From the IMG/VR virus record IMGVR_UViG_3300046524_000235: a stretch of 64,000 nt of DNA; one strand, 5' to 3'. A model generated the notes under the pieces. That model saw only the letters and a program-made list of their open reading frames with translations, ran no database searches and had not been told where the DNA came from. Both the position numbers and the translations under genes were made by a program. This DNA is from a virus. Taxonomy: Duplodnaviria > Heunggongvirae > Uroviricota > Caudoviricetes. Shown here one piece after another: positions 1 to 64,000 of this stretch (positions are counted from its first letter, which is position 1; every line of letters begins with the position of its first letter).

Positions 1-13
1 TTTCTAACGCTGA

Positions 14-631
14 TTATGAATTGATCCAATCAGCGTCGTGATTAACGTTTGAATCGTAAAGAGCGAATTCTATTTCAGGTGAACCGCTTATGGAAATGCC
101 ATTCCGTAGAAATCCTAATACAGTCGCTGATACCAGTTGCCTGAACTTATCAACAGGAACTTTTCTACGCAACGTAATGAACTGAACATATGTACCGTTA
201 TCAAAAGTCTTAAACGGATTTCGGCTCAGATGTAGACCTTGACTCTGACATGTATCGGAGAGAAAAGTCTTCTCGTCTTCAGAAGCTACGATGATTGGAA
301 TGTGTGCTTCAAAGTAGCCATCTTTATCCGTATCCGGATCATATACAACCGCCTTCGGATGCCAAGGAACGGTTTCGATCTTTTCTCTAACAACTTCAAA
401 TCCTCTGGAAGAAAGAGCATCCGATACCATCCTGTTTTCCAGAATAGCATCGAAATCAGTTCCGGTTATCTTTGAAGAAGTCATTACATCTTGGACAGAA
501 CCGGAACCACCCTTCTTCTGTAAATCTAAAACGATAGGTTTAACTCTGATTTCACTACATACATCCATAAACCGTTGTACTTCTTGAGTTCTTACCGTTA
601 CGTGAATCTCGTAGTGAATCGGACGTTCCAT
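14..631 (-). CDS. Hypothetical protein with two E-x-H motifs (internal duplication)
   Basis: 205-aa ORF in tandem with neighbours; YEIHVTV and YFEAHIPI motifs; no family confidently recognised. Confidence 0.55.
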   Translation of the reverse strand: MERPIHYEIHVTVRTQEVQRFMDVCSEIRVKPIVLDLQKKGGSGSVQDVMTSSKITGTDFDAILENRMVSDALSSRGFEVVREKIETVPWHPKAVVYDPDTDKDGYFEAHIPIIVASEDEKTFLSDTCQSQGLHLSRNPFKTFDNGTYVQFITLRRKVPVDKFRQLVSATVLGFLRNGISISGSPEIEFALYDSNVNHDADWINS

Positions 632-638
632 ATTTACC

Positions 639-1091
639 TCAAGTGTTAGGGATTACAAAGACTTTGACTCCACATTCTTCATACATCTTCTGGGTTAGTT
701 CCCAATCTTCCTTCCAGCGGTTTTGAAGCAAAGCATCTGCCTCTAGATAAACCTCTGTAATTCCAGCTTGTACAATTGCACGAGCGCAGTCCACACAGGT
801 AGGGAGGCGAGACACATATATTCGACTGCCTGCCAATTCGTGTCCAGAGCGTGCAGCGCTATAGATTGCATTACGTTCTGCATGTTCAACCCATTTGTAC
901 TTCTCTTTTGTTCTGTCGTGACGTTCAGGTGCGTCATCATTAGATCCTCTTGGAAATCCGTTGTAGCCCCAGGATAGAGGCTCGTTGTTCTTGCCTAGAA
1001 TCAATGCTCCGATCTTCGTTGACTGATCTTTGCTATAGAGATCCCCGATAAACTTTGCATGTTCCATATGCTTAGAATGATTATTGCTCAT
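639..1091 (-). CDS. dCMP deaminase (zinc-dependent cytidine deaminase fold)
   Basis: HAERNAI and PTCVDC zinc-binding motifs; SWGYNGFPRG segment typical of dCMP deaminases. Confidence 0.92.
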   Translation of the reverse strand: MSNNHSKHMEHAKFIGDLYSKDQSTKIGALILGKNNEPLSWGYNGFPRGSNDDAPERHDRTKEKYKWVEHAERNAIYSAARSGHELAGSRIYVSRLPTCVDCARAIVQAGITEVYLEADALLQNRWKEDWELTQKMYEECGVKVFVIPNT

Positions 1092-1371
1092 GGAACAACT
1101 TCCTTAGTTTTTCATTGAATTGCTTTACTGCTTCTTTGTTACCGGCTTTAGCTTCTTTTGTAACCTTCGAAATATCAGACCATAGCCAGGCTCCGAAGAA
1201 TACAAAGAAGATGTTGAATACAGGAATGAGTCCAATGACGAAACTAACAAACGCATCCCTATTGGTAATCTCCGCCTCTACATCGTAGCTATCCAACACA
1301 GCTGAAACCTTTGGACCAAACCACGTACACAGCCCTAAGGCAATCAGATAAATCACAAACATTACACTCAT
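1081..1371 (-). CDS. Small membrane protein (two predicted TM segments)
   Basis: Hydrophobic N-terminal and central segments; overlaps next gene start. Confidence 0.6.
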   Translation of the reverse strand: MSVMFVIYLIALGLCTWFGPKVSAVLDSYDVEAEITNRDAFVSFVIGLIPVFNIFFVFFGAWLWSDISKVTKEAKAGNKEAVKQFNEKLRKLFHEQ

Positions 1372-1380
1372 ACCGCTCTC

Positions 1381-1644
1381 TTATTTAACAGGGACCCAAC
1401 CAGAAGGCGTTAACTTATCAACGTCTTCAGCTTGAGCATTTTTGTCTCCTTCAATCTCCTTGATAAGCGGTGGAGTGGATTCGATAATGACCGATCCATC
1501 AACGCCTTGAAAAAATTGAAGCACATGACCATCAATTTCGTGGCCTTGATTTACTGTACCAGATTTTCCGAAAGCTTGCTCATCTCTCTTCTTCTGGTTC
1601 TCGATTACATCTTTGAGAGTTTTTTCATTGATATGGAAAAACAT
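1381..1644 (-). CDS. Hypothetical protein
   Basis: 87-aa ORF with AAGGAAGG RBS, tightly packed in operon. Confidence 0.6.
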   Translation of the reverse strand: MFFHINEKTLKDVIENQKKRDEQAFGKSGTVNQGHEIDGHVLQFFQGVDGSVIIESTPPLIKEIEGDKNAQAEDVDKLTPSGWVPVK

Positions 1645-1652
1645 ACCCTTCC

Positions 1653-3281
1653 TTATTTGTAGACAAACGCATCTTTAAGCCACTTCGGTAATTTGCTGGA
1701 ATTGTTCGCAATGAACTTATTAAATCTAGAGTCCATCAAAAACGTTACTCCGAAGTCATCCTCTGCACGATTCACACGACCAATCTGCTGACCGAACGTA
1801 ATCAATGCCTGATAATTGTACCAGTTGAAATCGTTCTTTACTTTAAAATTGACGAACTCATCCGACGTGTTGAGGTATGGGATGCGAAGTACGATCTGGA
1901 ACCTCGATCTATCGTACTTGAAGTCAACACCTTGCTGACAGACCGGAGAGAGGAAAACCTTTGGCTCTTTGGAGGCGTAAAACTCCGAGAGCTTCTCTTG
2001 GACATTAGACTTGTCATGCCATATAACGCGTCCGGGTGGAAGCCAACTTGCAATTTCTTCAGCAGCCTGATAGGAAGGAACATGAATTAATCCTTTAACG
2101 TCATGGAAGATATTCAGGATCTTGTTGATCTTCTCAACCATTTCCTTAAAGTTATCATTCCAGTTAGCAAACGAAGTATCGACTTGATACTCCGGCTTCA
2201 AAATAATCGGCCTACTCTTGACCGGAAACGACGATGGAACACGAATGAAGTAAGCATCTTCAGGTTTGATACCGATGCTTCTGCAATACATATTCTTGTC
2301 ATAGATCGTACCTGACATCAGCAATACGTGTTCGCCATAGTCAAACATCAACCTAGTCGGAGCACTGCCTACGCTGTGCGGAATGAATTCAAACACAGTG
2401 TTGATACAACGATCACCAAGATAATTCGGAGTACGCTTAACGGTAAATGCTTCGCCGTAATACTCAGCCTTTTCCTTGAATGCCAGAATCTGTTCGAGAT
2501 ACTTGTCACGCTCGGTGATATAGTTCTCATCAACCTCTTTCATTGCTTTTTCAGATGCGCTTACTTCTGGCAGAAACCTGTCTGTCATAAAGAAATCACA
2601 CCACTTATCGATTGAAGGATCTCCAGGAGTATCAATTGCTTCAACCAATCCCTTGAGCGTTACCTTCTTCGTAATGAAGTCACGAATGATACTTTCAATC
2701 ATATGTGCTTCATCAATTACCAGCAAACGTCGCTTCTGAAATTTCTCACCGAAATTCGTTTGGAAGATAAACGAGTGAACGTTGTGAATAACTGTATGGT
2801 GTTCTTGTGCTACTTCGATTGCAGCTGTGTACGGGCAAGGCCCTTGCGCTTCTACACACATCTTATACACAGTTTCACTATTACGACACGGTGCGTTAGC
2901 ACAGTTGTCTTCGCCTTGACCTGGCTGTTTTACTTGGCCTTTCTTGATATCATTAATCACCTTCATGTAAATCTTGCGACTCTTGTTGCGAGTACACGGA
3001 TACGCATTACGGCCTTTCATCAGAACTGTGTCTTCTGAAAAGTCTTCGTAATACTGGTTCTGCAAGGATTTCTGAGGAGTGATAATGTGGGAGTCTTGAA
3101 ACTTTCTTCCGAAAGTCATAGCTACGGGGGATTTGCCAGAACCAACTGGTGCTTCTAGAATGACGAATTTCTTGCCCTCATGAAACGCTTTATCGATTTC
3201 CAACAATACTGCTTTCTGCGTAGGCCTCGCTTCTTCCAAAGGGAAAAAAGAAAGGATGTCGCTTTTATACTCTTGCTGCAT
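1653..3281 (-). CDS. DinG/XPD-like superfamily 2 helicase
   Basis: Walker A EAPVGSGKS, Walker B VIDEAH, LMSGT, QGVDF, QQIGRVNR; Cys cluster after motif I consistent with an Fe-S domain. Confidence 0.88.
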   Translation of the reverse strand: MQQEYKSDILSFFPLEEARPTQKAVLLEIDKAFHEGKKFVILEAPVGSGKSPVAMTFGRKFQDSHIITPQKSLQNQYYEDFSEDTVLMKGRNAYPCTRNKSRKIYMKVINDIKKGQVKQPGQGEDNCANAPCRNSETVYKMCVEAQGPCPYTAAIEVAQEHHTVIHNVHSFIFQTNFGEKFQKRRLLVIDEAHMIESIIRDFITKKVTLKGLVEAIDTPGDPSIDKWCDFFMTDRFLPEVSASEKAMKEVDENYITERDKYLEQILAFKEKAEYYGEAFTVKRTPNYLGDRCINTVFEFIPHSVGSAPTRLMFDYGEHVLLMSGTIYDKNMYCRSIGIKPEDAYFIRVPSSFPVKSRPIILKPEYQVDTSFANWNDNFKEMVEKINKILNIFHDVKGLIHVPSYQAAEEIASWLPPGRVIWHDKSNVQEKLSEFYASKEPKVFLSPVCQQGVDFKYDRSRFQIVLRIPYLNTSDEFVNFKVKNDFNWYNYQALITFGQQIGRVNRAEDDFGVTFLMDSRFNKFIANNSSKLPKWLKDAFVYK

Positions 3282-3426
3282 GGCTGTTTCACCAAATTAA
3301 TTGAGAAGGAGGAAGATCGGCCTTCACCATTGGAGCGTTGACGAGGACGTAGGACAAGTACGTCTTCAGCTTGACGACAATAATGCGATCTTCCTCAATA
3401 CTCTTATACCAAAATACTGGGGATTA

Positions 3427-3945
3427 TTACCCGTAGACGATTGTCTGGATAAAGTCCATCTTGTAACGATTGCAGATACAGAGAACATTGGCAAGCATAT
3501 CAAGGATACCAACTTGCATCAGGTCCATGTCAACCATGTCTGGATTGTCAGAATCAAAGGCCCCAACGTAGTAGTCCAGAATCATGTTTGCATAAATGTG
3601 TTGAATGCTAAGAATACACATCGTAGCATCCATCTTGTTTTCATCGATGATCTCGTCTTCAACAAATTCTTCTAGTTCCTCGTACTCAGGAATGTATAGA
3701 TCAAGGCAGTGAGCAATGACGGCAATGTGCTGGATAACGGATCTAAGTTCCTTAGCTACAGCATCGAGATCTGGACTCTTGCCAGTACCTCGTACCTCAT
3801 ACACCTTCAATAGAACACTGGAAAGTGCTACTGACAAATTCAACGCACATGTAGCTAACAGATCCTCTACTTGAGCGTAGTTGTCCCCTGCAAGGTACTC
3901 ATCTAGTGCAACAACTTTAAGCTTTTCAATTTCTTCCATTACCAA
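3427..3945 (-). CDS. Acidic all-helical hypothetical protein (possible degenerate MazG-like fold)
   Basis: Helical pattern AKELRSVIQHIAVIAHCLDL resembles MazG helices but lacks a clear ExxD set; weak call. Confidence 0.45.
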   Translation of the reverse strand: MVMEEIEKLKVVALDEYLAGDNYAQVEDLLATCALNLSVALSSVLLKVYEVRGTGKSPDLDAVAKELRSVIQHIAVIAHCLDLYIPEYEELEEFVEDEIIDENKMDATMCILSIQHIYANMILDYYVGAFDSDNPDMVDMDLMQVGILDMLANVLCICNRYKMDFIQTIVYG

Positions 3946-4781
3946 ATCTCTAGTCTTGTGCTCGGGTTAGGATTAAGCCATCCTACCGGTATAGCTGTTT
4001 TCAGCGGAGCAACCGTTACAACTTCGTCTTCCCATTCTAAAGACATCTGTTCCCATTGTAAATCAGTTTTTTGCCACTTGAAGATGTCTGTTGTTCTAGT
4101 ATCTGCATCCCGTGTAATATCTGTCTTACGAAATGATCGTATCGGATACGTTAGCTCTGAAACTATTTGACAGATAACCTTGTACTTGACTATTTCAGTG
4201 GTTTCAATTTTAAGAATTTTCATCTTAGGAAAGATGTTTCTAAATTCGTACTTTAAAATTTCTTCAGAACCGTACTCTTTCAAAATAGACTCAAAGTAAT
4301 TTTTACCGAATTCCATCTTCCAATACGTCTTACCTTTTTTAGAAATAAGATCTACTCCGAACGCAGAAAGCCTGTGTCTCACTTCTTTGGTGTTGATATT
4401 CTTTAACGTGAAGGTATTGAACCGATTAAGCTTCTTGTCAACCGATCCTACATATTGATCGTATAAAAAAACCTCACCAGTCTTAGCACGATATTCCACA
4501 GACTTTGATTTGAAGTTGAGATTATTACTTATGCACATAGAGATATCGTTGTTCAGAATATGACCAGCGCGATGAGTAACTACTCCGTTTGGACTACGAG
4601 AATATTTCCACTTACGTTCTCGTTTCGTCTTTAAGTCATACTCTAATGTGTACATCCACATAGGTTTACCTCTGCCGTTATAATTAGCAGGGTATCTAAT
4701 CTTATTGTATTCAGGCGTACCGATAACTAAATCAGCATTAGCCTCTGTATCTCTTTGAATGTAAAAATGGATGATATTCAA
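3939..4781 (-). CDS. Hypothetical protein
   Basis: 280-aa ORF directly downstream of promoter motif at 4816, GGAGG RBS. Confidence 0.65.
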   Translation of the reverse strand: MNIIHFYIQRDTEANADLVIGTPEYNKIRYPANYNGRGKPMWMYTLEYDLKTKRERKWKYSRSPNGVVTHRAGHILNNDISMCISNNLNFKSKSVEYRAKTGEVFLYDQYVGSVDKKLNRFNTFTLKNINTKEVRHRLSAFGVDLISKKGKTYWKMEFGKNYFESILKEYGSEEILKYEFRNIFPKMKILKIETTEIVKYKVICQIVSELTYPIRSFRKTDITRDADTRTTDIFKWQKTDLQWEQMSLEWEDEVVTVAPLKTAIPVGWLNPNPSTRLEIW

Positions 4782-4840
4782 TTCAGCCTCCTAGAAAGTA
4801 TTCTTTACTAAGAGGCTTATACCAAATAAAAACGGTTAGT

Positions 4841-5533
4841 TTAATCGTCTGAAGTTTGTACTGTATGAGTACTGAATTCGATACCGAAGACTTGGTCTGG
4901 ATTGAAAATTGCAGTTTTGATATGTGACACAACGCTATCGCTCAGAAGAACTTCGAAGTGATTGAATGGTACTTCGATTTTCTTAGCACGTCTTAGAGCA
5001 CGTTGAGAATTGACAGTTACTACACCATCATTTGATTCCGGATAGATCGGATTGTTGCCAGATGTGGTTATGAAATTAAGCGTAGGAACAACAGCGCCTA
5101 CAGCCTTGATATCATTGACTACTCTATTCTTGGTAGAGATATTCTTGAATAGATGATAATGCGGAAAAAGCCACTGAAGATAATCTGCTCCTTCACATCC
5201 ACCTATGGGAGAAGCCATTGTGATTACGCCCTTAATGTCTTTGTTTAACTCAAAGTGTTTAACTCTCTGAGATACTGCTACTGCTAAAACCCCGCCTAGA
5301 CTATGGCCAATCAAATAAATAGGCCTGTCAGAGGGGAGTGAATCAGCAATGATTTCTACTGTTGATGCAATAGGATCTTGACAATCATATCGCACATTTA
5401 CAAATTCTGTGCCATCCATTTCTTCAAACTCGTGAAGCTTTGTTTGAATGGCGGAGAAGGACGTAGGTGTTGCGTTAGCGCCGTGAATAAACCAAATAGA
5501 TGGCTTCTTCACATGGGTTAGTTCGTTACTCAT
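4841..5533 (-). CDS. Alpha/beta hydrolase (lipase/esterase-like)
   Basis: FIHG oxyanion motif, GHSLGG nucleophile elbow, NDGVV and HFEVL for the Asp/His of the triad. Confidence 0.85.
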   Translation of the reverse strand: MSNELTHVKKPSIWFIHGANATPTSFSAIQTKLHEFEEMDGTEFVNVRYDCQDPIASTVEIIADSLPSDRPIYLIGHSLGGVLAVAVSQRVKHFELNKDIKGVITMASPIGGCEGADYLQWLFPHYHLFKNISTKNRVVNDIKAVGAVVPTLNFITTSGNNPIYPESNDGVVTVNSQRALRRAKKIEVPFNHFEVLLSDSVVSHIKTAIFNPDQVFGIEFSTHTVQTSDD

Positions 5534-5852
5534 TTTGTAATATCCATTTTGTGAATTCTGGATTGTCTTTGAGCACAGCTAGCAATACGCTTGCGATATT
5601 ACTTACTTGCTGTTCAGTCATTCCCGTCACTAGGGTTTCATCGATTGCATGGATGGTTTCATGAAGCAGAGTATCTTGCATATACCCAAGCGCTGTTTTT
5701 TCTCTTACAAGAATGTCTTGAGAATCTAGCTGCATTAAGCCATCAGCGTCTGTCCATTCATCATCTTTCATATACCTGATCTTGAAAATCTTACCTAGTA
5801 CCCGTACCTGATCAGGTAACTTATTGTAAACCGGTCGTTTAATTTTGTCCAT
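5526..5852 (-). CDS. Small zincin-like metallopeptidase
   Basis: TLLHETIHAI (HExxH) motif. Confidence 0.7.
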   Translation of the reverse strand: MDKIKRPVYNKLPDQVRVLGKIFKIRYMKDDEWTDADGLMQLDSQDILVREKTALGYMQDTLLHETIHAIDETLVTGMTEQQVSNIASVLLAVLKDNPEFTKWILQNE

Positions 5853-5922
5853 GTTTGTGTTCCAGAGTTTCGCTCCTCTAATTGGTTATTAAGCTAAAAA
5901 AAGCGACTCACTTTAGAAAGGC

Positions 5923-5952
5923 AAAAAAAGACGCTCCAAACTTCGGAGCGCC
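5923..5952 (-). terminator. Intrinsic terminator
   Basis: CGCTCC/GGAGCG stem with an A7 run on the plus strand (U tract on minus). Confidence 0.7.
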
Positions 5953-5955
5953 TCT

Positions 5956-6102
5956 TCATTCCTTCTTCTCGCCTTCTTCCGTCGTTTCGAATATGCCTTT
6001 GAAAGCGCCTACGATCCCAGAAACTACAACTGCGAAAACGATCATTATCAGCACTGCTGCTACGACGATTACTACAGAAGCCTTGAACAGAAACACGAAC
6101 AT
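5956..6102 (-). CDS. 48-aa single-pass membrane micro-protein (not in ORF track)
   Basis: GGAGGT RBS; MFVFLFKASVVIVVAAVLIMIVFAVVVSGIVGAFKGIFETTEEGEKKE. Confidence 0.7.
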   Translation of the reverse strand: MFVFLFKASVVIVVAAVLIMIVFAVVVSGIVGAFKGIFETTEEGEKKE

Positions 6103-6122
6103 GTCACACCTCCAGAGGAGCG

Positions 6123-6287
6123 TTACATGCAGACGTTGCTTCCTGAGCAGAAGGATTGAATGGTCAAGGTCGCAAGAATGGTGACTGCAACAACCAGTAC
6201 CATCAAGCTACCGAAAACCTTCAGATCTTCCTTGTCTGCTACAACTTTTTGCTCAGACAACATATGTCGCATATCGATGTTTTTCAT
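6123..6287 (-). CDS. 54-aa single-pass membrane micro-protein (not in ORF track)
   Basis: First ORF after promoter motif 6330; MKNIDMRHMLSEQKVVADKEDLKVFGSLMVLVVAVTILATLTIQSFCSGSNVCM. Confidence 0.65.
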   Translation of the reverse strand: MKNIDMRHMLSEQKVVADKEDLKVFGSLMVLVVAVTILATLTIQSFCSGSNVCM

Positions 6288-6359
6288 TTGGAACTTGTCC
6301 TTCCAAAAAAGATTGTTTTACCCAATTCTCTTATACCAACTTACGATATTGTAATTGAG

Positions 6360-7022
6360 TTAAATGGATTTAAGAATAGCCTTCTCTTTGTTGACTTTCG
6401 ACAGGTACGTTTTAGCTTTCTTACCAGCCAGGAAATTACCGATCCCTATGTTGTAAGCCTGGATTGCTCCTGACCTACTGTGTGTGATTTCGTAATACTC
6501 GCTTAGAACTTCTGTCCCAACACGGATATTGGTGTCGATGTTTTTGAGACTTTCACCACGTGTCTTAGCACGGTGTGATTTAGCCTCTATTTGCATCAGG
6601 CCCCACGATCCTCTGTGCTGCGCATTTGTGTTGTAAGTAGACTCTACAGCGATGATTGCAAGAATATCATCTGCTGTTGGAAAATCTGGCCGAGAATACT
6701 TAAGGGCAGTTTCCACGATCTTTTCAATGAACCATTCAGGCTTCTTGAATCTACTTGCAACAAATTTGATCAGTTTTGCACTTCTCTGATCTTTCGTCTC
6801 TTGTGGTTCATCAGAACCTATGAACTCATATAAAGAGAAAGTATCTTGTTGCTGTAACGCAGCATTTAAGACAGTGGATTCCCGTGTGGGTGTGGTTGCT
6901 AAAACAGGCGTATTGATTGATGAATTATCAAATTTGACTTCTTGAGAGCCGCACGCCGAGAGTAGCACCGTTACTGCAAGTGCGGGGAAGAACTTTCCTA
7001 CCCATCGTCGGATATAAGCCAT
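6360..7022 (-). CDS. Lipoprotein lytic transglycosylase (SLT domain)
   Basis: Start reassigned to ATG at 7022 (GGAGGT RBS); lipobox LLSAC; catalytic AVES, GLMQI and AYNIG motifs. Confidence 0.88.
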   Translation of the reverse strand: MAYIRRWVGKFFPALAVTVLLSACGSQEVKFDNSSINTPVLATTPTRESTVLNAALQQQDTFSLYEFIGSDEPQETKDQRSAKLIKFVASRFKKPEWFIEKIVETALKYSRPDFPTADDILAIIAVESTYNTNAQHRGSWGLMQIEAKSHRAKTRGESLKNIDTNIRVGTEVLSEYYEITHSRSGAIQAYNIGIGNFLAGKKAKTYLSKVNKEKAILKSI

Positions 7023-7102
7023 TAGGTAAAACCTCCAATTTAAAAATAAAAAAAGGCTGCTCGACGTGAATCGAGTAGCCCTTTGATTGAGTTTAACCCC
7101 AA

Positions 7103-7468
7103 TCAGACTGCTTGCAAAGTCCGGCGTTGTTGCGGCGCAACTCGAACGAGCTTGTCGGTAGTGTATTCGCCTTTTGCAACCTTGACATCGTACGCCCACT
7201 TACGCTTGCTTTCAGTGCGTAAGAAGTGTATCGATTTGTATTCCGCACGACGATTGTGACGAATCGTATGCTGTTCTGCGTAAACCACTTCCGGATGCAT
7301 CTTGGCGATCATTTTCATGATCTCTTCTCGGTGCTCACCGATATCCGGCAAGCCCTGGTAGATGTCAAGAGGAAGAGGTTCAACCTTCTTGATCTCTGCC
7401 GACACTTCCACTTGGGTAAGCATCGACTTAGCTTGAAACAATTTCTTGAGTGCTTGAACGAAGTTCAT
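7103..7468 (-). CDS. Hypothetical protein
   Basis: 121-aa ORF with RBS, between terminator-like hairpins. Confidence 0.6.
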   Translation of the reverse strand: MNFVQALKKLFQAKSMLTQVEVSAEIKKVEPLPLDIYQGLPDIGEHREEIMKMIAKMHPEVVYAEQHTIRHNRRAEYKSIHFLRTESKRKWAYDVKVAKGEYTTDKLVRVAPQQRRTLQAV

Positions 7469-7534
7469 TTGGCGTTTTCCTTTTATATGTTATACGTGGT
7501 GAGAGCGGAGCCTAAGCCCCGCCCTCGTCCAGGT

Positions 7535-8260
7535 TCACTTCAACGACGCAAGACCCATACGCTGTCGGATCAACGGATCCACCGGCTCGTTGTGAGCTAC
7601 TGCTTGCTGCTTGTCTGCTGCAGCTTTTTCCAGCTTGGTCTCCGGGCACGAAACTCCTGCATCACGATACGCTTGACGCACATCGTCTGACAGATTGCAC
7701 AACATGTTGACTGAAGCTTGGGCAAGCTTGCCCGACATTGCCGCAAAGTTCGCAGCGCTGTCTTGATACGCCACAGACGCCTGTACATCGTTGCGCTTCT
7801 TGGCATCGTCAGCCAGAGCCAATGCACGTGCTGCTGCGTTGCCGAACGTTGCTGAGAACTCCATCGTGTGTACTGCTGCACGAGTGTTCACGCAAGCTAC
7901 GCCTGGCTCCTTCAGCACCGGCCCACCAGCGGCCAGTGTTGCGTAAGGGACGCTGATACCGGCCTGTTGCGTACCGCCGCAATAGTCCGATGAGAATGAG
8001 CTGGAGAATGATCCCAGGCCGACTGCCGTGTTCGAACCCGTCACACCGGAGTAATGCACATCGGTGGAGGTATGTTCCGGCGAAGTCGTGTTGAAGTTGT
8101 TCGTGGCGCTAACACCCTGATTGCTTGCCTCGGTTTGCGAGACTGCATTCGTGGTGCTTGTGTTGCTGACATCCGCGTTGACTTTGTTTTGAGCCATTGC
8201 GGTCGAAGCTATCACCAATCCCAGAGCAGTGCCCAGGATAACTTTTGCAAAGCGATTCAT
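7535..8260 (-). CDS. Secreted Cys-containing protein
   Basis: Sec signal peptide (AMA-Q); Ser/Thr/Asn-rich linker; four spaced cysteines; locally GC-rich. Confidence 0.7.
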   Translation of the reverse strand: MNRFAKVILGTALGLVIASTAMAQNKVNADVSNTSTTNAVSQTEASNQGVSATNNFNTTSPEHTSTDVHYSGVTGSNTAVGLGSFSSSFSSDYCGGTQQAGISVPYATLAAGGPVLKEPGVACVNTRAAVHTMEFSATFGNAAARALALADDAKKRNDVQASVAYQDSAANFAAMSGKLAQASVNMLCNLSDDVRQAYRDAGVSCPETKLEKAAADKQQAVAHNEPVDPLIRQRMGLASLK

Positions 8261-8363
8261 GTTAACTACCCCAGAATTTAGTATCGTTATGTAGGCGGAG
8301 CGTACCCCATCAGTACGCCCCTACCTGTGGCCTTTTTACTACGGTGCTTCTACTACCCGTCGC

Positions 8364-8903
8364 TTAGAAGCCTGCGACGTGGCCGATGGCCGACAGACCT
8401 GCCGAACCTTCGATGCCAGCCATGCCGGTCACGCCGACGATGGTTTGCGTTGCTGCAGCTGCGGCGGTGTTCTGGACTTGAGCGACGCCAGCGGTGCCGT
8501 TGATGAGCAGACCCTTGTCGTCCAGAGTCGGCAGTTGCGACGATTGGTTCGAGTTCGACACGACGTTCGAGACTGCGCCTTGCGAGGTGTTTGCCGTCAC
8601 GCTGTTGGGCTTTACGTCCACGCTTGCCGTCGTCGTGCCAGCGCCGGTCGAGATGGTCGATTGCGTACTGTACGCATTCGGGCCGAAGACCTTCGTGGAC
8701 GACACTGCGTTGCCGCTGGTTTGGCTCGAAGCCGACAGACCTGCGTTGACCTGACCGACCGTGATCTGGCCGCCGATTTCTGCTTGTCCGGCCACGCCGC
8801 CCGAGACTGCGCCGCCGTTGTTGCCGTTGCCATTGCCGTTACCAGCGAATGCAGCGATGGATGCGAGGGAGAGGATTGCTGCAGCGATGAAGTTGCGTTT
8901 CAT
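8364..8903 (-). CDS. Secreted low-complexity Gly/Asn/Gln/Ser-rich protein
   Basis: AGGAG RBS; signal peptide (AFA-G); GNGNGNGNNGG N-terminus. Confidence 0.7.
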   Translation of the reverse strand: MKRNFIAAAILSLASIAAFAGNGNGNGNNGGAVSGGVAGQAEIGGQITVGQVNAGLSASSQTSGNAVSSTKVFGPNAYSTQSTISTGAGTTTASVDVKPNSVTANTSQGAVSNVVSNSNQSSQLPTLDDKGLLINGTAGVAQVQNTAAAAATQTIVGVTGMAGIEGSAGLSAIGHVAGF

Positions 8904-9039
8904 GGTGTTACTCCTAACAGATTGGTTGAGTTTTTGTACTGCGGTTGTTTGCCAATAGGAGACTACACTCTTTGTAGGTTGGCCATCTACTTTGAGTATT
9001 CACTGCCGTGTGTTTAGCACGGCCCCCGGGAATACGGTT

Positions 9040-9657
9040 TTACAGATATGCTGCTGAATACACTTCGTGAGCGTTGTGATTGACCAGGCCCCGAGCCATG
9101 TCCGAATACGACAGCTTGTCGGCGTCAGTTGCGTAGACCGTAAGGACTTGACCGTTCAGGAGACGAGCTACTGCGTACTCCTTCGCCACGAGGTAATCCG
9201 CCGTGTCAGCCGGATTCTGCAGCGCTACGGCATAGTCGATCTTGAAGGCCTTGCCGATCTTGGTACGCTTGAACACGAACGTGATCGTGCGAGTTGCGAT
9301 GTCCGGAATCGCCGCGAACAGCAGTTCATCCAGGAACGTCTCGAAGCCATTCCGAGCCGTCGTCGGATCTTGCTGCTTACGTTCTACGAACACGGTTTCT
9401 TGCACCGTCGAGAACTCCAGGCCGTGCTTCGCAACTTCTTCCGCGATTGCGGCCTTGCGAACTGCACGGTTGACCTTCGAATTCTGGAACTTGTCCTTCA
9501 GCCGGGAGTTCGTGATCTTGTCGCGGAGGTTGTCCGTTATAGCAGCACGTTGTTCCGACGTGTGGTCAGGATGCTTTTGCATCCAGCGGTTGAGCGCAAT
9601 GCTGACTTGCGATTCAACGGCGTTTTGATTCAGAAAATGCTGAGTTTCTGCGGTCAT
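9040..9657 (-). CDS. Hypothetical protein
   Basis: 205-aa ORF with coding-like composition, co-oriented with neighbours. Confidence 0.65.
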   Translation of the reverse strand: MTAETQHFLNQNAVESQVSIALNRWMQKHPDHTSEQRAAITDNLRDKITNSRLKDKFQNSKVNRAVRKAAIAEEVAKHGLEFSTVQETVFVERKQQDPTTARNGFETFLDELLFAAIPDIATRTITFVFKRTKIGKAFKIDYAVALQNPADTADYLVAKEYAVARLLNGQVLTVYATDADKLSYSDMARGLVNHNAHEVYSAAYL

Positions 9658-9696
9658 CTTATTTTTACCCTTCTTGGTCAGGTCTTTACTACGGGG

Positions 9697-9936
9697 TTAA
9701 TGTTGTGGTCTAAGCCAGAGGTACAAGCCGTTCTCCGGAATCTGGAAAGGTTCGGGAGCGGAAAGACTATGTTTGCCCTCAGAACCCTTATGCCAATTCG
9801 GTGCTTCAATATTGACTTTCGTCTGCTCAATAGCGCATTCAACTGCTGGCGTATGGCAAACATTGCAGGTCCGAATAAGCAAGTTCTTGGGAACTTTCTT
9901 ACTGGCCTGCTTGAGACAGGGAATACAGGTCCACAT
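9697..9936 (-). CDS. Small putative zinc-finger protein
   Basis: CIPC...CNVC pair; follows promoter motif at 9976; RBS weak. Confidence 0.45.
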   Translation of the reverse strand: MWTCIPCLKQASKKVPKNLLIRTCNVCHTPAVECAIEQTKVNIEAPNWHKGSEGKHSLSAPEPFQIPENGLYLWLRPQH

Positions 9937-9976
9937 GATGAAATCCGGTAAAAAGTTACAGGTTTACCCAATAACC

Positions 9977-11779
9977 TTATACCAAATTAGCATCTGATTC
10001 TCTAAGTTTGTGAGCTATGTCAACGAGAAGTTCTTCCCGAATGCTCATCTTATCAACTGCTGCTTTCCTGATTTGATGTTCGATTGATGTATTTGCGAAT
10101 ATACGGTAATAGTCACAAACGTGTTTTTGACCGATACGGTGAATACGGTCTTGTTGTTGTAGATATACTTCCAAGCTAAAGTTCATACTGTAAAAGATTT
10201 CAGTGTGAACTTCTGGGCTAATGTTTGGCATTACCTCGTATTCACTATCTGAGTCTTCTAGTTTCTCAATCGTAGTTCCAAGAACAGTAATACCGTAGTT
10301 AACTGCCTTAGCTTGACAGATCAAATACTGAATTGCTGGATTGGCATTATACTCACGAACCTTCTTCCCGATATTCGATTCTCCACCTTTGATTACAGAA
10401 TAGGTTTTACCTTCTTTCTGCATCATAGCTTCAATAAGTTCAAGCTCTGCTGACATGTTGAACCAGATAATCGCTTTCTTAATCGGAATCTTGTTTACAC
10501 AAATATCACGCAACGCTTCAACCTTAGGTTGCTCATCGAAGAACAGAGTTTCACGCTTTGGTTTACGCTTGCGTTCACTTCCGTCTTGCAGAAGGTCGTC
10601 TAAGTCATTAGCTGCAAAGGCATCGGTCTTCTTAATATCTACTTCAGGCTTATCAGTCTTGTACAGAAACCCGTTTGAGATCTGATACAACTTACTGAGC
10701 ATAACCAGAGGATTATCGATTTCAATGAAGTTTCCTCTAAACTCAGCAATGTAATTCTTCATCAAGGAGTTATACACTTCCTTTTGCTGAGCAGATGGCG
10801 TCACATAAACATCATGAAATACCTTCTCTGGAATCTTTCCTTTAAGCCACTCTTCCTTCGTCATTACGATAGAACAGGACTCAAGAATGGACCTGGCAAT
10901 ATCCATGCCCTTAAACGCGACAATAGCTTGGACTGAGCCTTGTTCTCCTTTCTTGACAGCTACCTTAACAGCATGGCGATCAAGAAAGTTACGATAGTTC
11001 CAACCAACCAATGCTGGTTGCAAATACCGTACTGGACAGAACACATCCATAATACTATTGTTAATAAGCGTTCCAGAGCCACCAGTTCTGTACGGGATTA
11101 CTTTTGAAATCTCAGTTAATGCTTTTGTTCTTGTCGTCTTTGGATCTTTGATTAAGAACTCGTCCAAGTGAATGTATTCATAACCAACTTCTTTTAGGTT
11201 CTGTTCAAATGTTACAGCCTTGTTATAGTTGATGATTGTCACTCGGTTATTAAGAATCCCTTCTTTTTCCTTCTCCCAATTCGTTGTCTTAACTGTGTAA
11301 AAAGTAAGGTCAGGACGATGGAACTTGATTTCGTCTTCCCATACGAAAAGCAAAGGCTTCGGGCAAACGATAACTACTCTCTTAAAACCCATAAGGGCAA
11401 TGTAGTCCAGAGTTACTTTGGACTTACCCATGCCTGGATCTAAAAGAATACCTCCGCTTCCTACTGTGTAAATGTAGCGCAGAGCAATTCTCTGAAAGTC
11501 CATAGGTTCAGTGAAGAACTTGAATGATTCAGGGATTTCTTTAAGTTTTGGAGTTGAGGTTAGAAATTCGTGAACGTCTAAATCGACTTTGAATTTCATC
11601 GTTTTGAAATCGTTTCTCATACGCATGTATACGTTACGAGCAACGGCCCATGTGGCGGGTACAAAGAAATACGGCCCATCACGTAGAAAGGCCGGAAATT
11701 CCATTAACTTCTTGTATTCTTTGATATCTTCATTAATGAACAATACCCTTGTTTTATTTTGGTTGAATCTTACTAGCAA
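9977..11779 (-). CDS. SNF2-family helicase/ATPase
   Basis: DPGMGKS Walker A, LDEFL Walker B variant, SGTLINN, QQQDRIHRIGQ motif VI. Confidence 0.88.
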   Translation of the reverse strand: MLVRFNQNKTRVLFINEDIKEYKKLMEFPAFLRDGPYFFVPATWAVARNVYMRMRNDFKTMKFKVDLDVHEFLTSTPKLKEIPESFKFFTEPMDFQRIALRYIYTVGSGGILLDPGMGKSKVTLDYIALMGFKRVVIVCPKPLLFVWEDEIKFHRPDLTFYTVKTTNWEKEKEGILNNRVTIINYNKAVTFEQNLKEVGYEYIHLDEFLIKDPKTTRTKALTEISKVIPYRTGGSGTLINNSIMDVFCPVRYLQPALVGWNYRNFLDRHAVKVAVKKGEQGSVQAIVAFKGMDIARSILESCSIVMTKEEWLKGKIPEKVFHDVYVTPSAQQKEVYNSLMKNYIAEFRGNFIEIDNPLVMLSKLYQISNGFLYKTDKPEVDIKKTDAFAANDLDDLLQDGSERKRKPKRETLFFDEQPKVEALRDICVNKIPIKKAIIWFNMSAELELIEAMMQKEGKTYSVIKGGESNIGKKVREYNANPAIQYLICQAKAVNYGITVLGTTIEKLEDSDSEYEVMPNISPEVHTEIFYSMNFSLEVYLQQQDRIHRIGQKHVCDYYRIFANTSIEHQIRKAAVDKMSIREELLVDIAHKLRESDANLV

Positions 11780-12026
11780 TCTTTAATGTCTCAATATCAA
11801 AGTCAATCATCGTGCAGAATTCTTTCACCATATTAATGTCTAACTTTAGATCTCTAATATGTCTAAACATAAATAACATCGAATTAAAGTCTTCTGTGTC
11901 GAACTGCCACTTACGAAGAATGTCGTATTTGTTTTGCTGCCAAAAAAATGGATTGTCTATATCAATGTATTCTTTAATACGATATTGAAGCCGACCGTCC
12001 ACGTCTAGAAATGCATATCCTTTCAT
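11754..12026 (-). CDS. Hypothetical protein
   Basis: 90-aa ORF overlapping both neighbours. Confidence 0.6.
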   Translation of the reverse strand: MKGYAFLDVDGRLQYRIKEYIDIDNPFFWQQNKYDILRKWQFDTEDFNSMLFMFRHIRDLKLDINMVKEFCTMIDFDIETLKIASKIQPK

Positions 12027-12490
12027 CAGTTGTAATTGATTAAAATACCGCCAGCAAATGCGAATGCATCTGCGAAATTAGGCTCTATAGAATCTACGAT
12101 CTCACAAGCTTTTTCTTTACTGCCACAACGAAGTACTATAATGTCCTTCTGAATGTGTTCGATCTTCTCTTTTGGAATTTTTGCCCAGAAAGATAGTCCA
12201 CGCTCTTGAGCGTTCAAGTCTTTTAGAACAACAATGCTTTCATGTGGATAACGAGATCTGACCCATTGACCTAGAACCTCTCCGTATGAGAAGCCTTCTA
12301 GCTTGCTCTCTGATTGGATAAGCGCAGCTTGAGCAATACCAACATGTTTCCAATAAGTGTTAAAACTATTGAAATACATAGAATACTGGCTGCTGTAATA
12401 CTTTGATCCATGACGGTCTCTCCAAGGCCAACGCCTTGTTATAGTGTCTCCGTGATATTCGTAGACAATGCCGTTTTCTGTGAGTTTCAT
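12026..12490 (-). CDS. Hypothetical protein
   Basis: 154-aa ORF, stop/start coupled with the next gene. Confidence 0.6.
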   Translation of the reverse strand: MKLTENGIVYEYHGDTITRRWPWRDRHGSKYYSSQYSMYFNSFNTYWKHVGIAQAALIQSESKLEGFSYGEVLGQWVRSRYPHESIVVLKDLNAQERGLSFWAKIPKEKIEHIQKDIIVLRCGSKEKACEIVDSIEPNFADAFAFAGGILINYN

Positions 12491-12565
12491 AGTTGAAGCC
12501 TAAAAATAAATGCTGTAAAATAAGCCATAGATATTGTACCATAACTCAATCGGAATTCAACAAAT

Positions 12566-13753
12566 ATGTCTACACCAGGTTTCGTCGCTCAGGACAGCAA
12601 CTCACTAACAACAGTGCGTTACTTCACCCAATTCGACCCATATCACTATGCAGTTGATAACAGACCGCTAACTGACCTAGCTCAGAATATTGCCACTATC
12701 GGTTCTGGCGGTGGCGACTCTGCTAGACGTGCTGTTCTTATTAACGAGCTTTCTCTAGCGTCTGTGTTTCAAGAGTTGTTCTCTAATGCCAACAACTCAA
12801 TGGTTATGTCAGGGCTATCAGTTAGCTTTCCTGGCTCAAACATCATTACGATCAATCCGGGCTCTGTTTACCAAGCTCAGGCAACAAATGACGCCATTGC
12901 TCAAACCATTGTCAAGCAGGCACTTCTATTCGCCCCTGTTAGCTTTAACCTCGTTTCACCTACGAACGCAGGCACATCTATTTCTTATGTTGTAGAAGCT
13001 CAGTTTTCTGATTTGTCTTCTGTAAACATGGCCTCTTCAGGTCTTCCAGCTTCGTTTCTGGATTCTACTAATTCGTTCTTGCCTTGCTTGCTTCTGAATA
13101 AAGAACTTAAGCTTCAGCTTAAAGCAGGTACGCAAGCACCTACTGGCACCCAGGTTGAACCGGCTATCGACGCAGGATGGTTTCCCCTGTATACGTTCGT
13201 AACTACGTTCGGTATTACCAACCCTACTGTATTTGCAAATTCTGCAGCACCGTTCCTTAAAGGTATTAATCTTTCAGTTGACGCGGCTGCACTTCTGTCA
13301 AACTCAGCTACGCAAACTACTGTTGCAGGTATTCCTGCTTGGACCTTTGCAAATGCTGCTACTCAAGGTGTAGCTGTTCCAGTTCCACTTCGTAGCCAGA
13401 ACACAAATCCGTATGTTCCTATTAAGCTTCGTATTGCTTTCTCAGGAGACGCTGCTGGCAATAACTTCGCCCTGCAACTCTCATACCTTGCAACTGGCGT
13501 AGGTGACAGTACTACTTCAGGTCTTACTACAACGGGCGTTGAAACAGTAGCTATGAACGTTTCTGCAAACGCAGTTCAAACGTATGCAACTGCAACGGCT
13601 ATTATTCCGTCAACCGCATTTTCAGGTTTCGTAAATAACCAGTGGGTAATCAACAAAGAGAAGCTATTCGTTACTCTGAATAGACTTGGCTCAAACGCTG
13701 CTGATACCAACACTGGTAACTTACGTATTCATGATATTGTTGTTTTTCAATAA
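12566..13753 (+). CDS. Probable virion structural protein (baseplate/fibre-associated)
   Basis: 395 aa, Ala/Thr/Ser/Asn-rich beta-type composition; preceded by TAAAATA. Confidence 0.55.
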   Translation: MSTPGFVAQDSNSLTTVRYFTQFDPYHYAVDNRPLTDLAQNIATIGSGGGDSARRAVLINELSLASVFQELFSNANNSMVMSGLSVSFPGSNIITINPGSVYQAQATNDAIAQTIVKQALLFAPVSFNLVSPTNAGTSISYVVEAQFSDLSSVNMASSGLPASFLDSTNSFLPCLLLNKELKLQLKAGTQAPTGTQVEPAIDAGWFPLYTFVTTFGITNPTVFANSAAPFLKGINLSVDAAALLSNSATQTTVAGIPAWTFANAATQGVAVPVPLRSQNTNPYVPIKLRIAFSGDAAGNNFALQLSYLATGVGDSTTSGLTTTGVETVAMNVSANAVQTYATATAIIPSTAFSGFVNNQWVINKEKLFVTLNRLGSNAADTNTGNLRIHDIVVFQ

Positions 13754-14068
13754 ACCATCACATAGCTTATAGATTTCTCTCAAGTGAGAGAGAATAGTCG
13801 GGGCGTTCTCTTGATTAATGTTCGGGAGTTCTGCCCCGAATTTCATTGCGAGGTTAGCAAGCTTCTCGATCACTGCACCCCTAATACTTTTTTGATCAAT
13901 GAGTTGACTTGTTCGAAGGATCATTGCTTCCATCTCATCTAAAAAATTAGGTTTGACGAGTGGATGTGAATGGATAAAAATAAGCTCCGAAGTGGGAATA
14001 TATGAATTCGATCCTTTGAAGTAATTTAGGATCTGTGGATTTTTAAAACTGAAATCTGCTAATGCCAT
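13721..14068 (-). CDS. Hypothetical protein
   Basis: 115-aa ORF with AGGA RBS; convergent overlap with 12566..13753. Confidence 0.55.
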   Translation of the reverse strand: MALADFSFKNPQILNYFKGSNSYIPTSELIFIHSHPLVKPNFLDEMEAMILRTSQLIDQKSIRGAVIEKLANLAMKFGAELPNINQENAPTILSHLREIYKLCDGLLKNNNIMNT

Positions 14069-14138
14069 TATTGTGTCCTGTAATATCCTTAGTTTAAGGA
14101 AGACCCGCAGTTTCTACGGGCCTTCGTATTAAATTGCG

Positions 14139-14828
14139 TTAGAGGTTCATGATATTGGATTTGTTGTTTCCAAGCAAGCTGGAACCAACCGCAATGCCCC
14201 CGCCAAGTACTGCGAGAGTAGCTGCACCCAAGAGACCCCAGATGATGCCTTTTTTGACGCGCTCGTTGTTTCTATGCTTGCGGTCATCGTCGGCTTTTTC
14301 TTCATCGGTCCTCGTGTCCTCTTCCCTATGATCGTCATCGCCATGTGCGGCCTTGCGTTTGCCGCTGCCATATCCCTTTGGGTTATCATTGGTTTCTTGT
14401 GCATTACTGCCGACCGGCAGAAATGGGTCTTCTCTCTTTAAACTCATAGACGCCTCTTCACCATTTTCTTCGCTGTAAATAACCTGAAGCTGGCCAACTT
14501 CTGAACCTATAACTTCTTCACTACCGATGTCTCCCGGGTGATTCCCCGCCTCGTGTATGACATCGTCTAGGTTATCTACATTGGTTAACGCTTTTTCACT
14601 ACCGTTTACACCAGAGAAAACTACTCCTTCGAATGGATCAGATTCTTGGAGTTTTTTGACCTTACCGCGTACGTAACGATTGGAGACGTACCCTCCGATT
14701 GCATCTCGATCCCTATTGCCAAGGATGCTTCCCACTTCCAGAAGCTGATCTTGCCAATCATGAGATTGATTTGTAACCCCTGACATAGTCGGCCTCGTTT
14801 TGTTAGTCTTCGAGTTCCTGTTCTTCAT
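14139..14828 (-). CDS. Acidic disordered protein with C-terminal TM anchor
   Basis: Gly-rich hydrophobic tail GIIWGLLGAATLAVLGGGIAVG. Confidence 0.65.
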   Translation of the reverse strand: MKNRNSKTNKTRPTMSGVTNQSHDWQDQLLEVGSILGNRDRDAIGGYVSNRYVRGKVKKLQESDPFEGVVFSGVNGSEKALTNVDNLDDVIHEAGNHPGDIGSEEVIGSEVGQLQVIYSEENGEEASMSLKREDPFLPVGSNAQETNDNPKGYGSGKRKAAHGDDDHREEDTRTDEEKADDDRKHRNNERVKKGIIWGLLGAATLAVLGGGIAVGSSLLGNNKSNIMNL

Positions 14829-14845
14829 ATATGTCAGGGTATCTT

Positions 14846-15067
14846 CTACCTATGTGCACTAGCCGAACTGCCGCCACTGGACCGCTCACGCGATGCACGG
14901 TAGTTCTCTTGGGCAACGCCAGCACTGTATCCGGCAATGACCGCCATCAGCGCAAAGCCTGCAACCTTGAGAATGCCCTTGAGAAAACCTCCCGCAATCT
15001 TCTCAGCGTCCAGTTCCCCGTTATCCAGATCCAGGTCCGGATCGTATGGTCTCTTTTCGTATGCCAT
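14846..15067 (-). CDS. Small membrane protein
   Basis: Start at ATG 15067 with GGAG RBS; hydrophobic segment VAGFALMAVIAGYSAGVA. Confidence 0.6.
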   Translation of the reverse strand: MAYEKRPYDPDLDLDNGELDAEKIAGGFLKGILKVAGFALMAVIAGYSAGVAQENYRASRERSSGGSSASAHR

Positions 15068-15177
15068 TTGAAACTCCAAAATTAAACAGCACTTAATACT
15101 AACAACGCCCGTTGTAAAACTTCAAAACAGAAGGTTTGTTTTTAACTCCTGTTCCTTTTTTGGTCTGACTGAAATTA

Positions 15178-15342
15178 TTAGTGGTGTCTCAAGGTACGCC
15201 CTTCCTGGGAGACAAGTAACACAGAGATCAAAAGACCGCCGACGACTACGCCCGCAGAATGAACGATTTCCTTGAAGACGCCGCCGATGATTCTCGATGA
15301 CTGTGCCTCTTTATCTGTGGTTCGGGGCTTGTATTGGGACAT
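15178..15342 (-). CDS. 54-aa membrane micro-protein (not in ORF track)
   Basis: AGGAG RBS; MSQYKPRTTDKEAQSSRIIGGVFKEIVHSAGVVVGGLLISVLLVSQEGRTLRHH. Confidence 0.65.
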   Translation of the reverse strand: MSQYKPRTTDKEAQSSRIIGGVFKEIVHSAGVVVGGLLISVLLVSQEGRTLRHH

Positions 15343-15559
15343 GACTAACTCCTAATTAAGTGAGGCATCAAGCAGATAGTTGACGTTGGCTCCTAGCCTT
15401 TAAAAGTAAAGTTTTATTCGTTTTTAGTGGTGATACTTTTTACTACAATATACTTATACCAATAATTGACCCTATTTCAGGAAACTAAAAAAACCGGGCG
15501 AGGTCCCGGTTTTCTAGGTGAAGAGTGGGGACTGGATTTCTCCAGTGCCCCTGCACAGC

Positions 15560-15934
15560 TTACTCTGCCGTGACGTGGAATTCGGGATTGTCCGAACCCG
15601 TGGTACCGACGACCGTGCGGTTCATGCGGCTTTGCACCAGCACCGTACCACCGACGCCGAGAGCAGCTCCGACGACGATGCTTCCTGCTGCCAGAACCGA
15701 GCGGTTCATGTGGCGGAAGAATGCACCGACGCGGCTTTCGCCTTCGATGATCGCCGCAGCATCTTCGTAGCGACCGGCTGCCTTCTTGGCACGGAGCGCT
15801 TCCGACTTGAGACGGCGGTTCTCTGCTTCCAGCTCTTCCGAGCGTTCACGAGCCTGGCGAAGCTCGTCGTTCGACAGCGTTTCTTCGTTCTTGCCTGCTT
15901 CGTTCTTGCCTGCTTCCGGTTTTTGCGTCGTCAT
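15560..15934 (-). CDS. Coiled-coil protein with C-terminal TM segment
   Basis: AAGGAG RBS before ATG 15934; tandem 15-nt repeat (EAGKN x2); hydrophobic VLAAGSIVVGAALGVGGTVLV. Confidence 0.7.
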   Translation of the reverse strand: MTTQKPEAGKNEAGKNEETLSNDELRQARERSEELEAENRRLKSEALRAKKAAGRYEDAAAIIEGESRVGAFFRHMNRSVLAAGSIVVGAALGVGGTVLVQSRMNRTVVGTTGSDNPEFHVTAE

Positions 15935-16164
15935 GATGTTGCTCCTTAAAGGATTTTGATTTCGGGAGGAAACTACAATATTATTACACAGCACTTATAC
16001 CAAGCTGCGACCCTGAAAATTGAATATCGCTCGACTAATCAAAACGATACTGTTTCCCGGTACTTTACTTATACCAAGAGTGACCCCGGAAAATTGAATT
16101 TTTACCATTTGACTTGGATCAGGGGTCAGTTTAAAATACGGTTATCTATTAATCTGGCCAAGAC

Positions 16165-18063
16165 ATGTCAAATAACGGCTTTTACGTACCATACCAACCT
16201 CCTCCTATTCCAGGAACTTCCGGTCAGCTGCCGGGAGCAGGCAATTTTGCAACTGCAGGGAGTCCTTGGTTCTCGGTCTCGAATCAATTCTTACCGAGAA
16301 ATCTTCACGATGTAATCAGATGGGCTAAGTACATCACCGTTCAATCACCGGTGACGACTGAGGTCATCCGTAAATTTGCAACGTATCCTATTACTGAATT
16401 TGTAGTACGTACAAAATCAGATGCTACGAAACGCAAGTACGAAGAAGTATTCAAGAGTTTCAAGCTTAAATCAGCGCTTCACAATATTGGCTTCGAGTAT
16501 TACACAGTAGGTAACGTATTTATCTCTATCTACTTTCCTATTCACCGTACGCTGCACTGCCCACTTTGTAATGGTAATACCTCTGCTAAAGCTGCAGAGT
16601 TCACACAGTTCAAAAACTACGAATTCGTAGGTAACTGCCCTCATTGTGATGCCAAAGGCGTTACGTTTACACGTAGAGACGCTAAGTCAATGAACGTGGA
16701 AGATATGAATCTGATTCAATGGGATCCGATCAATATCAACGTTAACTTCAACCCTATCACTGGCGAATACGAATACTTCTACAAGATTCCAAACGACGTT
16801 AAACGTAAAGTTCGTGAAGGGGATAAGCTATTCGTGAACAGTGTTCCGTGGGGATTTATTGAAGCTGTAAAGAATAACCAAGACTTCAAGTTCGATAAGA
16901 ATAATCTGTTCCACTTGCAGAATCTATCCGCAGGCCAACAGATTAATGGCGTTGCCGTACCTCCGCTTATTTCACTATTCTACCTTGTTTTCTATCAGGC
17001 AACGCTTCGTAAAGCAAACGAGTCTGTAGCTACTGACTTTATGTCTCCGCTTCGTGTGATTTTCCCGCAAGCTCAGACAGCTAACAGCGATCCTGTGTCA
17101 CAGATCAGTCTACGTAACTTCGTAGAACGTATGCAGGCTAATTTGGTCAAGCATAAGCAAGACAATAACCACGTTGTAGTTGCGCCAGTACCTATCGGTT
17201 ACCAAGCTATTAGCGGTGAAGGCAAGAGTCTTCTCGTAGCTTCTGAAATCCAACAAGCTGAAGATTCAATTCTTCTGGCTCTTGGCGTTTCGAGAGAGTT
17301 GCTTGCAGGTACGACTAACTGGACTAGTTCAACGACTGGACTTCGTCTGTTAGAAAATACTATGCTTTGCTATACCGGTCAGATTGCCGATCTTATTACT
17401 TGGATCATGGCTCGTGTATCAAAGTACCTGAACCTTGAGACTTGTGATGTTGATCTTGCACCGTTCAAGCTAACTGACGACCTGAATCTACAACAAATGC
17501 TTATCCAAGCAGTTCAGTCAAACAATGGTTCACTGTCAAGCCTGTACGAATCCTTCGGTATGAACTTTGGCGAAGAGCTTGACAAGATGCGTGAAGATGC
17601 TATTTCTCGTGCTGTTAGCGAAGTTAAGACGAAGCTCGAAGTTGATCAAAGCACGTACTTGGCTGCTCGTGAAACTGGGGATTCGTTTGACCGTAACAAC
17701 GACTATAAAACAGCTCTAGCTAAGGCTCAGCAAATTGCTGAACAGCTTTATACTGCTGACGATGGTACGAAACGTGCTATACTTAACCGTCTAAAATTAG
17801 AAGATTATGCGATGTTCATGCTCGTCGCTAAACTTCTTGAAGAGTACGCAGAAAATCAGCAGGCCCAAATGGCTATGCAACAGGTTGGACCGGATGGTAA
17901 ACCGATTCCAGGACAACCGGGTCAGCAAGCACCGGCCGGGCCGGGCGGAGAAGAAAAGGCTGCTGACGAACCAACAAATGGGGCCGGTAGTCCAGAACAT
18001 CAAAATGGATCTGGAGAAGAGAAGCAAAACGATACTTCTAGCGGCCCTGCTGAACAACAGTAA
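16165..18063 (+). CDS. Portal protein (with Zn-ribbon-like insertion)
   Basis: 632 aa, first gene of late block; helical portal-like architecture with Q/P/G-rich C-terminal tail; CPLC...CPHC insertion. Assigned from context and remembered resemblance. Confidence 0.65.
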   Translation: MSNNGFYVPYQPPPIPGTSGQLPGAGNFATAGSPWFSVSNQFLPRNLHDVIRWAKYITVQSPVTTEVIRKFATYPITEFVVRTKSDATKRKYEEVFKSFKLKSALHNIGFEYYTVGNVFISIYFPIHRTLHCPLCNGNTSAKAAEFTQFKNYEFVGNCPHCDAKGVTFTRRDAKSMNVEDMNLIQWDPININVNFNPITGEYEYFYKIPNDVKRKVREGDKLFVNSVPWGFIEAVKNNQDFKFDKNNLFHLQNLSAGQQINGVAVPPLISLFYLVFYQATLRKANESVATDFMSPLRVIFPQAQTANSDPVSQISLRNFVERMQANLVKHKQDNNHVVVAPVPIGYQAISGEGKSLLVASEIQQAEDSILLALGVSRELLAGTTNWTSSTTGLRLLENTMLCYTGQIADLITWIMARVSKYLNLETCDVDLAPFKLTDDLNLQQMLIQAVQSNNGSLSSLYESFGMNFGEELDKMREDAISRAVSEVKTKLEVDQSTYLAARETGDSFDRNNDYKTALAKAQQIAEQLYTADDGTKRAILNRLKLEDYAMFMLVAKLLEEYAENQQAQMAMQQVGPDGKPIPGQPGQQAPAGPGGEEKAADEPTNGAGSPEHQNGSGEEKQNDTSSGPAEQQ

Positions 18064-18076
18064 GAAAGGATAATAA

Positions 18077-18373
18077 ATGGCTTCAAAAGACGGCGTTACA
18101 AATGGACTCAGTCCTTCTGAACCAATTACGTTTCCGGGCTTCGGCCCGAAACAGGTTGATGAAGGTGATTTTAATAACTACAGAGTTAGATACGCTCAAA
18201 TAGATATTATGGACCCAGGCTCAAGAGCAGAGCTTGAAATCATTGAAACAAAAGCAGTTAAGGGACAAGGGGTTATTATCCTGACGAAGGATAAATTCAC
18301 CTTCATGGATAAATACTATATGGTAGTAAGCTACCTGGAATTAGAGACACGAGATGCCGACACCAGCCGATAA
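18077..18373 (+). CDS. Hypothetical protein
   Basis: 98-aa ORF with AAGGA RBS between portal and RNAP. Confidence 0.6.
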   Translation: MASKDGVTNGLSPSEPITFPGFGPKQVDEGDFNNYRVRYAQIDIMDPGSRAELEIIETKAVKGQGVIILTKDKFTFMDKYYMVVSYLELETRDADTSR

Positions 18374-21300
18374 TCTACAACTTATCTTTTCATCACCTAA
18401 GGAAATGCGCACAAGAGTTGACGCTTCCTTAATGCAGGGCATCGCTTCTCAATTCCCTATCGAGGGTAAGAACTACATTCTTACTCTTGAGGATCTTCGT
18501 ACAGAGCCTAAGGAATTCACTCATCTTGACGAAAAGGATGCAATTCTTAAGTCAAAGTCTCTTGCATATCCAATCAAGGGCCACATTAAGCTTATTGACA
18601 AAACTACTGGAAAAGTTATTGACGAAAATAAGAACTTTTCGTTGATGGATGCATTCCACATTACTCCAAAGCACACAATGCTTTACAAGGGTAATAACTA
18701 CTCAGTTGCTAACCAGCTTCAGCTTAACCCCGGTGTTTACACTCGTAGTAAAGAAACTGGTGAACTAGAATCTCACTTCAACACTGGTTCTGGTCGAAGC
18801 TTCTCAATTACGCTTGATCCACAGACATTCCAGTTTTCAGTTCATCCTGCAAGCTCGTCTTCAAGCATTCCTCTTGGACCTCTGGTTTCAAGAGTTTTTG
18901 GCATTGGTCCAAAAGAAGTAAGCCAGTACGTACCTGCTCAGGTTTGGGAAGCTAACCTTGCTTCTTCAGCAGGTAAAGAGCAGAAGATCATCAACGATCT
19001 ATACGCCAAGCTTGTATCTACTGGTAAGCAAAAGCCTACTGCAAGTCTTGAAGAGAAGATTATGCAACTCCGTGAATCAATGGAGGCATCATCACTTTCT
19101 CCTCAGACAACTCTGGTTACGCTTGGTAAGTCACTTGGTGCTGTAAATTCAGAAACCATTCTCCGTGCAATGCGTAATCTTGTACAAGTTCACTCAGGTG
19201 ACCGTGAAGAAGACAATCGAGATTCTCTGCAATTTAAGCGTGTTCAGAATCTGCCTGATTTCATCCGTACTCGTTTCAGCAAGCACGAAATGCTTCCAAG
19301 CATTCGTCGTAAGCTGCTAGCTGGACTAGACAAGACTAAGAATCCGTCTGTACGTGACGTAGTGGTCAGCAAGCCCTTTAACAAGGTTATGACGGGCTAC
19401 ATCATCGACTCTAACCTCGTATCTACCCCTTCGGAAACTAACCCGCTGGAGAGCCTGGAAAGCGTTGGAAAGGTCACTGTACTAGGTGCCGGTGAAGGCG
19501 GTATTGCTTCAGACCGTGGAGTACCTATGTCAGCACGAGACATCGATCCGTCACACCTTGGCATTATCGATCCGAGTCGTACTCCTGAATCTGGTCACGC
19601 TGGTATTGACCAACGTTTCACTATTTCTGCTCGTCGTGATGATAGTGGTAATCTCTATTCACGAGTTCTTGATAAACAGGGCAAGCAACACTATTTGTCA
19701 GTCCAAGAAATGATGACAAGCACAATTGGTTTCCCACATCAAGAAGGGAAGAAGACTGTGCAAGCTCAGGTTCGTGGTGCACTTAAAGAAGTTCCAGTAA
19801 GCCAAGTTGATTACTGGCTGGCAGATACAACTGACATGTACACTATTACGACTAACCTCGTACCGTTCCTGAACAGTAATCACCCAGGTCGTCTAACGAT
19901 GGCCGGTAAAGCTATTCCTCAGGCACTGTCACTTGTAGAACGTGAAAAGCCACTTGTACAGACAGTAAATGGTCAAGGCGTAAGTTTTTCAAAAGCTATC
20001 GGCAACGTTATTAGCACTGTTTCTCCTGTTGCAGGAAGCATTTCGCACATCACTAAGTCACAGATTCATATTAAAGACGATGATGGTAGGACTCATAAAG
20101 TAGACCTCGTTAAGAATCTTCCATTCAACATGAAGGGTTTCCTTGATGATGAAAAACCTCTCGTTAAGGTCGGTGACAAAGTGAAGGAAGGCCAGCCTAT
20201 CTCTGATAACAACTATACGGTTGACGGAGAGTTGGCTCTTGGTAAGAACCTTGAAGTAGCGTACATGCCATATAAAGGCTACAACCACGAAGACGGCTTG
20301 GTTATTAGCCGTTCATGTGCCGATAGTCTTAGCAGCCATCACGCTTATAAGGTTGACTACTCTGTACAGCCAATCTCTACTATGAGCAAGACTCTGCTGG
20401 TAAGACACTTTTCTGGCAAGTTCACGAAAGAACAGCTTGAAAAATTGGATGAACGTGGTTTTGCTAAGGTTGGTGCAGTTCTTAATCATGGCGATCCGGT
20501 ATATGCTGTACTTGAAAAACGTGAACCTACTTCTGAAGACAGAATGTTGGCTCGGCTTCACAAGTCACTCGTTAATCCATTCCGTATTGCTTCAGAACTA
20601 TGGACCCACGAAGAGAACGGCACAGTAGTTGATGCACACACAGAAGGTAAGAATATTCGTCTTCTAGTGCGTTCAGTAAAACCTCTTGAAATTGGAGATA
20701 AGCTGACAGGCCTGCACGGTAATAAAGGTATCGTTTCAAAGATTCTTAATGACAATGAAATGCCTTATAAGAAAGAATCTGGTCAACCAGTTGATATTCT
20801 TTTGAACCCTGCTTCTGTTACTTCTCGTATTAACCTTGGACAGCTAATGGAAACTGCTGCTGGTAAACTTGCTAAAGTTACTGGCAAGACATACATGGTT
20901 CACAACTTCAGCAAGAACAGTAACGTTTCTGATCTAAAGAGAGAACTAGATGCAGCAGGCGTAAGTGATACTGACATGATGGTTGATCCGAAGACTGGTA
21001 AAGACCTTGGCAAGATTCTTACAGGCCCTCAGTACTTTCTGAAGTTGTACAAAACTACTGACCAAAACTGGTCTGCTCGGAATACGGGTGGCTACGATAA
21101 CGTACTGCAACCTACCAAGGGCGGTGAAGAAGGTTCTAAATCAGTTGGCTACATGGAAATGCTTGGTCTTCTTGGCTCTAATGCTCGTAAGAACCTTAAA
21201 GAAATTGCAACGCTTAAGTCTCAGGAAAACTCAGAATACTGGACGAAATTTAAGTTCGGTCAGGCTCTTCCAAAGCCACGTATGACCTTTGCTACCGAGA

Positions 21301-21755
21301 AGTTTCTCGATTATCTTAAAGGTGCAGGTATTAAGACAAGTATTGATAACGGAAAGCTTACAGCGTCACCGCTTACCGATCAAGATATTATCGGAATGTC
21401 AAATGGTGTAATTAAATCACCTGAACTTCTAAGTGCCAAGAACCTTGAGCCTGAAAAAGGTGGTCTTTATGACCCAGGTACAACTGGTGGATTGAAGGGT
21501 AAGAACTGGACTCACTACGAACTAGCTGAAGCTCTTCCAAACCCAGTGTTTGAACGTCCTATCAAGAGTCTGCTAGGTCTAAAGTCAAGCGAATATGATG
21601 GTATTATCCAAGGCTCAATAGGTATCAAGAAGTTGGATGATGGTTCATTTGCCCTGCACAATACGTCTAACGGTCAGCACATTAAAACTATAAAAGTGAA
21701 TAGTGCTAACATAAGTAGCGAAGCGGAAGGGCATAATGATCACGAATCCCAATAG
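18354..21755 (+). CDS. rpoB: Phage multisubunit RNA polymerase: beta subunit fused to beta' N-terminal segment
   Basis: Beta motifs DPSHLGIIDPSRTPES, GKNLEVAYMPYKGYNHEDG, GDKLTGLHGNKGIV, LNPASVTSRINLGQ, YFLKL, SVGYMEM; then beta'-like LEPEKGGLYDP and HYELAEALPNPVF. Confidence 0.92.
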   Translation: MPTPADNLQLIFSSPKEMRTRVDASLMQGIASQFPIEGKNYILTLEDLRTEPKEFTHLDEKDAILKSKSLAYPIKGHIKLIDKTTGKVIDENKNFSLMDAFHITPKHTMLYKGNNYSVANQLQLNPGVYTRSKETGELESHFNTGSGRSFSITLDPQTFQFSVHPASSSSSIPLGPLVSRVFGIGPKEVSQYVPAQVWEANLASSAGKEQKIINDLYAKLVSTGKQKPTASLEEKIMQLRESMEASSLSPQTTLVTLGKSLGAVNSETILRAMRNLVQVHSGDREEDNRDSLQFKRVQNLPDFIRTRFSKHEMLPSIRRKLLAGLDKTKNPSVRDVVVSKPFNKVMTGYIIDSNLVSTPSETNPLESLESVGKVTVLGAGEGGIASDRGVPMSARDIDPSHLGIIDPSRTPESGHAGIDQRFTISARRDDSGNLYSRVLDKQGKQHYLSVQEMMTSTIGFPHQEGKKTVQAQVRGALKEVPVSQVDYWLADTTDMYTITTNLVPFLNSNHPGRLTMAGKAIPQALSLVEREKPLVQTVNGQGVSFSKAIGNVISTVSPVAGSISHITKSQIHIKDDDGRTHKVDLVKNLPFNMKGFLDDEKPLVKVGDKVKEGQPISDNNYTVDGELALGKNLEVAYMPYKGYNHEDGLVISRSCADSLSSHHAYKVDYSVQPISTMSKTLLVRHFSGKFTKEQLEKLDERGFAKVGAVLNHGDPVYAVLEKREPTSEDRMLARLHKSLVNPFRIASELWTHEENGTVVDAHTEGKNIRLLVRSVKPLEIGDKLTGLHGNKGIVSKILNDNEMPYKKESGQPVDILLNPASVTSRINLGQLMETAAGKLAKVTGKTYMVHNFSKNSNVSDLKRELDAAGVSDTDMMVDPKTGKDLGKILTGPQYFLKLYKTTDQNWSARNTGGYDNVLQPTKGGEEGSKSVGYMEMLGLLGSNARKNLKEIATLKSQENSEYWTKFKFGQALPKPRMTFATEKFLDYLKGAGIKTSIDNGKLTASPLTDQDIIGMSNGVIKSPELLSAKNLEPEKGGLYDPGTTGGLKGKNWTHYELAEALPNPVFERPIKSLLGLKSSEYDGIIQGSIGIKKLDDGSFALHNTSNGQHIKTIKVNSANISSEAEGHNDHESQ

Positions 21756-22104
21756 GTTTATAAGGGGGCTATCTGATCTTACAGATATTGTGGATGATGA
21801 CTATGATATTGATCAGATAGTAACTACTCCTCCCACTACTCCGGTGGGAGTTGTAGCTCCTCCAACACAAGAAAGAGACAGTTCACCATCATCGTTTACC
21901 CTAGAACAAGCCGAGTTTACTCTGGCTTTTGATGGTGCACAAAACCTATCTTTACCAGATGTTCCTGCCTTAGGAACAATGTTGTTTATAAATGGATTTC
22001 TCCAATCCAGAACTTGTTATGAAGTAGTTAGTAACGTCCTTATACTACCAGAAGATTTAGATCTGTATGCCGGGGACCTTATTATGCTGACTTATATAAA
22101 ATAA
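21736..22104 (+). CDS. Fibre-associated protein
   Basis: C-terminal module (LFINGFLQ...Y...GDLIMLTY) shared with the C-terminus of 22178..23275. Confidence 0.55.
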   Translation: MITNPNRFIRGLSDLTDIVDDDYDIDQIVTTPPTTPVGVVAPPTQERDSSPSSFTLEQAEFTLAFDGAQNLSLPDVPALGTMLFINGFLQSRTCYEVVSNVLILPEDLDLYAGDLIMLTYIK

Positions 22105-22177
22105 GCAAAAGTTAAAATACAGTTTGTAAGCTAAGGTCCAGCTACTATCGGGCCTCTTTTAAAAAGGAGAGCCACAA

Positions 22178-23275
22178 ATGGCTCAAACATTAATCCGGGG
22201 CGGTTCACAGATAATGGCTGGATCTATTCCAGCTTCAGCGCTTGTATCCGGCCTCAATCTTCCAACATCTCAACTCCAAGACGGTGCCTCGTTTATTCGT
22301 TCGACAGGCACTGTTGCTATGGCCGCTTCTCTTAATATGGGCGGTTTTTCGATTACCAACGTAGGTATTCCAACGAACGGATCAGACGTAGCTAGCAAAT
22401 CATACGTTGACGCTTTAGCTAACGGTCTAAGCTTTAAGAACGCAGCTAGAGCACTTGCCGCTTCAAATATTACGTTAAGTGGAACTCAGACTATTGACGG
22501 AGTTTCTCTTGTAGCAGGTGACCGTGTTCTTGCAACTGCACAGACTACTGGTTCACAGAATGGTCTTTGGGTTGTAGCTGTAGGTGCATGGACTCGGCCT
22601 GCTGACTGGGCTGCAGCAAGTTCACAGAAAGAAGGCGCTTACGTTCTAGTTGAGCCAGAAGGCACAACATATAAGAACTCTAAGTGGTTCTGTACCACGG
22701 CAATAAACATTACAGTTGACACAACGTCAACAGCTTGGTCACAAGACACCTCAGGCACTTCATATAGCAATGGTCAAGGTCTTAGTTTAACTGGTGTTAC
22801 CTTCGCTATTAAGAACGGTAACGGTCTTGGCTTCGACGGCTCTAACAATGTTCAAGTTGTTGCTGCAAGCGGTGGACTATTAACAGTTGCTGCAGGCGGA
22901 GTAGGAATTACTGCTTCAAGTACTTCTGGTCAACTTATTGTATCCAACGGTTCCAATCAACCTGCTTGGGTTAGTGCTTCTGGTGATGTAACCATTTCTA
23001 CTGCTGGTGCAATGACAGTAAATAACGTTGCTGGTACTGGCTTCTTGAAATATGGTAACCAAGTAAACAATGAAACACCTACTGGTTCTATTAACGGCTC
23101 AAACACATCGTTTGCACTTGCAAATGCTCCACAAGTTAATTCGCTTGAACTGTTCTTAAACGGTATGCTACTTGAACCGGGTGCAGGAAACGATTATACT
23201 ATTAGCGGAACAGCTATCACTATGCTGTTCGCTCCGTTAACCGGAGACAAGCTAAGAGCATATTACTGGAAATGA
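22178..23275 (+). CDS. Virion fibre/whisker protein
   Basis: ASKSYVD motif, TIDGVSLVAGDRVL...QNGLWVV...WTR module and C-terminal NETPTG...LFLNG module typical of phage fibres. Confidence 0.75.
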   Translation: MAQTLIRGGSQIMAGSIPASALVSGLNLPTSQLQDGASFIRSTGTVAMAASLNMGGFSITNVGIPTNGSDVASKSYVDALANGLSFKNAARALAASNITLSGTQTIDGVSLVAGDRVLATAQTTGSQNGLWVVAVGAWTRPADWAAASSQKEGAYVLVEPEGTTYKNSKWFCTTAINITVDTTSTAWSQDTSGTSYSNGQGLSLTGVTFAIKNGNGLGFDGSNNVQVVAASGGLLTVAAGGVGITASSTSGQLIVSNGSNQPAWVSASGDVTISTAGAMTVNNVAGTGFLKYGNQVNNETPTGSINGSNTSFALANAPQVNSLELFLNGMLLEPGAGNDYTISGTAITMLFAPLTGDKLRAYYWK

Positions 23276-23511
23276 CGAATAACACTCGAATGGCACCAGA
23301 ACAAGACGCCTGGCTCGGAAAGATGCAAAACGAGCTGGGCGTTTTATATTCTAACGTATGGATGTTAGAAATTCAGAAGGAACGTCTTACACAAAGAGTT
23401 CTACAGGATGCAGAATTAATCAGCCATCTAAAAGAAAGAATTCTAAAATTAGAACAGTCTAATACAGAGCTGAAAGAAATGATTCAGCCAGAACGTAAAA
23501 CGAGAAAATAA
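23272..23511 (+). CDS. Small coiled-coil protein (possible fibre chaperone)
   Basis: 79 aa with heptad pattern; coupled to the fibre gene. Confidence 0.5.
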   Translation: MTNNTRMAPEQDAWLGKMQNELGVLYSNVWMLEIQKERLTQRVLQDAELISHLKERILKLEQSNTELKEMIQPERKTRK

Positions 23512-24045
23512 ATGGCACGTACACAGCTTAATCTTGGAGCACAAGGCGCAGATGGATCTATCTTAAGGACAGATCTAAATACTACTACAGCAGGAAGCGC
23601 ACTTATAACTAAGGTGATTGCTGGTACTGGCGTTACGTTTAGTTCAACGGGAGCTGATGCCGGAACAGGAGATGTCACTATCAATGTTTCTGGTGGGGGA
23701 GGGAGCATACCTTTCGACGTTATTATGTTTGTGCAGGGGAGTATGGCTAATGCAGAAACCTTAACTTCAATAAATATACGTCGTGCATTTTCTTTACCCT
23801 CAGGATTAACTGGAAGTAAAGTTGATTCAAAAGTTGCAGCAACTGCTTCCACAACTATAACCTTTACTAAGAATGGAACTTCAATAGGAACTGCCGTATT
23901 CGCAGCAAGCGGAATAGTAGCAACCCTTACTTTTGCTTCCGGCGTAAACTTTGCAATAGACGATATTTTCGAAATCGTAGGACCTGCAACTGCGGATGCT
24001 ACTCTTGCAAACATTCGTTTTAATCTAGTAGGAACTCTATTATAA
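23512..24045 (+). CDS. Fibre-associated structural protein
   Basis: N-terminus resembles that of 22178..23275; beta-rich C-terminal domain. Confidence 0.6.
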   Translation: MARTQLNLGAQGADGSILRTDLNTTTAGSALITKVIAGTGVTFSSTGADAGTGDVTINVSGGGGSIPFDVIMFVQGSMANAETLTSINIRRAFSLPSGLTGSKVDSKVAATASTTITFTKNGTSIGTAVFAASGIVATLTFASGVNFAIDDIFEIVGPATADATLANIRFNLVGTLL

Positions 24046-24674
24046 TGGGTACTTTAAGCGGTTCAGTTACAACAGCTACGGGAACTGAAGTATACAATCT
24101 TACGACTCCCAATCAGACAGACTGGATAGAATTTCCACAATCAGCCACTGCACCTAATCGCAAAAGCGGCGCTGGTTCAACGATAAGTCTACCTACTATC
24201 CTAGGTACAAACGCTTCATTTGCTGGCTTCAACTTCGGCTTAGGATATACTTGGACAGGCGGAACTCCTTTAGCATCTGGAACCACTAGACGGGAAGGTG
24301 CTTATGTAGCTCCTGCTAGCAACTCTATCCCTGGTCAGGGGTTTAGTATTTCATTTCCTGCAGATACTACTCCCAGAACAGCGGTTATATATTGGGGAGT
24401 TTCAAGTGGCGCTTCGAGATTGGTAGCTACTCTTTCTGACGGGAGTGCTCCAGTGCTTACTCAAAACCAAGCATTGACACAAAACACCGGATATTGGTTT
24501 TCTACCATTACATACAGTGCAAATTCTCCAAAGCAAACTCTTAAGCTTGATATAACTCTTACTCAAGCTGATTCTGGAGGCGGCGGAAACGTATGGATAG
24601 GCGCGGCAAAATACTTGAATGCAGCATATACCGGCCCTGCTAGAGCAAGAAGAACAGTAATGACGAACCGCTAA
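24045..24674 (+). CDS. Beta-rich structural / receptor-binding-like protein
   Basis: Thr/Gly/Ser-rich 209 aa; coupled to the previous gene. Confidence 0.55.
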   Translation: MGTLSGSVTTATGTEVYNLTTPNQTDWIEFPQSATAPNRKSGAGSTISLPTILGTNASFAGFNFGLGYTWTGGTPLASGTTRREGAYVAPASNSIPGQGFSISFPADTTPRTAVIYWGVSSGASRLVATLSDGSAPVLTQNQALTQNTGYWFSTITYSANSPKQTLKLDITLTQADSGGGGNVWIGAAKYLNAAYTGPARARRTVMTNR

Positions 24675-24692
24675 CATCTTAAAATTGGAATC

Positions 24693-25862
24693 ATGAGCAA
24701 ACCAAACGACCCAGTAGATCCAGATACCCTAGCGGTTTCAGGCGATGCATTCCATCAGATGCTATCAACCATCGATGTAGATGTGCAACTTAACGCACTC
24801 AAGGCTGAGATTAAGGAAACTAAATCTCCGTCTAAGAGAGATGCAATTATAAAGAAAATCAAGTACTTAGCCGGGCTAAAAAAAGTCGATTTGAGACCAG
24901 AGACGGCATATGTGCTTCACAATATTCCAGTCACTCCTCCTCTTGTTCGACCTAGTATTCCTATGGGTGGAAACCGTATTGAGTTTGCTGACGTAAATAC
25001 GCTTTATCGTGACCACATGACCATCAACAATTCGTTGAAGGACATTAAGGATGACCTGACTCACGATCAACTAGTAAATGAACGTAAAGATGCGTATAAC
25101 GGAGTCAAGGCTATTTTTGGTCTTGGCGATGCTGTTTCAGGAAGCGCTCGTGGTAAAGAGCTTAAAGGTTATATTCAACAAATTTCTGGAGACACTGGTC
25201 CGAAGGGCGGTTTCTTCCATAATAAGCTCCTAAAGAAGAAACAAGACTTCTCAGGTCGAGCAACGATTTATGCAGAGCCTAATCTTGGCTTTAATGAAGT
25301 AGCCGCACCAAAAGATATGCTGTGGACCATGTATGAGTTCCACATTATTCGTGACTTGGTTCGTAATGGTTATGATTGGATTGCTGCTAGAAAGGCTGTA
25401 GAGAAACGTGACGTTGCTGCAACTAATAGTTTCAATAAGATGATTAAGCAAGTTCCGGTAATTCTGAACCGTGCTCCTACTCTTATGAGAACAAACATTA
25501 CAGCTCACTTTCCTGTGCCAATTGAAGGTAAGACGCTTGGTATTAACCCACTTCACCTTCCGATGTATGCAGGTGACTTCGACGGCGACGCTTTAACTTT
25601 GCACGTACCAATGACTCCTGAAGCAGTTGAAGAAGCTAAACAAAAGCTTCTGCCACAACAACACATTTACGATTACCGTAAAGGTCAAGGCGCTTCAATG
25701 GTAGCTCCTGGTCACGAAGCAGTTATCGGTTCGATGGCAATTACGGAGCCAGATACAAGTCAAGAGCATCGTGAATTCGCAACGGAGGCAGAGGCTCTAG
25801 AAGCTCTGAAGCGTGGCGAGATAAACGAAAACACCCCGCTTAAAATCACAAGTCACGGTTAA
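24693..25862 (+). CDS. rpoC: Phage RNA polymerase beta' middle segment with catalytic site
   Basis: PVTPPLVRP, LLKKKQDFSGRATI, VILNRAPTL and YAGDFDGDALTLH (NADFDGD-type Mg-binding motif). Confidence 0.93.
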   Translation: MSKPNDPVDPDTLAVSGDAFHQMLSTIDVDVQLNALKAEIKETKSPSKRDAIIKKIKYLAGLKKVDLRPETAYVLHNIPVTPPLVRPSIPMGGNRIEFADVNTLYRDHMTINNSLKDIKDDLTHDQLVNERKDAYNGVKAIFGLGDAVSGSARGKELKGYIQQISGDTGPKGGFFHNKLLKKKQDFSGRATIYAEPNLGFNEVAAPKDMLWTMYEFHIIRDLVRNGYDWIAARKAVEKRDVAATNSFNKMIKQVPVILNRAPTLMRTNITAHFPVPIEGKTLGINPLHLPMYAGDFDGDALTLHVPMTPEAVEEAKQKLLPQQHIYDYRKGQGASMVAPGHEAVIGSMAITEPDTSQEHREFATEAEALEALKRGEINENTPLKITSHG

Positions 25863-25963
25863 GCAAAAAAAGAGGAGAGACACCCGCAGGGTTGTCTGGT
25901 GTTCTCCTCAACCTCCCAACCACGCTCGCTGGGGGCAAGCGCAGTTAGTCCTTACGCTGTGCC

Positions 25964-26611
25964 TTATCCTTCGATGAGCGTCTTCATTTCTTTGAACAGT
26001 TTCATGAACTGCTCAGGTGTCAGTACAATTCCCTTCTCATCGATGTCGATGAAGATCCCGGTGATCAGACGCTTCTCTTCTACCTTCGGGGCTTCGATCT
26101 TGACCGGAGCCTGATTCTGCTGGGTAGCGTCGAGAATGGTTTTTGCAATCTCTCCGAACTGCGGATGATCTGCATCAACCGTTGCAATGCCTTGTACGAT
26201 ATGAAGCTCCGGGGTCCGCTTCGTTGGCTGGTGCTCATCGATCTTGGGGAGTGAAGGGGAATTTTCCGTGACGGGCACGGGCTTGATTTTCTTCATGATC
26301 GCCTTAGGCTTGTAAAGCTTGCCAGTCACACGCCAGCGAAACTTCAGACGATCTTCCGGATCCTGCATTGCACCCTTGATGTTCGAGTACGCAATGTAGC
26401 CGCCCTTGAAAAGGTCGTTGATTGCTTGGTGCAAGTTGTTTACGGAGTTACCGAGACCCTGTAATACTTTGCGGATCTCTGACTGCTTGAGATTCGGCTC
26501 GGCGTCGATGACCAAATAAACAGCATGGGAAAAGTTCTTCGGTTGAACGAGCCACCCTTGACCGTCATAGCTTGCTGTAGACGGTCTCGGGGCTGCAAAA
26601 AGCTGATTCAT
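25964..26611 (-). CDS. Putative winged-helix DNA-binding protein
   Basis: AVYLVI...LKQSEIRKVL...LHQAINDLFKGGYI pattern resembles wHTH; follows promoter motif 26673. Confidence 0.5.
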   Translation of the reverse strand: MNQLFAAPRPSTASYDGQGWLVQPKNFSHAVYLVIDAEPNLKQSEIRKVLQGLGNSVNNLHQAINDLFKGGYIAYSNIKGAMQDPEDRLKFRWRVTGKLYKPKAIMKKIKPVPVTENSPSLPKIDEHQPTKRTPELHIVQGIATVDADHPQFGEIAKTILDATQQNQAPVKIEAPKVEEKRLITGIFIDIDEKGIVLTPEQFMKLFKEMKTLIEG

Positions 26612-26703
26612 GGTACTGGTCCTTACGAAGTAGAATTGTTTTTAGTAGGGAATGATATTCCTCTACATAACTCTTATACCAATTCGAAGGACCATTGTGG
26701 ATT

Positions 26704-28065
26704 TTAGAGATTTACACGGTCTAGTTCGCCGTCAGCGAAACCATTGTAAACTGGGAATCTGATTTGACCGCCTGGAACGCTAGGAGGATATGCCTTAACT
26801 TGGATAAGCTTCTCATTGAACAGATCAGGAGTCTTCCAAGCATTGATACGAGTATCTCTATCAAAGCCTGTTCCAACCTTACCAACCATTCTTCCTGAAG
26901 CATCCGCAAGAATCAACGCACCCATGCTGTCTTTGGGATTGCCTTTGATGTCGATTTCTTGTTGTTGACCAATTACCTTCAAGTTGTACGTTACGTAGTT
27001 CTTGACTTTGTATCGTACTGATTCTGTCTCTGGCTTAGCATAGTCTGCAACGATTAAGCCTTCTCCCTTTTGCTCTTTAATCCTGTCTAGATACTTGTTG
27101 ATGTTCTCAACGCCGTGTTCTAGATGAGGAGAGAACAGAAGATCTGGCTCACCATAAGCTTGTTCGAATTTCTGAATGTATTCGACTTTATCTTTATACG
27201 TTGGCAGGTCTGGATTCTTAACATCGATAAGCACTGCACGAACTGGACCTTTTTCCGCCTGAGTTGCAATTGAACGTGGAGGAAGAGAATTCAGAATACC
27301 GGAAACAGTAGGGTGAGACTCCGTTTCAGACTTTGCAAGACCTGTATGTACAAGCTCTACCGCAAATTGGTTTCCAGCAAATTCTGGCATCGGTTTAGCT
27401 AGGTGAGGAAGCTGTGCTGAACGCTCAGGAAATCCACCTTTTACGCTAGGTCTGCGGGAATGATAAGTTAGAGAACCATCAGGCTGTACGGTAAGTACGA
27501 AGTGAGCACCATCCCACTTCTTTGAAGCTACAGGATGCTCAAGCTGAGTCCAATCTCCCTCTACGTATTTGTGACGAACGTAGGTATCGATTGAAGCTTG
27601 TTTTTGAATATGTTCGAGATATGGATTAATGCCTTCCACGAATAACTGGCTCCCAAGAGGACCGATCCCGCGAAATGATTGAATCTCTGCCCTGATTTCT
27701 TCAGGAGTCCGCTTGTCGATCAGATTACTAATTGTACCATATTTCTCTTTCAAATGTCTTGCTTGGGCAAGCATCGTCGTGGCAGTAGATTCGTCAAAAC
27801 GACCGTAATGGCCTTGTACGAGATTATCACGAAGAGTTTCCCATCCAGCAGACTCCACGGCTTCAGGTGAGTGAAAACCCTGTGAAGCCATGTGTTTCGC
27901 AGCCATACCTGCTACTGAGCGCTGGATAGGTCTAGAAAAAAGAGTGACAGCCGTCATCCACTTGTACAGTTCTTTCTCGTCGCCTTTAGACAAGTCAAAG
28001 CCAAGACTCTCTGGGCTAGCAGGTTCTTTAAGGTCTGTCGCTACTTTTTCTAGGTATTTATTCAT
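26704..28065 (-). CDS. Helix-hairpin-helix (HhH-GPD-like) domain fused to ATP-dependent DNA ligase
   Basis: N-domain with FRGIGP HhH motif; ligase motifs I (SKKWDG), III (FAVEL), IIIa (AVLID), IV (EGLIV), V (YKVK) and OB-fold IRFPVY; starts MNKYLEKVA. Confidence 0.9.
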   Translation of the reverse strand: MNKYLEKVATDLKEPASPESLGFDLSKGDEKELYKWMTAVTLFSRPIQRSVAGMAAKHMASQGFHSPEAVESAGWETLRDNLVQGHYGRFDESTATTMLAQARHLKEKYGTISNLIDKRTPEEIRAEIQSFRGIGPLGSQLFVEGINPYLEHIQKQASIDTYVRHKYVEGDWTQLEHPVASKKWDGAHFVLTVQPDGSLTYHSRRPSVKGGFPERSAQLPHLAKPMPEFAGNQFAVELVHTGLAKSETESHPTVSGILNSLPPRSIATQAEKGPVRAVLIDVKNPDLPTYKDKVEYIQKFEQAYGEPDLLFSPHLEHGVENINKYLDRIKEQKGEGLIVADYAKPETESVRYKVKNYVTYNLKVIGQQQEIDIKGNPKDSMGALILADASGRMVGKVGTGFDRDTRINAWKTPDLFNEKLIQVKAYPPSVPGGQIRFPVYNGFADGELDRVNL

Positions 28066-28448
28066 GTTTTACGACTTGCGTTAAGGTGACGCCACATTGT
28101 GTTATCTACTTTAACTTCCTCAGATTTTTGTTTATTGCCACCATGAGCGAGAAACGGGGCTAGAGCTAAACCTAAAGCTCCGCCTACAGCAGCTGTTCCA
28201 GCTGTAACTTTAGCAGTTCTTGCGGGATTTTTAAACCATTGTTTTCCTGCTGCTGTAGCTGCCGTAACTGCTCCAGTTGCTGCAAACCCTGCCGGAATAA
28301 CAGCTAAGGCTTTAAGGTGATGATGATGGTCATTCTCTTTTGCAAACTGTTTCCTTACTTCTGGATCAGGCACATGGAAACGCCCATTATCATAGTGAAT
28401 ACCCTTAACGTATTCAAAAGCTATTTTTTCTAGATATTTGTTAGTCAT
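28062..28448 (-). CDS. Tagged small protein with Gly/Ala-rich hydrophobic helices
   Basis: Starts MTNKYLEKIA; two Ala/Gly-rich hydrophobic segments. Confidence 0.7.
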   Translation of the reverse strand: MTNKYLEKIAFEYVKGIHYDNGRFHVPDPEVRKQFAKENDHHHHLKALAVIPAGFAATGAVTAATAAGKQWFKNPARTAKVTAGTAAVGGALGLALAPFLAHGGNKQKSEEVKVDNTMWRHLNASRKT

Positions 28449-30372
28449 TTTTCATCAAACCTTTTACTTCATCAAACAACTCTTCCTTCGTATCTGAGTT
28501 TTCTGACAGATACTTGTCAATCGAGTACGGCGTCTTGCCCCATAGTGGCTTAGGGTGTACGCTGTGGAAATGCTCAACTAATACTTTACGTTCTTCTTCT
28601 GGCAAGTGTGCATGTGAACCAAATCTAACTGCACGGCCTACTACTTGGTTAATCTTACTTGGGTTAAAGTGTGGCTCAAGTACCTGTACACGCTTCGTTC
28701 CCTTTGAATCCAGTCCTTCTGAACCTGAAGATGAGATCAACAGAATTTTCTTCCTACCAGAGTTGTAGTCCTTGACTAACTGGTCCTTCTCTGCTCTTGA
28801 CAGTGAACCGTCATAGACAGCGTGGTCAATCTTCATTTCTTGAAGTTTTTTGGAGTAGTCTCTTAGTCCAGCATCAAGATAATTTGAATACACAAGGGCT
28901 TTGAAGTTCTTATCCTCCGACATACCCTTTTGGAGGCTCTCTACGGCTTTGAGAATCTTAGGTGAGTACTCAGCCTTACCGTCGCTTGTCAAATGCCTGT
29001 AGCCGTTAGAAACCTGCCTTACGCCTGTTGAGAAAGCATTGAGGTTAGCCTTTTCTTTCTTGTCCAGTGGTAGATTGTGACGGATCTTCATTCTCAGCAA
29101 GAACGGAATCTTACCTTCAGCGAACTTGTAATACTTCTGCTGCTCTTTGGACATCGGTACTTCAACGATAGTCTCTGTCTTCTTCGGGAAATGCTTTGCT
29201 GCTTCCGGATCATCTTTGCTATCGTAGAAGCTTACGTACTGATTGAGAATTTCTTTAAGCTCTTTTCTACGGTCAAGTCTACGCACTGCTTCAGGCTTGG
29301 CTCCTAGAAGTCTATCTTTGAAGCCCGGCTTAATAATTTCTTCCTTCGTGTAACGATCATCCATTTTCTTTGATTCTTCAGGAAGAACGTTATCATTGGC
29401 CGCAATGTTTACAAGAGCGGATATATCAGAGAGTTTATTGTAATTGCCAGTAGCAGTAGCAAGTAAACGACGATCAGCACCGCTGATAATATCTCGGAGT
29501 TCTCTAGTACGTTTAGTGTTCGTATTACGGAGCCTGTGAGCTTCGTCTGCAACTGCGATAGAGTAATCATTTTTACGTAATTTGTGAGCATCAATAACAG
29601 CTTTCTCATAGGACATTACATCCAGTCGATCTCTGTCCAGTTTGATATTGTGTTTCTTGAGTTCCTTATCAACGTTCGTGACGAGACTGGCAGGAGCAAT
29701 GACCAACGCCCGCTTCTTCGGGTACTTCTCTTGATAGCGACGTACTGCCTCAAGGAACGTCTTAGTCTTGCCGCTACCAAGGCTGTGATGAAGGACGACG
29801 CCGTGTTCTTTATCCAAATGATCAAGGGCATCAGTTTGGTGGGGACGTAGATCATCTTTCTGTTCCTTCTTCTTGGCAATTTTTTCTAGGTATACGTTAC
29901 CACCAGCATAGTCGTCAAGCGCCCAAGCTCGTTTCTCAATAGAAGATTTGCGAGTTAAATATGGGCTCGTACTCTTACCCATACCAGTAATGTTTCTGAG
30001 AATCCAAGATTTTTCGTTTTCTTTAGTCGGTGATTTCTTCAGCAAAAACTTCTCACCATCTTTGGTGAAGATTACAAGCATAGTCTCTGTACTATGTGGA
30101 GCTACAACAGCTTTACGAACCCAATCTAAATACGTAGTTCCAGCACCGTATTGGCCTTTAGGGATTACTACCTTCTTGCTCAATGCGTAAGCACGATCAT
30201 GTACAGGCTGTTCAAAGACGCCAATGATTTCGCCTGGCTTCGGCATATCTTTAAGCGTTGCAAAAGAATACGCCTTGTCCTTGTGGACAAGCCTGAGGTC
30301 ATAATGAAGGCCCATGACATCAGCTTCGTGTCGTTGCCGGGTAAATAGAAATTCGTCGTTTGGTTGTAACAT
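28441..30372 (-). CDS. LigD-type 3'-phosphoesterase domain fused to SNF2-family helicase
   Basis: RQRHEA...HYDLRL...PVHDRAY...IPKGQYGAG (PE domain); HSLGSGKT, ADEAH, ATAT, QVVGRAVR (SF2/SNF2). Confidence 0.88.
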   Translation of the reverse strand: MLQPNDEFLFTRQRHEADVMGLHYDLRLVHKDKAYSFATLKDMPKPGEIIGVFEQPVHDRAYALSKKVVIPKGQYGAGTTYLDWVRKAVVAPHSTETMLVIFTKDGEKFLLKKSPTKENEKSWILRNITGMGKSTSPYLTRKSSIEKRAWALDDYAGGNVYLEKIAKKKEQKDDLRPHQTDALDHLDKEHGVVLHHSLGSGKTKTFLEAVRRYQEKYPKKRALVIAPASLVTNVDKELKKHNIKLDRDRLDVMSYEKAVIDAHKLRKNDYSIAVADEAHRLRNTNTKRTRELRDIISGADRRLLATATGNYNKLSDISALVNIAANDNVLPEESKKMDDRYTKEEIIKPGFKDRLLGAKPEAVRRLDRRKELKEILNQYVSFYDSKDDPEAAKHFPKKTETIVEVPMSKEQQKYYKFAEGKIPFLLRMKIRHNLPLDKKEKANLNAFSTGVRQVSNGYRHLTSDGKAEYSPKILKAVESLQKGMSEDKNFKALVYSNYLDAGLRDYSKKLQEMKIDHAVYDGSLSRAEKDQLVKDYNSGRKKILLISSSGSEGLDSKGTKRVQVLEPHFNPSKINQVVGRAVRFGSHAHLPEEERKVLVEHFHSVHPKPLWGKTPYSIDKYLSENSDTKEELFDEVKGLMKND

Positions 30373-30397
30373 TCTTGTTAGACGCCCTTTGAAAGGC

Positions 30398-30434
30398 TAA
30401 AAAAAGCCCAGACACATTATAACATGTCTAAGCT
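30398..30434 (-). terminator. Intrinsic terminator of 30445..31572, overlapping promoter-like elements
   Basis: Minus strand AGCTTAGACA-TGTTATAATG-TGTCTGGGCT followed by a T run. Confidence 0.7.
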
Positions 30435-30444
30435 ATTTTAAAAC

Positions 30445-31572
30445 TTAAGCTGTAAGTCTCTGGTGAGTTTCAGCGATTCGAGCCTTGATAGTCTCTACTG
30501 ATGAGCTAAGAAGGAAGAACTCTAAATCTTGCTTAGCGTAAATCTCTTGTTCGAACGCTGGTTTGAATGTCTTGAACATTACGTCTTCAGGAGTCCAGCC
30601 AGTTACTTCTTGGATGATGCTGTCGTTGTACTTTTCATTGATCAGCTTATACTTAGAAGCGCCTTCTATCGCAACGTTGTAATCTTTGTATGTAGCACGG
30701 TTCCAACCCTCCCAATTTTTAAGCATGTGCTTTCTGGCAGTTTCTGGAAGTACTTTAGGATTGTGGAGTGTATTCCAGTCAGAAACCTGAAGATATGCAA
30801 CTGCTTGTCTAAAAAGATCACAACCGAAGTAATCGCCTGGGCCTACGTACCGTTTATTTTCATCGAGAAAGAAATTGTTGAAGCTAATGTACTTGCCAGT
30901 CAGAAGCCAGCTTGTAATTTCTCCAGCATCTCGATATCGTGAATATAGCATATCCGAAAATGCTCTTCCACTCATCCCGAGTGCCTTAAAAACAAGATCA
31001 GCACTATGCGCTACATTGAAGCTTACCGGACCTCGTCCTGGGATGTTTTCTTCATATTCCAGATACAGAGACTCGCTTCCAATCTTGAACCCAGAACTCT
31101 TTAGTACAATATTGATTAAATCGTAAAGACCATCGTAACCGAAAAGAATGCTCTGAAGATTAATATCTACGCTGATGTGTCCTCGTGCCGTATCCTTCGC
31201 ATCTCCGAAGTGATACAATTTGATTTCAATACCTTCATTCATAAATGAAGTGCATTTATCAGTACGTCGCACTTGTTCAGGAGTTGAACTCAGGCCGAGC
31301 CTTGTTATAATTGCGGTAATAACACGTTCGTTAGATGCCCGTCTATAACTGTAACCATCTAAAGTATAGGAAAGAGGCTGAGTTGAAACTTCTGATCTGG
31401 TGGGAACGTAAAACTCTTTTAGTTCACGCAAATTTATACCGATACCAATTTCTGAACCAGCGTCTCTTACTACTTGATTTACATGGCGACGTATGAGACT
31501 CCGCTGATCATTGGTTTTAGGGCGTGGGGTCCAGTAGTCAGCTGGAGTTGCAGTTTGTGAAATATTAACCAT
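30445..31572 (-). CDS. Hypothetical protein (C-half resembles phage nucleotidyltransferase-like families; catalytic residues not seen)
   Basis: 375-aa ORF; GFKIGSESLYL...VFKALGM pattern; no G-D-x-D found. Confidence 0.5.
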   Translation of the reverse strand: MVNISQTATPADYWTPRPKTNDQRSLIRRHVNQVVRDAGSEIGIGINLRELKEFYVPTRSEVSTQPLSYTLDGYSYRRASNERVITAIITRLGLSSTPEQVRRTDKCTSFMNEGIEIKLYHFGDAKDTARGHISVDINLQSILFGYDGLYDLINIVLKSSGFKIGSESLYLEYEENIPGRGPVSFNVAHSADLVFKALGMSGRAFSDMLYSRYRDAGEITSWLLTGKYISFNNFFLDENKRYVGPGDYFGCDLFRQAVAYLQVSDWNTLHNPKVLPETARKHMLKNWEGWNRATYKDYNVAIEGASKYKLINEKYNDSIIQEVTGWTPEDVMFKTFKPAFEQEIYAKQDLEFFLLSSSVETIKARIAETHQRLTA

Positions 31573-31989
31573 ATGACATTACTCATTAAAGACAATGAAT
31601 TCTTAAAAGACTGGGCAAAGCTAGCCGGTGTCTCAATCGAATTCAAAGATGCAACGATGCTTCCGGGAACAGCATGGATAGCTGGACTCCCAATCGACAT
31701 TGCTATTTATAAAGGCTACCTTGTTTTAAACGCTGTTGGTGAGTTCGGCGGAACAGCAAAGACACTTGCGAAGAGTAAAAATAAAGGTAGAGGTACTTTC
31801 AAAAACTTATACCAACACCTCCCAGATTTACTGAAAAAGTACGGGCTGGGGGATCGTATCTATCTGACCCCGCTCAGCCCCGTTTGGGAAAAGAACTACA
31901 AACTAGTTGAAGCTACAGAGCCGCTGAAAGGGCACTGGTATTTCTTGCAAGTTGAGCAACCGGATCAAAGCCAAGAGTGCCAGCCTTAG
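31573..31989 (+). CDS. Hypothetical protein, possible GNAT-like fold
   Basis: KNKGRGTFKNLYQHL resembles acetyl-CoA binding motif A; weak. Confidence 0.45.
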   Translation: MTLLIKDNEFLKDWAKLAGVSIEFKDATMLPGTAWIAGLPIDIAIYKGYLVLNAVGEFGGTAKTLAKSKNKGRGTFKNLYQHLPDLLKKYGLGDRIYLTPLSPVWEKNYKLVEATEPLKGHWYFLQVEQPDQSQECQP

Positions 31990-32275
31990 CCATACGCACT
32001 TTGTAGTCTTCGAGAAGACCTTGATCTGCAGGGTGCTTTCCCTTGACGGTAGAGAGGACCGGAGTGGTCTTCAGGTCACGGAGAAAGGTCTCGTGAACAA
32101 CCACGATTTCAGCCTTGCTTCCGTGGACATTTCCAGATTCCTGGTAGCAACTCGTACGACGACGCTCACGCTCAGCTTCGACGCTAAACTGTTGAGCAGA
32201 GTAAATGTAACCGTCGTCAACCCATCCCATTCCGGGAATGTACTCTTTCATGCAAACTCGGTAAACTGCAAACAT
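31913..32275 (-). CDS. Hypothetical protein (paralog of 32298..32570)
   Basis: Shared YRV.M.E...G.G...DGYIYS N-terminus. Confidence 0.65.
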   Translation of the reverse strand: MFAVYRVCMKEYIPGMGWVDDGYIYSAQQFSVEAERERRRTSCYQESGNVHGSKAEIVVVHETFLRDLKTTPVLSTVKGKHPADQGLLEDYKVRMAKAGTLGFDPVAQLARNTSALSAAL

Positions 32276-32297
32276 AGCTTGTCCCTATGTGGTTGAG

Positions 32298-32570
32298 TTA
32301 CTTGCGGGTGAGATCGCCAGCGTGCTTACCTACTGGCGTCCAATACGGGTCCTTGTCACCAAGCTCCAGAAAGTCGTGAAACTCCTGGGTGATTTCTACG
32401 ATAACGATGGGGCTTGACGGAAACGAGTACTCTTCGTAATCTTTGGCTGCGTCGATCTCTTTCAACCTGGCTTCGAGCTTTTCTTTCGAAATGCTATAAA
32501 TGTAGCCATCAGGCCGCTGACCCCAACCAACTTCTGACTCGGTCATTTCAACTCTATATGCTGCTAGCAT
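32298..32570 (-). CDS. Hypothetical protein (paralog of 31913..32275)
   Basis: Shared YRV.M.E...G.G...DGYIYS N-terminus. Confidence 0.65.
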   Translation of the reverse strand: MLAAYRVEMTESEVGWGQRPDGYIYSISKEKLEARLKEIDAAKDYEEYSFPSSPIVIVEITQEFHDFLELGDKDPYWTPVGKHAGDLTRK

Positions 32571-32791
32571 GATTCCCTCAGTTTTCTAAGATTATCCAAA
32601 TCTTCCGGATAGATCGCTGACCCGAACATCTCAACCTCATCCCAATACATACTGGTAAGGATTTTAGCGTCGGAAATTGCACTCTCTCCCTTGGCAGTTG
32701 CGTAATGTCTCCCTTTAGGACACACTACAAAAACAAGTTCAGGAGTTGCACTGATAAGTCTGCATCTGTTGTGCGTAATTTCTTCAGCCAT
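32564..32791 (-). CDS. Hypothetical protein
   Basis: 75-aa ORF, GGAG RBS, downstream of promoter motif 32946. Confidence 0.55.
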   Translation of the reverse strand: MAEEITHNRCRLISATPELVFVVCPKGRHYATAKGESAISDAKILTSMYWDEVEMFGSAIYPEDLDNLRKLRESC

Positions 32792-32999
32792 TTTTCAACT
32801 CCTCTGCATGAGCCTCTGCGGCTTCAAAAGAAACGAAAGGTTTAGGAAGACGCTTACCGAGTTTGTACACAAACCAGGTTCCAAACTCGTAATCAACTTT
32901 GTACATGCTCGACTCCCTAAAGTAAGAACTATGTTCTGTAATTTACTTATACCAAAAGGAATGGTAATATGTAAAGATTGTTCACCGTCTTAGACAGAT

Positions 33000-33623
33000 A
33001 TGAAAACTTGCTGTAAATGTAAACTTGACTTAGATCTAAATTTTTTCAATAAAAACAAATCGTACAAAGACGGACTCCATATAGAGTGCAAGGAGTGTAG
33101 ACGAAAGTACAGAGAGTCTAGAAAAAACGAAATCGCTGAATACAATGCTGAGTATAGACTTAGTATGCCGGAGACTCAGAGAGAAAAATATAGAGCTAGT
33201 CAAAGAAACTATTTGGAAAATTTACCTCCAGAAAAAATAGAATTTAGAAAAAAATATCTACAAAATTACTTTAGAAATCTTTCTGAAGTTCAAAAACAAG
33301 AACGGTCTAAATATAGCAAATCGTATTTAAAAAACAATCTGCATAAACACGCTGCAGTACAAGCTAAAAGAAGGGCCTTAAAAATTATGGCAACTCCAAT
33401 ATGGGCTAGCAAAGAAATAATTGATGATTATTATTTAAGGGCAACAGCTTGGTCAAAGCTATCCGGAGAAGAGTTCGAGGTAGACCATATAGTGCCTCTG
33501 AAATCAAATGTAGTATGCGGACTTCATTGTCAACAAAATTTGACAATTTTATCAAGATTCGAAAACTCTTCTAAGGGCAACCGTTGGTGGCCAGACATGC
33601 CGGAACCCGAACCGTTAAAATAG
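33000..33623 (+). mobile_element. Free-standing HNH homing endonuclease
   Basis: N-terminal CxxC...CxxC, basic helical linker, VDHIVPL...GLH...NL...EN HNH core; lower GC than flanks. Confidence 0.85.
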
Positions 33624-33645
33624 GGAATAATTTTACCTACTTACC

Positions 33646-35472
33646 ATGACAGAACGTTACACAACAGCCGGTGCACTGAAGCTAAAGTCCGAACTACCTA
33701 CTCAAGAAGCGCGGGATAACTATGACGTGTATCGCCCTCTTGACAAGAAAGCTATTTCAGATCTCGTCAATGTCCTTTTAAAGCATGGCGGTACAAATAG
33801 TCACGAGACTATAAATGATCTTGGTAAAAAGTTCTTCGATAAAGCTACGGCCATCGGTGCTACAACTCCGCTAACTGACTACATCAACGAAAGTGATGAG
33901 CGACAAGCTATTATCGATGAATTTGAAACAAAGGTTCATCAGATTTTTGCTAAGAAACTTCCAAAGACTAAAGAGAACGATGAGCTTGGCGCATTGACTG
34001 GCGAATACAACGGAAAAATTGAAAAGCAAAATTTGGACTATCTTCTTTCTAAAGGTTCTACGGCCGCAAAAATGGCACGTACAGGAGCCCGAGGAAATCC
34101 AACTCAATTGGCTACTGGTACCTCAACTCCTTTGATGTCTATAAATTTGCGCGGTGAACTTGTTCCTTATGTTATCAAGAGTTCATTCGCTAAAGGGATG
34201 TCTCCGTCTGAGATGCTTGCAATGAGCTATATGGGCCGTGGTTCTACCGTACTGTCCCAGCTTTCAACTGCTCTTCCTGGCGCTCTATTCAAAGAACTTT
34301 CTCCGACTACTTTTCATGAAGTAATCACGGTAGATGACTGCGGAACAACTAATGGTATTCTGCTTTCCATCACAGATAAGAAAGGTGCTATTGGCCGGTA
34401 TGAGGCTGGCACTAATACTCTGATTGACGAACACTACTACAAAGAACTTGTTAATTCTGGCAAGAAGGGTATTAAGGCTCGTAGCTCACTTACATGTGAA
34501 GCTCATCAAGGCATTTGCAAAAAGTGCTATGGCCTAATGGCTAACGGTAAGCTTCCAGAAATTGGTGAAAACGTAGGTGTAATCGCTGCACAATCAGTTT
34601 CAGAAGTTCTTACGCAGTCGATGCTTTCAACCAAACACAAGGCGTCTGTTGGCGCTCGTAAAGGTAACTCATACGAACAAGCTTCAAACTTGCTTCGTAA
34701 CCCTGCCGAGAACTTCAAAGACGAAGCAACGATCACGAATATCAATGGCGTAGTTTCAGCAATTAAACAAACGCCTCTTGGTGACCATCAAGTATTCGTT
34801 AATGAACAGATGCACTTCGTACCCAGAGTACAGGGCCTGAAAGTAGCTGTAGGCGATAACGTCCTGAAGGGTGATGCTCTTTCAACTGGCGTTGTTAATC
34901 CTCGTAAACTGGTAGGCCTAAAGGGTCTAGGAGCCGGTCGTATTCACATGGCTCACGAACTACGTGGTATCTACGGTTCAGACCTTGATCCACGTCACTT
35001 CGAGTTGATTGCAAAGAATCTTATCAAGCACGTAGAAGTGCAAGATCCAGGTGAGACAGGCTTTCTCCCAGGCCAGAAGATTGACGTAAACACAGTTCAG
35101 AAGTACCTTACGAACACCGCTGGTGAAGTATCTCTTGACAAGGCTGAAGGAAAGCTTCTTGCAAGAGGCGTTCATGAACTTACTGCTGGTACATTGCTAG
35201 ATGGCAATCATATCAACGATCTCAAGAGCCACGGCGTTAAAACTGTTCACGTAGCCAATACTGGTCTGACAGTTACTCCGATTGTACCTGGTCTTAAGAC
35301 AGCTAAGCTTCTTGATGACAACTGGGTTTCAAAACTCTCATTCTCAGGTCTTAAGAATACGCTTCGTGAAAGCGCTGCAGTTGGTGCAGAATCAGATGTA
35401 CACAGCACAGAGCCTATCACTCCATACATTCTTGGTAGTGAATTTGGTGAAGGTCCAGGAGGCCAATACTAA
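33646..35472 (+). CDS. rpoC: Phage RNA polymerase beta' C-terminal segment
   Basis: TGARGNPTQL, DDCGT, RSSLTCEAHQGICKKCYG zinc site, GENVGVIAAQSVSEVLTQSMLSTKH trigger-loop region. Confidence 0.92.
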   Translation: MTERYTTAGALKLKSELPTQEARDNYDVYRPLDKKAISDLVNVLLKHGGTNSHETINDLGKKFFDKATAIGATTPLTDYINESDERQAIIDEFETKVHQIFAKKLPKTKENDELGALTGEYNGKIEKQNLDYLLSKGSTAAKMARTGARGNPTQLATGTSTPLMSINLRGELVPYVIKSSFAKGMSPSEMLAMSYMGRGSTVLSQLSTALPGALFKELSPTTFHEVITVDDCGTTNGILLSITDKKGAIGRYEAGTNTLIDEHYYKELVNSGKKGIKARSSLTCEAHQGICKKCYGLMANGKLPEIGENVGVIAAQSVSEVLTQSMLSTKHKASVGARKGNSYEQASNLLRNPAENFKDEATITNINGVVSAIKQTPLGDHQVFVNEQMHFVPRVQGLKVAVGDNVLKGDALSTGVVNPRKLVGLKGLGAGRIHMAHELRGIYGSDLDPRHFELIAKNLIKHVEVQDPGETGFLPGQKIDVNTVQKYLTNTAGEVSLDKAEGKLLARGVHELTAGTLLDGNHINDLKSHGVKTVHVANTGLTVTPIVPGLKTAKLLDDNWVSKLSFSGLKNTLRESAAVGAESDVHSTEPITPYILGSEFGEGPGGQY

Positions 35473-36254
35473 TGGCAGCTACAGGATCAGTTATCGATAC
35501 CTCGATTAAACAGATTTGTAGTACTACGATTAACAATTTACTTCAACAGTTCTTTGCTAATACCTTGGGCAAAGAAACAGACGTTGTAAAATTGATAATG
35601 GCTCAAATACAAACTGAGAGCCATTTCAATGTCAACGCTCAAGGTCCGTCCCTTAACCCTGTAAACTCATCTGGGGCAAGGGATTACATCAATGCTAGTG
35701 CTGTACAATCTGTGATTGGAAAGGGTATTAGCCAGCAATCGGTAAATATCGATCAAGGCTTACGAGCTTGGGGCGTTATGCAAAGTATGGGTTGGAACCA
35801 CGTCAAAGGCGGATCTCAGAAGCTAGGTAAGTGCCTAGTTGAAATAGCGAGACCAGACTTAGTTTCAAGACTTTGTGTAAACCCAGGAGAAAGTCTAGCA
35901 GCAAAGCTCAACGGTCAAAGTACAGTTGAGGACCAAATCCTTGCTGGTTTAGTTGTTCTTGAACAGAAGTACAAACTTGTGAAGCAAGCAGGTAATAAGT
36001 TTACAATTGGTCAGTTTACTTATGACAGTCGTATGCAAGCAACATTCCGAGGATATATCGGATTGGCTTCTAACGACAAGGGTAACGGTAGTTCTTCCGA
36101 AGCATACGTATCTACTATATACTACGGAGCTAACTTTACAAAAGCCAATGGGCCGGGTGGAGTAGCAGTAGCTAATAAGAGTGCAGAAGGCGCTGCAGCA
36201 GGACCCGCAATCACCGTTGCCTCAGGCGATAATAAGCATCCAGATGGGTGCTAA
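35472..36254 (+). CDS. Lysozyme-like (lytic transglycosylase-type) virion muramidase
   Basis: AQIQTESHFN catalytic-Glu motif and WGVMQ motif. Confidence 0.65.
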   Translation: MAATGSVIDTSIKQICSTTINNLLQQFFANTLGKETDVVKLIMAQIQTESHFNVNAQGPSLNPVNSSGARDYINASAVQSVIGKGISQQSVNIDQGLRAWGVMQSMGWNHVKGGSQKLGKCLVEIARPDLVSRLCVNPGESLAAKLNGQSTVEDQILAGLVVLEQKYKLVKQAGNKFTIGQFTYDSRMQATFRGYIGLASNDKGNGSSSEAYVSTIYYGANFTKANGPGGVAVANKSAEGAAAGPAITVASGDNKHPDGC

Positions 36255-36333
36255 AATCAAACGTAGACTAAATGCAGGTTATTCTGCTAAAATATCTGCA
36301 TAATTGAGCTTATATTTCAAAGGACTGTTATAA

Positions 36334-38301
36334 ATGGATTTCTCCGACATCGCTCTTGCAAAACTGCTTCAAACTGTTCCGGAGCTAGGAAATTACATTA
36401 TCACGTTTAAAGACGTTTCTGAGGAACTTCAAGACGACACTGGCATTCAAGTCGGTGTCTTCGTATTGAGAGTCGGAAGTGAAATCTTCTTCATCCCAGT
36501 CGTAGCTAAAAACGATAACGTATATCCGATTGATTCAATCTTCTTTGATACAGACAAGAAATTCTTCCCTCTGACCAAGAAGACAGTGACGATGGTTGTC
36601 GCTTCAAGCCAACTCGAACAAGGCAAGCCTACGGAGATTCCGAAGACTGTCGTTGGTAATCCTAGTGTTGCGGACATGATTAATCCTCCGCGCACTGGTA
36701 AACATGTTTATGCTAGTACAAGTCGTCTTACCGACTTTCTAGCCAGTATGCCTGACTATCTAAAGCAGGTTACTATGGAAAAGATCGCAGCTGAAAAGTC
36801 GGTTTACGACTCGCTCGATCAGATGTATGGACTGAAGGCAATCTTTGACGTTCTAAAGAAAAAGCCGCAAAGTATGGCTGCTGCTACTAATGAGGCTCCA
36901 ATCTCAGTAGTCACAGATGCAAACCCAAGCATGACCCCAGATCAGATCTCCTCAATCCTGAACGACGGGTATCATATTTCAGGCGAGCAACCTTCCTCAC
37001 GAGTAGCTGTATGTGTGCATGATTTCAATTCTTCAGGGACCTTCCGTAACATCACAAATCTTGACGGAGATAAAGATTTTGAAATTATGCTTACTAATGG
37101 CTCGTCTCGTGATGCGTACGTTCCGAAAATGTATACTGTGGGTTCTAGCCCAAGAGGTGTGAGCACGAGCTACGGTCGTAGCTATGAGGATCCTACTTCA
37201 TCTCTTGCAATTTTTACATCAGGCGACTATGCGCTTTCAGGTAGCTTTATTACGGTAGGCGACAACCTTGACAGAAAAGAAGTCCTAAAGACTCTTTTCC
37301 AATATAATCCACCAGTAATGTTGAAAGATGTAGAATCTGGTGATAAAATCGTAATCGTGCTTAACTCAGGTAGATTCCTGGGTCCGATTTCTATTAACCG
37401 TGTAGCTCTTAGCAGCCTCGGAGTAGAAGCAACTGGCTCATCATATCAAACAGGATATGGTGCAGTAACAGTATATGGTTATCGTAATCTTGCAGGTGAA
37501 ATCAGTATTTGTGGAAAGGGCTCAAAGCATGAGATCTATATTCCGCATAATTCAGTTATTCTCAAACTGCGTAGAGACATTACCGGTGAGCTAGAAGTAA
37601 ACGTCAATGCAGCATCACACAAGCGTAAGCTGACTGATATTCAGTGGCTTGGTGAAGAAATGAATATTGGCTACGATGGTATTGAATTTGCTATCAATGG
37701 TAAGACTGCTGGTGCCGAAGCTGACGTAATGAAGCGTCTAGTCGTAGGTGAAGGTATTGATCCTGAACATGCAGCATCATTTGTAAAACAGGCTAAGGAA
37801 GTTAAGTTTGCAAAGGTCTACATGACTAAGCGCGCTGGCTTCACAACAGATTCAGACGATGGCAAGATTCCTAGTTATGGTGAAGAAGACCTAACTGGCA
37901 TTGAACCAGATGAAGTTACGATGAACGGGGCTTACAAGCCAAACGGAAACATGATTCCTAACGTTCAAGAATCTCTTAAGGCTGGTGATGCACAGGTAAC
38001 GGAAGCGACGATTATTTCTGAACTTCTTCAAGCTCCTGATATGTTTGAGCTGATCAATGAATATCTGCCAGACATTGAAGAAGCAATCGATAAGCTTGGT
38101 CGTACTCTGTTCATGGCTCGTGTTCATATTAGCCGCCTTGCTGAAGCAAATGATGCCGATCAAGTATACGCTTTCCTAGCTTCGCTTAAGACTGTGTACC
38201 GTCTGCTTGGTGACAATTTCATTAAGCTGAAAGAAATGGCTGCTGTCAGTGATTCTATTGATACGGAAGCACCCGGCAAACAAATGTCGGTAAAAGAGTA
38301 A
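36334..38301 (+). CDS. Large putative internal head/virion protein
   Basis: 655 aa in the head cluster after a late motif; contains K-x-A sites. Confidence 0.55.
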   Translation: MDFSDIALAKLLQTVPELGNYIITFKDVSEELQDDTGIQVGVFVLRVGSEIFFIPVVAKNDNVYPIDSIFFDTDKKFFPLTKKTVTMVVASSQLEQGKPTEIPKTVVGNPSVADMINPPRTGKHVYASTSRLTDFLASMPDYLKQVTMEKIAAEKSVYDSLDQMYGLKAIFDVLKKKPQSMAAATNEAPISVVTDANPSMTPDQISSILNDGYHISGEQPSSRVAVCVHDFNSSGTFRNITNLDGDKDFEIMLTNGSSRDAYVPKMYTVGSSPRGVSTSYGRSYEDPTSSLAIFTSGDYALSGSFITVGDNLDRKEVLKTLFQYNPPVMLKDVESGDKIVIVLNSGRFLGPISINRVALSSLGVEATGSSYQTGYGAVTVYGYRNLAGEISICGKGSKHEIYIPHNSVILKLRRDITGELEVNVNAASHKRKLTDIQWLGEEMNIGYDGIEFAINGKTAGAEADVMKRLVVGEGIDPEHAASFVKQAKEVKFAKVYMTKRAGFTTDSDDGKIPSYGEEDLTGIEPDEVTMNGAYKPNGNMIPNVQESLKAGDAQVTEATIISELLQAPDMFELINEYLPDIEEAIDKLGRTLFMARVHISRLAEANDADQVYAFLASLKTVYRLLGDNFIKLKEMAAVSDSIDTEAPGKQMSVKE

Positions 38302-38311
38302 ACATGAAGAT

Positions 38312-39001
38312 ATGCGCGTTAATCAGAGAGAATTACACATCCGTAACAATGTTCGGGGCGTTGATCCACTAGTAGATATCCTATTATCTGAAGTGGATTG
38401 CCCTGAACGTACCGCCTATCTGAAAGCCATACCTTTAAAAGAATCGAAACTCAAAAAAGGTTACGTCGAAGCTAGTTTGCTTTGTAGCAACGACGTAAAC
38501 GCTATTTCCCACATCCTTGAAATTCCAGCGGATGTTATCCAGATGTACAACGACATCTTTTACGATGTTATGGAACTGGATAAACTAAGCAAGATGGAAC
38601 TCTTGGATGTGCGTGACAAAACAGAAGCTGCCCTGAAAACATGGGCACTTAGTCAAGGTTTGCCTTTCATCTCTTGGAGAATGGGCAAACAAGTAACAAT
38701 TTCTCCGGTTGAAGGTCTAGTCGATCTCTTTACGACATGTGTCTATAAGAGCCGTGAAGCCATGTTCAGCCAGAATGCATCAGAGTCAAGCCGTGAAGCA
38801 ACTAAGTGGACGAAGCTATCAATGGACATTGCGCGTCTGTTGAAGATTTGGACTACCGATGCTGGCGCTGCTAAGAAAGACCTTGAGATCGCTATTCGTG
38901 AGGTTGTACCTGACTTTGAAGGGTTTGATAGCTTGGAAGGTTTCAGTATGGCTGAATTGAATGGCGACCTATATAAGGTTGACTCAGATAGTAACGACTA
39001 A
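38312..39001 (+). CDS. Hypothetical protein
   Basis: 229-aa ORF in the late operon. Confidence 0.6.
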   Translation: MRVNQRELHIRNNVRGVDPLVDILLSEVDCPERTAYLKAIPLKESKLKKGYVEASLLCSNDVNAISHILEIPADVIQMYNDIFYDVMELDKLSKMELLDVRDKTEAALKTWALSQGLPFISWRMGKQVTISPVEGLVDLFTTCVYKSREAMFSQNASESSREATKWTKLSMDIARLLKIWTTDAGAAKKDLEIAIREVVPDFEGFDSLEGFSMAELNGDLYKVDSDSND

Positions 39002-39003
39002 TT

Positions 39004-39168
39004 ATGAACATATACCTAGAAAAAATAGCGTCTAAAAAGAAGGGTCAGCTTACGATGCGTAAAGGTCAAAAGGCTATTAAGCATCCCAAGAAGCCTTTTA
39101 TATCCTTGTCAGCCAAGGTTAAAATAAAGTCACAGAATGGAGCCAAGAATGGCAAACGTAACCCCTGA
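39004..39168 (+). CDS. 54-aa highly basic tagged peptide (not in ORF track)
   Basis: MNIYLEKIASKKKGQLTMRKGQKAIKHPKKPFISLSAKVKIKSQNGAKNGKRNP; starts just after the previous stop. Confidence 0.6.
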   Translation: MNIYLEKIASKKKGQLTMRKGQKAIKHPKKPFISLSAKVKIKSQNGAKNGKRNP

Positions 39169-40231
39169 ACTTATTCGGGATATCTCAGTTCAAGCAGTTG
39201 AAGATTTCCTGAACAATAAAGTTCCTCTGAGCAAGGGCCTTGCTAAACAAGCAGCCGCTTACGAACTGAATGTAGAACAAGTGAAGCGTGCTGTTGAATC
39301 AACGAATAACATTGCTTATTTGAAGGTTCTTCAACATGCAGAAGACCGCACAGTAGAATTCCCCCTAGCTAAGTTTGCTGAAGTAATGTCAGCAGCTACG
39401 ATTCCTGAAGGTTTTCAAGAAAAAGTAGCACAAGTAAAAGCAGAAGAGCTTCAAGCAAATCTTGAGAAAGAAGCTTCAAGCCACGAACTAGAATTAGTAG
39501 AAGCAGAGAAGCTCACATATCTTATAAAGTCAGCAGCAGCTAACAAAGAAGCTCTTGATCGCCTAGAGATTGATGCTATCGTTTTAGCAGATACGCTTGT
39601 GAAGGCCGCAAAGGCTCTTAGCAAGGATGATGCATGGATGGATAAGCTGGCATGTGTCACAGAAGAACAAACGTTCTCAGAGCTTTCTGTCCTCGTTTCT
39701 GGCGAAGTTAAAGCGTATCGTGATATTGGTGAGCTAGGTCTATTTAAATCAGCTCAGCTTAAAGAAGTAAATGCTTTTGCAGATCTGTACAAACAAGCTC
39801 GTGAACTTGTTCGTGAACAACGTGAGCGTTCTGGTCTTCAGAAACGCGCTGCTGATGCTGCGCAAGGTGTAAAATCAAACATGTTCACTAGGGCCATGAA
39901 CGGAGCTGCAGCTTCTGCTAAGGTTACTGCTCAAAAAGCTAACCCGGCATACGCAGCAGGTAAGATAATCGGTACTGTAGCATCTTCTCCGATGAGAGTA
40001 GCAAAGGCAGTAGGCGGAGCTGTTAATAAGTCTGTTAAAGACAATCTTTCAGCACTTGGTAAACCCACCATAAAAAATACAGCAAAGGCTATCGGTAAGA
40101 CTACAGTAAGCGCTGGTAAGTCTTTGTTTAATGCTGCTGGTCCTATAGCTGATGCAGCTTTCTATGATCCAGGTGTAGACAAGACAACCGGTAGAAGTAA
40201 CGATGTCTGGAGCGCTCTCCAGCGTGATTAA
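39149..40231 (+). CDS. Helical internal head protein with many K-x-A sites
   Basis: GGAG RBS before ATG 39149; LAKQAA, LEKEAS, LIKSAA, LFKSA, LQKRAA. Confidence 0.65.
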   Translation: MANVTPELIRDISVQAVEDFLNNKVPLSKGLAKQAAAYELNVEQVKRAVESTNNIAYLKVLQHAEDRTVEFPLAKFAEVMSAATIPEGFQEKVAQVKAEELQANLEKEASSHELELVEAEKLTYLIKSAAANKEALDRLEIDAIVLADTLVKAAKALSKDDAWMDKLACVTEEQTFSELSVLVSGEVKAYRDIGELGLFKSAQLKEVNAFADLYKQARELVREQRERSGLQKRAADAAQGVKSNMFTRAMNGAAASAKVTAQKANPAYAAGKIIGTVASSPMRVAKAVGGAVNKSVKDNLSALGKPTIKNTAKAIGKTTVSAGKSLFNAAGPIADAAFYDPGVDKTTGRSNDVWSALQRD

Positions 40232-40259
40232 TAAAGATTGAATAAAGGAACAACATAAA

Positions 40260-40808
40260 ATGTTAAATGAAGTTAAGCAAATGGGTCTTGAGAAGTTTGC
40301 TGGAGACGAAAAACTGGCTGATGAATTTCTAGCCGGTTTTGTTACGCATGTAATGCTTGAAAAAGAAGCTGCTGAAGAAGTTGAAAAACAAGCTAATGCT
40401 GCTCAATCCCGTGTTATGGGTCCAGGCGAAAGCGTTGCAAAGGGCTTTCTGGAACAAGCTGGTAAATCAGCAGGTGGACTTGCAGTAGGTACAGGTCTTT
40501 GGATGTTTTCAGGTGCAGCGAAGAGCGTAGTAGATCAATTTCGCTATAATCGCTTTAAGAAGGCTCTTCTACAAGCTATTTCAAACTCTCATATCCTTCA
40601 GACCGCTGAGCGTTCTAAGGTAGAGCATTACGCAGATACAATCTATAAGTTTGCACCTATGGTTGCAACTGATCCTAATCTGCTACAATCTGTTCTTACC
40701 AACGCAGTTCATGGTGACGGCATTGATATTATGACTATCAAGAGTCTTACAGATCTAGAAGGTCGTTGGAAAGATAACAGTTCGTTCTCACCTAAGTCGT
40801 TCCTATAA
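40260..40808 (+). CDS. Putative internal head protein
   Basis: LEKFAG, LEKEAA, VEKQAN sites; Gly-rich hydrophobic helix. Confidence 0.6.
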   Translation: MLNEVKQMGLEKFAGDEKLADEFLAGFVTHVMLEKEAAEEVEKQANAAQSRVMGPGESVAKGFLEQAGKSAGGLAVGTGLWMFSGAAKSVVDQFRYNRFKKALLQAISNSHILQTAERSKVEHYADTIYKFAPMVATDPNLLQSVLTNAVHGDGIDIMTIKSLTDLEGRWKDNSSFSPKSFL

Positions 40809-40810
40809 AT

Positions 40811-41125
40811 ATGAATAAGTACCTAGAGAAAATCGCATCCGCAAAAGCTGTAGCTGAATCCATAACTGGTTTCGGCAAAAGTTTTGCGAAGGGCTGGAAA
40901 CGAAGCTCAACAACTTCTAAAGTTGGTCTGGGTATGTCTGCTGCCGGTCTCTCTCTAGGCGCTGCTAATTATAGTAATAGCCTAGAGAATAAGCTTGACA
41001 ATAAAAAACGTGGCGTACTTGAGGCGCAATCGCTGAACGAGCTTAAGGGTATTTCAGAGGCTCTTAGGAAAAAGCCTAAGGTAACCGTAAATCTGAAATT
41101 AGTCCCTGACCAAAATGCAAAATAA
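40811..41125 (+). CDS. Tagged small virion protein
   Basis: Starts MNKYLEKIAS; Gly-rich hydrophobic segment. Confidence 0.65.
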   Translation: MNKYLEKIASAKAVAESITGFGKSFAKGWKRSSTTSKVGLGMSAAGLSLGAANYSNSLENKLDNKKRGVLEAQSLNELKGISEALRKKPKVTVNLKLVPDQNAK

Positions 41126-41924
41126 GTATTTAGAAAAAATAGCATCAGACAAGAACAAAGATAAGTCTAAAGTTGTTTCAGCAGTAGGAGCCTCCTTGCT
41201 TGGAGGCTTTTCTGCGGGAGTAGCCGGTGGTGCCCTACAGCATGCAGTATCTAGAAAAGTTGTATCTGCAATATCAGCTTCTCACAGCGATTCTGGAGCA
41301 GATCACCACACCCTTAGAAAGTTTATGAAAGATAATGGTTTACATAAAACCACTACTTTCAATACTAGAAAGCACAATGTAGATAAAATGACTTTTTCAA
41401 AGAATCCTTTGGGAAAGATTTATAAACACTTAGCTAGTAATGACGCTCCTGGACCTGCGTTTCTACGTACCAGAGGGGTAGGTGCTCAAAAAGACTTTGT
41501 AGTAGGATTAAGAAATGGTGGAAAGACTGTTAAGAACGCTGACGTTCTAATGCATGAACTTGGCCACGCCAAAGACTTCCAAAGTTACGGAAAGCTTAAA
41601 GCGTTGGCTCCAATTGCCAAAATGCCCGGAGTAAGTAGTGTTGCTACCATTGCAGCTCTTTCAAATGACAAGACTCGTGATTACGCTCCAGCCGTTGCAG
41701 CTATTCCTGGCGCACTAACTTTAAGAGAAGAAGCTGCTGCTAATTACCATGCATACAAAGGAATTAAAGCCCACAAGGGAGCTGCCGCTGCTAATAAGTA
41801 TGTACGCAAGCTTCTACCTTCGCAAATGGGCTCTTATGCTGTTGGGGCTGCAATCCCAGTAGCCGGTGCATATCTTGCCAAGAAAATTATGGACAAGTGG
41901 CATCCGAAGAAAGAGTCAAAATAA
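41115..41924 (+). CDS. Tagged protein with zinc-metallopeptidase motif
   Basis: Starts MQNKYLEKIAS; LMHELGHA (HExxH) plus downstream REEAAAN; flanking hydrophobic helices. Confidence 0.65.
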   Translation: MQNKYLEKIASDKNKDKSKVVSAVGASLLGGFSAGVAGGALQHAVSRKVVSAISASHSDSGADHHTLRKFMKDNGLHKTTTFNTRKHNVDKMTFSKNPLGKIYKHLASNDAPGPAFLRTRGVGAQKDFVVGLRNGGKTVKNADVLMHELGHAKDFQSYGKLKALAPIAKMPGVSSVATIAALSNDKTRDYAPAVAAIPGALTLREEAAANYHAYKGIKAHKGAAAANKYVRKLLPSQMGSYAVGAAIPVAGAYLAKKIMDKWHPKKESK

Positions 41925-41947
41925 AGATTCGCCTGTAAAATAGAACT

Positions 41948-43462
41948 ATGCTAACTAAACTAATCGATACGTCTTCTTTTTACCGTGAAGAACCACAGGT
42001 AACTATTCTCGATCCCAAAGATCTTACAGGCAGTCTTATTAAGCAGGCTACGGATTCTCGCATTCAAGAATTCGCTTCTAAACTAACGCCCATTCAGGGC
42101 AAGACGTATCTTCACATTCTAGCTATGGGTGCTGGAGAGTTTTATGGTGCAAACCGTAATGCTGACTACTTCCCAGAAAGTAGCCTCATTGATTACCACA
42201 ATACCTTTGAGACTGCTCCTGCCCATATTTTCAGAAACCACGTAAACAAAAATCCCGAAATCGCTATTGGTCAAGTTGTGTACTCTGTCTACAACGACAG
42301 AATGCACCGCGTTGAGCTTATCGCTGAGCTTTGGAACGACAAGGCTCCAGACATCGTTGATCGTATCGAAAGCGGTGACTGGCCAAAGACTTCAATGGCT
42401 TGCCGTACACCTTTCGATGTTTGTTCAATTTGTGGTAACAAAGCTCGTACCCGTGAAGAGTATTGTGAGCATCTAAGCGAACAGTTGGGTAAGGTTTTCC
42501 CTGATGGTCGTAAGGTAATGGCGCTTAACTTGGCTCCATTGCGATTCTTCGACATCTCTATTGTATTTCGTCCAGCAGACGTAACTAGCGCAGTTCTACA
42601 GAAAGTAGCATCTGAAAGCGAAGTGATTGGTTCAGTGGATGAGGCGCTAATGGCTGGTCTAAATGACCTTCCGTTACAGAAGAGTGCTACTCTTAAAAAG
42701 CTTTCAGAATTAACGAAGGAGATTGATGGCGATGTTGTATCTATCGATTCTAATCTTGATAATCTTGTATCACGAGTTAGTGATCCGCAAGGATCGGTTA
42801 TCGATGTTCTTCGAAATTATAAGCTTAATGAGACTTTTAGTACCTTTGCTCATCTTGGCATTAGCCCTTCGATTGGTTTTCTCGCTGAACTGATTGCTAG
42901 AAAATTGATGGGTGAAGAAGGGCGCGGCATTGGCCCAATGGCTGCTGCATATTTTGATAAGGTTGGTCTTACTGCTATTCCCGAATTCGACCGTGATTTC
43001 GGTGAAATTACAGAACCCAACATCGGTATCGTTCATGCTATGCTTCCTCATATGCAGGATGCCTCGTATCTTCCACAGTATGTTGAGGAACGTGTATCGC
43101 TGAACAAACAGGCTTCGACTTACGGTTATGTACAGGGTACTAATGTTGGCTTTGTCGGCAACGGTCCTCACATCGAACCTACGATTTACGAAAAGTTCCG
43201 TGAACAGAATCTCAAGTCAGAAGAAGGGAATAAGTCAAGTTTGATGAAGATGCTTACTGCCATTGCTGCTATCGGCGGAGCTGCTCTAGCTGCTAAGTGG
43301 TACATTACCCAAGCAATAGAGCGGAAAATGAAAGAGCAAGAATTGAACAAGGCTTCAGATGGTGTTAAAATAGTTTTAGTTAAATCTGCTTCTGACTATA
43401 AGCTGACTTACAAACTCGCCAAAACAGCGATGGTTAAGTTGGTTCAGAAGAAAAAGAATTGA
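41948..43462 (+). CDS. Prohead maturation protease (assemblin/HK97-like fold) with C-terminal extension
   Basis: FRNH, TSMAC and RPAD as putative His/Ser/Asp; CSICG...CEH zinc site; upstream of scaffold and capsid genes. Confidence 0.8.
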   Translation: MLTKLIDTSSFYREEPQVTILDPKDLTGSLIKQATDSRIQEFASKLTPIQGKTYLHILAMGAGEFYGANRNADYFPESSLIDYHNTFETAPAHIFRNHVNKNPEIAIGQVVYSVYNDRMHRVELIAELWNDKAPDIVDRIESGDWPKTSMACRTPFDVCSICGNKARTREEYCEHLSEQLGKVFPDGRKVMALNLAPLRFFDISIVFRPADVTSAVLQKVASESEVIGSVDEALMAGLNDLPLQKSATLKKLSELTKEIDGDVVSIDSNLDNLVSRVSDPQGSVIDVLRNYKLNETFSTFAHLGISPSIGFLAELIARKLMGEEGRGIGPMAAAYFDKVGLTAIPEFDRDFGEITEPNIGIVHAMLPHMQDASYLPQYVEERVSLNKQASTYGYVQGTNVGFVGNGPHIEPTIYEKFREQNLKSEEGNKSSLMKMLTAIAAIGGAALAAKWYITQAIERKMKEQELNKASDGVKIVLVKSASDYKLTYKLAKTAMVKLVQKKKN

Positions 43463-43520
43463 CCTAAGATTTTCGAAAGGCTACAATTCAACGTAGCCCT
43501 ATTAAAAAAGGATATTAGTC

Positions 43521-44384
43521 ATGATGAGTTTCACTCTAGACGGTCTTCTTAATGATCTGCAAAAAGAAGCTGGCCTCCATAAAGTAGCTAGTGAAGATAC
43601 AGAGAAAGAAGAAAAGAAAGATGAAGATAAGGCAGAAAAGGCTATCGACAAAGCTGACAAAGATGTAAAGGAAGCTAAGGAAGAAGTCAAGGACGCCAAA
43701 GAGAAGAACGATGCTGATGAACGTGTCAAAGAAGCTGCGGCTAAAGGCGCTGACTTAGCAAAAGAAGTAATGCAAAAAGTTGCATCCATTAAACTTGATC
43801 AAGTTAAACCAGAGGATACTATGAACAAACAAGCTGCTGACGCAGGCAAGGCACTAGCCGAAGCTCTTCTTGAAAAGCTGGCTTCAGTAGGTGACCAAAA
43901 TACCGTTAACGGTATTGGTAATGCTGTACCGAACAAGACACAACAAGATCTTGCAGCTCAAGTAGCTGAACAAGATGCTATCATCCAGAACCAACCCGGC
44001 ACAGACGGCAAGGGTAATGGTGGTACAATCAACCAAATCTTCGACGCAATCGTTGCTGACGCAATGGCTCGTGGAGCTGCTCCAGTTGATCAAAATCCTG
44101 CTCCTGGCATTGCTAAGGATGAAGGCGCACAAATCGGTGCACAAGCTCCTAACCAAGTTCAAACTGGTGGTTGGGTAACGGCTGGTCAAGAAAAGGCTGC
44201 TGCAGTTTCATCACTCGTTGAGCAAGGCTTTGAATTTGACGATGCAGTAAACATGGTCAAGGAAGCTGCTGAAGAAATCGAACGTGAAGAAGCTTCACAA
44301 GTTAAGCAAGCTGCACTGTCACACTTCATCGAAGCTGGCTTCGATTTTGACACCGCAGTAAACTTGGTAAAAAAGCTGGGCTAA
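43521..44384 (+). CDS. Scaffolding-like protein (short form)
   Basis: Charged coiled-coil N-terminus, many K-x-A sites; between protease and capsid. Confidence 0.7.
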   Translation: MMSFTLDGLLNDLQKEAGLHKVASEDTEKEEKKDEDKAEKAIDKADKDVKEAKEEVKDAKEKNDADERVKEAAAKGADLAKEVMQKVASIKLDQVKPEDTMNKQAADAGKALAEALLEKLASVGDQNTVNGIGNAVPNKTQQDLAAQVAEQDAIIQNQPGTDGKGNGGTINQIFDAIVADAMARGAAPVDQNPAPGIAKDEGAQIGAQAPNQVQTGGWVTAGQEKAAAVSSLVEQGFEFDDAVNMVKEAAEEIEREEASQVKQAALSHFIEAGFDFDTAVNLVKKLG

Positions 44385-44926
44385 CGAAAGAAGCGGGTGT
44401 CCTGCAACTAGCGGGTAAAGTTCCAGGCACTTCGTTAGCTCAAAAAGTCACACGTATTCCAGGCTCAGGTGGGGGTCCCAAGAATGTTATGGGTGCTCCA
44501 CGCACACTGAATAAGGCTAGGGTCGCAGCAGCGGCCACTGGCGCAGGAGTCTTAGGTCTAGGTGTTGGCGCCGCAGTACAAAAGAACAAAAACCAAGAAA
44601 AACAAGCTGCAGTAAGTCTTCTGGTAGACTCAGGTCTGGATTTTGAAAATGCAGTTGATCTAGTAGAAAAGAAGGCTTCTGAGTTAGAAAAAGAAGCTCT
44701 TCTTAGTGCACTAAGTGGTTATGCTGGATCCAAGAAAGGTGATAAAGTAGGTGGTACCTTATCAGGATTCGTAACCGGTACTGCAGGTGCAGTAGCAGGT
44801 GTTCATGCAGCTGGACTTCCAGGACTTGTTGCAGGATCTGTCGGCGGTGGATACCTTGGCGGAAAAGCATATTCGGCAATCAAAGGTGCTCTAGCAGACA
44901 AGAAACATAAATCTAAAGCAGACTAA
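44369..44926 (+). CDS. -1 frameshift extension of the scaffold (predicted ~468-aa long form)
   Basis: A_AAA_AAG at 44369-44375 in frame; -1 frame open from 44351 to 44926 and continues the scaffold's repeat motif. Confidence 0.7.
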   Translation, partial: KKAGLTKEAGVLQLAGKVPGTSLAQKVTRIPGSGGGPKNVMGAPRTLNKARVAAAATGAGVLGLGVGAAVQKNKNQEKQAAVSLLVDSGLDFENAVDLVEKKASELEKEALLSALSGYAGSKKGDKVGGTLSGFVTGTAGAVAGVHAAGLPGLVAGSVGGGYLGGKAYSAIKGALADKKHKSKAD

Positions 44927-44949
44927 CTAGCTTGATTTTATAAAGTAAG

Positions 44950-44984
44950 AACCCCTCTGTATCCTCGATGTAGAGGGGTTTTTT
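44950..44984 (+). terminator. Intrinsic terminator
   Basis: AACCCCTCT/AGAGGGGTT stem followed by Ts. Confidence 0.75.
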
Positions 44985-44995
44985 ATTAGGTAACT

Positions 44996-45421
44996 ATGAA
45001 CAAATATCTTGAAAAAATCGCTAGTCTTAATTTTGACATGGACACTCAAGGTCGCATCAAATCGGCTGGTATGATTGTCAAGAAAGATGTAAGCCTAGGG
45101 AAAGTAAAAGAACCAGCGCCTATTACGGCACCTGGTTCAAAACTGATACGGGGAGCTAAGACTCTCTTTACCAGAGCGTTGTATAAAGCTGCGCAGGATT
45201 TAACACATAAACAAGAGCTGGTCAACACTGGCGTAATCGCTGGTTTGGGCACAGCTACAGGCTTTGGTGCTCATAAGCTGATGAACTCTATGCCTAAGGT
45301 ATTCGGGCAAGGTGCCAAACTTCACAACGCTAAAATTATGGCGTTAAGTGGAGCAGCTGGTTTAGCAGCAGACTATGCTGGTGTTAAACTAAATAAACAG
45401 ATTAACAAACATGTCCAATAA
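44996..45421 (+). CDS. Tagged small virion protein
   Basis: Starts MNKYLEKIAS; internal LYKAA; Gly-rich helices. Confidence 0.65.
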   Translation: MNKYLEKIASLNFDMDTQGRIKSAGMIVKKDVSLGKVKEPAPITAPGSKLIRGAKTLFTRALYKAAQDLTHKQELVNTGVIAGLGTATGFGAHKLMNSMPKVFGQGAKLHNAKIMALSGAAGLAADYAGVKLNKQINKHVQ

Positions 45422-45902
45422 GTACTTAGAGAAAGTTGCTTCCATATTTCCAAGCAAAGAATATAGAAAGACTTTACATGGAAGAGAAAAAGCTAACTAC
45501 GATGTAGAATACGCTACTGCTGGCAGATCTAGTCTTAAAAACTTTGGAAAAACTCTTCTGGGTATCGGAGCAATAGGCTTAGGTGCTGGGTTTGGGCATC
45601 ATGGCGGAGCTACTCTCGGTGGTAAAATCGGAGCCAAGATTGGAGCCAAGCAAGGAAAGAAATTTGGTGCTGAGGCATATAAGAGTCTTATGGCAGGTGG
45701 TAGAACTCCAGAGCGTGAAGCTAAAGGCTTTGCAGTGTATGCCCATGACATGATTAAACAGAAGACTCAAAATGCAGGTAGGGCTGTAGGCGGTGTTGTC
45801 GGAGGTACGGCAGGCATGATTCCGGGAATAGCTTACGCTGATAACTTCAGACACAACCACGCTAAGAGCGTAATCGAGAAAAGACGTAAACAAAATGACT
45901 AA
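45411..45902 (+). CDS. Tagged glycine-zipper protein
   Basis: Starts MSNKYLEKVAS; GxxxG-rich segments. Confidence 0.65.
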   Translation: MSNKYLEKVASIFPSKEYRKTLHGREKANYDVEYATAGRSSLKNFGKTLLGIGAIGLGAGFGHHGGATLGGKIGAKIGAKQGKKFGAEAYKSLMAGGRTPEREAKGFAVYAHDMIKQKTQNAGRAVGGVVGGTAGMIPGIAYADNFRHNHAKSVIEKRRKQND

Positions 45903-46494
45903 ACTATCAACAATCCTCAAAGACCACGCTGAAACAGTTCGTCTTGCAACTCCCGAAGCTGTTGCTATCGAACATCTTAAGCAAGCTGGTTTTAGCGATG
46001 CAGATGCTCGTTATCAAGTAGCTCAACATATCATGGAAAAAGAGGCTACGTCAGCTCTAGCTATGAAGGGCGTTGATCATGAAGAAGCTGTAAAGCTTGT
46101 TAAAGCAGCAAACATTAACGTTGCTGAACTTTCAAACTTCGTTCTTGAAGTAGATGAAAATCCAACGGTTGAACTTCTGCACAAGACAGCTGAATACGTT
46201 GATGCTCTAGAAGCCCAAATCGAAGGCCTGAAGGCTGAGATTGAGAAGCAGGCTACCGAACATCAAGTCGCACTCGACAGGGCTCTAGAAGTGCCTGTAG
46301 AGATGCCTGAGCAAATCACTAAGCTGGCTTCTGCCGCTCAGTTCACACAAGAAGATCTGGAACAACTCCAACGAGTCTCTCCTGAAGTTCTTCAGAAGGT
46401 TGCATCTGCAATGGATGAACCGTGGGGAATGGGTAATGGCGTAGGCTTTGCTCGTCCTAAGACTGATCCCCTTCTTGAATTCATGCTGAGCTAA
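45895..46494 (+). CDS. Scaffold/core-like helical protein
   Basis: Acidic coiled coil with LKQA, MEKEA, LHKTA, IEKQA, LQKVAS sites; directly upstream of capsid genes. Confidence 0.6.
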   Translation: MTKLSTILKDHAETVRLATPEAVAIEHLKQAGFSDADARYQVAQHIMEKEATSALAMKGVDHEEAVKLVKAANINVAELSNFVLEVDENPTVELLHKTAEYVDALEAQIEGLKAEIEKQATEHQVALDRALEVPVEMPEQITKLASAAQFTQEDLEQLQRVSPEVLQKVASAMDEPWGMGNGVGFARPKTDPLLEFMLS

Positions 46495-46570
46495 ATTTTT
46501 TAGCTAAAAATAATCGATTTCCCACACTACTATTTTTCCACATTAAAATAGAAATGTTGTGAAAGAATTT

Positions 46571-46601
46571 TGAGCCGAGTAGATATAGTCTTTACTCGGT
46601 T
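46571..46601 (+). promoter_or_regulatory. Leader hairpin of the capsid operon
   Basis: GAGCCGAGTA/TACTCGGTTC stem between TAAAATA (46544) and RBS; a similar 10-bp leader hairpin precedes the sheath gene near 52700-52722. Confidence 0.5.
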
Positions 46602-46636
46602 CCTTTAAAAATAGAAACATATACAAGGAAATAAAT

Positions 46637-47059
46637 ATGTTAATGGAACGTAACGCAGAGATCATCCGTGGCTGGCCCTACGATGGTTCTCTAGAACGCG
46701 TCGAGCCGATTACAGCAGCTGCTACTCTGCAAAATGGTGACTGGGTTACCAAGCAGAGCGACAACACTGTTAACAAGTCAGGCGCGACAGCTTCAAACAA
46801 TGTAGGCCTAGTAATCGTTGGTAACGGCGATAGCAGCTCTTCAGCATATTCAGGTAAGGCAGTTGTTCTTTGGGGTAACTTCCTCGCAAGTATCTCTAAC
46901 TACGCCGCTGGTGCATATGCTCCTGGTTCACCTATCACTGTTAAGAGCGGCCAAATTGCTCTCGCAAACGGTACTACTGATCCAACTATCGGCTTTGTGC
47001 TAGACGTTGTTACAGCAAGTGCAACGCAAACTGCTCATATTACAATCAAAGTAGCGTAA
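46637..47059 (+). CDS. Capsid decoration/cement protein
   Basis: 140-aa beta-rich protein immediately upstream of the major capsid gene. Confidence 0.7.
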   Translation: MLMERNAEIIRGWPYDGSLERVEPITAAATLQNGDWVTKQSDNTVNKSGATASNNVGLVIVGNGDSSSSAYSGKAVVLWGNFLASISNYAAGAYAPGSPITVKSGQIALANGTTDPTIGFVLDVVTASATQTAHITIKVA

Positions 47060-47072
47060 CAGGAAAATAAAA

Positions 47073-47966
47073 ATGAGCGCATATAACACAGAAACCGTAA
47101 ACGTACAATTCCTGAATCAATCTTTCCTAGACAAGATTGACCAAGGTCACACCAAAGAAGCTTCAGCTGCAATGTCAGCTTTCGTACGTCAGAAGCTTCG
47201 TGAAGACGGCTTTACCCGTAAGATTCTTACGCCAGTTCAAATCACAGCTTCAGAGCTTGATCGCCAACTGACCGAAGAACCAACGGTTATCGTTGAAAAG
47301 GAACCTGATTCAGTAGCTGCTACTGCTCCTTTCCTTGGCCGTCCGGAAATCCGTTACTGGAAGACACAACGTTACCCAGTTACATTCCAGAAGATCCAAT
47401 CAGCTGACTTCCGTAAGAGCAAGTTCGAACTCGCTACATACCGTACCGACATTCGTACTATCCTTCAAGAAAACAGCGTTAAGGATATTCAAGAACAAGA
47501 AGACGTAAACTTCTATCAAAACATCAACGCTATTGCTACAGCAAACAGCAACGTTCACACCATCGCTGGTGGCTTTACAAAGGCTAACCTGATGGCTGGT
47601 ATCAAGTTCATGCTTCTGAACAAGCTACCTGTTGGTTGTATCCTTATGACACAATCAATGTACGCTGACCTGCTGACTTTTGCAGCAACAGACGTAGGCT
47701 CACCGGCAGCATCAGCACTGTTCCAAGGCGAAGCGACTCTTGATAACTTCTTCGGTTACAAGATCATCACCACGAACAAGGCTAACATCCTCCCGACGAA
47801 CCAAGCAATCGTTTTTGCTCCTCAGAACTACCTCGGTCAGTTCTATGAGCTTCAAGCTCCGACAGTCTTCCTGAAGACCGAAGCAGACATTATCGAGTTC
47901 CATACTTACGAAGCTGTAGGTGCTGGTATCGGTAACGTAAATGGTGCAGTTGTTCTAAACTTCTAA
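47073..47966 (+). CDS. Major capsid protein (HK97-fold, inferred)
   Basis: Strong RBS, highly biased codons, position after protease/scaffold/decoration; N-terminal HTKEAS putative processing site. Confidence 0.8.
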   Translation: MSAYNTETVNVQFLNQSFLDKIDQGHTKEASAAMSAFVRQKLREDGFTRKILTPVQITASELDRQLTEEPTVIVEKEPDSVAATAPFLGRPEIRYWKTQRYPVTFQKIQSADFRKSKFELATYRTDIRTILQENSVKDIQEQEDVNFYQNINAIATANSNVHTIAGGFTKANLMAGIKFMLLNKLPVGCILMTQSMYADLLTFAATDVGSPAASALFQGEATLDNFFGYKIITTNKANILPTNQAIVFAPQNYLGQFYELQAPTVFLKTEADIIEFHTYEAVGAGIGNVNGAVVLNF

Positions 47967-48016
47967 TCACTCAGCGTGGTTAGAACTTCCGAGAGGAGGT
48001 GATCCCATCTAAAGAC

Positions 48017-48043
48017 AAGCCAGGGTAAAATCCTGGCTTTTCT
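48017..48043 (+). terminator. Intrinsic terminator after the capsid gene
   Basis: AAGCCAGG/CCTGGCTT stem plus T tract. Confidence 0.75.
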
Positions 48044-48091
48044 TATTTCTGAAAGTCTAAAAAAAGCCCAGTTGTTAGCTGGGCTTTTTCT

Positions 48092-48451
48092 TTAGCGCAT
48101 CGCTAGAACATCTTGATGAACCTGCTTCAGCATCTTCTGAGTCATCATTGCGATGTTACCCATCTCAGCTGCCATTTCAGCTGCCATGTCGAACTTTTCT
48201 TCTGTATCGTACAGAATCTTCATCATCAAATACACCTTATCGGTGACTTTTTCGTTGAACATCTCTTCTGCACGGCGAGTGAAAATTTGCATGAACTTGT
48301 CTGCAAAATCTCTCTCACCTTCGTCAGCAAAGCCACTAGACTCCATAGCTATGAAAACTTGGCTTGCAGCATACGCCGCGCAAAGTGCATTGAGTTCTGC
48401 AGTCGTGAGCGTCTTAAGCTGGACGTAGGTAATACCATTGAGCGTCTTCAT
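48092..48451 (-). CDS. Hypothetical protein
   Basis: 119 aa, AAGGAG RBS, follows promoter motif 48498. Confidence 0.65.
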   Translation of the reverse strand: MKTLNGITYVQLKTLTTAELNALCAAYAASQVFIAMESSGFADEGERDFADKFMQIFTRRAEEMFNEKVTDKVYLMMKILYDTEEKFDMAAEMAAEMGNIAMMTQKMLKQVHQDVLAMR

Positions 48452-48557
48452 TGGTCAAACTCCTTAGTAAAATTATATGTATTATGTTTCTATACTTCTT
48501 ATACCACTTCGTCCTTTACGAATTTAAAAAAACCCGTCGTACTGACGGGGCTATTCT

Positions 48558-48881
48558 TTAGTCTCTTTTGAGACCTACTCTTCTGCAGAAGGCCAATACC
48601 CGTTTAGATACTTTCGTCGTAATATAGATTCTAACGAATTCAAGTTCTTCATCTTCCGTTTTGAAATTCTCTCGCTTCACTGCACGATCTACTTCCCTGA
48701 CCAACGGGATGAAACTTATGAAACACACATTTATTACTGGTATTAATGATACGAGTACCACGAATACAACTCTCGGTATAATTTTTTCTAACGAGAGTTT
48801 CTTCCACGGAGCTACTTTTATAAGAACGTACGCAGTCAGTAGAACAGATACAGCGTACATAGTGTACAGCAGCGGTGCCAT
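48558..48881 (-). CDS. Membrane protein (two TM segments)
   Basis: Two hydrophobic segments; flanked by terminator-like hairpins. Confidence 0.6.
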   Translation of the reverse strand: MAPLLYTMYAVSVLLTAYVLIKVAPWKKLSLEKIIPRVVFVVLVSLIPVINVCFISFIPLVREVDRAVKRENFKTEDEELEFVRIYITTKVSKRVLAFCRRVGLKRD

Positions 48882-48930
48882 GAAATCCCCTTGGTAGAGC
48901 CCAGTTACTAGCTGGGCTGTGCATCGTTTT

Positions 48931-49068
48931 TTAGCGCTGCCTCAGAGCTATGAGGGCCAGCACTGCTGTAATTACAGATACAACCGCCACTGCTATGATC
49001 TTTGAATACAGTACCTCATTTTCACCAAATACGATTCTCCGTATTTCGTCTTGATCGGCCTGATCCAT
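48931..49068 (-). CDS. 45-aa C-terminally anchored micro-protein
   Basis: GGAG RBS before ATG 49068; MDQADQDEIRRIVFGENEVLYSKIIAVAVVSVITAVLALIALRQR. Confidence 0.65.
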   Translation of the reverse strand: MDQADQDEIRRIVFGENEVLYSKIIAVAVVSVITAVLALIALRQR

Positions 49069-49084
49069 TTTGTTTCTCCGAAGA

Positions 49085-49171
49085 CTACTTCTTAGCTCTC
49101 GGTGATAGCAGAGCGATGATCGCCAGCAGAGCCAGGATCGGGAATGCCACTGAGCGTTTCTTTTCAGCCAT
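49085..49171 (-). CDS. 28-aa membrane micro-peptide (not in ORF track)
   Basis: AAGGAG RBS; MAEKKRSVAFPILALLAIIALLSPRAKK. Confidence 0.65.
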   Translation of the reverse strand: MAEKKRSVAFPILALLAIIALLSPRAKK

Positions 49172-49183
49172 ACTATTTTCTCC

Positions 49184-49459
49184 TTATTTTTTACGGTGGT
49201 CAGCAAGGAACATCACGATCTTCGCTCTTGTCTTGTCTCTGTCAATGAAGTACTTCCGCTCGACGTAGTCAAGAAAGTCTTCTATCAGAATTCGTATCGT
49301 AGTATCACTCATTCCGCTAGTCAGTGCATAGTCCAATCCTACTACGTGCTTTTTGATGAGCGGGTCTTTTTCACCCCACCTGTCTATCATCATCCGTATT
49401 GGGAGCGGTGCTCTCTTGACGATATCGGTCATCTCACTTATTTTCATCATATCCTCCAA
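49184..49459 (-). CDS. Hypothetical protein
   Basis: 91 aa, GGAGG RBS, downstream of promoter motif 49556. Confidence 0.6.
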   Translation of the reverse strand: MEDMMKISEMTDIVKRAPLPIRMMIDRWGEKDPLIKKHVVGLDYALTSGMSDTTIRILIEDFLDYVERKYFIDRDKTRAKIVMFLADHRKK

Positions 49460-49633
49460 AGAGGTATAGCTCGGAAATCCGCAAGAACTCCAGAATTGCT
49501 TCGGTCATAGTTTCTTCTTCTAGTAACACGATAAACCTCTATTGTTATTACTCTCCTTATACCAATCTGAAGCTTGATGTATTACTTCTCTATCTCTGTT
49601 AAAATACTCTTTGTAAATTAAAAGGAAACCAAC

Positions 49634-49951
49634 ATGGCAGGTAGTTTTAACAGATACCTATCCAAGACCCTCAAAATGATCGATCAAGTGTCGGGGAAGA
49701 GCGCAAAGGAATGGGCTACTAAGGCTCGTGTAATGCGCGAGGCTGAGGATACGGGACTTACAGCTCTTCGTGCTAAACGCAAAGCACAAGTAGAAGCTGG
49801 CCGTACATTCCAGACAAGAGTAAAGGTCGGAGTTGGTGGAGCAGCAGCTGTAGGTACAGGCATGTTTGGAGTACACAAGTACTTCCAGCACCAAGATCGT
49901 AAGATCATGGAAAAAATTGACAAACTGTACGGACAGAAATACAATACTTGA
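49634..49951 (+). CDS. Small basic virion protein
   Basis: AAGGA RBS after TAAAATA; NRYLSK variant of the tag; Gly-rich helix. Confidence 0.6.
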   Translation: MAGSFNRYLSKTLKMIDQVSGKSAKEWATKARVMREAEDTGLTALRAKRKAQVEAGRTFQTRVKVGVGGAAAVGTGMFGVHKYFQHQDRKIMEKIDKLYGQKYNT

Positions 49952-49971
49952 ATCTAAGAAAGGATTAGCAA

Positions 49972-50418
49972 ATGTCTAAAGTAGTTTTTAAAAATTTTTA
50001 TCTGGTCAATAAGCTTCCGACCGGTCTTGTACTGAAAGCAGGGTATATCTCTATCAAGCAAGGCTCGTTCGTTAAGATTCTTGAATCAGATTTAGAACAC
50101 CAAGATGTTCTTGATGCAGTAAATCGTGGTTGGGCAGAAGTTCACTCAGAAGAGCCTGATGTCAGCGATCTAGTCAAGGCACCTGAACTGGTTGTAGAGC
50201 ACGAAGGTTATCAAGGTATGACGGCTGAAGAACTGAAGGCTTCAAAGACTCCGGAAAAGAAGAGCACAGCAACTTCAGAGTCAATTGGCAAGAATACCGA
50301 TGTAGTAGAAAAAGTATCAGAAGCAGCAGCTTCACAGATCGGTCAAACCGCTGAAGAAGCAAATGGCGTAGCAGAAACAGAGAAGGCTAAGCGTGGTCGT
50401 AAGGCTGCAGCAGAGTAA
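49972..50418 (+). CDS. Hypothetical late protein
   Basis: 148 aa with acidic disordered C-terminus. Confidence 0.6.
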   Translation: MSKVVFKNFYLVNKLPTGLVLKAGYISIKQGSFVKILESDLEHQDVLDAVNRGWAEVHSEEPDVSDLVKAPELVVEHEGYQGMTAEELKASKTPEKKSTATSESIGKNTDVVEKVSEAAASQIGQTAEEANGVAETEKAKRGRKAAAE

Positions 50419-50422
50419 ATAA

Positions 50423-50866
50423 ATGTCCGTTAATCAAATCCTCACCCCGCAAGAAGTAAGAGAGTATACGTCAGACTATGCTGTCAACAATTACCTTATC
50501 GAAGGTGAGGAAATGACTGACACGTTTATTTCACTCTCTATGACACTAGCAGTGGATTCGTTTAATACGATTCCGCCAATTGGTGCAGTAGGAATTCAAA
50601 ACTTCCCATCCAAATCAGTTCTTCTGTGGGGAACTCTTTGGCATGCATACCTCGGTAAAGCGTTGCTCCTAGCTCGTAATACTATGAACTACAGCGACGG
50701 CGGGCTTCAGATTCCAATCGAAGAACGTTCGCAGTTGTATCAGAGTCTAGCAGCAGGTTTTCAGCAACAGTTTACCGAAGCAGCTACAAAGCTAAAGATT
50801 CAGTTGAACATGGAAAGTGGTTGGGGAGAAGTACGAAGCGACCTCTCGCTTATGCCAACTTGGTAA
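50423..50866 (+). CDS. Putative head-tail adaptor
   Basis: Helical 147-aa protein between capsid and neck genes. Confidence 0.55.
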   Translation: MSVNQILTPQEVREYTSDYAVNNYLIEGEEMTDTFISLSMTLAVDSFNTIPPIGAVGIQNFPSKSVLLWGTLWHAYLGKALLLARNTMNYSDGGLQIPIEERSQLYQSLAAGFQQQFTEAATKLKIQLNMESGWGEVRSDLSLMPTW

Positions 50867-50924
50867 TCAAACACAGTTCCAAACAAGGCCTCCTTCGGGA
50901 GGCTTTTGCTTTTAAAATACTGTC

Positions 50925-51188
50925 ATGAACAAATATCTTGAAAAAATCGCTAGCGGTGGTAATCTTGAAATCATTATGGATTTAACTCATAAACATTTTG
51001 ATTCAAGTATGAAACCAGATCATGCTTTCTTTCCTAAGAACCGTGAAAATAAGGCTGCTACAACAATAGCTGGTAAAAAGTTGGTCGCAGCTATAGAAAG
51101 TAGATTCGGTAAAATCAATCCCGGTGATCATCACAAACTCACTACTCCGCGTAAAGTAGCTGAGTACTTTAAAAACAATACGCCCTAA
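50925..51188 (+). CDS. Tagged small protein with acyl-carrier-protein-like C-terminus
   Basis: Starts MNKYLEKIAS; LVAAIESRFG...KLTTPRKVAEYF resembles ACP helices II-IV; no DSL serine. Confidence 0.55.
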   Translation: MNKYLEKIASGGNLEIIMDLTHKHFDSSMKPDHAFFPKNRENKAATTIAGKKLVAAIESRFGKINPGDHHKLTTPRKVAEYFKNNTP

Positions 51189-51190
51189 AC

Positions 51191-52078
51191 ATGGCATTCA
51201 ACTTCTCAGTCACCCCAGGGTTCTTAATCCAAACCGCTCAGTTGCCTCTTACAACGGCTAGGAGGGCTTCGGCTATCCAAGTCAAGGTCTACCCACAGTG
51301 GTACAAGCAGGCGACTGTAGAATGGTCCATACCGGCTTCCTGGGGTAACTGTGTATTTGATGTATACTTCTCTCAAATAGAGGATTCAGATTTTGTCAAA
51401 ATCAACGCAACCCCAATCGTCGGAAACCACTTCATCGACACCACCCTCAGAGAAGAGTCCAAATTTAATCATGGATACTACGTCGTTGAAGTACTTCTTC
51501 TCGACAAGGGTAGTATCGCCCTTAGATCCGACCCCGCTACTTGGAAAACGTTCCAAAGAAGCTGGGTAACTATCCGCAGCATGGAAATCCAACGACGTGA
51601 GTATTGGCTTCTGTCAAGGTTCGGTGGAATTAGTTCTTATCTATTTAGGCGCAAAAACTATGGTAAACGTTGTACGACTTGCTGGGATCCTGTGCATGAA
51701 CATACGACCCGCGATAATTGCCCTAATTGCATCGGTACTAGTTTTGAAGGCGGATACTTCACTCCTGCAAAGATCTTCTTGCAGTACGATCCAACCCCAA
51801 ACAACCTTACCAAAAACTACCTTGGACAAGACGAAGAGAATGTAATTGGAGCGTGGACAATTTCCATGCCAGATATTCGTCTTGGTGATGTTATAATTCG
51901 TAGCGGAGACTGGAGCGGATATGAAGTTACTAGAATCGCTACTACAGAGTTACAGGGCAATGTTGTGAGACAAATGCTGACTCTTACTCAGCTAAGTAAG
52001 GGAGCGGTTGAATTCCAACTAGTGACAAGAGATCTTCCAGACTTTCCGTCACAATACTTGGATTCGTACTTACCATGA
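51191..52078 (+). CDS. Neck / head-closure protein
   Basis: CTTC...CPNC zinc motif and GTSFEGGY; position before tail terminator and sheath. Confidence 0.6.
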   Translation: MAFNFSVTPGFLIQTAQLPLTTARRASAIQVKVYPQWYKQATVEWSIPASWGNCVFDVYFSQIEDSDFVKINATPIVGNHFIDTTLREESKFNHGYYVVEVLLLDKGSIALRSDPATWKTFQRSWVTIRSMEIQRREYWLLSRFGGISSYLFRRKNYGKRCTTCWDPVHEHTTRDNCPNCIGTSFEGGYFTPAKIFLQYDPTPNNLTKNYLGQDEENVIGAWTISMPDIRLGDVIIRSGDWSGYEVTRIATTELQGNVVRQMLTLTQLSKGAVEFQLVTRDLPDFPSQYLDSYLP

Positions 52079-52662
52079 TTTTTAGCCCAGTTAACTTAAG
52101 CGAATTGATCCTGCAACCTCTTCGCTACTACTTCTCCCAGTACACAGAACAGTCAACGTTCTTCTGGGACGCAGACGAAAAGAAGAGGACGATTGAACTG
52201 GACTATATGAATAACCTTCATAAGATTCCATTTAATGAACGTCCCCGAGTATTGGTTGATCGTGGTGCATATAATGTTGGTAAGTTCTCGCTTACCGATA
52301 ATATGTCTTCTGCAAAGACGATGAATCAAACTATGGGCTTACACGATATTGAGAACTTCATTCTCTATAGCGGTCAAGCTGAAATCATAATTGAAGCAAC
52401 TCAGCTTGGTAGTTGTGAAATTATTACGGATATGGTGCAGCACTTCTTGCTGTGGACACGACCTTATCTGTGTAGTACCCAAGGCTTCAAAGACTTCGCT
52501 TCTCCTATGACGGTTAGTAATTGTGACCTCGATGGAAGTTCAGAAGGCAAAGAGAAATTCAGAGTTACAATTGCAGTGCCTTGGATGCGTGAAGAACGCT
52601 GGTCAGTTAAGAACGACAGTATCAAGATCAAGAACTTCATTTTGAATCTTCAGCCTGAATAA
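52075..52662 (+). CDS. Tail completion/terminator protein
   Basis: Position immediately before the sheath gene; size and beta-rich pattern. Confidence 0.55.
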   Translation: MIFSPVNLSELILQPLRYYFSQYTEQSTFFWDADEKKRTIELDYMNNLHKIPFNERPRVLVDRGAYNVGKFSLTDNMSSAKTMNQTMGLHDIENFILYSGQAEIIIEATQLGSCEIITDMVQHFLLWTRPYLCSTQGFKDFASPMTVSNCDLDGSSEGKEKFRVTIAVPWMREERWSVKNDSIKIKNFILNLQPE

Positions 52663-52750
52663 TTCTGCTAAAATATCAGCATAATGTGTCAAGAATTCGG
52701 CTCGTAGTCAAGTGACTGCGAGTATCAAAAAATCCTTTTAGGAAATAAAT

Positions 52751-55387
52751 ATGTCATATGTCGTTCCATCAGTACTAGTTTATCAACAGCTCCAAAGCTC
52801 TGGCGGCGTTGCTAACGTTACTCCTGATCTGGAAGTATGCCTAATTGGACCCGCATACAACGTAGTGAGCTACGTAGCAGGTTCAAATGCATCCCTTATC
52901 CAAACTGCAGCAGTTCCAGCAGTAAACGCAATCGGTAGCATGACCCTTGGTTCAGCAGTAGTTACTTTTACTACTCCTGTTCCTTTCGCTATTGGTGACG
53001 TTCTACTTATCCCTGGTGCTTCCACAACAGGTAGTACACTTAGCGCAACTGTACTTTCAGTGTCTGGCCTTACTGCCACGACAGATACTGCTGCAGGTAC
53101 AACTGTAAGCAACGTAACAGTAACGAAGACTGCTGTTATCAGCAACTCAGGTGTTGTAAATACCTTTGGTCTTCCTTCAACTCAACCTGGCCAAGTAGTT
53201 GAGCCAGACTCAGTTCAGGTATATCTGAACAACGCAAAGATCGAAACCCTTGTAAGTGGCTTCCTGGGATATTCAGGCGCAAACCAACTTGATATCTCTA
53301 CACCTACCGGCACAGGTACAACTTCAGCTGGCTCAGCAAGCGTAACCGCAGTTACTAACGCTACTCGTTTCGTAGTTGGCGATGTTATCTCTATCGCTGG
53401 TGCAGGCGCAGCAGGTGCTGCTCTAGTTGCTACGATCAGCAACATTTCAGGTACAACGTTCACAATCTCAGCCCAAGCTGGTACTGCTACAACTGGTGCA
53501 GCAATCACTAAGGCTACGCTTTCAAACGTTAACCAAACAACTTCAACTCTTCTAGTTGAACCAGGTGATGCTATCGATATCGCTTACACGAACACAAGTT
53601 CAGTAGCGAAGGTATTCAGCACGACCGTAACCGCTGTTGTTAATCCGACTTCAACTCTGATTACCCTGAACACTACAGACGTTCTACCGGCTGACCTTAG
53701 CGTTCAAACAACTGTTCCTGGTGCTCTTACTCAAGGCGCAACAAGCGTCACAGTAGCAAGCGCAACTGGTATCGCAATCGGTGATACGATCCTTATCCGT
53801 GGCGCAGGTGCTAACGGTGCAGACCTAGTTGCAAACGTATCAAACGTAGCTACCAACGTTCTTACCATCAGCCCCGCTGTAGGTACAGCAGTTGGCGCAG
53901 GCGCAGTAGTAATCAAGAAGGCTCTGTTCACTGTTAAGACTCGCAAGATTTATAACAACCAGCTTCTTCCTGCTGTAAACCCAAGCACAAGTACATCAAA
54001 CTACGATGCTTCAAACGCTCCTACAACTGGCCAGATCTCAATCGAACCTAATCCGTTCGTAATTTACGGTCGTGTTGTTAGCGGTGAAGTTCACTTTGCT
54101 TACCGTGCTCTTCGTACAGATCTTTCAGGCGCTATCCAAGTTCTGACGACAACTGGTGACATCGAAGGTATCCTTGGTGATACTTCTGATCAAAACCCGC
54201 TTGGCCTGGCTTCAGTAATTTGCATGGCAAATACTACGACTCAGATCAATGTAATCGCAGTACCGAGCGACGACCTTATTGGTTATGAAACCGCTCTTGA
54301 ACTTGCTGAAGGCCATCGTCTTTACGCACTAGTTCCGCTTACACAAGAAGTAGATATTCTTTCAGCATTCCAAGCTCACGTTGACCAAATGTCAACTCCG
54401 CAAGAAGCTGCATGGCGTATCGCTTTGGTTAACACAGCAATTCCTACGAGCCAAAACATTGGTCCGTACTCAAGCGGCTTCGTTAACGCAAACGGTGGAA
54501 ACAACACTATTACTGTTATCAACGGTAACTACGTACTGACAGCCTCAAATGCTACATTCATGTCAGACGGCGTTGTTCCTGGTGACTCAGTTATTGTTAC
54601 TGCTGCTACTGGCACTCCTACTCAAGTTGGTTCACTACAAGTACAACAAGTACTGAATAACCAACAAGTAGTTGTAGCTGCTACTGGTACTGCAACTGCT
54701 GTTAGTTACTACGTTGGTCGTACGCTGAGCAAGGCTCAAAAGGCAACTGCTGTAGCTGCTGCTAGCACAACCTTCACCGACAAGCGTGTGATCCACGTTC
54801 AGCCGGATACAGTTGGTATTACCGTAGATGGCGTTGTTAAGTATCTGCCTGGCTACTACCTGTGTGCTGCTCTTGGTGGCATGGTTGCTGGTTTCCCAGT
54901 ACAACAAGGTTTCACCAACGTTGGTGTTGCAGGCGTTGCAGATCTGAAGTTCTCAAACTTCTATTTCACACGTGCTCAAATGAACACGATGGCTGCTGCA
55001 GGTACGCTGTTGTTCGTACAAGAAACGCAAGGTTCAATTCCTTTCGTTCGCCATGAACTAACGACAGATATGTCAGTACTTGAGTTCCGTGAACTTCTAG
55101 TCGTTAAGAACTGGGACTGGCTCAGCATGTTCTACCATGATCAGCTAGCTTCCTTTATCGGTAAGTGGAACGTTACTCCAGATAGTCTTAATACTCTGCG
55201 TCAAACAATCATCTCTGCTTCAGAGTTGGTTAAGGGTCAAAAACTACCGAAGATCGGTGCACCGCTGCTTAGTTACAAAATTTCTAGCCTGGCTCAAGAT
55301 CCGAACAACAAGGATCAGGTCATTATTAATCTGAACATCAGTGTTGTGTACCCTCTTAATTATATCAATCTGTTCCTCATTATCTAA
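52751..55387 (+). CDS. Contractile tail sheath protein
   Basis: 878 aa; conserved-type C-terminal sheath domain (GFTN...TTD...RELLVVKNWD...I.V.YPLNYI); followed by the tube gene. Confidence 0.85.
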   Translation: MSYVVPSVLVYQQLQSSGGVANVTPDLEVCLIGPAYNVVSYVAGSNASLIQTAAVPAVNAIGSMTLGSAVVTFTTPVPFAIGDVLLIPGASTTGSTLSATVLSVSGLTATTDTAAGTTVSNVTVTKTAVISNSGVVNTFGLPSTQPGQVVEPDSVQVYLNNAKIETLVSGFLGYSGANQLDISTPTGTGTTSAGSASVTAVTNATRFVVGDVISIAGAGAAGAALVATISNISGTTFTISAQAGTATTGAAITKATLSNVNQTTSTLLVEPGDAIDIAYTNTSSVAKVFSTTVTAVVNPTSTLITLNTTDVLPADLSVQTTVPGALTQGATSVTVASATGIAIGDTILIRGAGANGADLVANVSNVATNVLTISPAVGTAVGAGAVVIKKALFTVKTRKIYNNQLLPAVNPSTSTSNYDASNAPTTGQISIEPNPFVIYGRVVSGEVHFAYRALRTDLSGAIQVLTTTGDIEGILGDTSDQNPLGLASVICMANTTTQINVIAVPSDDLIGYETALELAEGHRLYALVPLTQEVDILSAFQAHVDQMSTPQEAAWRIALVNTAIPTSQNIGPYSSGFVNANGGNNTITVINGNYVLTASNATFMSDGVVPGDSVIVTAATGTPTQVGSLQVQQVLNNQQVVVAATGTATAVSYYVGRTLSKAQKATAVAAASTTFTDKRVIHVQPDTVGITVDGVVKYLPGYYLCAALGGMVAGFPVQQGFTNVGVAGVADLKFSNFYFTRAQMNTMAAAGTLLFVQETQGSIPFVRHELTTDMSVLEFRELLVVKNWDWLSMFYHDQLASFIGKWNVTPDSLNTLRQTIISASELVKGQKLPKIGAPLLSYKISSLAQDPNNKDQVIINLNISVVYPLNYINLFLII

Positions 55388-55402
55388 TGAGTTCAGAAAA
55401 CT

Positions 55403-55435
55403 AAAAAAAGCCCGGAGAAATCTGGGCTTTTTTGT
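55403..55435. terminator. Bidirectional intrinsic terminator
   Basis: A run, AGCCCGGA/TCTGGGCT stem, T run; between convergent genes. Confidence 0.75.
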
Positions 55436-55441
55436 TTGTAT

Positions 55442-56260
55442 CTATCTTTTTACAAAAGAGTGTAACTCAATAGGATCGACTATCAGATTATCTCTACCCG
55501 GTACAAATTCGACATCTAAATTCAATACGTTATTTTCTACCAACTTACGTATGTCTAAATAGCTATTAGCTCCGCTTTTTATGTATCCGATCTTGTCAAG
55601 TATGGGGGTAAAAATTGGCAGAAAATTATTACCTTTAGAACTTAGACGTTTGAATATATTACAAATAGTACTTTTATCAACACCCAATTTTTTAGCAAAA
55701 TCTGATGCTTTGTATGATGGATTTGAAATAAGCAAATGTATGAAAGCTAGTACATCTCTATCAGATATTTTTCTGTGAATCAACGCCGCCTTGAACCCGG
55801 AAATCTCTGACTGAAGACGTTCTTCATTAGATTGGGTTTTACCCCTAGTTTTATCGTGCAACGTTTTTAATTGCAAAAGTCTATCTTTCTCATTTGCATA
55901 ATAAGCATTCTTCATTTTAGAAACAGTCTCTTCAGTCATATCAACTGATCCAGCTGTTCTTGTTATATTGAAATCTTCCCTAGATAGTTTATTTAAGTGT
56001 ATCTGTTCTCTGCTTAGTAAATCGATTCTGTCTACAACTAATTCCACTACTTTAAATACAAAACTTTCGGGCCCGTATTTGTCGAAGGAAAACTGGAGGT
56101 GTCTATTTCCGTGAGTTTTAGAAGCTAAAGCTCTTAAGTGATCCTTGTGTCTTCTGCAAAACTTAGTCGTTGATCCAACGTATTGTCTACCATTCGCCAA
56201 GCAAGTTATAGAGTAGATTCCTGCCAAATTTTTTTCGTTATTTTCTACTTCAAACTTCAT
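55442..56260 (-). mobile_element. Free-standing GIY-YIG homing endonuclease
   Basis: GIYSI...QYVGST...RHKDH...HGNRHLQ...EQ catalytic domain; antisense insertion between sheath and tube; AT-rich. Confidence 0.88.
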
Positions 56261-56368
56261 TTTTTATATACATGTCCTTCTCTAACTTCCAATTAAAATA
56301 CAACCGTAGGGTACAGGTTGTCTCAATCTTCTTGTACCAAAGAATTCATTTTTAAGGATAGATACTAT

Positions 56369-57046
56369 ATGGCAGCCGATGCTACCAATGACCGCCTAAC
56401 CACCGTCCAGGAAGCTGGGTTTGGACTCGGCTGGGACTGGAAGAACGAGTACATCTCGAAGCTTAACCAGGACGGCTATGAGCGGTTCTCACAATTTTCA
56501 GCTTCACCGGACACCACAGCGTTATTCGCTGGTCCAGCACGTTTCACAGGCCTCTCAGGTGGCGTTGGTGATCTAGTGCCTATCGGTCTAACCGATAACA
56601 TTCAGATGAGCGCAGACGCAGGTCTAGCACGTCTATTCGAAGTAGGTTCAAATCGTTCATTCTTCACACGTGGTAAGACACAACATGCTATTTCACTTAG
56701 CAAGTTCCTCGCTGACCAAGGCAACGTTCTGTTTGCTCTTTCACAGCAAGCTTATCGCCCAGCAATGAACAACGGTGGTTTCGGTGCTCCAGGTGCTGAT
56801 TCTCCTAACACCTACATTCAGATGAACCTTGACTCAGAAACGTTCGCAGTACCGTTTGGTCTTCTGATGGTATTCAAGACTCGTGGCGGTGGTTCAGATG
56901 GTTTCGGCCAAGCTCTTGCCGGTCTGTACCTCGAATACTGTATGTTCCAAAACTACAGTTTCGCAGTTGCAAGCGCACAGCCTGTAATTGCTGAAAACGT
57001 CTCGATTCAATTCGACCGACCAGTTCCAGTAAGCTTCAACGGATAA
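56369..57046 (+). CDS. Tail tube protein
   Basis: ATG 56369 with AAGGA RBS; 225 aa after the sheath; LFEVGS motif and beta-rich pattern. Confidence 0.7.
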   Translation: MAADATNDRLTTVQEAGFGLGWDWKNEYISKLNQDGYERFSQFSASPDTTALFAGPARFTGLSGGVGDLVPIGLTDNIQMSADAGLARLFEVGSNRSFFTRGKTQHAISLSKFLADQGNVLFALSQQAYRPAMNNGGFGAPGADSPNTYIQMNLDSETFAVPFGLLMVFKTRGGGSDGFGQALAGLYLEYCMFQNYSFAVASAQPVIAENVSIQFDRPVPVSFNG

Positions 57047-57079
57047 AAAAAGGCCCTGAGAAATCGGGGCCTTTCTTCT

Positions 57080-57418
57080 TTACATGTGCTTCCAGACCTT
57101 AGAGGTCTTTCTGAAGACGATGTAGTAATTCCCCAACAGTCCCATAAGGAACGCTGTCATCCAAATAGGATCAGGTTGCACTTCACGTGCAATCAACCAC
57201 AGAATGATCAGATACGGGACTTGAATCAGTATCGTGAACCACCTGGTCATGTAGAACGGAATGTTACCGTTGAACATTTCCTTGAGACTGATGTTCGGCA
57301 AATCTTCCACCAGCTCAAATACTTTTCTGTATTTCATCTGAGCAAATATGTTCAAGATGATGGAGAAGAATGACACAGCGATGAAACCGTAGAAACTGAA
57401 CAGGCAGAATTCGTGCAC
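57080..57418 (-). CDS. Membrane protein (three TM segments)
   Basis: Hydrophobic segments; follows promoter motif 57466. Confidence 0.6.
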   Translation of the reverse strand: MHEFCLFSFYGFIAVSFFSIILNIFAQMKYRKVFELVEDLPNISLKEMFNGNIPFYMTRWFTILIQVPYLIILWLIAREVQPDPIWMTAFLMGLLGNYYIVFRKTSKVWKHM

Positions 57419-57551
57419 GGTCTTACTCCTGAATAGGTTTTAAAATCATTGTTATTACTAATTTTCTTATACCAGTTTCAACATTCGAAAATTGAAAAAG
57501 AGCCCGATGATATCTGGGCTTAAGTACTACTCACCCTACCACGGGTCTCTC

Positions 57552-57881
57552 TCAGGCTATTGCGCCTCGTACTGGGAACTTACGTGCCAGTCGGTGTTCG
57601 TCTCTTGCAATGGCCTCGTCGATACAGACAAGTGCTGCCTCTAAGTCTTTTACTCTCTTATCTCTATCTGATGTGCACGCTATCCGCTGGATTTCTATTT
57701 CTATTCCCTTTTTCGCCCCCGTTATAATATTTTCCAAGCAGTGACCTTTCATCACGCCGAATGCTTCAGTAGGTTGCCCTTCCACTTGCAGTAACTCCAA
57801 TCGAACTCCTGGAATCTCGAATGATATCAGCACGGACTTTCCATTGGTCCCGTATCTTGTGCGAATATATCTATTAGACAT
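57552..57881 (-). CDS. Hypothetical protein
   Basis: Start reassigned to ATG 57881, downstream of promoter motif 57927. Confidence 0.55.
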   Translation of the reverse strand: MSNRYIRTRYGTNGKSVLISFEIPGVRLELLQVEGQPTEAFGVMKGHCLENIITGAKKGIEIEIQRIACTSDRDKRVKDLEAALVCIDEAIARDEHRLARKFPVRGAIA

Positions 57882-57990
57882 TTTGGTCGCCCCCGTAAGC
57901 GTAATCTGGTTTTTAACTACAATATACTTATACCAAATAGTCCTTCCAGATGCTAAAAAAGACCCAGTGTTACCTGGGCCTTCTTCTACC

Positions 57991-58278
57991 TTACCACTCC
58001 AAAACCGGAGTATGAATGAATTCGAAATGGGCACTGAGAAGTTTCAAGTACACCCCCATGCTCATGCCCAGCACTTCGTTGCAGACCGTGAAGAGGGTCA
58101 TTGCAGCTGTGTATGCAAGGCGATAGTTCAACAACGAATCCTTATCGTTGTAAACTTGATGAAGGTTCTTACGACCTTCTAGCGTGTGCATTGCCCCAAC
58201 AAACTTCCTGAGAACCATTTCATTGACGCTCAGATTCTGGTTCTCAGTTTTTTCCAGGAAACGAATTTGACTTGCCAT
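57991..58278 (-). CDS. Hypothetical protein
   Basis: 95 aa with AGGA RBS and downstream terminator. Confidence 0.6.
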   Translation of the reverse strand: MASQIRFLEKTENQNLSVNEMVLRKFVGAMHTLEGRKNLHQVYNDKDSLLNYRLAYTAAMTLFTVCNEVLGMSMGVYLKLLSAHFEFIHTPVLEW

Positions 58279-58448
58279 GTCTTGATTCCTTAAATCAGTC
58301 TGTGTTAAAATTAGTTTACACTTGCGAAACGAGGGATTCCCCGTCCCACTTTAAGAACAAATACAAGTTTCTACAAGATCTTGGTTGTTTCGCTCCTTTC
58401 TACCAAGAAGTTCAAACCCGGTGCAATGCCGGGTTTTTTGTTGCTCCC

Positions 58449-58874
58449 TTACATGAACGATCCAGCGCCTGCACTTACCTTAGCTACGGTGCCCTGCGAC
58501 ACTCGTATCTTTTCTTTCTTTGCCTGTTCGAAGTCCATGTTACGCCGAAGTGCAGTCAGATACTCGACAGCCTTGGGGATACTGTATGCATGAACATCAC
58601 ACGGACCACGAGTCACAGCATCATCGGTAATACTGTCGTACGTGTGTTCACCGTTCTGCTCAGAGACATATCCGGTCTCTTGCCAGTCGATTGCGATGAC
58701 GCGTTTGCGCCAGCCAATCTTGATCGTGCCATACTGCGTGTCCACCAGCCACCACGGCGACCCTGCAATAAGCTCGACATACGCTTTGGGCCAGTATTCG
58801 TTTTCTATCTGGGTCGTTTTCTTGACATTAAACCCTGCCAGCAGGAACATCGACTTAACTTGATCTTCACGCAT
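58449..58874 (-). CDS. Hypothetical protein
   Basis: 141 aa; IENEYWP...PWWLV...IKIGWRKRVI pattern of a common phage hypothetical. Confidence 0.65.
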   Translation of the reverse strand: MREDQVKSMFLLAGFNVKKTTQIENEYWPKAYVELIAGSPWWLVDTQYGTIKIGWRKRVIAIDWQETGYVSEQNGEHTYDSITDDAVTRGPCDVHAYSIPKAVEYLTALRRNMDFEQAKKEKIRVSQGTVAKVSAGAGSFM

Positions 58875-58897
58875 GATTTAGCCTTATATGAAACGGG

Positions 58898-59734
58898 TTA
58901 TTGGAACTTTGCTTCGAACTCTTCAAGCATACTGCAAATGTCTGCTTCTGTAACTTCTCTGGTTATCAACGAGGTATCAATCATGAATTCCTTGTTGAAC
59001 CCAGTTTCCTTCTCTCCGTACCCTTGATACCCGAACGGATTCCTGATGACTCTGGTGTTGCCGATCTTTTCATCCATAGCAACATGGCTGTGACCGTGAA
59101 TCCAGACATCAGGAGATTTTTCAGATTCGAGGATATGATCCAACGCGCTGAAATAGCCACAGTTGGCACTGCTGTACTGGTACTGCTTTGCTACTGCCCG
59201 GAACGAAGGGCCATGATGAGTAATAACGACTTTCTTGTGATCCTTGAAATTTTCTGACTTCAAGCACTCTTCAATGAATCCAACCATGAACTCATGCTTC
59301 TGGTTAGTGAAGTCAGTCGTAAGACTCGGACAATGTCTGAAGTCTGCCATGAAGTGCTTGACGATATCTGCATTGATTGGATTCCACAGATTCGTCCAGA
59401 GAGTTCCGCCGATAAAGAGGACGTCATCAATTTGACGATAATCCTCATTGAGAACAGCGACGTTAGGCATCCCTGAAAACACTGTCTTCAGGTCCTTAAC
59501 GAGACCTCTACAATCCTCTGAGCCCCAGTATTCATGGTTACCTGGCACATAAAGGATACGTTTGTACACATCGGCCAGTGCTCGCTTGAGAAGGCCTATG
59601 TTGCGCCATTCACACATGTCTCCTGCGAACACTATTACGTCTGCTTCTGGATTGATAATGGAATGCAGTACACCTTCCCACTGCTTACCTTCCAGACAAT
59701 CTAGATGCAAATCTGAAATAGGTTGAACTTTCAA
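58898..59734 (-). CDS. Calcineurin-like metallophosphoesterase
   Basis: TTG start with AAGGAGGT RBS; SDLH, AGDM, GNHE, THH and GHSH motifs. Confidence 0.9.
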   Translation of the reverse strand: MKVQPISDLHLDCLEGKQWEGVLHSIINPEADVIVFAGDMCEWRNIGLLKRALADVYKRILYVPGNHEYWGSEDCRGLVKDLKTVFSGMPNVAVLNEDYRQIDDVLFIGGTLWTNLWNPINADIVKHFMADFRHCPSLTTDFTNQKHEFMVGFIEECLKSENFKDHKKVVITHHGPSFRAVAKQYQYSSANCGYFSALDHILESEKSPDVWIHGHSHVAMDEKIGNTRVIRNPFGYQGYGEKETGFNKEFMIDTSLITREVTEADICSMLEEFEAKFQ

Positions 59735-59792
59735 AATACCTCCTTGAGGTGAAAGACTTATTCTATAATACTTATACCAAATTGAGGTATAA

Positions 59793-60836
59793 ATGATGCT
59801 TAACAATCCGTCTAAAATTGACAACACTTTTGATGAAGGTACTGTAACAGAAGTCGATCCAATTCGTTCCTTCTGTAAGGTAAAAACTCTTCGTGGACAG
59901 AACCTAGACCAGGTTCAATGGGGTCAACCGTCAGGTGGATCGAGTCGTGCTGGTGACAGAGTAACGCCTGTGATGGGGGATAGGGTTGTTGTCATGCATG
60001 GTCTTGGATATCCATTAATTATTCTATTCCTACCTCGTACACAAACCTCTGATAGTGCGTTTCCTATCAATATCGATACTGGCACTTTAGCAGTAGACAC
60101 GGGTAATTTCAGTCCAGAAGGTGTAAATGCTATTAACGACGTTAACAAAGCTGGAGATTTATCTGTAGGAGATCGTGTCATTGCCTCTAGCGGAGGTGGT
60201 ATACTAGCGGTACTTAGAGGGGGCTCTCTATTAATGAGAAGTTCACGATTGGCTGAGATCTTTATCTCTAAGTGGGACGATGTTGTACGCATTGTTTCTC
60301 GTAACTTTGAACACTTTACTGATGTGAGTTCTGACATCGTTAAGAATATCAAAGGTCGAGTATATCGATACACAGGATACGCAGCAACATCTGATGCAGC
60401 AAAGATAGAGAACTACGGATACAACCTGTACTACGGTGATGTTGCTTTAGCTCAGGCTGTAAAGACTGGTTATCAAAATGCAGGTGCTCCTCCTGCAAGT
60501 TCTTCAATCATTTTCAGGGAAGAAGTTCCAGCCGGTTCAATGTATCGAATTGTGGATGGAGTATCAGGAGCAGTAACTCAAGTAGTAGGACAGACAAAGA
60601 TATACCAAGACGGCACTAAGGTTACGGTTGACTTTGGTGGGAACCACATCGCCACTTGGGATGGTTCTCAAATCAAACTTGATTACGAAGGGCAACAAAC
60701 TGTTACAGTTAACGGTAGCGTCATTGACCTAAAACATAGTAGTGGTGCCGAAGTCAATCTTAGCAGTGATGGCGCAAAAACAACGTTTAACGGTCACTTC
60801 GTTAATGTCACATCAGGTGGCGTTCAAATGGGATAA
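59793..60836 (+). CDS. Baseplate hub/spike-like protein (OB-fold N-terminus, beta-repeat C-terminus)
   Basis: GTVTEVDP...P..GDRVVV OB-fold pattern; short beta-strand repeats at the C-terminus. Confidence 0.6.
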   Translation: MMLNNPSKIDNTFDEGTVTEVDPIRSFCKVKTLRGQNLDQVQWGQPSGGSSRAGDRVTPVMGDRVVVMHGLGYPLIILFLPRTQTSDSAFPINIDTGTLAVDTGNFSPEGVNAINDVNKAGDLSVGDRVIASSGGGILAVLRGGSLLMRSSRLAEIFISKWDDVVRIVSRNFEHFTDVSSDIVKNIKGRVYRYTGYAATSDAAKIENYGYNLYYGDVALAQAVKTGYQNAGAPPASSSIIFREEVPAGSMYRIVDGVSGAVTQVVGQTKIYQDGTKVTVDFGGNHIATWDGSQIKLDYEGQQTVTVNGSVIDLKHSSGAEVNLSSDGAKTTFNGHFVNVTSGGVQMG

Positions 60837-60839
60837 TTT

Positions 60840-62006
60840 ATGTTTACTAAATTTTTAAGTTGGCTCGGTTCACTTTTCAGAAAGAGCCAAACAGATAAAG
60901 GAGAGGTTGTGAGAAAGAAGATTCAGTTTATTTTGAAGTATAGAGAAAATGCCTACACAGATGAAGGTGGGTACTGCAGTACAGGGATGTTAGAAAGCGG
61001 TTTGTTTAACAGCGCACGATTCATGGTTGACATGCTAAATGATCATCCAGACATGTTCGAAGCAGAAATCGTACACGTAGAAGACAACAACGGTATTGAT
61101 AGAGAAGTTACTAGATACAAACCAGACATTGTAGTAATCGAAGCATACTGGGTAGTTCCAGAGAAGTTTGAAGTTCTGACAAAGCTACATCCAAAGGTTA
61201 AGTGGGTTATTCGCAATCACAGTAAGTCACCGTTCTTGGCAAATGAAGGCATTGCGTTTGATTGGTCAATGAGATACACAGACTATCCTAACGTTTACGT
61301 TTCATCAAATGCAGAAAATACGAACAGCGAAATCGCTCAACTAGTGTATAACCATCATGCCGATTGGTCACTAGCACAAGCAAAAGAACGCTGCCCGTAT
61401 CTTCCTAACTACTACCCTATCCAGAAGTTGAAGTGTGATCGTCACGATTATAAGCCTCACAACCATGAAGTTCATATCGGATGTTTCGGTGCAATTCGCC
61501 CTCTGAAGAACCATGTAATCCAAGCACTTGCTGCAATCAAGTTTGCTGATCGTATTGGTAAGAAGTTGTTCTTTCACATCAATAGTACTCGTCTTGAGAA
61601 CGCTGGCTCCAACCAGGTACTTAAGAATCTACAAATGATCTTTAATGGCATTGATCATGAGTTAGTTGAGCATTCTTGGATGAAACATGCTGACTTCATC
61701 AAACTGATCGGCACAATGGATTTTGGCCTACAAGTATCTTACACTGAAACTTTCAACATTGTAACTGCTGATCAAGTTTCTCAAGGTGTACCAGTAGTTG
61801 TTTCTGATGAAGTAGATTGGGTAGATGGCTTATTCCATGCGGATCCCAACGATTCAGATGACATTGCTGAGAAGTTGTTTATTGCCAACATCTATGCTCG
61901 TGCTCAAGGTTGGGTGTATAAAAATCACAACAACCTCGATAGATACAATGAAAAAACTGAGAGACAGTGGATTCACGAAATTCAACGTCTAACTGCGAAA
62001 AGCTAA
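60840..62006 (+). CDS. Glycosyltransferase, GT-B fold (GT4-like)
   Basis: CFGAIRPLKNH and SYTETFNIVTAD...GVPVVVS donor-binding motifs. Confidence 0.8.
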   Translation: MFTKFLSWLGSLFRKSQTDKGEVVRKKIQFILKYRENAYTDEGGYCSTGMLESGLFNSARFMVDMLNDHPDMFEAEIVHVEDNNGIDREVTRYKPDIVVIEAYWVVPEKFEVLTKLHPKVKWVIRNHSKSPFLANEGIAFDWSMRYTDYPNVYVSSNAENTNSEIAQLVYNHHADWSLAQAKERCPYLPNYYPIQKLKCDRHDYKPHNHEVHIGCFGAIRPLKNHVIQALAAIKFADRIGKKLFFHINSTRLENAGSNQVLKNLQMIFNGIDHELVEHSWMKHADFIKLIGTMDFGLQVSYTETFNIVTADQVSQGVPVVVSDEVDWVDGLFHADPNDSDDIAEKLFIANIYARAQGWVYKNHNNLDRYNEKTERQWIHEIQRLTAKS

Positions 62007-62033
62007 AAAAAGCCGGGTTCAACCCCGGCTTTC
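62005..62033. terminator. Bidirectional intrinsic terminator closing the RT operon
   Basis: A7, AGCCGGG/CCCGGCT stem, TTT. Confidence 0.8.
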
Positions 62034-62043
62034 TATTTGGTTC

Positions 62044-62130
62044 CTAAGAAGTAATCATGGGTACTACGTTCGTTTCATTGCAGTGTACGAGTCCATCTAC
62101 TGCACCGAGATGTGGATTTATGCGGTCCAT
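62044..62130 (-). CDS. 28-aa ORF downstream of RT (not in ORF track)
   Basis: AGGGAGAG RBS; MDRINPHLGAVDGLVHCNETNVVPMITS; ends before the terminator. Confidence 0.4.
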   Translation of the reverse strand: MDRINPHLGAVDGLVHCNETNVVPMITS

Positions 62131-62146
62131 TTCAACTCTCCCTGTT

Positions 62147-62314
62147 TATACTACGGTTAAGAATAACTTCTTACTGCGGTAGTACAGGCCAAGCTCCGGA
62201 AGCAGACTACAGTTCTTTTACCCAGAAGAACTAGTCAGAAAAAACTGGCAAAGCTTTCGTAATGGCGGATACGATTACTTTACGGTGTTGCTGAGTCTAG
62301 CGACATAAATACTT
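62147..62314 (-). ncRNA. Candidate retron-like ncRNA (permuted msd-a2-a1-msr arrangement) downstream of RT
   Basis: ORF-free spacer with consecutive hairpins: AGUUCUU/AAGAACU stem followed by G, a GUC..GGC stem-loop and a UGUACUAC/GUAGUAUA stem-loop. Folded by eye only. Confidence 0.45.
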
Positions 62315-63334
62315 TTACGCTTTCTCAATGGCGATAGGATCACTTGATTGCTTGCCCATATCGACTTCTTTTAGCTTTGACTTTAAACGAGCACCAGCTG
62401 TGGGATTCAGCTGGCCGAACCAGTTCAACCGCCCCATGAGTTTACTGTAAAACAACTCTGCACTGATTCCGGCTTTGGCGGCCTCCGCCTCAATTCCGTT
62501 CTTGTTGCAGTTGTAAACCATAGCCCTGAGTTTGTTACGCTCAGATTTTTGCAGATTGACCTTGACGTTCACAACGGCTCCGCATACATACTGCCGTTGG
62601 AAATGGCGCATCACTTTAGTCTTGGACTTGTTTACCCTGAATCGGTAACGTCCAACTTCAGTTGATACTTTGCGAAGAATCTTTCCAACAATACCTTTCC
62701 CTAACTTTTCTCGCGTTTCTGCATCCATCGAGATCGTGATGTCGTCAGCATAGATGCTGAGCGTCAGATTGTTTTCATCACAGAACTCTTTGATAGCAGG
62801 ACCGAATGTCAGTGCAGTAATGATGTTACTGATCTTTGGACTGGTCAAGGCTCCTTGTGGGACGAATGACTCATAAGTACAAAGTTCTGACAATGTTCTA
62901 GCCGGTGCTTGACCGAAGCCAAGATGCTGGAACAAATCGAAAAGCTGGTATTGCTTGATAGAAGTGAAAAAATCCTCTAGGTCGATACTCACGACCATGT
63001 CCTTACCCACATGGCTTTCGGCCATTTTAGGAATACTCCTGCCCTTCTCAAAAGCATGAATGTATTCCGGTACCTCAATTTTATCCAGTATTTGGGTTAG
63101 GATCTTATACTGGACAACACGCATCAAGCTGTCTGGATTATGCAGGATTCTGTATTTCGTAATCGGCCCCCTCTTTCGCAGAGAAAGAATCGAGTAGTGC
63201 TCCGATTTGTTCTTCCCAAGCAGCGTTAGCATCTTCGATGATTTCCACCGAAGCTTCTCTGACAGATCCTTGTTCGACTGGATGCTGAACGGCTTGACGT
63301 AGGGCCTTAATACTAGTTGTTCCTGAATTTCCAT
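62315..63334 (-). CDS. Retron-type reverse transcriptase
   Basis: YRILHNP, HAFEKGRSI, MAESH (region X NAxxH-like), DLEDFFTSI, PQGALTSP, YADD, VCGAVVN (region Y VTG-like); no maturase/endonuclease domain. Confidence 0.93.
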   Translation of the reverse strand: MEIQEQLVLRPYVKPFSIQSNKDLSEKLRWKSSKMLTLLGKNKSEHYSILSLRKRGPITKYRILHNPDSLMRVVQYKILTQILDKIEVPEYIHAFEKGRSIPKMAESHVGKDMVVSIDLEDFFTSIKQYQLFDLFQHLGFGQAPARTLSELCTYESFVPQGALTSPKISNIITALTFGPAIKEFCDENNLTLSIYADDITISMDAETREKLGKGIVGKILRKVSTEVGRYRFRVNKSKTKVMRHFQRQYVCGAVVNVKVNLQKSERNKLRAMVYNCNKNGIEAEAAKAGISAELFYSKLMGRLNWFGQLNPTAGARLKSKLKEVDMGKQSSDPIAIEKA

Positions 63335-63629
63335 TTGCTTGTTCTCTTTTAGCTACTGCAACTTCTCTTGATTTCCGAATTACCTGACGCATAAGATCTT
63401 GGACGGTTACGTGATACGGCTTTTTGTTTATGATCACGATACCTTCCATTAAGACCGGCGGTGCCTTTTCAAACCGCATAATACTATCGCCGTCAGTGAA
63501 CGGCTTGACCTTGATAGGATAGTAGTTATACAGCAGCCCTGTTTTAACGAGATAATAGTTGTTCTTAATCTCTAGGGCAGGCGATGACATCTTTGGAACG
63601 TTCTTCGAACTAGTGGACGAAATATCCAT
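63138..63629 (-). CDS. 163-aa ORF overlapping the RT 5' end in another frame
   Basis: Protein-like composition; 197-nt same-strand overlap with RT; RBS weak. Confidence 0.45.
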   Translation of the reverse strand: MDISSTSSKNVPKMSSPALEIKNNYYLVKTGLLYNYYPIKVKPFTDGDSIMRFEKAPPVLMEGIVIINKKPYHVTVQDLMRQVIRKSREVAVAKREQANGNSGTTSIKALRQAVQHPVEQGSVREASVEIIEDANAAWEEQIGALLDSFSAKEGADYEIQNPA

Positions 63630-63694
63630 TGTTGCATCCGAAATTAATGTAGGTAGTTTCTACCTACGGTTTCTAAAAGAGCTAAGCGGGAAGG

Positions 63695-63823
63695 TTAATA
63701 CGCTTCTTTATCGCTCAGCTTAGTTGCGAAGTCATCGAGAACGTCCATAACGCTATTAACGATACGAAGGACGATCTTGACAACTCGGACAACCATGACG
63801 AGCTTCTTTAGGAATTTACCCAT
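63695..63823 (-). CDS. 42-aa amphipathic cationic peptide (not in ORF track)
   Basis: CAGGAGAG RBS; MGKFLKKLVMVVRVVKIVLRIVNSVMDVLDDFATKLSDKEAY; first ORF after promoter motif 63906. Confidence 0.7.
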   Translation of the reverse strand: MGKFLKKLVMVVRVVKIVLRIVNSVMDVLDDFATKLSDKEAY

Positions 63824-64000
63824 AGCGATCTCTCCTGATTAGTCTGTAGGCTTGACTAAAAAGATTGGTCGCTGCTTCCGGAGTAGGGTAGTGCCCTGTA
63901 AGATGCTTATACCAAAAGATCTGTTTTTGTTGATGCTAAAAAACAAGGCTTTGTGGGCCTTGTTCTCCTACTTATGCAGCAAGTCCTTTACAACGCAAAT

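Follow-up and report, generated by a model that had tools for sequence, protein, structure and literature searches.

Three genes on the plus strand of the complete 181-kb genome of an uncultured phage (IMGVR_UViG_3300046524_000235) are predicted from their sequence to encode the phage's sole RNA polymerase (RNAP), a bacterial-type core of three chains. The fusion of beta to the N-terminal part of beta' and the cutting into three pieces represent a real, conserved and working layout in a large, barely described phage family. In the window, i.e. the whole analysed stretch of 64,000 nucleotides, an ORF check found the three reading frames at 18354..21755 (gene 1), 24693..25862 (gene 2) and 33646..35472 (gene 3), all on the plus strand. 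The features of a bacterial-type beta/beta' catalytic core were found, namely the beta double-psi barrel, the DFDGD motif and the Rpb1_5 half, and a genome-wide profile search yielded one RNAP set with PF00623 at a single locus. The initial annotation had described an RNAP scattered over 17 kb. While the pieces and their coordinates are real, the scattering is secondary, the ancestral state being two genes.

Gene 1 encodes 1133 amino acids, which according to Pfam and PDB matches comprise a complete beta followed in frame by the N-terminal part of beta'. The beta portion is one continuous segment of ~1000 residues, which matched Pfam Rpb2_3 and Rpb2_6 (E 2e-63) and, over residues ~70-1000, bacterial beta chains in the PDB (E-values down to 4e-74); the motifs GLHGNKG and NHED are readable in the translation. 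The beta' portion (21351..21752, plus strand, residues ~1000-1133) corresponds approximately to E. coli beta' 15-160 and joins the beta C-terminus directly, without a linker. These last ~130 residues showed matches solely to beta' N-termini, with an E-value of ~0.8 for the single sequence and of 0.005-0.02 for the family profile (PDB), and the best 36 PDB matches of the profile search all lay at beta' residues ~14-54. Furthermore, when the AF2 model of a fused relative was compared with E. coli beta', its residues 30-541 matched positions 17-551 with a Z of 22-23. The beta' alignment ends at GGLF or GGLY within GGL(F/Y)D, the point at which the zinc ribbon of cellular enzymes starts. At this site (GGLYDPGTTGGLKGKNWTHYE, 21459..21518, plus strand) ~13 residues presumably replace roughly 45 of E. 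coli beta', and no cysteine was found in the zinc-ribbon region among 11 aligned family sequences. Altogether, the homology searches and the cysteine-free family alignment bear out the earlier claim of a beta fused to a beta' N-terminus from which the cellular zinc-binding domain is gone.

The assignment of the DFDGD segment to a separate gene of 389 amino acids was likewise confirmed by the reading frame of gene 2 and its beta' matches. Gene 2, which spans beta' ~166-551 (Pfam Rpb1_1/Rpb1_2), contains both the clamp helices and the catalytic loop; in the PDB it matched residues 180-515 of E. coli beta' and 185-550 of Synechococcus gamma (E 6e-48). The catalytic DFDGD (residues 295-299, 25575..25589, plus strand) is invariant in the family and lies in the context YAGDFDGD, in which Ala replaces the usual Asn (E. 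coli N458). Gene 3, the third gene 7.8 kb beyond the second that had been proposed to carry the trigger-loop/jaw segment, indeed encodes beta' from ~560 to the end (608 amino acids), including the bridge helix and a trigger loop without SI3. It matched Pfam Rpb1_5 (E 8.5e-15) and, in the PDB, beta' from ~570 to the end with SI3 absent (E 1e-41), and it keeps the second zinc site with four cysteines (DDCGT ... LTCEAHQGICKKCYG). The dN/dS amounted to 0.06 for gene 1 (compared to L005), 0.03 for gene 2 and 0.04 for gene 3. Compared to the Salmonella phage Arash, genes 1 and 2 are collinear with residues 1-1142 and 1147-1524 of gp206, and gene 3 is the orthologue of gp216 with 50% identity.

The RNAP genes were found on the structural-gene strand, as had been suggested. 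The portal gene (16165..18063, plus strand, PHROG portal, 45% identical to the Arash portal) lies directly upstream of gene 1, and this linkage of portal and beta gene is kept in 77 related loci. A conserved ORF of 98 amino acids (18077..18373, plus strand) is located between both genes, overlaps the start of gene 1 and is present in 32 loci; its AF2 model showed a pLDDT of 77, and its top PDB match (Z 4.9) is not significant. Gene 3 is abutted by a free-standing HNH/endonuclease-VII-like gene (33000..33623, plus strand, phrog_1035 and phrog_26577), with homologues in seven other loci at differing positions around the RNAP genes. On the minus strand, Pfam matches revealed a SNF2-type helicase with a LigD 3'-phosphoesterase N-domain (28441..30372). 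It is orthologous to Arash gp217 (42% identical), which was seen in virion mass spectrometry (PMC10585845), and in 40 loci it is found close to the RNAP genes; it may be an RNAP partner.

A search of the complete 181-kb genome with the alpha (PF01000, PF01193) and omega (PF01192) profiles gave nothing at E<=1, although all 14 control genomes scored. The host alpha may possibly be used by the phage core; in the proposed mechanism, the covalent tether between beta and beta' would assume the assembly role of the alpha dimer. The absence of alpha and sigma genes from the window, as initially annotated, was confirmed, and two sigma-70-like genes are located elsewhere in the genome. The first (C1:1102-1884) comprises regions 2 and 4 and ends 0.66 kb before the window, the second (C1:89622-90335) comprises region 3 (E 2e-7) and is 43% identical to Arash Gp10. 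Promoter recognition would be achieved by such phage sigma-70-family proteins, and the clamp helices of gene 2 would dock sigma.

Two promoter-like motifs with opposite strand preference were observed. All 39 genome copies of TGGTATAAG are on the minus strand, including 16 in the window compared to 0.4 expected. The sites are intergenic, past terminators and 30-50 nt ahead of start codons. Three of these minus-strand sites are at 26673..26681 (upstream of a ligase-like gene), 31806..31814 and 32946..32954, the last being followed after ~40 nt by a Shine-Dalgarno sequence and an ATG. The motif is kept across clade II including Arash and nearly missing in clade I. The second motif, TTAAAATA, occurs at 33615..33622 on the plus strand, 31 nt before the ATG of gene 3; it is also found ahead of the portal gene (16131) and of a cargo ORF (22112). 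Genome-wide, 13 copies on the plus strand compared to one on the minus strand hint at a candidate late promoter.

In the virion mass spectrometry of Arash, Gp206 showed the top count with 3516 spectra, followed by 1210 for Gp216 and 467 for Gp10 (PMC10585845). By analogy, the RNAP is probably carried inside the virus particle. Since the 116 proteins of the Arash preparation include ribonucleotide reductases and ligases (PMC10585845), a carry-over of abundant non-structural proteins is possible. As a whole, we regard it as fairly likely that a sigma-dependent, alpha-less RNAP of three chains, present as one set, is packaged, injected and transcribes the early genes. Of its chains, the first would consist of the whole beta and of beta' ~15-160, from which the zinc ribbon is missing; the second, beta' ~166-551, would contribute the clamp helices together with the Mg-binding DFDGD; and the third, which starts at beta' ~560 and continues to the C-terminus, would supply the bridge helix, the trigger loop and the jaw. 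This RNAP would be made late from the structural-gene strand, would be packaged in the head together with a Gp10-type sigma carrying sigma region 3, and would be injected with the DNA. It would then start the early and replication genes of the opposite strand at promoters that lack a -35 element and resemble an extended -10 (TTGGTATAAG).

It is rather unlikely, although it deserves consideration, that the RNAP is unpackaged, that the host RNAP, perhaps redirected by a phage sigma, reads TGGTATAAG early, and that the phage RNAP later transcribes the late genes of the plus strand. An unpackaged RNAP of this kind would resemble the non-virion RNAP of phiKZ. The sequence of TGGTATAAG includes TG and TATAA, and since TGnTATAA resembles the extended -10 of host sigma-70 promoters, the host RNAP could read these sites. 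However, TGGTATAAG carries a G at the position of the -7 T, which is nearly invariant in sigma-70 promoters, and the canonical TGnTATAAT is rare in the genome with just 3+3 copies. The motif is common to clade II phages from soil metagenomes and a Salmonella phage but was not found in clade I, which indicates that it follows the phage enzyme rather than the host. A separate role in late transcription would agree with the distinct motif TTAAAATA ahead of the portal gene, a cargo ORF and gene 3. Yet the RNAP genes share the structural block and the orientation of the adjoining portal gene, and due to this location their product would come too late to transcribe the block unless it were brought from the previous infection; moreover, only one RNAP set exists in the genome. 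The virion list of Arash appears contaminated by enzymes, whereas the highest spectral count of that preparation belongs to Gp206 itself (PMC10585845). Packaging of the RNAP is the preferred explanation.

The two cuts in beta' differ in age and spread. The fusion and the cut at ~551 were present in 80 of 80 related IMG/VR loci as well as in Arash and Vibrio phages, and are shown to be ancestral to a large phage family; the end of gene 2 carries the family-conserved ...P(I/V)(E/K)I(G), as at the Arash-like ~551 cut. Of the distinct sequences, 30 carry the cut at ~165 and 35 lack it. Genes 1 and 2 form a single ORF in Arash gp206 and Vibrio D69_0261 (1525 and 1527 amino acids), the fused two-gene form was found in all four cultured relatives of a phage collection, and the outgroup clade on the RNAP tree is fused throughout. 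The ~165 cut is a derived, later break, and the ancestral genes are beta::beta'N and beta'C. Here, the single beta::beta'(15-551) chain is interrupted: a stop codon occupies 21753-21755, and gene 2 opens with its own ATG at 24693. It is possible that the split arose once on this tree, which stems from a quick search with the base of clade II not resolved. The alternative in which the Arash clade re-fused genes that had been split earlier would need just two changes on the tree.

The ~165 split is located in a surface loop whose pLDDT drops to 62, at the end of an insertion of ~55 residues that is specific to its clade and absent from clade I. Among relatives, gaps of -20, -4, 0, 1, 37 and up to 3525 nt were determined, and in this phage fibre-like genes fill a gap of 2.9 kb. 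The cut started as abutting or overlapping stop and start codons, and the gap then became a slot that gathers variable genes. According to PHROG and Pfam, the insert of 2.94 kb (21756..24692, plus strand) contains one ORF with a weak similarity to DUF4183 (21736-22104), one resembling head-decoration or fibre proteins (22178-23275), one resembling a tail-fibre C-terminus (23512-24045), and one of no assigned function (24045-24674). These four ORFs are confined to the 5-6 closest relatives. The cargo varies by lineage in size and content, and includes an HNH/RRXRR endonuclease in L025.

A rejoining of genes 1 and 2 by an intron, a split intein or a frameshift, resulting in an Arash-like chain of 1525 amino acids, appears very improbable. 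Precedents for interrupted genes exist, since the Vibrio phage D181 carries a group I intron with a homing endonuclease gene in the beta part of the same gene (RF00028, 100.7 bits) and distant relatives contain inteins. In this phage, however, no Rfam intron was found within 18000-36000, the insert consists of four same-strand ORFs, each with its own ribosome-binding site, and its content differs between lineages. The break in relatives comprises only ATGTGA, TAA/GTG or TAAaATG, into which an intron cannot fit, and the tails past the homology (~8 and 14 residues) are below the size of a split-intein half. Although the source record is a metagenome-assembled contig, an artefact of assembly or sequencing, or a decaying pseudogene, can practically be dismissed, as the break is shared by 30 distinct sequences from independent metagenomes with 53-95% identity and dN/dS was 0.03-0.10 for all pieces, the beta' tail of gene 1 among them. 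On these grounds, intron, intein and assembly error were rejected as origins of the ~165 gap.

The closest known systems are the orthologous RNAPs of Arash (Gp206 and Gp216) and the Vibrio phages D69, D148 and D181, with 48-54% identity. They share the fused beta::beta' with its missing zinc ribbon, the ~551 cut, the linkage of portal and beta gene, and both sigma types (Gp10 and Gp196 in Arash, where TGGTATAAG also occurs). In contrast, their beta::beta'(15-551) is one chain of 1525-1527 amino acids, which is broken here at ~165 by 2.9 kb of cargo, while in D148 and D181 it is the beta part that is interrupted, by a group I intron. In the Arash paper the subunits are labelled 'beta' and 'beta'', with no mention of a fusion (PMC10585845). 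A literature search found no paper describing a three-piece beta::beta'N architecture. This architecture is regarded as a new form of phage multisubunit RNAP; a two-piece relative, Arash, has been cultured.

With phiKZ and AR9, the phage shares a multisubunit RNAP without alpha and omega and a beta' that is cut past the catalytic double-psi barrel; one of their RNAPs is packaged in the virion (PMC7598289, PMC7824862). Their beta is divided into two or three pieces and never joined to beta', two paralogous sets exist, a phage-specific fifth subunit takes the place of a sigma-70-family factor, and the RNAPs are much more divergent from cellular enzymes (PMC7598289, PMC7824862). The initial impression of splits unlike those of phiKZ therefore holds for the unsplit and fused beta, the single set and the two sigma-like genes, but not for the ~551 cut, which lies in an inter-domain region common to phiKZ and cyanobacterial cuts, although the residue differs. 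In approximate PHROG profile coordinates, the phiKZ/AR9 cut is roughly 35 residues upstream.

The mReC phages, multisubunit-RNAP-encoding Caudovirales, are likewise uncultured, with genomes of ~100-300 kb and RNAP subunits easily aligned to bacterial ones (PMC7481178). Weinheimer & Aylward (2020) reported a separate beta of 999-1563 and beta' of 902-1038 amino acids and did not discuss fusions (PMC7481178). Their filter demanded >=800 amino acids and the motif NADxDGD (PMC7481178), which excludes the three-piece clade with its pieces of 389 and 608 amino acids and its AGDFDGD. Probably, the family was overlooked by this sole systematic survey due to these length and motif filters.

Cyanobacterial and plastid gamma/RpoC1 and RpoC2 result from a similar cut between the active-site and the bridge-helix/trigger-loop halves, and cyanobacterial subunits were among the best and longest matches in solved structures. 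Gamma is ~60 residues longer, as gene 2 stops at about gamma 558 of 617-624; moreover, in cyanobacteria beta is not fused, the zinc ribbon is retained, and both alpha and omega are present. The beta C-terminus and the beta' N-terminus are adjacent in the enzyme and are joined in the rpoB-rpoC fusions, which occur naturally in Helicobacter and Wolbachia and were engineered as tethered E. coli beta-beta'. Those fusions comprise two complete subunits and still use alpha, whereas here just a fragment of beta' is attached, and in relatives one half of it. Metagenomic relatives also include fully fused chains of ~2030-2080 amino acids, e.g. P0056.

At least 397 IMG/VR stretches belong to the RNAP family, which forms more than 150 clusters at 50% identity. 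The evidence is about evenly balanced as to whether it represents an alpha-less, sigma-70-dependent, virion-delivered RNAP family that is freely re-cut and re-fused, with the tether replacing alpha and the ~165 break serving as cargo slot. If this is true, the family would span single chains of ~2050 amino acids, two-piece and three-piece forms as well as intein and intron variants, and the break at beta' ~165 would be an exchangeable slot for fibre-like genes. According to reviews, a large phage has either its own RNAP or its own sigma (PMC7598289, PMC7824862, PMC13282480). This family pairs a phage-encoded core with phage-encoded sigma-70-family factors, and would contradict the textbook divide in which phages bring either an RNAP without a sigma or a sigma without an RNAP. 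Since the relative Arash is cultured, these questions are open to bench testing. The natural series of re-cut and re-fused RNAPs shows which joints tolerate a break and which elements are dispensable, namely alpha and omega, the zinc ribbon of beta' and the Asn in NADFDGD; it bears directly on the assembly of multisubunit RNAPs. Together with the Vibrio intron, the series of gaps from overlapping codons to 3.5 kb clearly illustrates how genes in pieces arise and then become insertion hot spots.

The genome to which the window belongs is an IMG/VR virus record of 181,435 bp with direct terminal repeats that is rated complete, the window covering its bases 2542-66541. ORF, Pfam and PHROG searches confined the RNA polymerase (RNAP) homology in the window to three plus-strand ORFs. 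Gene 1 (18354-21755, 1133 aa) comprises beta fused to the N-terminal part of beta', gene 2 (24693-25862, 389 aa) the middle piece of beta', and gene 3 (33646-35472, 608 aa) its C-terminal piece. Compared to PDB chains, residues ~70-1000 of gene 1 correspond to bacterial beta subunits (best E 4e-74; Pfam Rpb2_6, E 2e-63). Gene 2 carries DFDGD and, starting at its residue 15, aligns with E. coli beta' 180-515 (E 6e-48). Gene 3 is homologous to beta' from ~570 through the C-terminus; it lacks the SI3 insertion and retains an intact second four-cysteine site. At most about ten beta' residues are missing between genes 2 and 3 in these alignments. The ORFs and their homology thus confirmed the fused and split RNAP observed in the initial annotation.

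The last ~130 residues of gene 1 matched solely the extreme N-termini of beta' chains, with an E of ~0.8 for the single-sequence query. Searched against the PDB as a profile of 11 family members, this tail reached an E of 0.005-0.02, and all of the 36 best matches fell on beta' residues ~14-54. In the related locus L048 the segment is uninterrupted, and residues 30-541 of its AlphaFold model (541 aa, pLDDT 80) align with E. coli beta' 17-551; the model also aligns with Synechococcus gamma 5-558 (Z of 22-23 over ~480 residues for both). Family profile and model alignments therefore show that the C-terminus of beta leads directly into beta' residue ~15. The beta' alignment of gene 1 stops at GGL(F/Y)D, the start of the cellular zinc ribbon, and after ~13 residues the homology resumes from HYEL. 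No cysteine occurs in the alignment of this tail across the 11 family members. Judged from these alignments, the N-terminal beta' zinc-binding domain is lost throughout the family, which bears out the deletion initially described for gene 1.

Between gene 1 and gene 2 (the ~165 cut, E. coli beta' numbering), the distance from stop to start codon in the relatives amounts to -20, -4 (ATGTGA), 0 (TAA directly followed by GTG), 1, 37, 69 and 119 nt, with longer gaps of 232-367, 653, 1354, 1750-2090 and 2937-3525 nt. Since codons overlap or abut, an intron at this break is impossible in some relatives. An intron or intein in the 2.9-kb insert of the window was likewise rejected, as no relevant Rfam match (E<=1) was found in 18000-36000 and the tails lack the length needed for a split intein. 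The cargo of the longer gaps depends on the lineage: locus L025 has an RRXRR/HNH endonuclease, L054 and L035 carry collagen-like and tail-fibre-like genes, and L030, L031 and L055 encode glycine-zipper proteins. The four ORFs inserted in the window are common only to its five or six closest relatives and look like virion-decoration or fibre proteins. Strong purifying selection acts on every RNAP piece: compared to locus L005, dN/dS is 0.03 for gene 2, 0.04 for gene 3 and 0.06 for gene 1, the beta' tail of which reaches 0.10. Altogether, the ~165 break is real and functional.

Genes 1 and 2 form one ORF in Salmonella phage Arash (1525 aa) and Vibrio phage D69 (1527 aa); in the window, 18354-21731 aligns with residues 1-1142 of the Arash ORF and 24735-25847 with its residues 1147-1524. 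Scanned with a profile, IMG/VR yielded 397 related stretches, of which the best 80 loci were analyzed for their cuts. In all of these 80, the beta'N piece ends at one and the same point, so that the cut at ~551 between genes 2 and 3 is universal there, whereas the ~165 cut was seen in 30 distinct sequences, with 35 lacking it. A quick maximum-likelihood tree showed two deep clades. All of clade I, which shares at most 41% identity with gene 2, is fused, and clade II contains a well-supported fused subclade of Arash and the Vibrio phages, with the split sequences around a poorly resolved base. The tree requires at most two changes, and the ~165 split may have a single origin. It is the derived state, because any chain of beta and beta' 1-165 presupposes the fusion of beta to beta'. 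Exactly at this site, clade II carries an insertion of ~55 residues that clade I does not have, and the break sits in the acidic linker ending this insertion, a loop with a dip in confidence in the AlphaFold model. According to the E. coli and Thermus coordinates of the PDB alignments, the length of beta' in this stretch, the place of the Thermus non-conserved domain, differs by almost 300 residues across bacteria, which therefore indicates a permissive surface site. Both the gene architecture and the evolutionary reading of the three-piece RNAP are considered secure.

Mobile elements were observed at several RNAP genes of the family. Vibrio phage D181 carries a group I intron (L004:7533-7813; RF00028, 100.7 bits, E 1e-26), together with a homing endonuclease gene downstream of it, exactly between beta residues 508 and 509 of the fused gene. 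The same site is occupied in D148 and locus L047, and the sister phage D69 is without the intron. Inteins behind the DFDGD loop were seen in some distant relatives, and the metagenomic proteins P0050 (2565 aa) and P0098 (2876 aa) are fully fused beta-beta' chains with a LAGLIDADG intein just after the DFDGD domain. In the window, a free-standing HNH/endonuclease-VII-like gene (33000-33623, plus strand) ends 23 nt before gene 3, and its homologues occupy other places around the RNAP genes in L003, L006, L022, L026, L027, L029 and L030. This distribution suggests a homing endonuclease targeting the RNAP neighbourhood. These elements agree with the idea of mobile elements as drivers of RNAP gene fragmentation, an earlier proposal for AR9 that is cited in PMC7598289.

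With gene 2 as the query, full HMMER searching of 1.8 billion representatives yielded 1293 clusters at E<=1e-30. The best 150 of these (E<=2e-53) are metagenomic proteins from contigs of 10-177 kb and score above any solved bacterial beta'. Judging by lengths and match positions, the metagenomic relatives listed comprise all combinations of fusion and cut: beta fused to beta'N (1372-2214 aa) with the same conserved end ...P(I/V)EI(G), complete single chains of beta and beta' (~2000-2080 aa), beta' from ~166 through its C-terminus (P0037, 977 aa), apparently free beta'N, and middle pieces of 383-393 aa in distant lineages. A relative of P0037 was not found in the search of viral contigs.

The beta' catalytic domain is encoded at a single locus in the whole genome. 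As initially noted, the window holds no alpha or sigma gene; neither alpha (PF01000, PF01193) nor omega (PF01192) gave a match in the complete genome, while 14 of 14 control genomes scored, and the two sigma-70-like genes of the genome both lie outside the window. The first (C1:1102-1884 on the contig of the complete genome, 260 aa, regions 2 and 4) ends 0.66 kb before the window; its orthologues are Arash gp196 and Vibrio D69_0246. The second (C1:89622-90335, 237 aa, regions 2.x-3) matches Sigma70_r3 (E 2e-7) and SigA chains (E 2e-6) and shares 43% identity with Arash Gp10. The RNAP is likely to function without alpha and in dependence on sigma. A conserved 98-aa ORF (18077-18373, plus strand), found in 32 loci and sharing its last 20 nt with the start of gene 1, was considered as an omega-like subunit and rejected. 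It gave no Pfam or PHROG match, and its AF2 model (pLDDT 77 overall and ~90 in the core, beta-alpha-beta-beta) reached a best Z of 4.9 among 48,161 PDB chains, which is no significant structural match; the absence of Gp205 from the Arash virion list was also counted against this reading. Two minus-strand genes lie nearby. The first encodes a SNF2-family helicase with a LigD-type 3'-phosphoesterase N-domain (28441-30372), is the orthologue of Arash Gp217, is found near the RNAP genes in 40 loci and may be a RapA-like RNAP partner. The second, an ATP-dependent DNA-ligase-like gene (26704-28065, phrog_114; conserved in 21 loci), sits between the RNAP pieces, and upstream of it is a TGGTATAAG site at 26673.

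The catalytic loop at 25566-25589 (plus strand) reads YAGDFDGD. The Asn of NADFDGD, the ribose-contacting N458 of E. coli, is replaced by Ala or Ser in all of clade II, whereas it is kept in clade I (NADYDGD). In the PDB alignment, the equivalents of rifampicin cluster I (gene 1 residues ~350-385, window ~19400-19500; E. coli numbering) show Q513S, F514T, D516S, H526S, R529K and S531T. Since almost all of these positions are substituted, the RNAP is predicted to be insensitive to rifampicin.

As a candidate promoter, TGGTATAAG (mostly TTGGTATAAG) has 39 copies in the genome, 16 of them in the window, where 0.4 would be expected, and none lies on the plus strand. The sites are intergenic, often directly 3' of a hairpin and T-run. 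Minus-strand genes, among them those for helicases and the ligase, follow with a ribosome-binding site and start codon 30-50 nt downstream of the motif, and the sites share no visible -35 element. As TG-n-TATAA, the motif has the form of an extended -10 element, but with G in place of the T at -7, which is nearly invariant in sigma-70 promoters. The canonical TGnTATAAT has three copies per strand in the genome. Region 3, through which sigma recognizes the TG of extended -10 promoters, is present in the Gp10-type sigma. In clade II, Arash included, the motif shows 2-6 copies per 21-kb locus, almost always on the strand opposite to the RNAP genes, whereas clade I and the Vibrio phage loci are essentially devoid of it. 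The motif therefore tracks the phage transcription machinery. A weaker candidate is TTAAAATA, reminiscent of the T4 late TATAAATA, with 13 plus-strand copies and one minus-strand copy genome-wide. Several of its plus-strand copies in the window (16131, 22112, 33615, 39119, 49599 and 50912) lie 25-50 nt before plus-strand starts (portal, cargo ORF 22178 and gene 3), and it is a possible late promoter. TATCTCTATC was rejected as a plus-strand promoter, as it sits within genes without enrichment. The near-palindromic 10-mer AAACTGGACA/TGTCCAGTTT, with about 12 and 10 copies on the two strands genome-wide, may serve as an operator, terminator stem or methylation site.

The RNAP is not of the phiKZ type, from which it differs by an intact, fused beta, a single set of subunits, sigma factors and a high similarity to bacterial subunits. 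The ~551 cut falls into the same inter-domain region as the phiKZ cut, roughly 35 residues later, and as the cyanobacterial gamma/beta' cut, about 60 residues earlier. The survey of multisubunit-RNAP-encoding Caudovirales (mReC; PMC7481178) treats beta and beta' as separate proteins and nowhere mentions a fusion. Its filters demanded at least 800 aa and NADxDGD, and would drop the clade of this phage. A literature search, subscription journals aside, brought up only the Arash, survey and phiKZ/AR9 literature and no paper describing the beta-beta' fusion architecture; within that scope, no earlier description of the three-piece layout was found.

No cultured phage with the three-piece form was found in the phage collection searched. 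For the two-gene form, virion mass spectrometry of Arash (PMC10585845) detected Gp206 (beta with beta'N) most, with 3516 spectra, followed by 1210 for Gp216 (beta'C), 1148 for the SNF2 helicase Gp217 and 467 for the sigma Gp10, while Gp196 was not listed. As a caveat, the same study called 116 proteins 'virion', ribonucleotide reductases among them. In 77 loci from both clades, the gene immediately upstream of beta encodes the portal. The interpretation in the initial annotation, a virion-packaged RNAP reading the TGGTATAAG promoters, is partly supported: the architecture stood, and virion delivery and use of these promoters are plausible by analogy and genomic logic. In its mode of working, the RNAP would plausibly resemble the virion RNAPs of phiKZ/AR9 and N4.

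Follow-up and report, generated by a model that had tools for sequence, protein, structure and literature searches.

Proposed head cargo of a phage and DNA end repair

Proteins that phages are known to inject include RNA polymerases, ADP-ribosyltransferases and anti-restriction proteins; African swine fever virus packages repair enzymes in its virion. Among enzymes that act on DNA ends, the hallmark of the LigD phosphoesterase (PE) is a Mn-dependent 3'-phosphatase activity together with the resection of 3'-ribonucleosides. In phage T4, the internal proteins IPI–III carry the capsid-targeting sequence (CTS) MKTYQEFIAE (PMC8442874; Mullaney and Black 1996 as cited there), and Alt is also packaged in the head and injected (PMC8442874; PMC5512222). 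P1 DarB and the polyvalent proteins of phages and conjugative elements include multidomain proteins with an SWI2/SNF2 ATPase that the phage head carries and that act on incoming DNA (PMC5512222, Iyer et al. 2017). In the available text of that survey, the term "LigD" does not occur, the "ligase" passage concerns ATP-grasp RNA ligases, and neither PE nor an ATP-dependent DNA ligase is among the listed domains. In virions of Salmonella phage Arash, Gp217 was detected by mass spectrometry with 38 unique peptides and 1148 spectra, next to the RNA polymerase (RNAP) beta' protein Gp216 (40 peptides, 1210 spectra) and the major capsid protein, MCP (30 peptides, 1333 spectra) (PMC10585845). For an injected set of DNA end-repair enzymes, a literature search gave no report from any phage.

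The 181-kb genome of the uncultured phage described here belongs to the group of approximately 180-kb phages that are related to Arash and have a virion RNA polymerase. One of its operons encodes three proteins, P0001, P0002 and P0003, and lies within the window, i.e., the whole stretch of 64,000 nucleotides. The reading that is preferred here, tentatively and with a probability of roughly 45%, is that a conserved three-enzyme module heals and seals DNA 3' ends, is loaded into the prohead and enters the cell with the DNA.

Organization of the operon

The operon consists of three minus-strand open reading frames (ORFs). Its makeup had been predicted as a LigD PE joined to an SNF2 motor, a small tagged protein and a helix-hairpin-helix (HhH) domain joined to a ligase, and this was confirmed by the ORFs, profiles and fold.

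30434..30441, minus strand: promoter-like motif TTAAAATA 5' of P0001, also found before structural genes; putative function
30405..30434, minus strand: hairpin of 13 bp with a T7 run after it, 5' of P0001 and after the upstream gene, from a scan for terminator-like structures
28441..30372, minus strand: P0001, PE-SNF2 fusion protein of 643 aa (ORF call)
28062..28448, minus strand: P0002, tagged protein of 128 aa with two Gly/Ala-rich hydrophobic segments (ORF call)
26704..28065, minus strand: P0003, tagged HhH-GPD-fold and ligase protein of 453 aa (ORF call)

Stop and start overlap by 8 nt between P0001 and P0002 and by 4 nt between P0002 and P0003, so the three genes are translationally coupled. 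The terminator-like hairpin sets them apart as a unit from the upstream gene (30445–31572, minus strand). The motif TTAAAATA occurs 14 times in the 181 kb, with 11 of the 14 copies in the structural region. Within the window, 9 of 11 copies lie no more than 100 nt upstream of a start codon in the same orientation, and the copy before P0001 is the only one on the minus strand. That P0001 shares this motif with structural genes counts for capsid loading; that its frequency in the whole genome does not exceed what base composition predicts counts against it.

In P0002, the N-terminal tag is followed by the hydrophobic stretches at roughly residues 45–68 and 80–105. No match was obtained in Pfam or PHROG. 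Tagged homologues of P0002 adjoin the repair genes in the related contig L017 and lie within the head module in L018.

A LigD-type phosphoesterase joined to an SNF2 ATPase

P0001 combines two enzymes, with a short linker between them.

30001..30363, minus strand: LigD-type 3'-phosphoesterase (PE) domain, P0001 residues 4–124 (PF13298, PDB 3P43)
29875..29898, minus strand: internal tag relic NVYLEKIA at the PE/SNF2 joint, P0001 residues 159–166 (split orthologues in L004–L007)
28609..29853, minus strand: SNF2-family ATPase core, P0001 residues 174–588 (Pfam; best PDB match 1Z63)

The N-terminal part is, as judged by profile, fold coverage and catalytic residues, a LigD-type 3'-phosphoesterase. 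The LigD_N profile PF13298 gave 31.7 bits and, in a second scan, 33 bits, both above the cut-off of 31.1. Residues 4–124 align with the solved archaeal PE 3P43 (E 9.6e-6), and according to this alignment the catalytic residues are retained (QRH13-15, H23-Y-D-L-R27, H58..Y62), as is the sequence GQYGAG. The domain ends in a degenerate tag-like tail, SPYLTRK (residues 136–142), which precedes the internal tag. The prediction that the window lacks Ku holds for the whole 181-kb genome, where profile searches detected neither Ku (PF02735) nor the LigD primase-polymerase (PF21686). The module therefore differs from classical nonhomologous end joining (NHEJ).

The second part of P0001 can be assigned to the SWI2/SNF2 ATPases by both lobes and by motifs: SNF2-rel_dom (PF00176, 4e-20) and Helicase_C (PF00271, 1e-15) match, and Walker A (GSGKT 199), DEAH 276 and motif VI (QVVGRAVR 576) are found. 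The closest PDB match is the SsoRad54 core (1Z63, 6e-11). Vaccinia NPH-I from virion RNAP complexes gives a partial match. A scan of P0001 with Pfam gave nothing beyond LigD_N and helicase families, with no methylase and no zincin-like peptidase domain.

An HhH-GPD-fold domain joined to a minimal ligase

28039..28065, minus strand: N-terminal tag MNKYLEKVA, P0003 residues 1–9 (ORF translation)
27571..28038, minus strand: HhH-GPD-fold domain, P0003 residues 10–165, probably non-catalytic and DNA-binding (fold prediction and profile)
27592..27627, minus strand: joint NPYLEHIQKQAS, P0003 residues 147–158, a degenerate tag relic before the ligase (relatives' sequence and spacing)
26707..27558, minus strand: minimal ATP-dependent DNA ligase with nucleotidyltransferase and OB domains, P0003 residues 170–453 (phrog_114, motifs)

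Residues 10–165 of P0003, for which 352 homologues were found, probably form a non-catalytic, DNA-binding relative of the HhH-GPD fold. The AF2 model of this region has a pLDDT of 95.6 and shows a helical two-lobe fold with a helix-hairpin-helix and GIGPLG at residue 133. The top Foldseek matches are EndoIII, NTHL1, OGG and TAG (prob 1.0, TMq 0.55–0.62), and all 40 matches listed (ranks 1–49) are HhH-GPD glycosylases or homologues such as Mag2. The family profile matches EndoIII 9NZC (E 5e-4). In HhH-GPD glycosylases, the catalytic Asp lies some 20 residues past the hairpin, and bifunctional enzymes have a catalytic Lys as well. The possibility that the domain is an active glycosylase was rejected: by alignment and spacing, the catalytic Lys and Asp positions of EndoIII are occupied by Leu137 and an invariant Lys155, respectively. 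The domain also stops early.

The ligase part of P0003 matches the ATP-dependent DNA ligases of phrog_114 (4.8e-19). Nucleotidyltransferase motifs I, III, IV and V and OB motif VI are all found (K183-W-D-G for motif I, FAVELV 234, EGLIV 335, YKVKN 352, RFPVY 436), and the OB domain matches that of the Chlorella virus ligase. PF14743 reached 16.7 bits, below its cut-off of 28, and PF01068 gave no match to P0003; one or the other is present in some homologues. By these sequence criteria, P0003 contains a divergent member of the minimal ligases of the Chlorella virus type. The family comprises 146 proteins, mostly untagged and mostly stand-alone enzymes of 294 aa.

A tag shared with head genes

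The tag MNKYLEKIA stands at the start of eight ORFs in the genome. The pattern [YF][LI][ED]K[IV] was observed at 13 sites in the genome, where 1.1 would be expected; eight of them stand at an N-terminus and differ among one another in synonymous codons. The tag is thus not a chance match, and its predicted presence on the ligase is real. Six of the eight tagged genes flank those for protease, scaffold and MCP. When the eight ORFs are considered together with 83 from relatives, N, Y, E and K are nearly invariant in the 91 N-terminal tags, conservation drops abruptly past Ala9, and position 10 is Glu in 14 of 91. In a set of about 30 related contigs, tagged genes are found almost exclusively in the block from gp218L to MCP or in the interval between MCP and sheath, and the remainder lie in the repair module. 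Other tagged cargo includes glycine-zipper membrane proteins and, by a sub-threshold match, a PARP-like protein. For two tagged cargo proteins that were queried, no homologues were found in cultured phages. A candidate for the processing of tagged cargo is located among the head genes.

41948..43462, plus strand: candidate head maturation protease, putative processor of tagged cargo (phrog_18299 at 6e-7)

This candidate is 44–46% identical to Arash Gp222, which was detected in virions, and had no Pfam match, including to the T4 gp21 family.

The head-cargo tag on P0002 and P0003 and its relic in SNF2 make late synthesis, loading into the prohead and entry together with the DNA the most likely course for the module. 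The tag of P0001, being no longer N-terminal, counts against capsid loading. The ligase can also be read in another way. No other DNA ligase was recognised in the search of the 181-kb genome, so P0003 could simply be the intracellular ligase of the phage. The whole module would then serve ordinary repair or replication on replicating or recombining phage DNA, and the tag would be a docking element or a by-product of gene shuffling. The untagged stand-alone enzymes that dominate the ligase family agree with this reading, as does the lack of a ligase tag in several lineages, including the syntenic modules of L015, L016 and L025. Against it stand the near restriction of the tag to head-module genes across the family, the tagging of SNF2 in every tag-bearing lineage (N-terminally in at least four), the place of its orthologue among the major virion proteins of Arash and the retention of the ligase tag among relatives that are 63–99% identical. 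Such a purely intracellular role is regarded as rather unlikely, although it is the strongest competitor of prohead loading. Packaging of the ligase would be lineage-specific at best, since most of its family is untagged.

Internal copies of the tag

The original prediction had also placed tag-like linkers exactly between the domains and had proposed cleavage at them. The first linker (NVYLEKIAK with the next residue, P0001 residues 159–167) is real. The second, NPYLEHIQKQAS, is a weaker match to the tag; at the equivalent joint, P0007–P0012 have YKNKYLQKAA, and the spacing from the joint to the ligase equals that of directly tagged ligases, e.g., P0098. In L004–L007, PE and SNF2 are encoded by separate genes, and the SNF2 gene begins with MNKYLEKIA at the position equivalent to the P0001 linker. 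The linker can thus be recognised as the N-terminal tag of a once-separate SNF2 gene, and the internal linker tags are, by this sequence comparison, relics of gene fusion.

It could be argued that the head protease cuts P0001 and P0003 at these sites, so that PE, SNF2, HhH and ligase are released as separate proteins. Tag-like motifs are indeed found at the joints, i.e., at residues 159–166 of P0001, in P0007–P0012, in P0110 (YNRYLDKAAS) and in P0280 (GKYIEKLA). A motif of this kind directly follows the PE domain at every PE ORF end that was read outside L017, even in the stand-alone 155-aa PE protein of L007, and three of the four internal matches to N[KPVIR]Y[LIM]..[IVL] in the genome fall within P0001 and P0003. 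However, one of these three, INKYLDRIK, is native to untagged ligases, the split orthologues account for the joints as fusion scars, and the P0003 joint is modelled by AF2 within a single long helix. Triple fusions of older origin carry internal copies that have degraded to YIEKLA, LLEKLS and LVKKAK. This decay beside the near invariance of the N-terminal tags argues against an obligatory cleavage signal, and the proposed cleavage is considered unlikely.

Gene order and fusions in relatives

The fusion seen in P0001 is also carried by L003. The order PE, SNF2, ligase is retained at 47–58% identity in L015, L016/L034, L017 and L025. PE is fused to the ligase in P0042, P0049, P0066, P0083, P0110 and P0120, SNF2 is fused to the ligase in P0044 and P0275, and all three are joined in P0276 and P0278–280; the triple proteins of relatives measure 1060–1355 aa. 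Conserved order and the pairwise and triple fusions indicate that PE, SNF2 and ligase constitute one functional unit, as had been predicted. The series from separate genes to a triple fusion of 1355 aa is a natural example of how functionally linked modules are joined.

Virion residence in Arash and the proposed role

The SNF2 orthologue in Arash is Gp217 (OQ632216, annotated as "DNA helicase"), with 42% identity over 472 aa, and it is among the most abundant proteins of the virion. Its gene lies directly 3' of the RNAP beta' gene, with overlapping stop and start, inside the head module. Gp217 lacks both the tag and a PE domain, and neither PE nor ligase of the P0001 and P0003 families was detected in record OQ632216; the packaging of an untagged SNF2 in a phage without these partners counts against a tag-based loading of the set. 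The predicted virion packaging has therefore fared differently for its parts. The tag in head and repair genes, its likeness to the T4 CTS and the presence of Gp217 in virions indirectly support packaging, which is likely in the case of SNF2 and plausible in that of the ligase, whereas the untagged Arash SNF2 and the untagged ligases of several lineages speak against it.

Alternatively, SNF2 may chiefly serve the virion RNAP as a cofactor; it would be co-packaged with the polymerase for a RapA-like recycling or release function or a role similar to that of vaccinia NPH-I, and its proximity to PE and ligase would be secondary. The overlap of the Gp217 gene with the end of the beta' gene, the equal spectral counts of the two proteins, the position of the module between two virion RNAP genes in the phage family and the partial NPH-I match fit such a function. 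On the other hand, independent SNF2-ligase and SNF2-PE fusions and the conserved order tie SNF2 to the repair enzymes, and the two roles of SNF2 are mutually compatible. As the main explanation, the cofactor role seems unlikely.

In T4, the packaging motor stalls at nicks, which have to be sealed by the ligase. The tagged enzymes might similarly act at or in the prohead during packaging: the tag and its association with the head module suit any head-localised function, and nick repair is a fitting task for a ligase that is paired with a 3'-end cleaner. The high copy number of SNF2 in mature Arash virions suits delivery better, and a role confined to packaging is considered very unlikely.

In the preferred reading, that of delivery with the DNA, P0001–P0003 would be late products that are loaded into the prohead and carried into the cell, where they would mend nicks or breaks in the incoming genome. 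PE would turn 3'-phosphate or 3'-ribonucleotide ends into ligatable 3'-OH ends. Sealing of the nick would fall to the minimal ligase, with the HhH-GPD-fold domain as its handle for binding DNA. By moving along duplex DNA, the SNF2 ATPase would either clear bound proteins or bring the enzymes to lesions. Repair, resistance to nucleases and circularisation of the genome are all conjectural roles. In a bolder version, which is doubtful, a whole family of large soil phages loads a modular repair kit, made up of a 3'-end cleaner, a duplex translocase and a ligase whose DNA clamp is a borrowed glycosylase fold, by means of a portable nine-residue tag, and the co-injected kit undoes nuclease damage before phage genes are expressed; its modules would be freely fused and possibly separated again by the head protease, as a capsid-internal polyprotein system. 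If delivery is confirmed, the module would represent a new class of counter-defence that mends nuclease damage rather than blocking it. It could explain how some large phages survive the first minutes of infection in the face of nicking or cutting defences. The short loading tag could become a tool for bringing foreign proteins into the capsids of non-T4 phages, and the compact pair of ligase and 3'-phosphoesterase could be a second practical tool.

Comparison with known systems

The PE domain has the same fold and catalytic residues as bacterial LigD and the archaeal stand-alone enzymes (3P43, 3P4H, 5DMP). As in the LigD systems of NHEJ, an ATP-dependent ligase accompanies PE; in relatives (P0042, P0110 and others), the two are fused. 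Unlike in those systems, the ligase is a minimal one of the Chlorella virus kind, below the PF01068 threshold, and an SNF2 motor takes part. An SNF2 ATPase packaged alongside a virion RNA polymerase would recall vaccinia NPH-I, and a repair set carried in the particle would recall African swine fever virus, but vaccinia and African swine fever virus belong to an unrelated realm, their loading mechanisms are not homologous to that proposed here, and the NPH-I match is partial. As in polyvalent proteins, unrelated enzyme modules are strung together in one polypeptide. In contrast to the DarB type, P0001 has neither a methylase partner nor a zincin-like peptidase domain, and the modules of the phage are joined through tag relics.

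The tag resembles the T4 CTS. Both are short N-terminal leaders of about 10 residues on unrelated proteins encoded near head genes, and when aligned in register they agree at M1, Y4, E6, I8 and A9, i.e., at five of 10 residues. As in T4, the cargo would go in with the DNA. Unlike T4 leaders, which the prohead protease of the gp21 family cuts after Glu, the tag mostly has no terminal Glu, the protease candidate does not match the gp21 family in Pfam, and the cargo consists of DNA-repair enzymes and many glycine-zipper proteins. With Arash, the phage shares the same family, the same synteny of the head module and an orthologous SNF2 protein.

Operon Proteins and Their Domains

The three minus-strand ORFs under study overlap by 8 and 4 nt, and they lie in the setting listed below.

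Features of the window
28441-30372, minus strand: P0001, fusion of a LigD-type 3'-phosphoesterase (PE) and an SNF2 ATPase
28062-28448, minus strand: P0002, small protein with the N-terminal MNKYLEKIA-like tag
26704-28065, minus strand: P0003, tagged HhH-GPD-fold domain and ATP-dependent ligase
16165-18063: portal
18354-21755 and 33646-35472: two large subunits of a multisubunit RNA polymerase
41948-43462: protease candidate of the head block
47073-47966: major capsid protein (MCP)
16131, 22112, 30434 (minus strand), 33615, 39119, 46543, 49599, 50912, and 56293: copies of the motif TTAAAATA

P0001 (643 aa) carries a complete LigD-type PE domain with a PF13298 score that exceeds the cut-off, and its residues 4-124 align to a solved archaeal PE (3P43, E 9.6e-6) with the catalytic residues retained. 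The SNF2 ATPase follows, with Walker A, DEAH, and motif VI intact. P0002 (128 aa) combines the tag with two Gly/Ala-rich hydrophobic stretches, and P0003 (453 aa) opens with the tag. Residues 10-165 of P0003 are not recognized by Pfam, and they have 352 distant homologues whose profile matches endonuclease III. An AlphaFold (AF2) model of this region, based on 75 distant homologues, reached a pLDDT of 95.6, and the folds listed for it were all HhH-GPD glycosylases or glycosylase homologues; an earlier input of 9 close relatives gave a pLDDT of 52 and was discarded. An ESM Atlas search returned sub-significant leads only. By alignment and spacing, Leu137 and Lys155 occupy the catalytic Lys and Asp positions, and on this basis we read residues 10-165 as a putative DNA-binding handle, not a glycosylase. 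Residues 170-453 form a minimal ATP-dependent ligase with the full set of nucleotidyltransferase motifs. The original prediction of a LigD PE fused to SNF2, a small tagged membrane-like protein, and an HhH-GPD-like domain joined to an ATP-dependent ligase is thus borne out, the HhH-GPD part in its fold only.

The homologues of residues 10-165 (the truncated, HhH-GPD-like A3 family) are mostly stand-alone proteins of 150-250 aa; in a small number the domain is joined to a LigT/2H phosphoesterase, ParA-like, or protein-kinase domain. The string INKYLDRIK at P0003 residue 324 was rejected as a tag, since untagged ligases also conserve it immediately ahead of motif IV.

The reading judged likeliest is that the PE, SNF2, and ligase form a kit that mends 3' ends of incoming DNA. 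The kit would be made late, and through the tag the prohead would take up, at a minimum, P0002, the ligase, and the fusion that carries SNF2. The loaded proteins would enter the cell together with the DNA, where the PE would clean 3'-phosphate or 3'-ribonucleotide ends, the HhH-ligase would seal, and SNF2 would provide translocation. We put the probability of this reading at roughly 0.45, slightly short of even. A purely intracellular role in repair or replication is a rival, which draws support from P0003 being the only ligase of the genome and from the untagged ligases of many relatives. No Ku, LigD polymerase, LigA, or second clear DNA ligase was found in the 181-kb genome, where an 811-aa frame gives a weak PF01068 match; the lack of Ku noted for the window extends to the whole genome.

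Genome Setting and Nearest Relatives

The window represents bases 2542-66541 of a complete 181,435-bp IMG/VR phage record, in which the "direct terminal repeat" was rejected as a genome-end marker, being merely an 86-bp assembly overlap. The head block also includes a scaffold-like gene, and tail genes are present in the window as well. Among cultured phages, the nearest relative is Salmonella phage Arash (180.8 kb), whose head block shows gene-by-gene synteny with that of the window. A megablast query of 24 kb drew no match among cultured phages, tblastn of P0003 gave one weak match only (an Alicyclobacillus phage), and the tagged cargo proteins at 41115-41924 and 44996-45421 had no homologue among cultured phages. 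A PDB sequence search with the protease candidate also gave no match. The plus-strand ORFs 31573-31989 and 31952-32296 were rejected as genes and, judged by sequence conservation, are probably spurious; the relatives keep a minus-strand ORF at 31913-32275 (MYAVYR...), so the minus-strand block spans about 32791 down to 25964.

The Kit as One Unit

Even in related contigs that are only 47-58% identical (L015, L016/L034, L017, and L025), the genes follow the order PE, SNF2, ligase. Stand-alone proteins of 294 aa predominate in the ligase family. Its other members are PE-ligase fusions (seven or more proteins that show several different joint types), SNF2-ligase fusions (one of 793 aa), a GNAT-ligase fusion, and directly tagged ligases. 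Among longer proteins, a search revealed four triple fusions (1060-1355 aa) that join PE, SNF2, and ligase in the order of the operon genes; a scan of viral contigs with one of them (P0276) gave no match. From these arrangements, the PE, SNF2, and ligase are read as one unit. In the ligase homologues P0006, P0009, and P0014-P0019, a second module of ~150 aa (…FxPDL(S/T)PEEM…) can stand either in place of the HhH domain or after it, ahead of the ligase, as does a GNAT acetyltransferase in P0014. Such alternative N-terminal modules indicate that the ligase accepts varied tagged modules.

Tag and Packaging

The sequence M(x)NKYLEKIA begins exactly eight ORFs genome-wide, six among the head genes and two in the P0001-P0003 operon, and the core pattern is found 13 times where 1.1 would be expected. 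The codons vary synonymously, so selection acts on the peptide. A degenerate DNA pattern for the tag retrieved 49 stretches on about 30 viral contigs, from which 83 distinct tagged ORFs were obtained. The N, Y, E, and K are nearly absolutely conserved, and conservation drops sharply past Ala9. Placed relative to homologues of head genes, almost every tagged gene falls in one of two intervals, from the Gp218-like gene to the capsid gene or from capsid to sheath; the others are within or adjoining the PE-SNF2-ligase module. Among the cargo are glycine-zipper membrane proteins and a single PARP-like protein with a sub-threshold match. The N-arm of the MCP (window 47124-47150, residues ~18-26) reads SFLDKIDQG, and SFIDKIDQG in Arash. 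It resembles the tag core [YF]L[ED]KI and is one of only four non-tag matches to the pattern genome-wide, and the tag may mimic a capsid-protein motif recognized by the scaffold or protease. A further rival accepts loading and lets the enzymes act at the prohead during packaging.

Virion proteomics of Arash bears on the SNF2 component. LC-MS detected Gp217, annotated as a "DNA helicase", with 38 unique peptides and 1148 spectra, on par with the RNAP beta' Gp216 (40/1210), Gp218 (36/1149), and the capsid protein (30/1333), whereas likely contaminant enzymes yielded 2-6 peptides only (PMC10585845). The P0001 SNF2 has Gp217 as its specific orthologue (42% identity over 472 aa). Gp217 lacks both the tag and a PE domain, and neither a PE nor a ligase of the kit family was detected in the Arash record. 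The presence of untagged Gp217 in virions implies that the SNF2 lineage is a virion protein and that the tag is not the sole means of entry to the head. A RapA/NPH-I-like role of SNF2 alongside the virion polymerase is another explanation, compatible with the end-mending reading. The capsid module of cyanophage PA-SR01 likewise contains a more distant orthologue. The second SNF2-like helicase of the window, in the replication region (9977-11779, minus strand; phrog_62, 2.6e-71), shares only 24% identity over 140 aa with the P0001 SNF2, so the tagged SNF2 represents a separate, virion-associated lineage.

The PA-SR01 protein (Pseudanabaena phage, MT234670; L059:5575-7371) has an N-terminal extension of ~140 aa with two copies of RRxFLKN, which looks like a twin-arginine signal and may be an alternative loading signal. 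In the window, a 260-aa ORF at 35472-36254 (plus strand), with no Pfam or PHROG match, fills the slot directly after RNAP beta', where Arash carries the SNF2 gene.

Upstream of P0001 and of many structural genes lies the TTAAAATA motif, 5-95 nt before co-oriented starts that belong to P0001, the portal, RNAP beta', and head and tail genes. At two copies (window 50912, genome 80412), the motif follows a terminator-like hairpin and the ATG comes only 5 nt later, so the transcripts may be nearly leaderless. The motif is a candidate late promoter core and points to possible common late control. Little weight is given to it, as its count across the genome is close to the prediction from base composition.

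Internal Tag-like Linkers

The tag-like linkers had been proposed as sites at which a head protease cleaves polyproteins, and this model is one of the rivals. NVYLEKIA and the P0003 joint are indeed tag-like, and obligatory cleavage fits them less well than fusion does. In L004-L006 and L007 (ligase 77-86% identical), PE and SNF2 are separate genes, and the SNF2 begins with MNKYLEKIA; in the window and L003, a 13-nt difference at the gene overlap welds the two, leaving the internal NVYLEKIA. At the P0003 joint, where relatives read YKNKYLQKAA, the spacing to the ligase equals that of directly tagged ligases, and an extra module inserted in P0006 is flanked by tag-like joints on either side; the P0003 joint is best read as an older fusion scar. 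The triple-fusion joints (YIEKLA, LLEKLS, LLEKVA, LVKKAK) are recognizable and drifting, while the N-terminal copies are nearly invariant, a pattern more in keeping with fusion scars released from tight constraint than with sites that must be cleaved. On the other side, the PE is never N-tagged, yet a tag-like motif follows every PE ORF whose end was read (L017 was not), including the stand-alone 155-aa PE of L007, which favours a putative function for non-N-terminal copies.

Comparison with Known Systems

No phage with a ligase or PE in its virion, and no paper containing the tag string, turned up in literature searches. A survey of "polyvalent proteins" omits LigD PE, and the "ligase" passage found in it concerns RNA ligases (PMC5512222). 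The principle of concatenated effector modules belongs to these proteins, and P1 DarB represents the principle of an SNF2 protein that is carried in the head and works on the entering DNA (PMC5512222). A tagged 436-aa protein at L033:6690-7997 (minus strand), with a sub-threshold PARP/ADP-ribosyltransferase match (E 3e-4), would be a parallel to the capsid-loaded enzyme Alt of T4. T4 likewise loads proteins by a short leader. The protease candidate of the window is not recognizable as a member of the gp21 family of T4. The capsid-targeting sequence of T4, MKTYQEFIAE, has M1, Y4, E6, I8, and A9 in common with the tag, in register.

Follow-up and report, generated by a model that had tools for sequence, protein, structure and literature searches.

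Nested scaffold/protease pairs, such as lambda C/Nu3, Mu I/Z and P2 gpO, are known examples of phage genes that yield two related proteins, in which the use of an internal in-frame start leads to products with a common C-terminus. In other systems, a frameshift provides part of the chains with a C-terminal extension, e.g. in T7 10A/10B, in the head and tail genes of Lactobacillus phage A2, in SPP1 gp17.1/17.1* and in lambda G/GT (references in PMC5221750). A frameshift in the MCP gene is also known from an MSTV1-like archaeal virus, and in the MSTV1-like virus vir272 the extension is fused in frame (PMC11375127). The commonest bacterial -1 heptamers are A_AAA_AAG and A_AAA_AAA, and Z_ZZN tetramers also function when combined with a downstream structure (PMC4066793). 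Transcriptional slippage is likewise an established path to such extended products (PMC5009743). Our literature search found no published case of a frameshift in a scaffold gene. The closest isolate homologue of the protein analyzed here, gp223 from Salmonella phage Arash, was detected in virion preparations, where mass spectrometry yielded 9 peptides and 283 spectra for it alongside 115 other proteins, and is annotated only as a "structural protein" (PMC10585845).

The locus described in this work belongs to an uncultured relative of Arash from soil, 181 kb in length, from which we analyzed a stretch of 64,000 nt (hereafter "the window"). We estimate at roughly 80% the probability that the ORF at 43521-44384 and the start-less ORF behind it in the -1 frame constitute one gene with two decodings, connected by a -1 ribosomal frameshift. 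The ATG-started ORF ends with GTA AAA AAG CTG GGC TAA (GTA at 44367-69, AAA at 44370-72, AAG at 44373-75), so that A_AAA_AAG occupies the X_XXY_YYZ phase with two codons left before the stop. In the -1 frame, a TGA at 44349-51 is followed by an open stretch from 44352 to the TAA at 44924-26; this frame shares 33 nt (44352-44384) with the 0 frame, and the heptamer lies within the overlap. These features agree with the first-pass annotation, which had been made from the sequence alone and had proposed a dnaX-type slippery site, 183 further open codons, and products of 287 and about 468 aa. The predicted long form indeed comprises 468 aa (285 + 183), with the junction NLVKK/AGLTKEAG in the stretch ...FDTAVNLVKKAGLTKE. 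The gene and its extension are bracketed by one promoter-like site, the only one that a consensus scan detected before the terminator-like element, and by that element itself; in the relative L029 the extension is followed by the same terminator-like element.

Coordinates of the features of the locus in the window
Feature	Position	Strand	Evidence or remark
Protease-like gene	41948-43462		phrog_18299, phrog_2774
Promoter-like match of the sigma-70 type, TTGACC-17-TACAAT, upstream of the gene	43459-43487	+	consensus scan only
0-frame ORF, short form, 287 aa	43521-44384	+	more than 130 homologues found
Helix-turn-helix repeats of the short form	44187-44270, 44298-44375
Slippery heptamer A_AAA_AAG in 0-frame phase, proposed shift site	44369-44375	+	GUA AAA in 15/15 lineages
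0-frame stop TAA, within the 5' arm of the hairpin	44382-44384	+	GGGCUAA in 15/15 lineages
-1 extension, 183 codons and stop	44375-44926	+	codon-position-3 bias; homology to single-ORF C-termini
AGLTKEAG motif	44375-44398		part of the extension
Conserved bulged RNA hairpin	44377-44442	+	fold prediction and compensatory changes
Lower stem of the hairpin	44377-44387 with 44432-44442		core 44379-44387 with 44432-44440
5' bulge of the hairpin	44388-44395
Upper stems of the hairpin	44396-44399 with 44428-44431, 44401-44404 with 44424-44427		apex variable
Gly/Ala-rich stretch	44519-44578		part of the extension; hydrophobic
Third repeat	44594-44680		part of the extension; QEKQAAVSLLVDSGLDFENAVDLVEKKAS
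Glycine-zipper-like tail	44750-44863		part of the extension; hydrophobic, Gly/Ala-rich
Intrinsic-terminator-like hairpin and U run, just 3' of the -1 ORF	44947-44983	+	sequence; likewise in L029
MCP gene	47073-47966		phrog_2522

According to the mechanism we propose, the majority of ribosomes would stop at the 0-frame TAA and release the short form, while a fraction would slip back by one nucleotide on the A run in GUA AAA AAG and would read the -1 frame to its end, producing the long form. The slip may occur in tandem, with two tRNA-Lys on A_AAA_AAG, or it may involve the A site on A_AAA, and the product would be identical. In the short form, an N-terminal region that is acidic and probably helical is followed by a conserved centre and two helix-turn-helix repeats. 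The long form would regain the K-x-A-G end of repeat 2 that is common to the whole family, and it would gain a Gly/Ala-rich linker, a third helix-turn-helix repeat and a glycine-zipper-like tail; a further repeat copy and hydrophobic Gly-rich segments had been anticipated in the extension, and one such repeat and two such stretches were found there. The third repeat is the normal C-terminus of the homologue family. The slip would thus add the family C-terminus to some of the chains, and we propose that it fixes how much truncated protein is made relative to the full-length protein.

The + strand of the window contains 17 copies of the heptamer AAAAAAG; in the ~215 ORFs of the whole genome, only four copies are in the slippery phase. 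We estimate from these counts that an in-phase heptamer would be expected by chance in one given 33-nt overlap with a frequency well below 1%. One more in-phase A_AAA_AAG near a stop, located four codons before it elsewhere in the genome, was considered and discarded, as no -1 ORF lies behind it. No Rfam family matches the site. Searches of the JGI, ENA and Logan assemblies yielded 15 distinct lineages with the two-frame layout and the motif GUA AAA ... GGGCUAA, with identity down to ~65%. The expected conservation of the heptamer among relatives holds only in part: the A_AAA tetramer (GUA AAA) is present in all 15 lineages, and the full heptamer, whose A-site codon is AAG or AAA, in ten. The other five contain A_AAA_ACA (twice), or AGA, AGG or CGU as the second codon. 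Loss of the second half of the heptamer indicates that tandem slippage is not the universal mechanism, and these five lineages must use the weak A_AAA tetramer or something else. In eight single-ORF loci, for which the DNA was read, the corresponding codons are GTT AAG, GTT AAA, ATC AAA or ACG AAG.

A break of frame within a homopolymer, together with the existence of distant relatives with one continuous ORF, may also suggest an indel introduced during sequencing or assembly, or a gene that has been disrupted recently. However, the same A6G without any indel was found in independent contigs of four runs, namely two rhizosphere DNA runs (word depth 33-92 and ~5) and two soil RNA libraries, the latter covering parts of the stretch. 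The layout is retained in the 15 lineages, with both parts of the gene under purifying selection, and the site is flanked by synonymous-site conservation and by a covarying hairpin. Nucleotide identity is 100% over 44355-44399, compared to 50-80% in the flanks. We regard the likelihood of an artefact or a pseudogene as very small, and the relatives with a single continuous ORF, whose existence the first-pass annotation had listed as potentially refuting a frameshift, are the more distant ones.

These more distant homologues (~90, including Arash gp223, as well as L006/P0033) are single ORFs that can be aligned across the junction and have the third repeat at their end, from which we conclude that the extension is part of the same protein. 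The end of repeat 2 reads [LM][VI]K-x-A-[SG] in each of 91 single-ORF homologues. The 0 frame of our phage reads VKKLG followed by the stop, and VKKAG arises only if the shift occurs between AAA 44370 and GCU 44375; because the alanine is restored only by a slip within the A run, the shift can be placed at codons 44370-44375. The extension evolves as a coding sequence from the first codon past the 0-frame stop: a comparison with L016, for example, reveals 18, 13 and 57 differences at codon positions 1, 2 and 3, respectively, and among the first 35 codons of the extension the corresponding numbers are 2, 3 and 13.

The latter result bears on the possibility that the locus comprises two separate genes, with an independent 145-aa protein initiated at ATG 44489, which is the first ATG, GTG or TTG in the -1 frame. 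Such an ORF does exist, and exactly this 145-aa product is present in the ESM Atlas. The first-pass annotation was right that the extension has no convincing ribosome-binding site, but this feature discriminates poorly: about half of the genes of this phage have no Shine-Dalgarno-like motif, so its absence proves little. On the other hand, ATG 44489 is not conserved (relatives have Leu), the first possible start varies from lineage to lineage, and the -1 ORFs of L027 and L044 are entirely devoid of ATG, GTG and TTG codons. Moreover, the 35-38 codons upstream of 44489 show the substitution bias of -1-frame coding sequence, and in the ~90 single-ORF homologues the whole segment continues the upstream gene without a break. 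Taken together, these data make two separate genes very unlikely. All three checks that the first-pass annotation had suggested as refuting, concerning an indel, the relatives and initiation at 44489, thus turned out in support of programmed recoding. The long-form peptides AGLTK, EAGVLQLAGK and VPGTSLAQK are encoded upstream of 44489.

Recoding could also take place at the stop codon itself, either by a -1 slip of the P-site tRNA-Gly on G_GGC or by reinitiation at the ACG or AUG of UAACG/UAAUG. The sequence GGGCUAA is invariant in the 15 lineages, and three of them have UAAUG, whose AUG overlaps the stop and belongs to the -1 frame; gene callers begin a gene there, and reinitiation is possible in those three. 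The remaining 12 carry ACG, a codon that bacteria are not known to use as a start. A slip on GGC would yield VKKLGLT and thus a product without the alanine that is invariant in the single-ORF homologues. The -1 codon preceding GGG always encodes a small residue (A, T or S; TP in L042). Besides, the 5' arm of the hairpin would lie inside a ribosome positioned at the stop. We attribute the invariance of GGGCUAA to dual coding and to its participation in the stem, and consider recoding at the stop very improbable.

The hairpin starts 1-4 nt past the heptamer, i.e. 4-6 nt past the A_AAA tetramer; in three lineages with an extra codon the spacing from the heptamer is 4-6 nt. The usual spacer between a heptamer and a structure is 5-9 nt. 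The local 85-nt fold has a minimum free energy of -26.8 kcal/mol (z = -2.8), and in the 181-nt context the fold is unremarkable (z = -0.6). Folding of the 15 lineages gives the same architecture in 14 (L040 was folded from a shortened segment), and the core is paired in all 15; in the alignment, 91% of the cells are paired, compared to 25-43% with slid partners. Three pairs exhibit changes on both sides (C-G to U-A, U-A to C-G, and G-C to A-U). Two rare codons lie in the 3' arm, TCG (11% of Ser codons) and TTA (9% of Leu codons). The smaller GCGGG/CCTGC hairpin noticed initially does exist at 44392-44405; it shows no both-sided changes and fails in four to five lineages, hence it was rejected as the conserved element in favour of the larger structure. 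The latter is probably the stimulator, with the 0-frame stop enclosed in its 5' arm. No Shine-Dalgarno-like stimulator was found upstream of the heptamer.

The slippage that we assign to the ribosome might instead be committed by the host or phage RNA polymerase, which would add an A in the A6 run, so that the long form would be translated from an edited mRNA. In favour of this, the site consists of A residues in a homopolymeric run, and according to PHROG matches the phage has its own, unusual multisubunit RNA polymerase. Against this scenario, the run comprises only six A residues here and four to five in five of the two-frame relatives, while efficient transcriptional slippage usually needs at least eight to nine. 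The contigs of the two RNA libraries carry A6, though as consensus sequences they are blind to minority slipped transcripts, and the covarying downstream hairpin fits a ribosomal stimulator better than one acting on RNA polymerase. Transcriptional slippage therefore appears very unlikely, and -1 frameshifting by the ribosome is the probable explanation.

The 15 frameshift lineages form a clade with support of 1.0, which probably goes back to a single origin. One base was probably deleted from an ancestral ...VK(E/Q)AG... sequence, and this founding deletion would have disrupted the reading frame and at the same time given rise to the slippery run. One subclade of the single-ORF relatives has apparently reverted. 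A truncated form ending with VKQLS, possibly of independent origin, is represented by the homologue P0051. The homologues from NCBI have no protein names. Queried with the gene at the DNA and protein levels, the isolate phage collection gave no match, and a search of isolate phages with the MCP leads only to Arash and three Vibrio phages.

The first-pass annotation called the gene a "scaffold". Gene order, composition and helical repeats are consistent with this label, by which the protein would act as a head scaffold, but a match to a described scaffold family is absent. The gene is situated in the head module, with the protease gene on one side and the capsid gene on the other. An AF2 model of the single-ORF homologue P0033 (mean pLDDT 64.6) contains mainly helices and, according to DSSP, no strands; the repeats form helix-turn-helix units in it (pLDDT 83-96), and confidence is low elsewhere. 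Pfam searches returned only sub-threshold noise (Dynamitin, Baculo_p74), PHROG has no family for the short form or the extension, a PDB profile search produced only a marginal match to a UBA domain (E = 0.15), and Foldseek comparison of the P0033 model with the PDB gave no match with E <= 0.001. For the extension, the ESM Atlas offers low-score leads only (glycine-zipper families, tape-measure-like helices). The 199-aa product of a neighbouring gene (45895-46494) exhibits no significant similarity to the scaffold-like protein.

A more speculative, and in our opinion doubtful, interpretation is that the rescued deletion has become a tunable control of head assembly, and that the segments of the long form are carried into the prohead as ejection or channel-forming proteins. 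The lineages would then obtain different ratios of the two forms by varying the A-site codon (AAG, AAA, ACA, AGA, AGG, CGU) and the hairpin spacing, the codons of the shift site being those decoded by the phage-encoded tRNAs Lys-UUU, Val-UAC, Thr-UGU and Arg-UCU, and the rare long form would bring glycine-zipper, membrane-active-looking segments into the prohead. The head protease may free these segments at K-x-A motifs, and they would then serve as ejection or channel-forming proteins and not as scaffold only. If this were true, -1 recoding in scaffold-like genes may be a general, overlooked way of dosing head cargo in large phages.

The frameshift mechanism itself is ordinary, and it is the gene context that appears undescribed. 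Gene callers split the gene into the 287-aa ORF and an artificial 145-aa ORF, therefore the long isoform is absent from databases, and this gap spans the whole clade of Arash-like soil phages. If the frameshift is confirmed, head-scaffold-like genes would join those of tail chaperones, capsid and tail-tube proteins as genes with a ratio set by slippage. The clade, with its full heptamers, A_AAA-only sites, two spacings and single-ORF relatives, provides a natural series for the evolution of frameshift efficiency, and the junction peptide (VKKAGLTK), together with mutants restricted to the short or the long form, would offer handles on head assembly in a largely unannotated group of phages.

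Comparison with known systems reveals both common and distinct features. Arash gp223 (OQ632216; 30% identity) has the same repeats and a matching position, directly after the protease homologue gp222, in a phage whose MCP is 55% identical to that of ours; it is, however, a single 255-aa ORF with three repeats, devoid of the Gly/Ala-rich linker and of a frameshift. The heptamer and its phase are the same as in E. coli dnaX (tau/gamma) and in IS3/IS911-type signals, and the locus shares with these signals a conserved downstream RNA helix, synonymous-site conservation and two predicted products with a common N-terminus. It differs from this class in lacking a Shine-Dalgarno-like stimulator upstream. 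The frameshift in dnaX leads to a shorter product and the helix begins ~6 nt downstream, whereas here the shift would add 183 residues, the spacing is 1-4 nt to a long bulged hairpin enclosing the 0-frame stop, and only A_AAA is retained in a third of the relatives. As in the phage structural frameshifts, a late morphogenetic gene would give a major short and a minor extended form in a ratio that we propose is governed by slippage, the extension lacks its own start codon, and some relatives are fused in frame; those cases concern capsid, tail-tube and tail-chaperone genes, whereas the present one concerns a scaffold-like gene in the interval between the protease and the MCP. Finally, as in the nested scaffold/protease pairs, one head-assembly gene would provide a fixed mixture of two related proteins with repeats or domains in common, but unlike in pairs of the lambda C/Nu3 type, these would share the N-terminus and differ in their C-termini through recoding.

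The scaffold-like gene ends in GTA AAA AAG CTG GGC TAA after 287 codons, and A_AAA_AAG (44369-44375) stands there in slippery phase, as the first-pass annotation had proposed. The -1 frame, closed upstream by a TGA at 44349-51, is then open until 44926; its overlap with the 0 frame, just 33 nt long, contains the heptamer. The predicted long product, with its junction between VKK and AGLTK, has indeed 285 + 183 = 468 aa. Among the ~215 ORFs of the genome only four in-phase copies of A_AAA_AAG occur. A single other copy lies near a stop, four codons ahead of it (whole-genome coordinates G000:C1 107940-108513, minus strand, outside the window); the -1 frame there adds just two codons and a terminator follows immediately, and we regard it as having arisen by chance, which makes it useful as a negative control. 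Gene and extension are bracketed by a sigma-70-like match and a strong terminator-like hairpin, between which no promoter-like sites were found. The coordinates of the features are collected in the table.

Features of the frameshift site and the surrounding head module
Feature	Position	Remark
Protease-like gene	41948-43462	phrog_18299 "head maturation protease" and phrog_2774
Sigma-70-like match	43459-43487	Ahead of gene under study
Scaffold-like gene (0 frame)	43521-44384	Directly after protease-like gene
Hairpin, lower stem	44377-44387 with 44432-44442	
Hairpin, 5' bulge		8 nt, AAGAAGCG
Hairpin, upper stems	44396-99 with 44428-31; 44401-04 with 44424-27	
Hairpin, apex		Variable, 20-45 nt
Terminator-like hairpin	44947-44983	Strong; after extension
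Two small genes		After scaffold-like gene; products start MNKYLEKIAS
199-aa gene	45895-46494	After two small genes
Decoration-like gene		Between 199-aa gene and capsid gene
Capsid gene	47073-47966	After decoration-like gene

A sequencing indel in a single continuous ORF would imitate this layout. The heptamer is crossed without an inserted or deleted letter in contigs of two rhizosphere DNA runs and two soil RNA libraries, and IMG/VR, JGI, ENA and Logan assemblies together yield 15 distinct lineages that keep the two-frame layout (the window and the related loci L003, L016, L027, L028, L029, L036-L040 and L042-L045). The short forms of these lineages share 66-95% identity with that of the window, and in a tree of 119 homologues the lineages form one clade with support of 1.0. 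The site of recoding is real and conserved. Four single-ORF proteins of 405-431 aa (P0013, P0015, P0016 and P0017, from L017, L018 and L019) nest inside this clade, some inner nodes of which are weakly supported; they have a junction and linker of unrelated sequence (ELTKVAAASG...) and lack both GTA AAA and the hairpin. Recombination may have swapped their 3' part and so reversed the frameshift.

Of the more than 130 family members, about 90 are single ORFs of 310-500 aa that run on beyond repeat 2 into a Gly/Ala-rich linker and a third repeat ending in ...ELYG. Linker and third repeat correspond to the -1 frame part in the window, bearing out the earlier suggestion that the extension carries a further repeat copy. 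The alignment with P0033 of L006 (52% identity) spans the junction, and gp223 of Salmonella phage Arash (30% identity) is one ORF with three repeats. The extension is modular, ranging from 107 to 273 aa (L016, L028 and L045 vs the window and L003), and holds one or two more repeats, in some cases together with a glycine-zipper-like block (GDKVGGT...GGYLGGKAYS). Its differences from relatives concentrate at codon position 3 of the -1 frame: between the window and L016 it differs at 18/13/57 sites in codon positions 1/2/3, and at 2/3/13 in the first 35 codons past the 0-frame stop, a segment upstream of any possible start codon. Independent initiation at 44489, the alternative raised at first, would require the ATG found there, which is Leu in relatives; the position of the first ATG, GTG or TTG of the -1 ORF differs from lineage to lineage, and L027 and L044 contain none of them across the entire -1 ORF.

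The point of the frame change can be located by comparison with the single-ORF homologues, in all of which (91/91) repeat 2 ends in [LM][VI]K-x-A-[S/G]. The window reads LVK-K-L-G-stop in the 0 frame and K-K-A-G-L-T in the -1 frame. Only a shift between AAA (44370) and GCU (44375) both preserves the conserved AVNLVK and brings back the invariant Ala, so the frame should change within the A run. Slippage at G_GGC_UAA is disfavoured, because its product would read VKKLGLT. The Val-Lys codons are GUA AAA in 15/15 frameshift lineages, and GTT AAG, GTT AAA, ATC AAA or ACG AAG in the eight single-ORF loci read as DNA. If the ancestral sequence was GTA AAA GAA GCT GGG ... (VKEAG), loss of a single base yields exactly GTA AAA AAG CTG GGC TAA, so one deletion can account for both the frame disruption and the origin of the slippery run.

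The full heptamer is conserved only in part: ten of the 15 lineages have it (A_AAA_AAG in eight, A_AAA_AAA in two), and in the other five, scattered across the tree, the codon after A_AAA is ACA (two lineages), AGA, AGG or CGU. Single-tRNA slippage on A_AAA would be the only possible mode in these five; in the window it would give the same protein as heptamer slippage. In E. coli, tetramers slip at 0.26-5.6% with strong downstream structure, A_AAA being among the weaker ones (PMC4066793). L029, L039 and L042 carry one extra codon ahead of CTG/CAG GGC TAA, and their stop reads UAAUG, so that termination-reinitiation is an added possibility there. These sites (3376-3390 in L029, about 3380-3392 in L039, about 1332-1344 in L042) belong to one subclade, and the AUG falls in the -1 frame. 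On sequence grounds, recoding most likely takes the form of -1 ribosomal frameshifting within the A run.

Compared with the related loci L003 and L008, the nucleotide sequence reaches its maximum identity, 100%, over 44355-44399 and is 84-96% identical from there to ~44459; identity is 76-91% upstream and drops to 50-70% downstream. This region folds into a long hairpin whose 9-bp core is paired in 15/15 sequences; 91% of cells are paired, vs 25-43% with slid partners, and three pairs have changed on both sides (C-G to U-A via a U·G intermediate, U-A to C-G, G-C to A-U). The 3' arm is constant as UCG UUA GC, comprising rare Ser and Leu codons, even in L027, despite the unrelated peptide between the arms. 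In the UAAUG subclade the stop-site C-to-U change is balanced by G to A in the 3' arm (U·G remains in L042), and the extra codon sits between A run and stem. The small GCGGG/CCUGC hairpin first proposed shows no covariation and competes with the upper stem; we no longer retain it. The stem starts 1-4 nt past the heptamer (4-6 nt in the extra-codon lineages) and 4-6 nt past the A_AAA tetramer. A spacing of 1-4 nt is short for a classical stimulator, and we therefore consider the hairpin a putative one. No conserved Shine-Dalgarno-like element was found upstream of the slip site in the 15 lineages, and an Rfam search at the site gave no matching family.

The window is taken from a viral record of 181,435 bp (bases 2542-66541) that has direct terminal repeats, 44% GC and 21 tRNA genes; DNA of this phage occurs in many rhizosphere and soil metagenomes. 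The tRNA genes cluster outside the window (G000:C1 134516-155520) and include Lys-UUU, Val-UAC, Thr-UGU and Arg-UCU, which decode slip-site and variant codons, and a tRNA with anticodon CUA (147295-147370, labelled "Pyl" by ARAGORN) that would be amber-suppressor-like. The major capsid protein is 55% identical to that of Arash, an "orphan" myovirus whose multisubunit RNA polymerase is virion-associated (PMC10585845), and ~50% identical to those of three Vibrio phages of 180-187 kb.

The frameshift site lies within the head module. Pfam and PHROG searches returned no family for the scaffold-like protein. Its gene follows the protease gene, its N-terminal part is acidic and probably helical, and AF2 models the repeats as helix-turn-helix units (pLDDT 83-96), which together suggest a scaffold or prohead-core protein; the Arash homologue was found in virion preparations. 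The repeats are closed by the motif Φ-x-K-x-A-[S/G], which the frameshift rebuilds at the junction and a second copy follows (GLTKEAG). The tail of the extension looks glycine-zipper-like, with low-score Atlas leads as the only basis.

Several small proteins of the head module (ORF starts 40811, 41115, 44996 and 45411; also in L003, L006 and L008) share an N-terminal tag, M(x)NKYLEKIA(S), and contain hydrophobic stretches rich in Gly. A similar motif, [G/Y]L-x-K-x-A-[S/G], is present in the scaffold-like protein close to its N-terminus (EAGLHKVAS, 43566-43592) and at the frameshift junction (AGLTKEAG); the tag may direct proteins to the head or be recognised by a protease. The 199-aa protein, whose counterpart in Arash is gp225 and which is likewise conserved in relatives, combines helix-turn-helix motifs of the (G)x(D/S)xxxA type with a coiled-coil stretch and could be a second scaffold-like protein; its similarity to the frameshifted gene was not significant in BLASTP.

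A literature search on scaffolding protein, programmed frameshift and bacteriophage found no scaffolding-gene frameshift, those checked being in other genes, and the accessible part of a 2016 recoding review mentions neither scaffold nor prohead. The proposed frameshift mechanism is ordinary, and its occurrence in a scaffold-like gene appears to be a new gene context.
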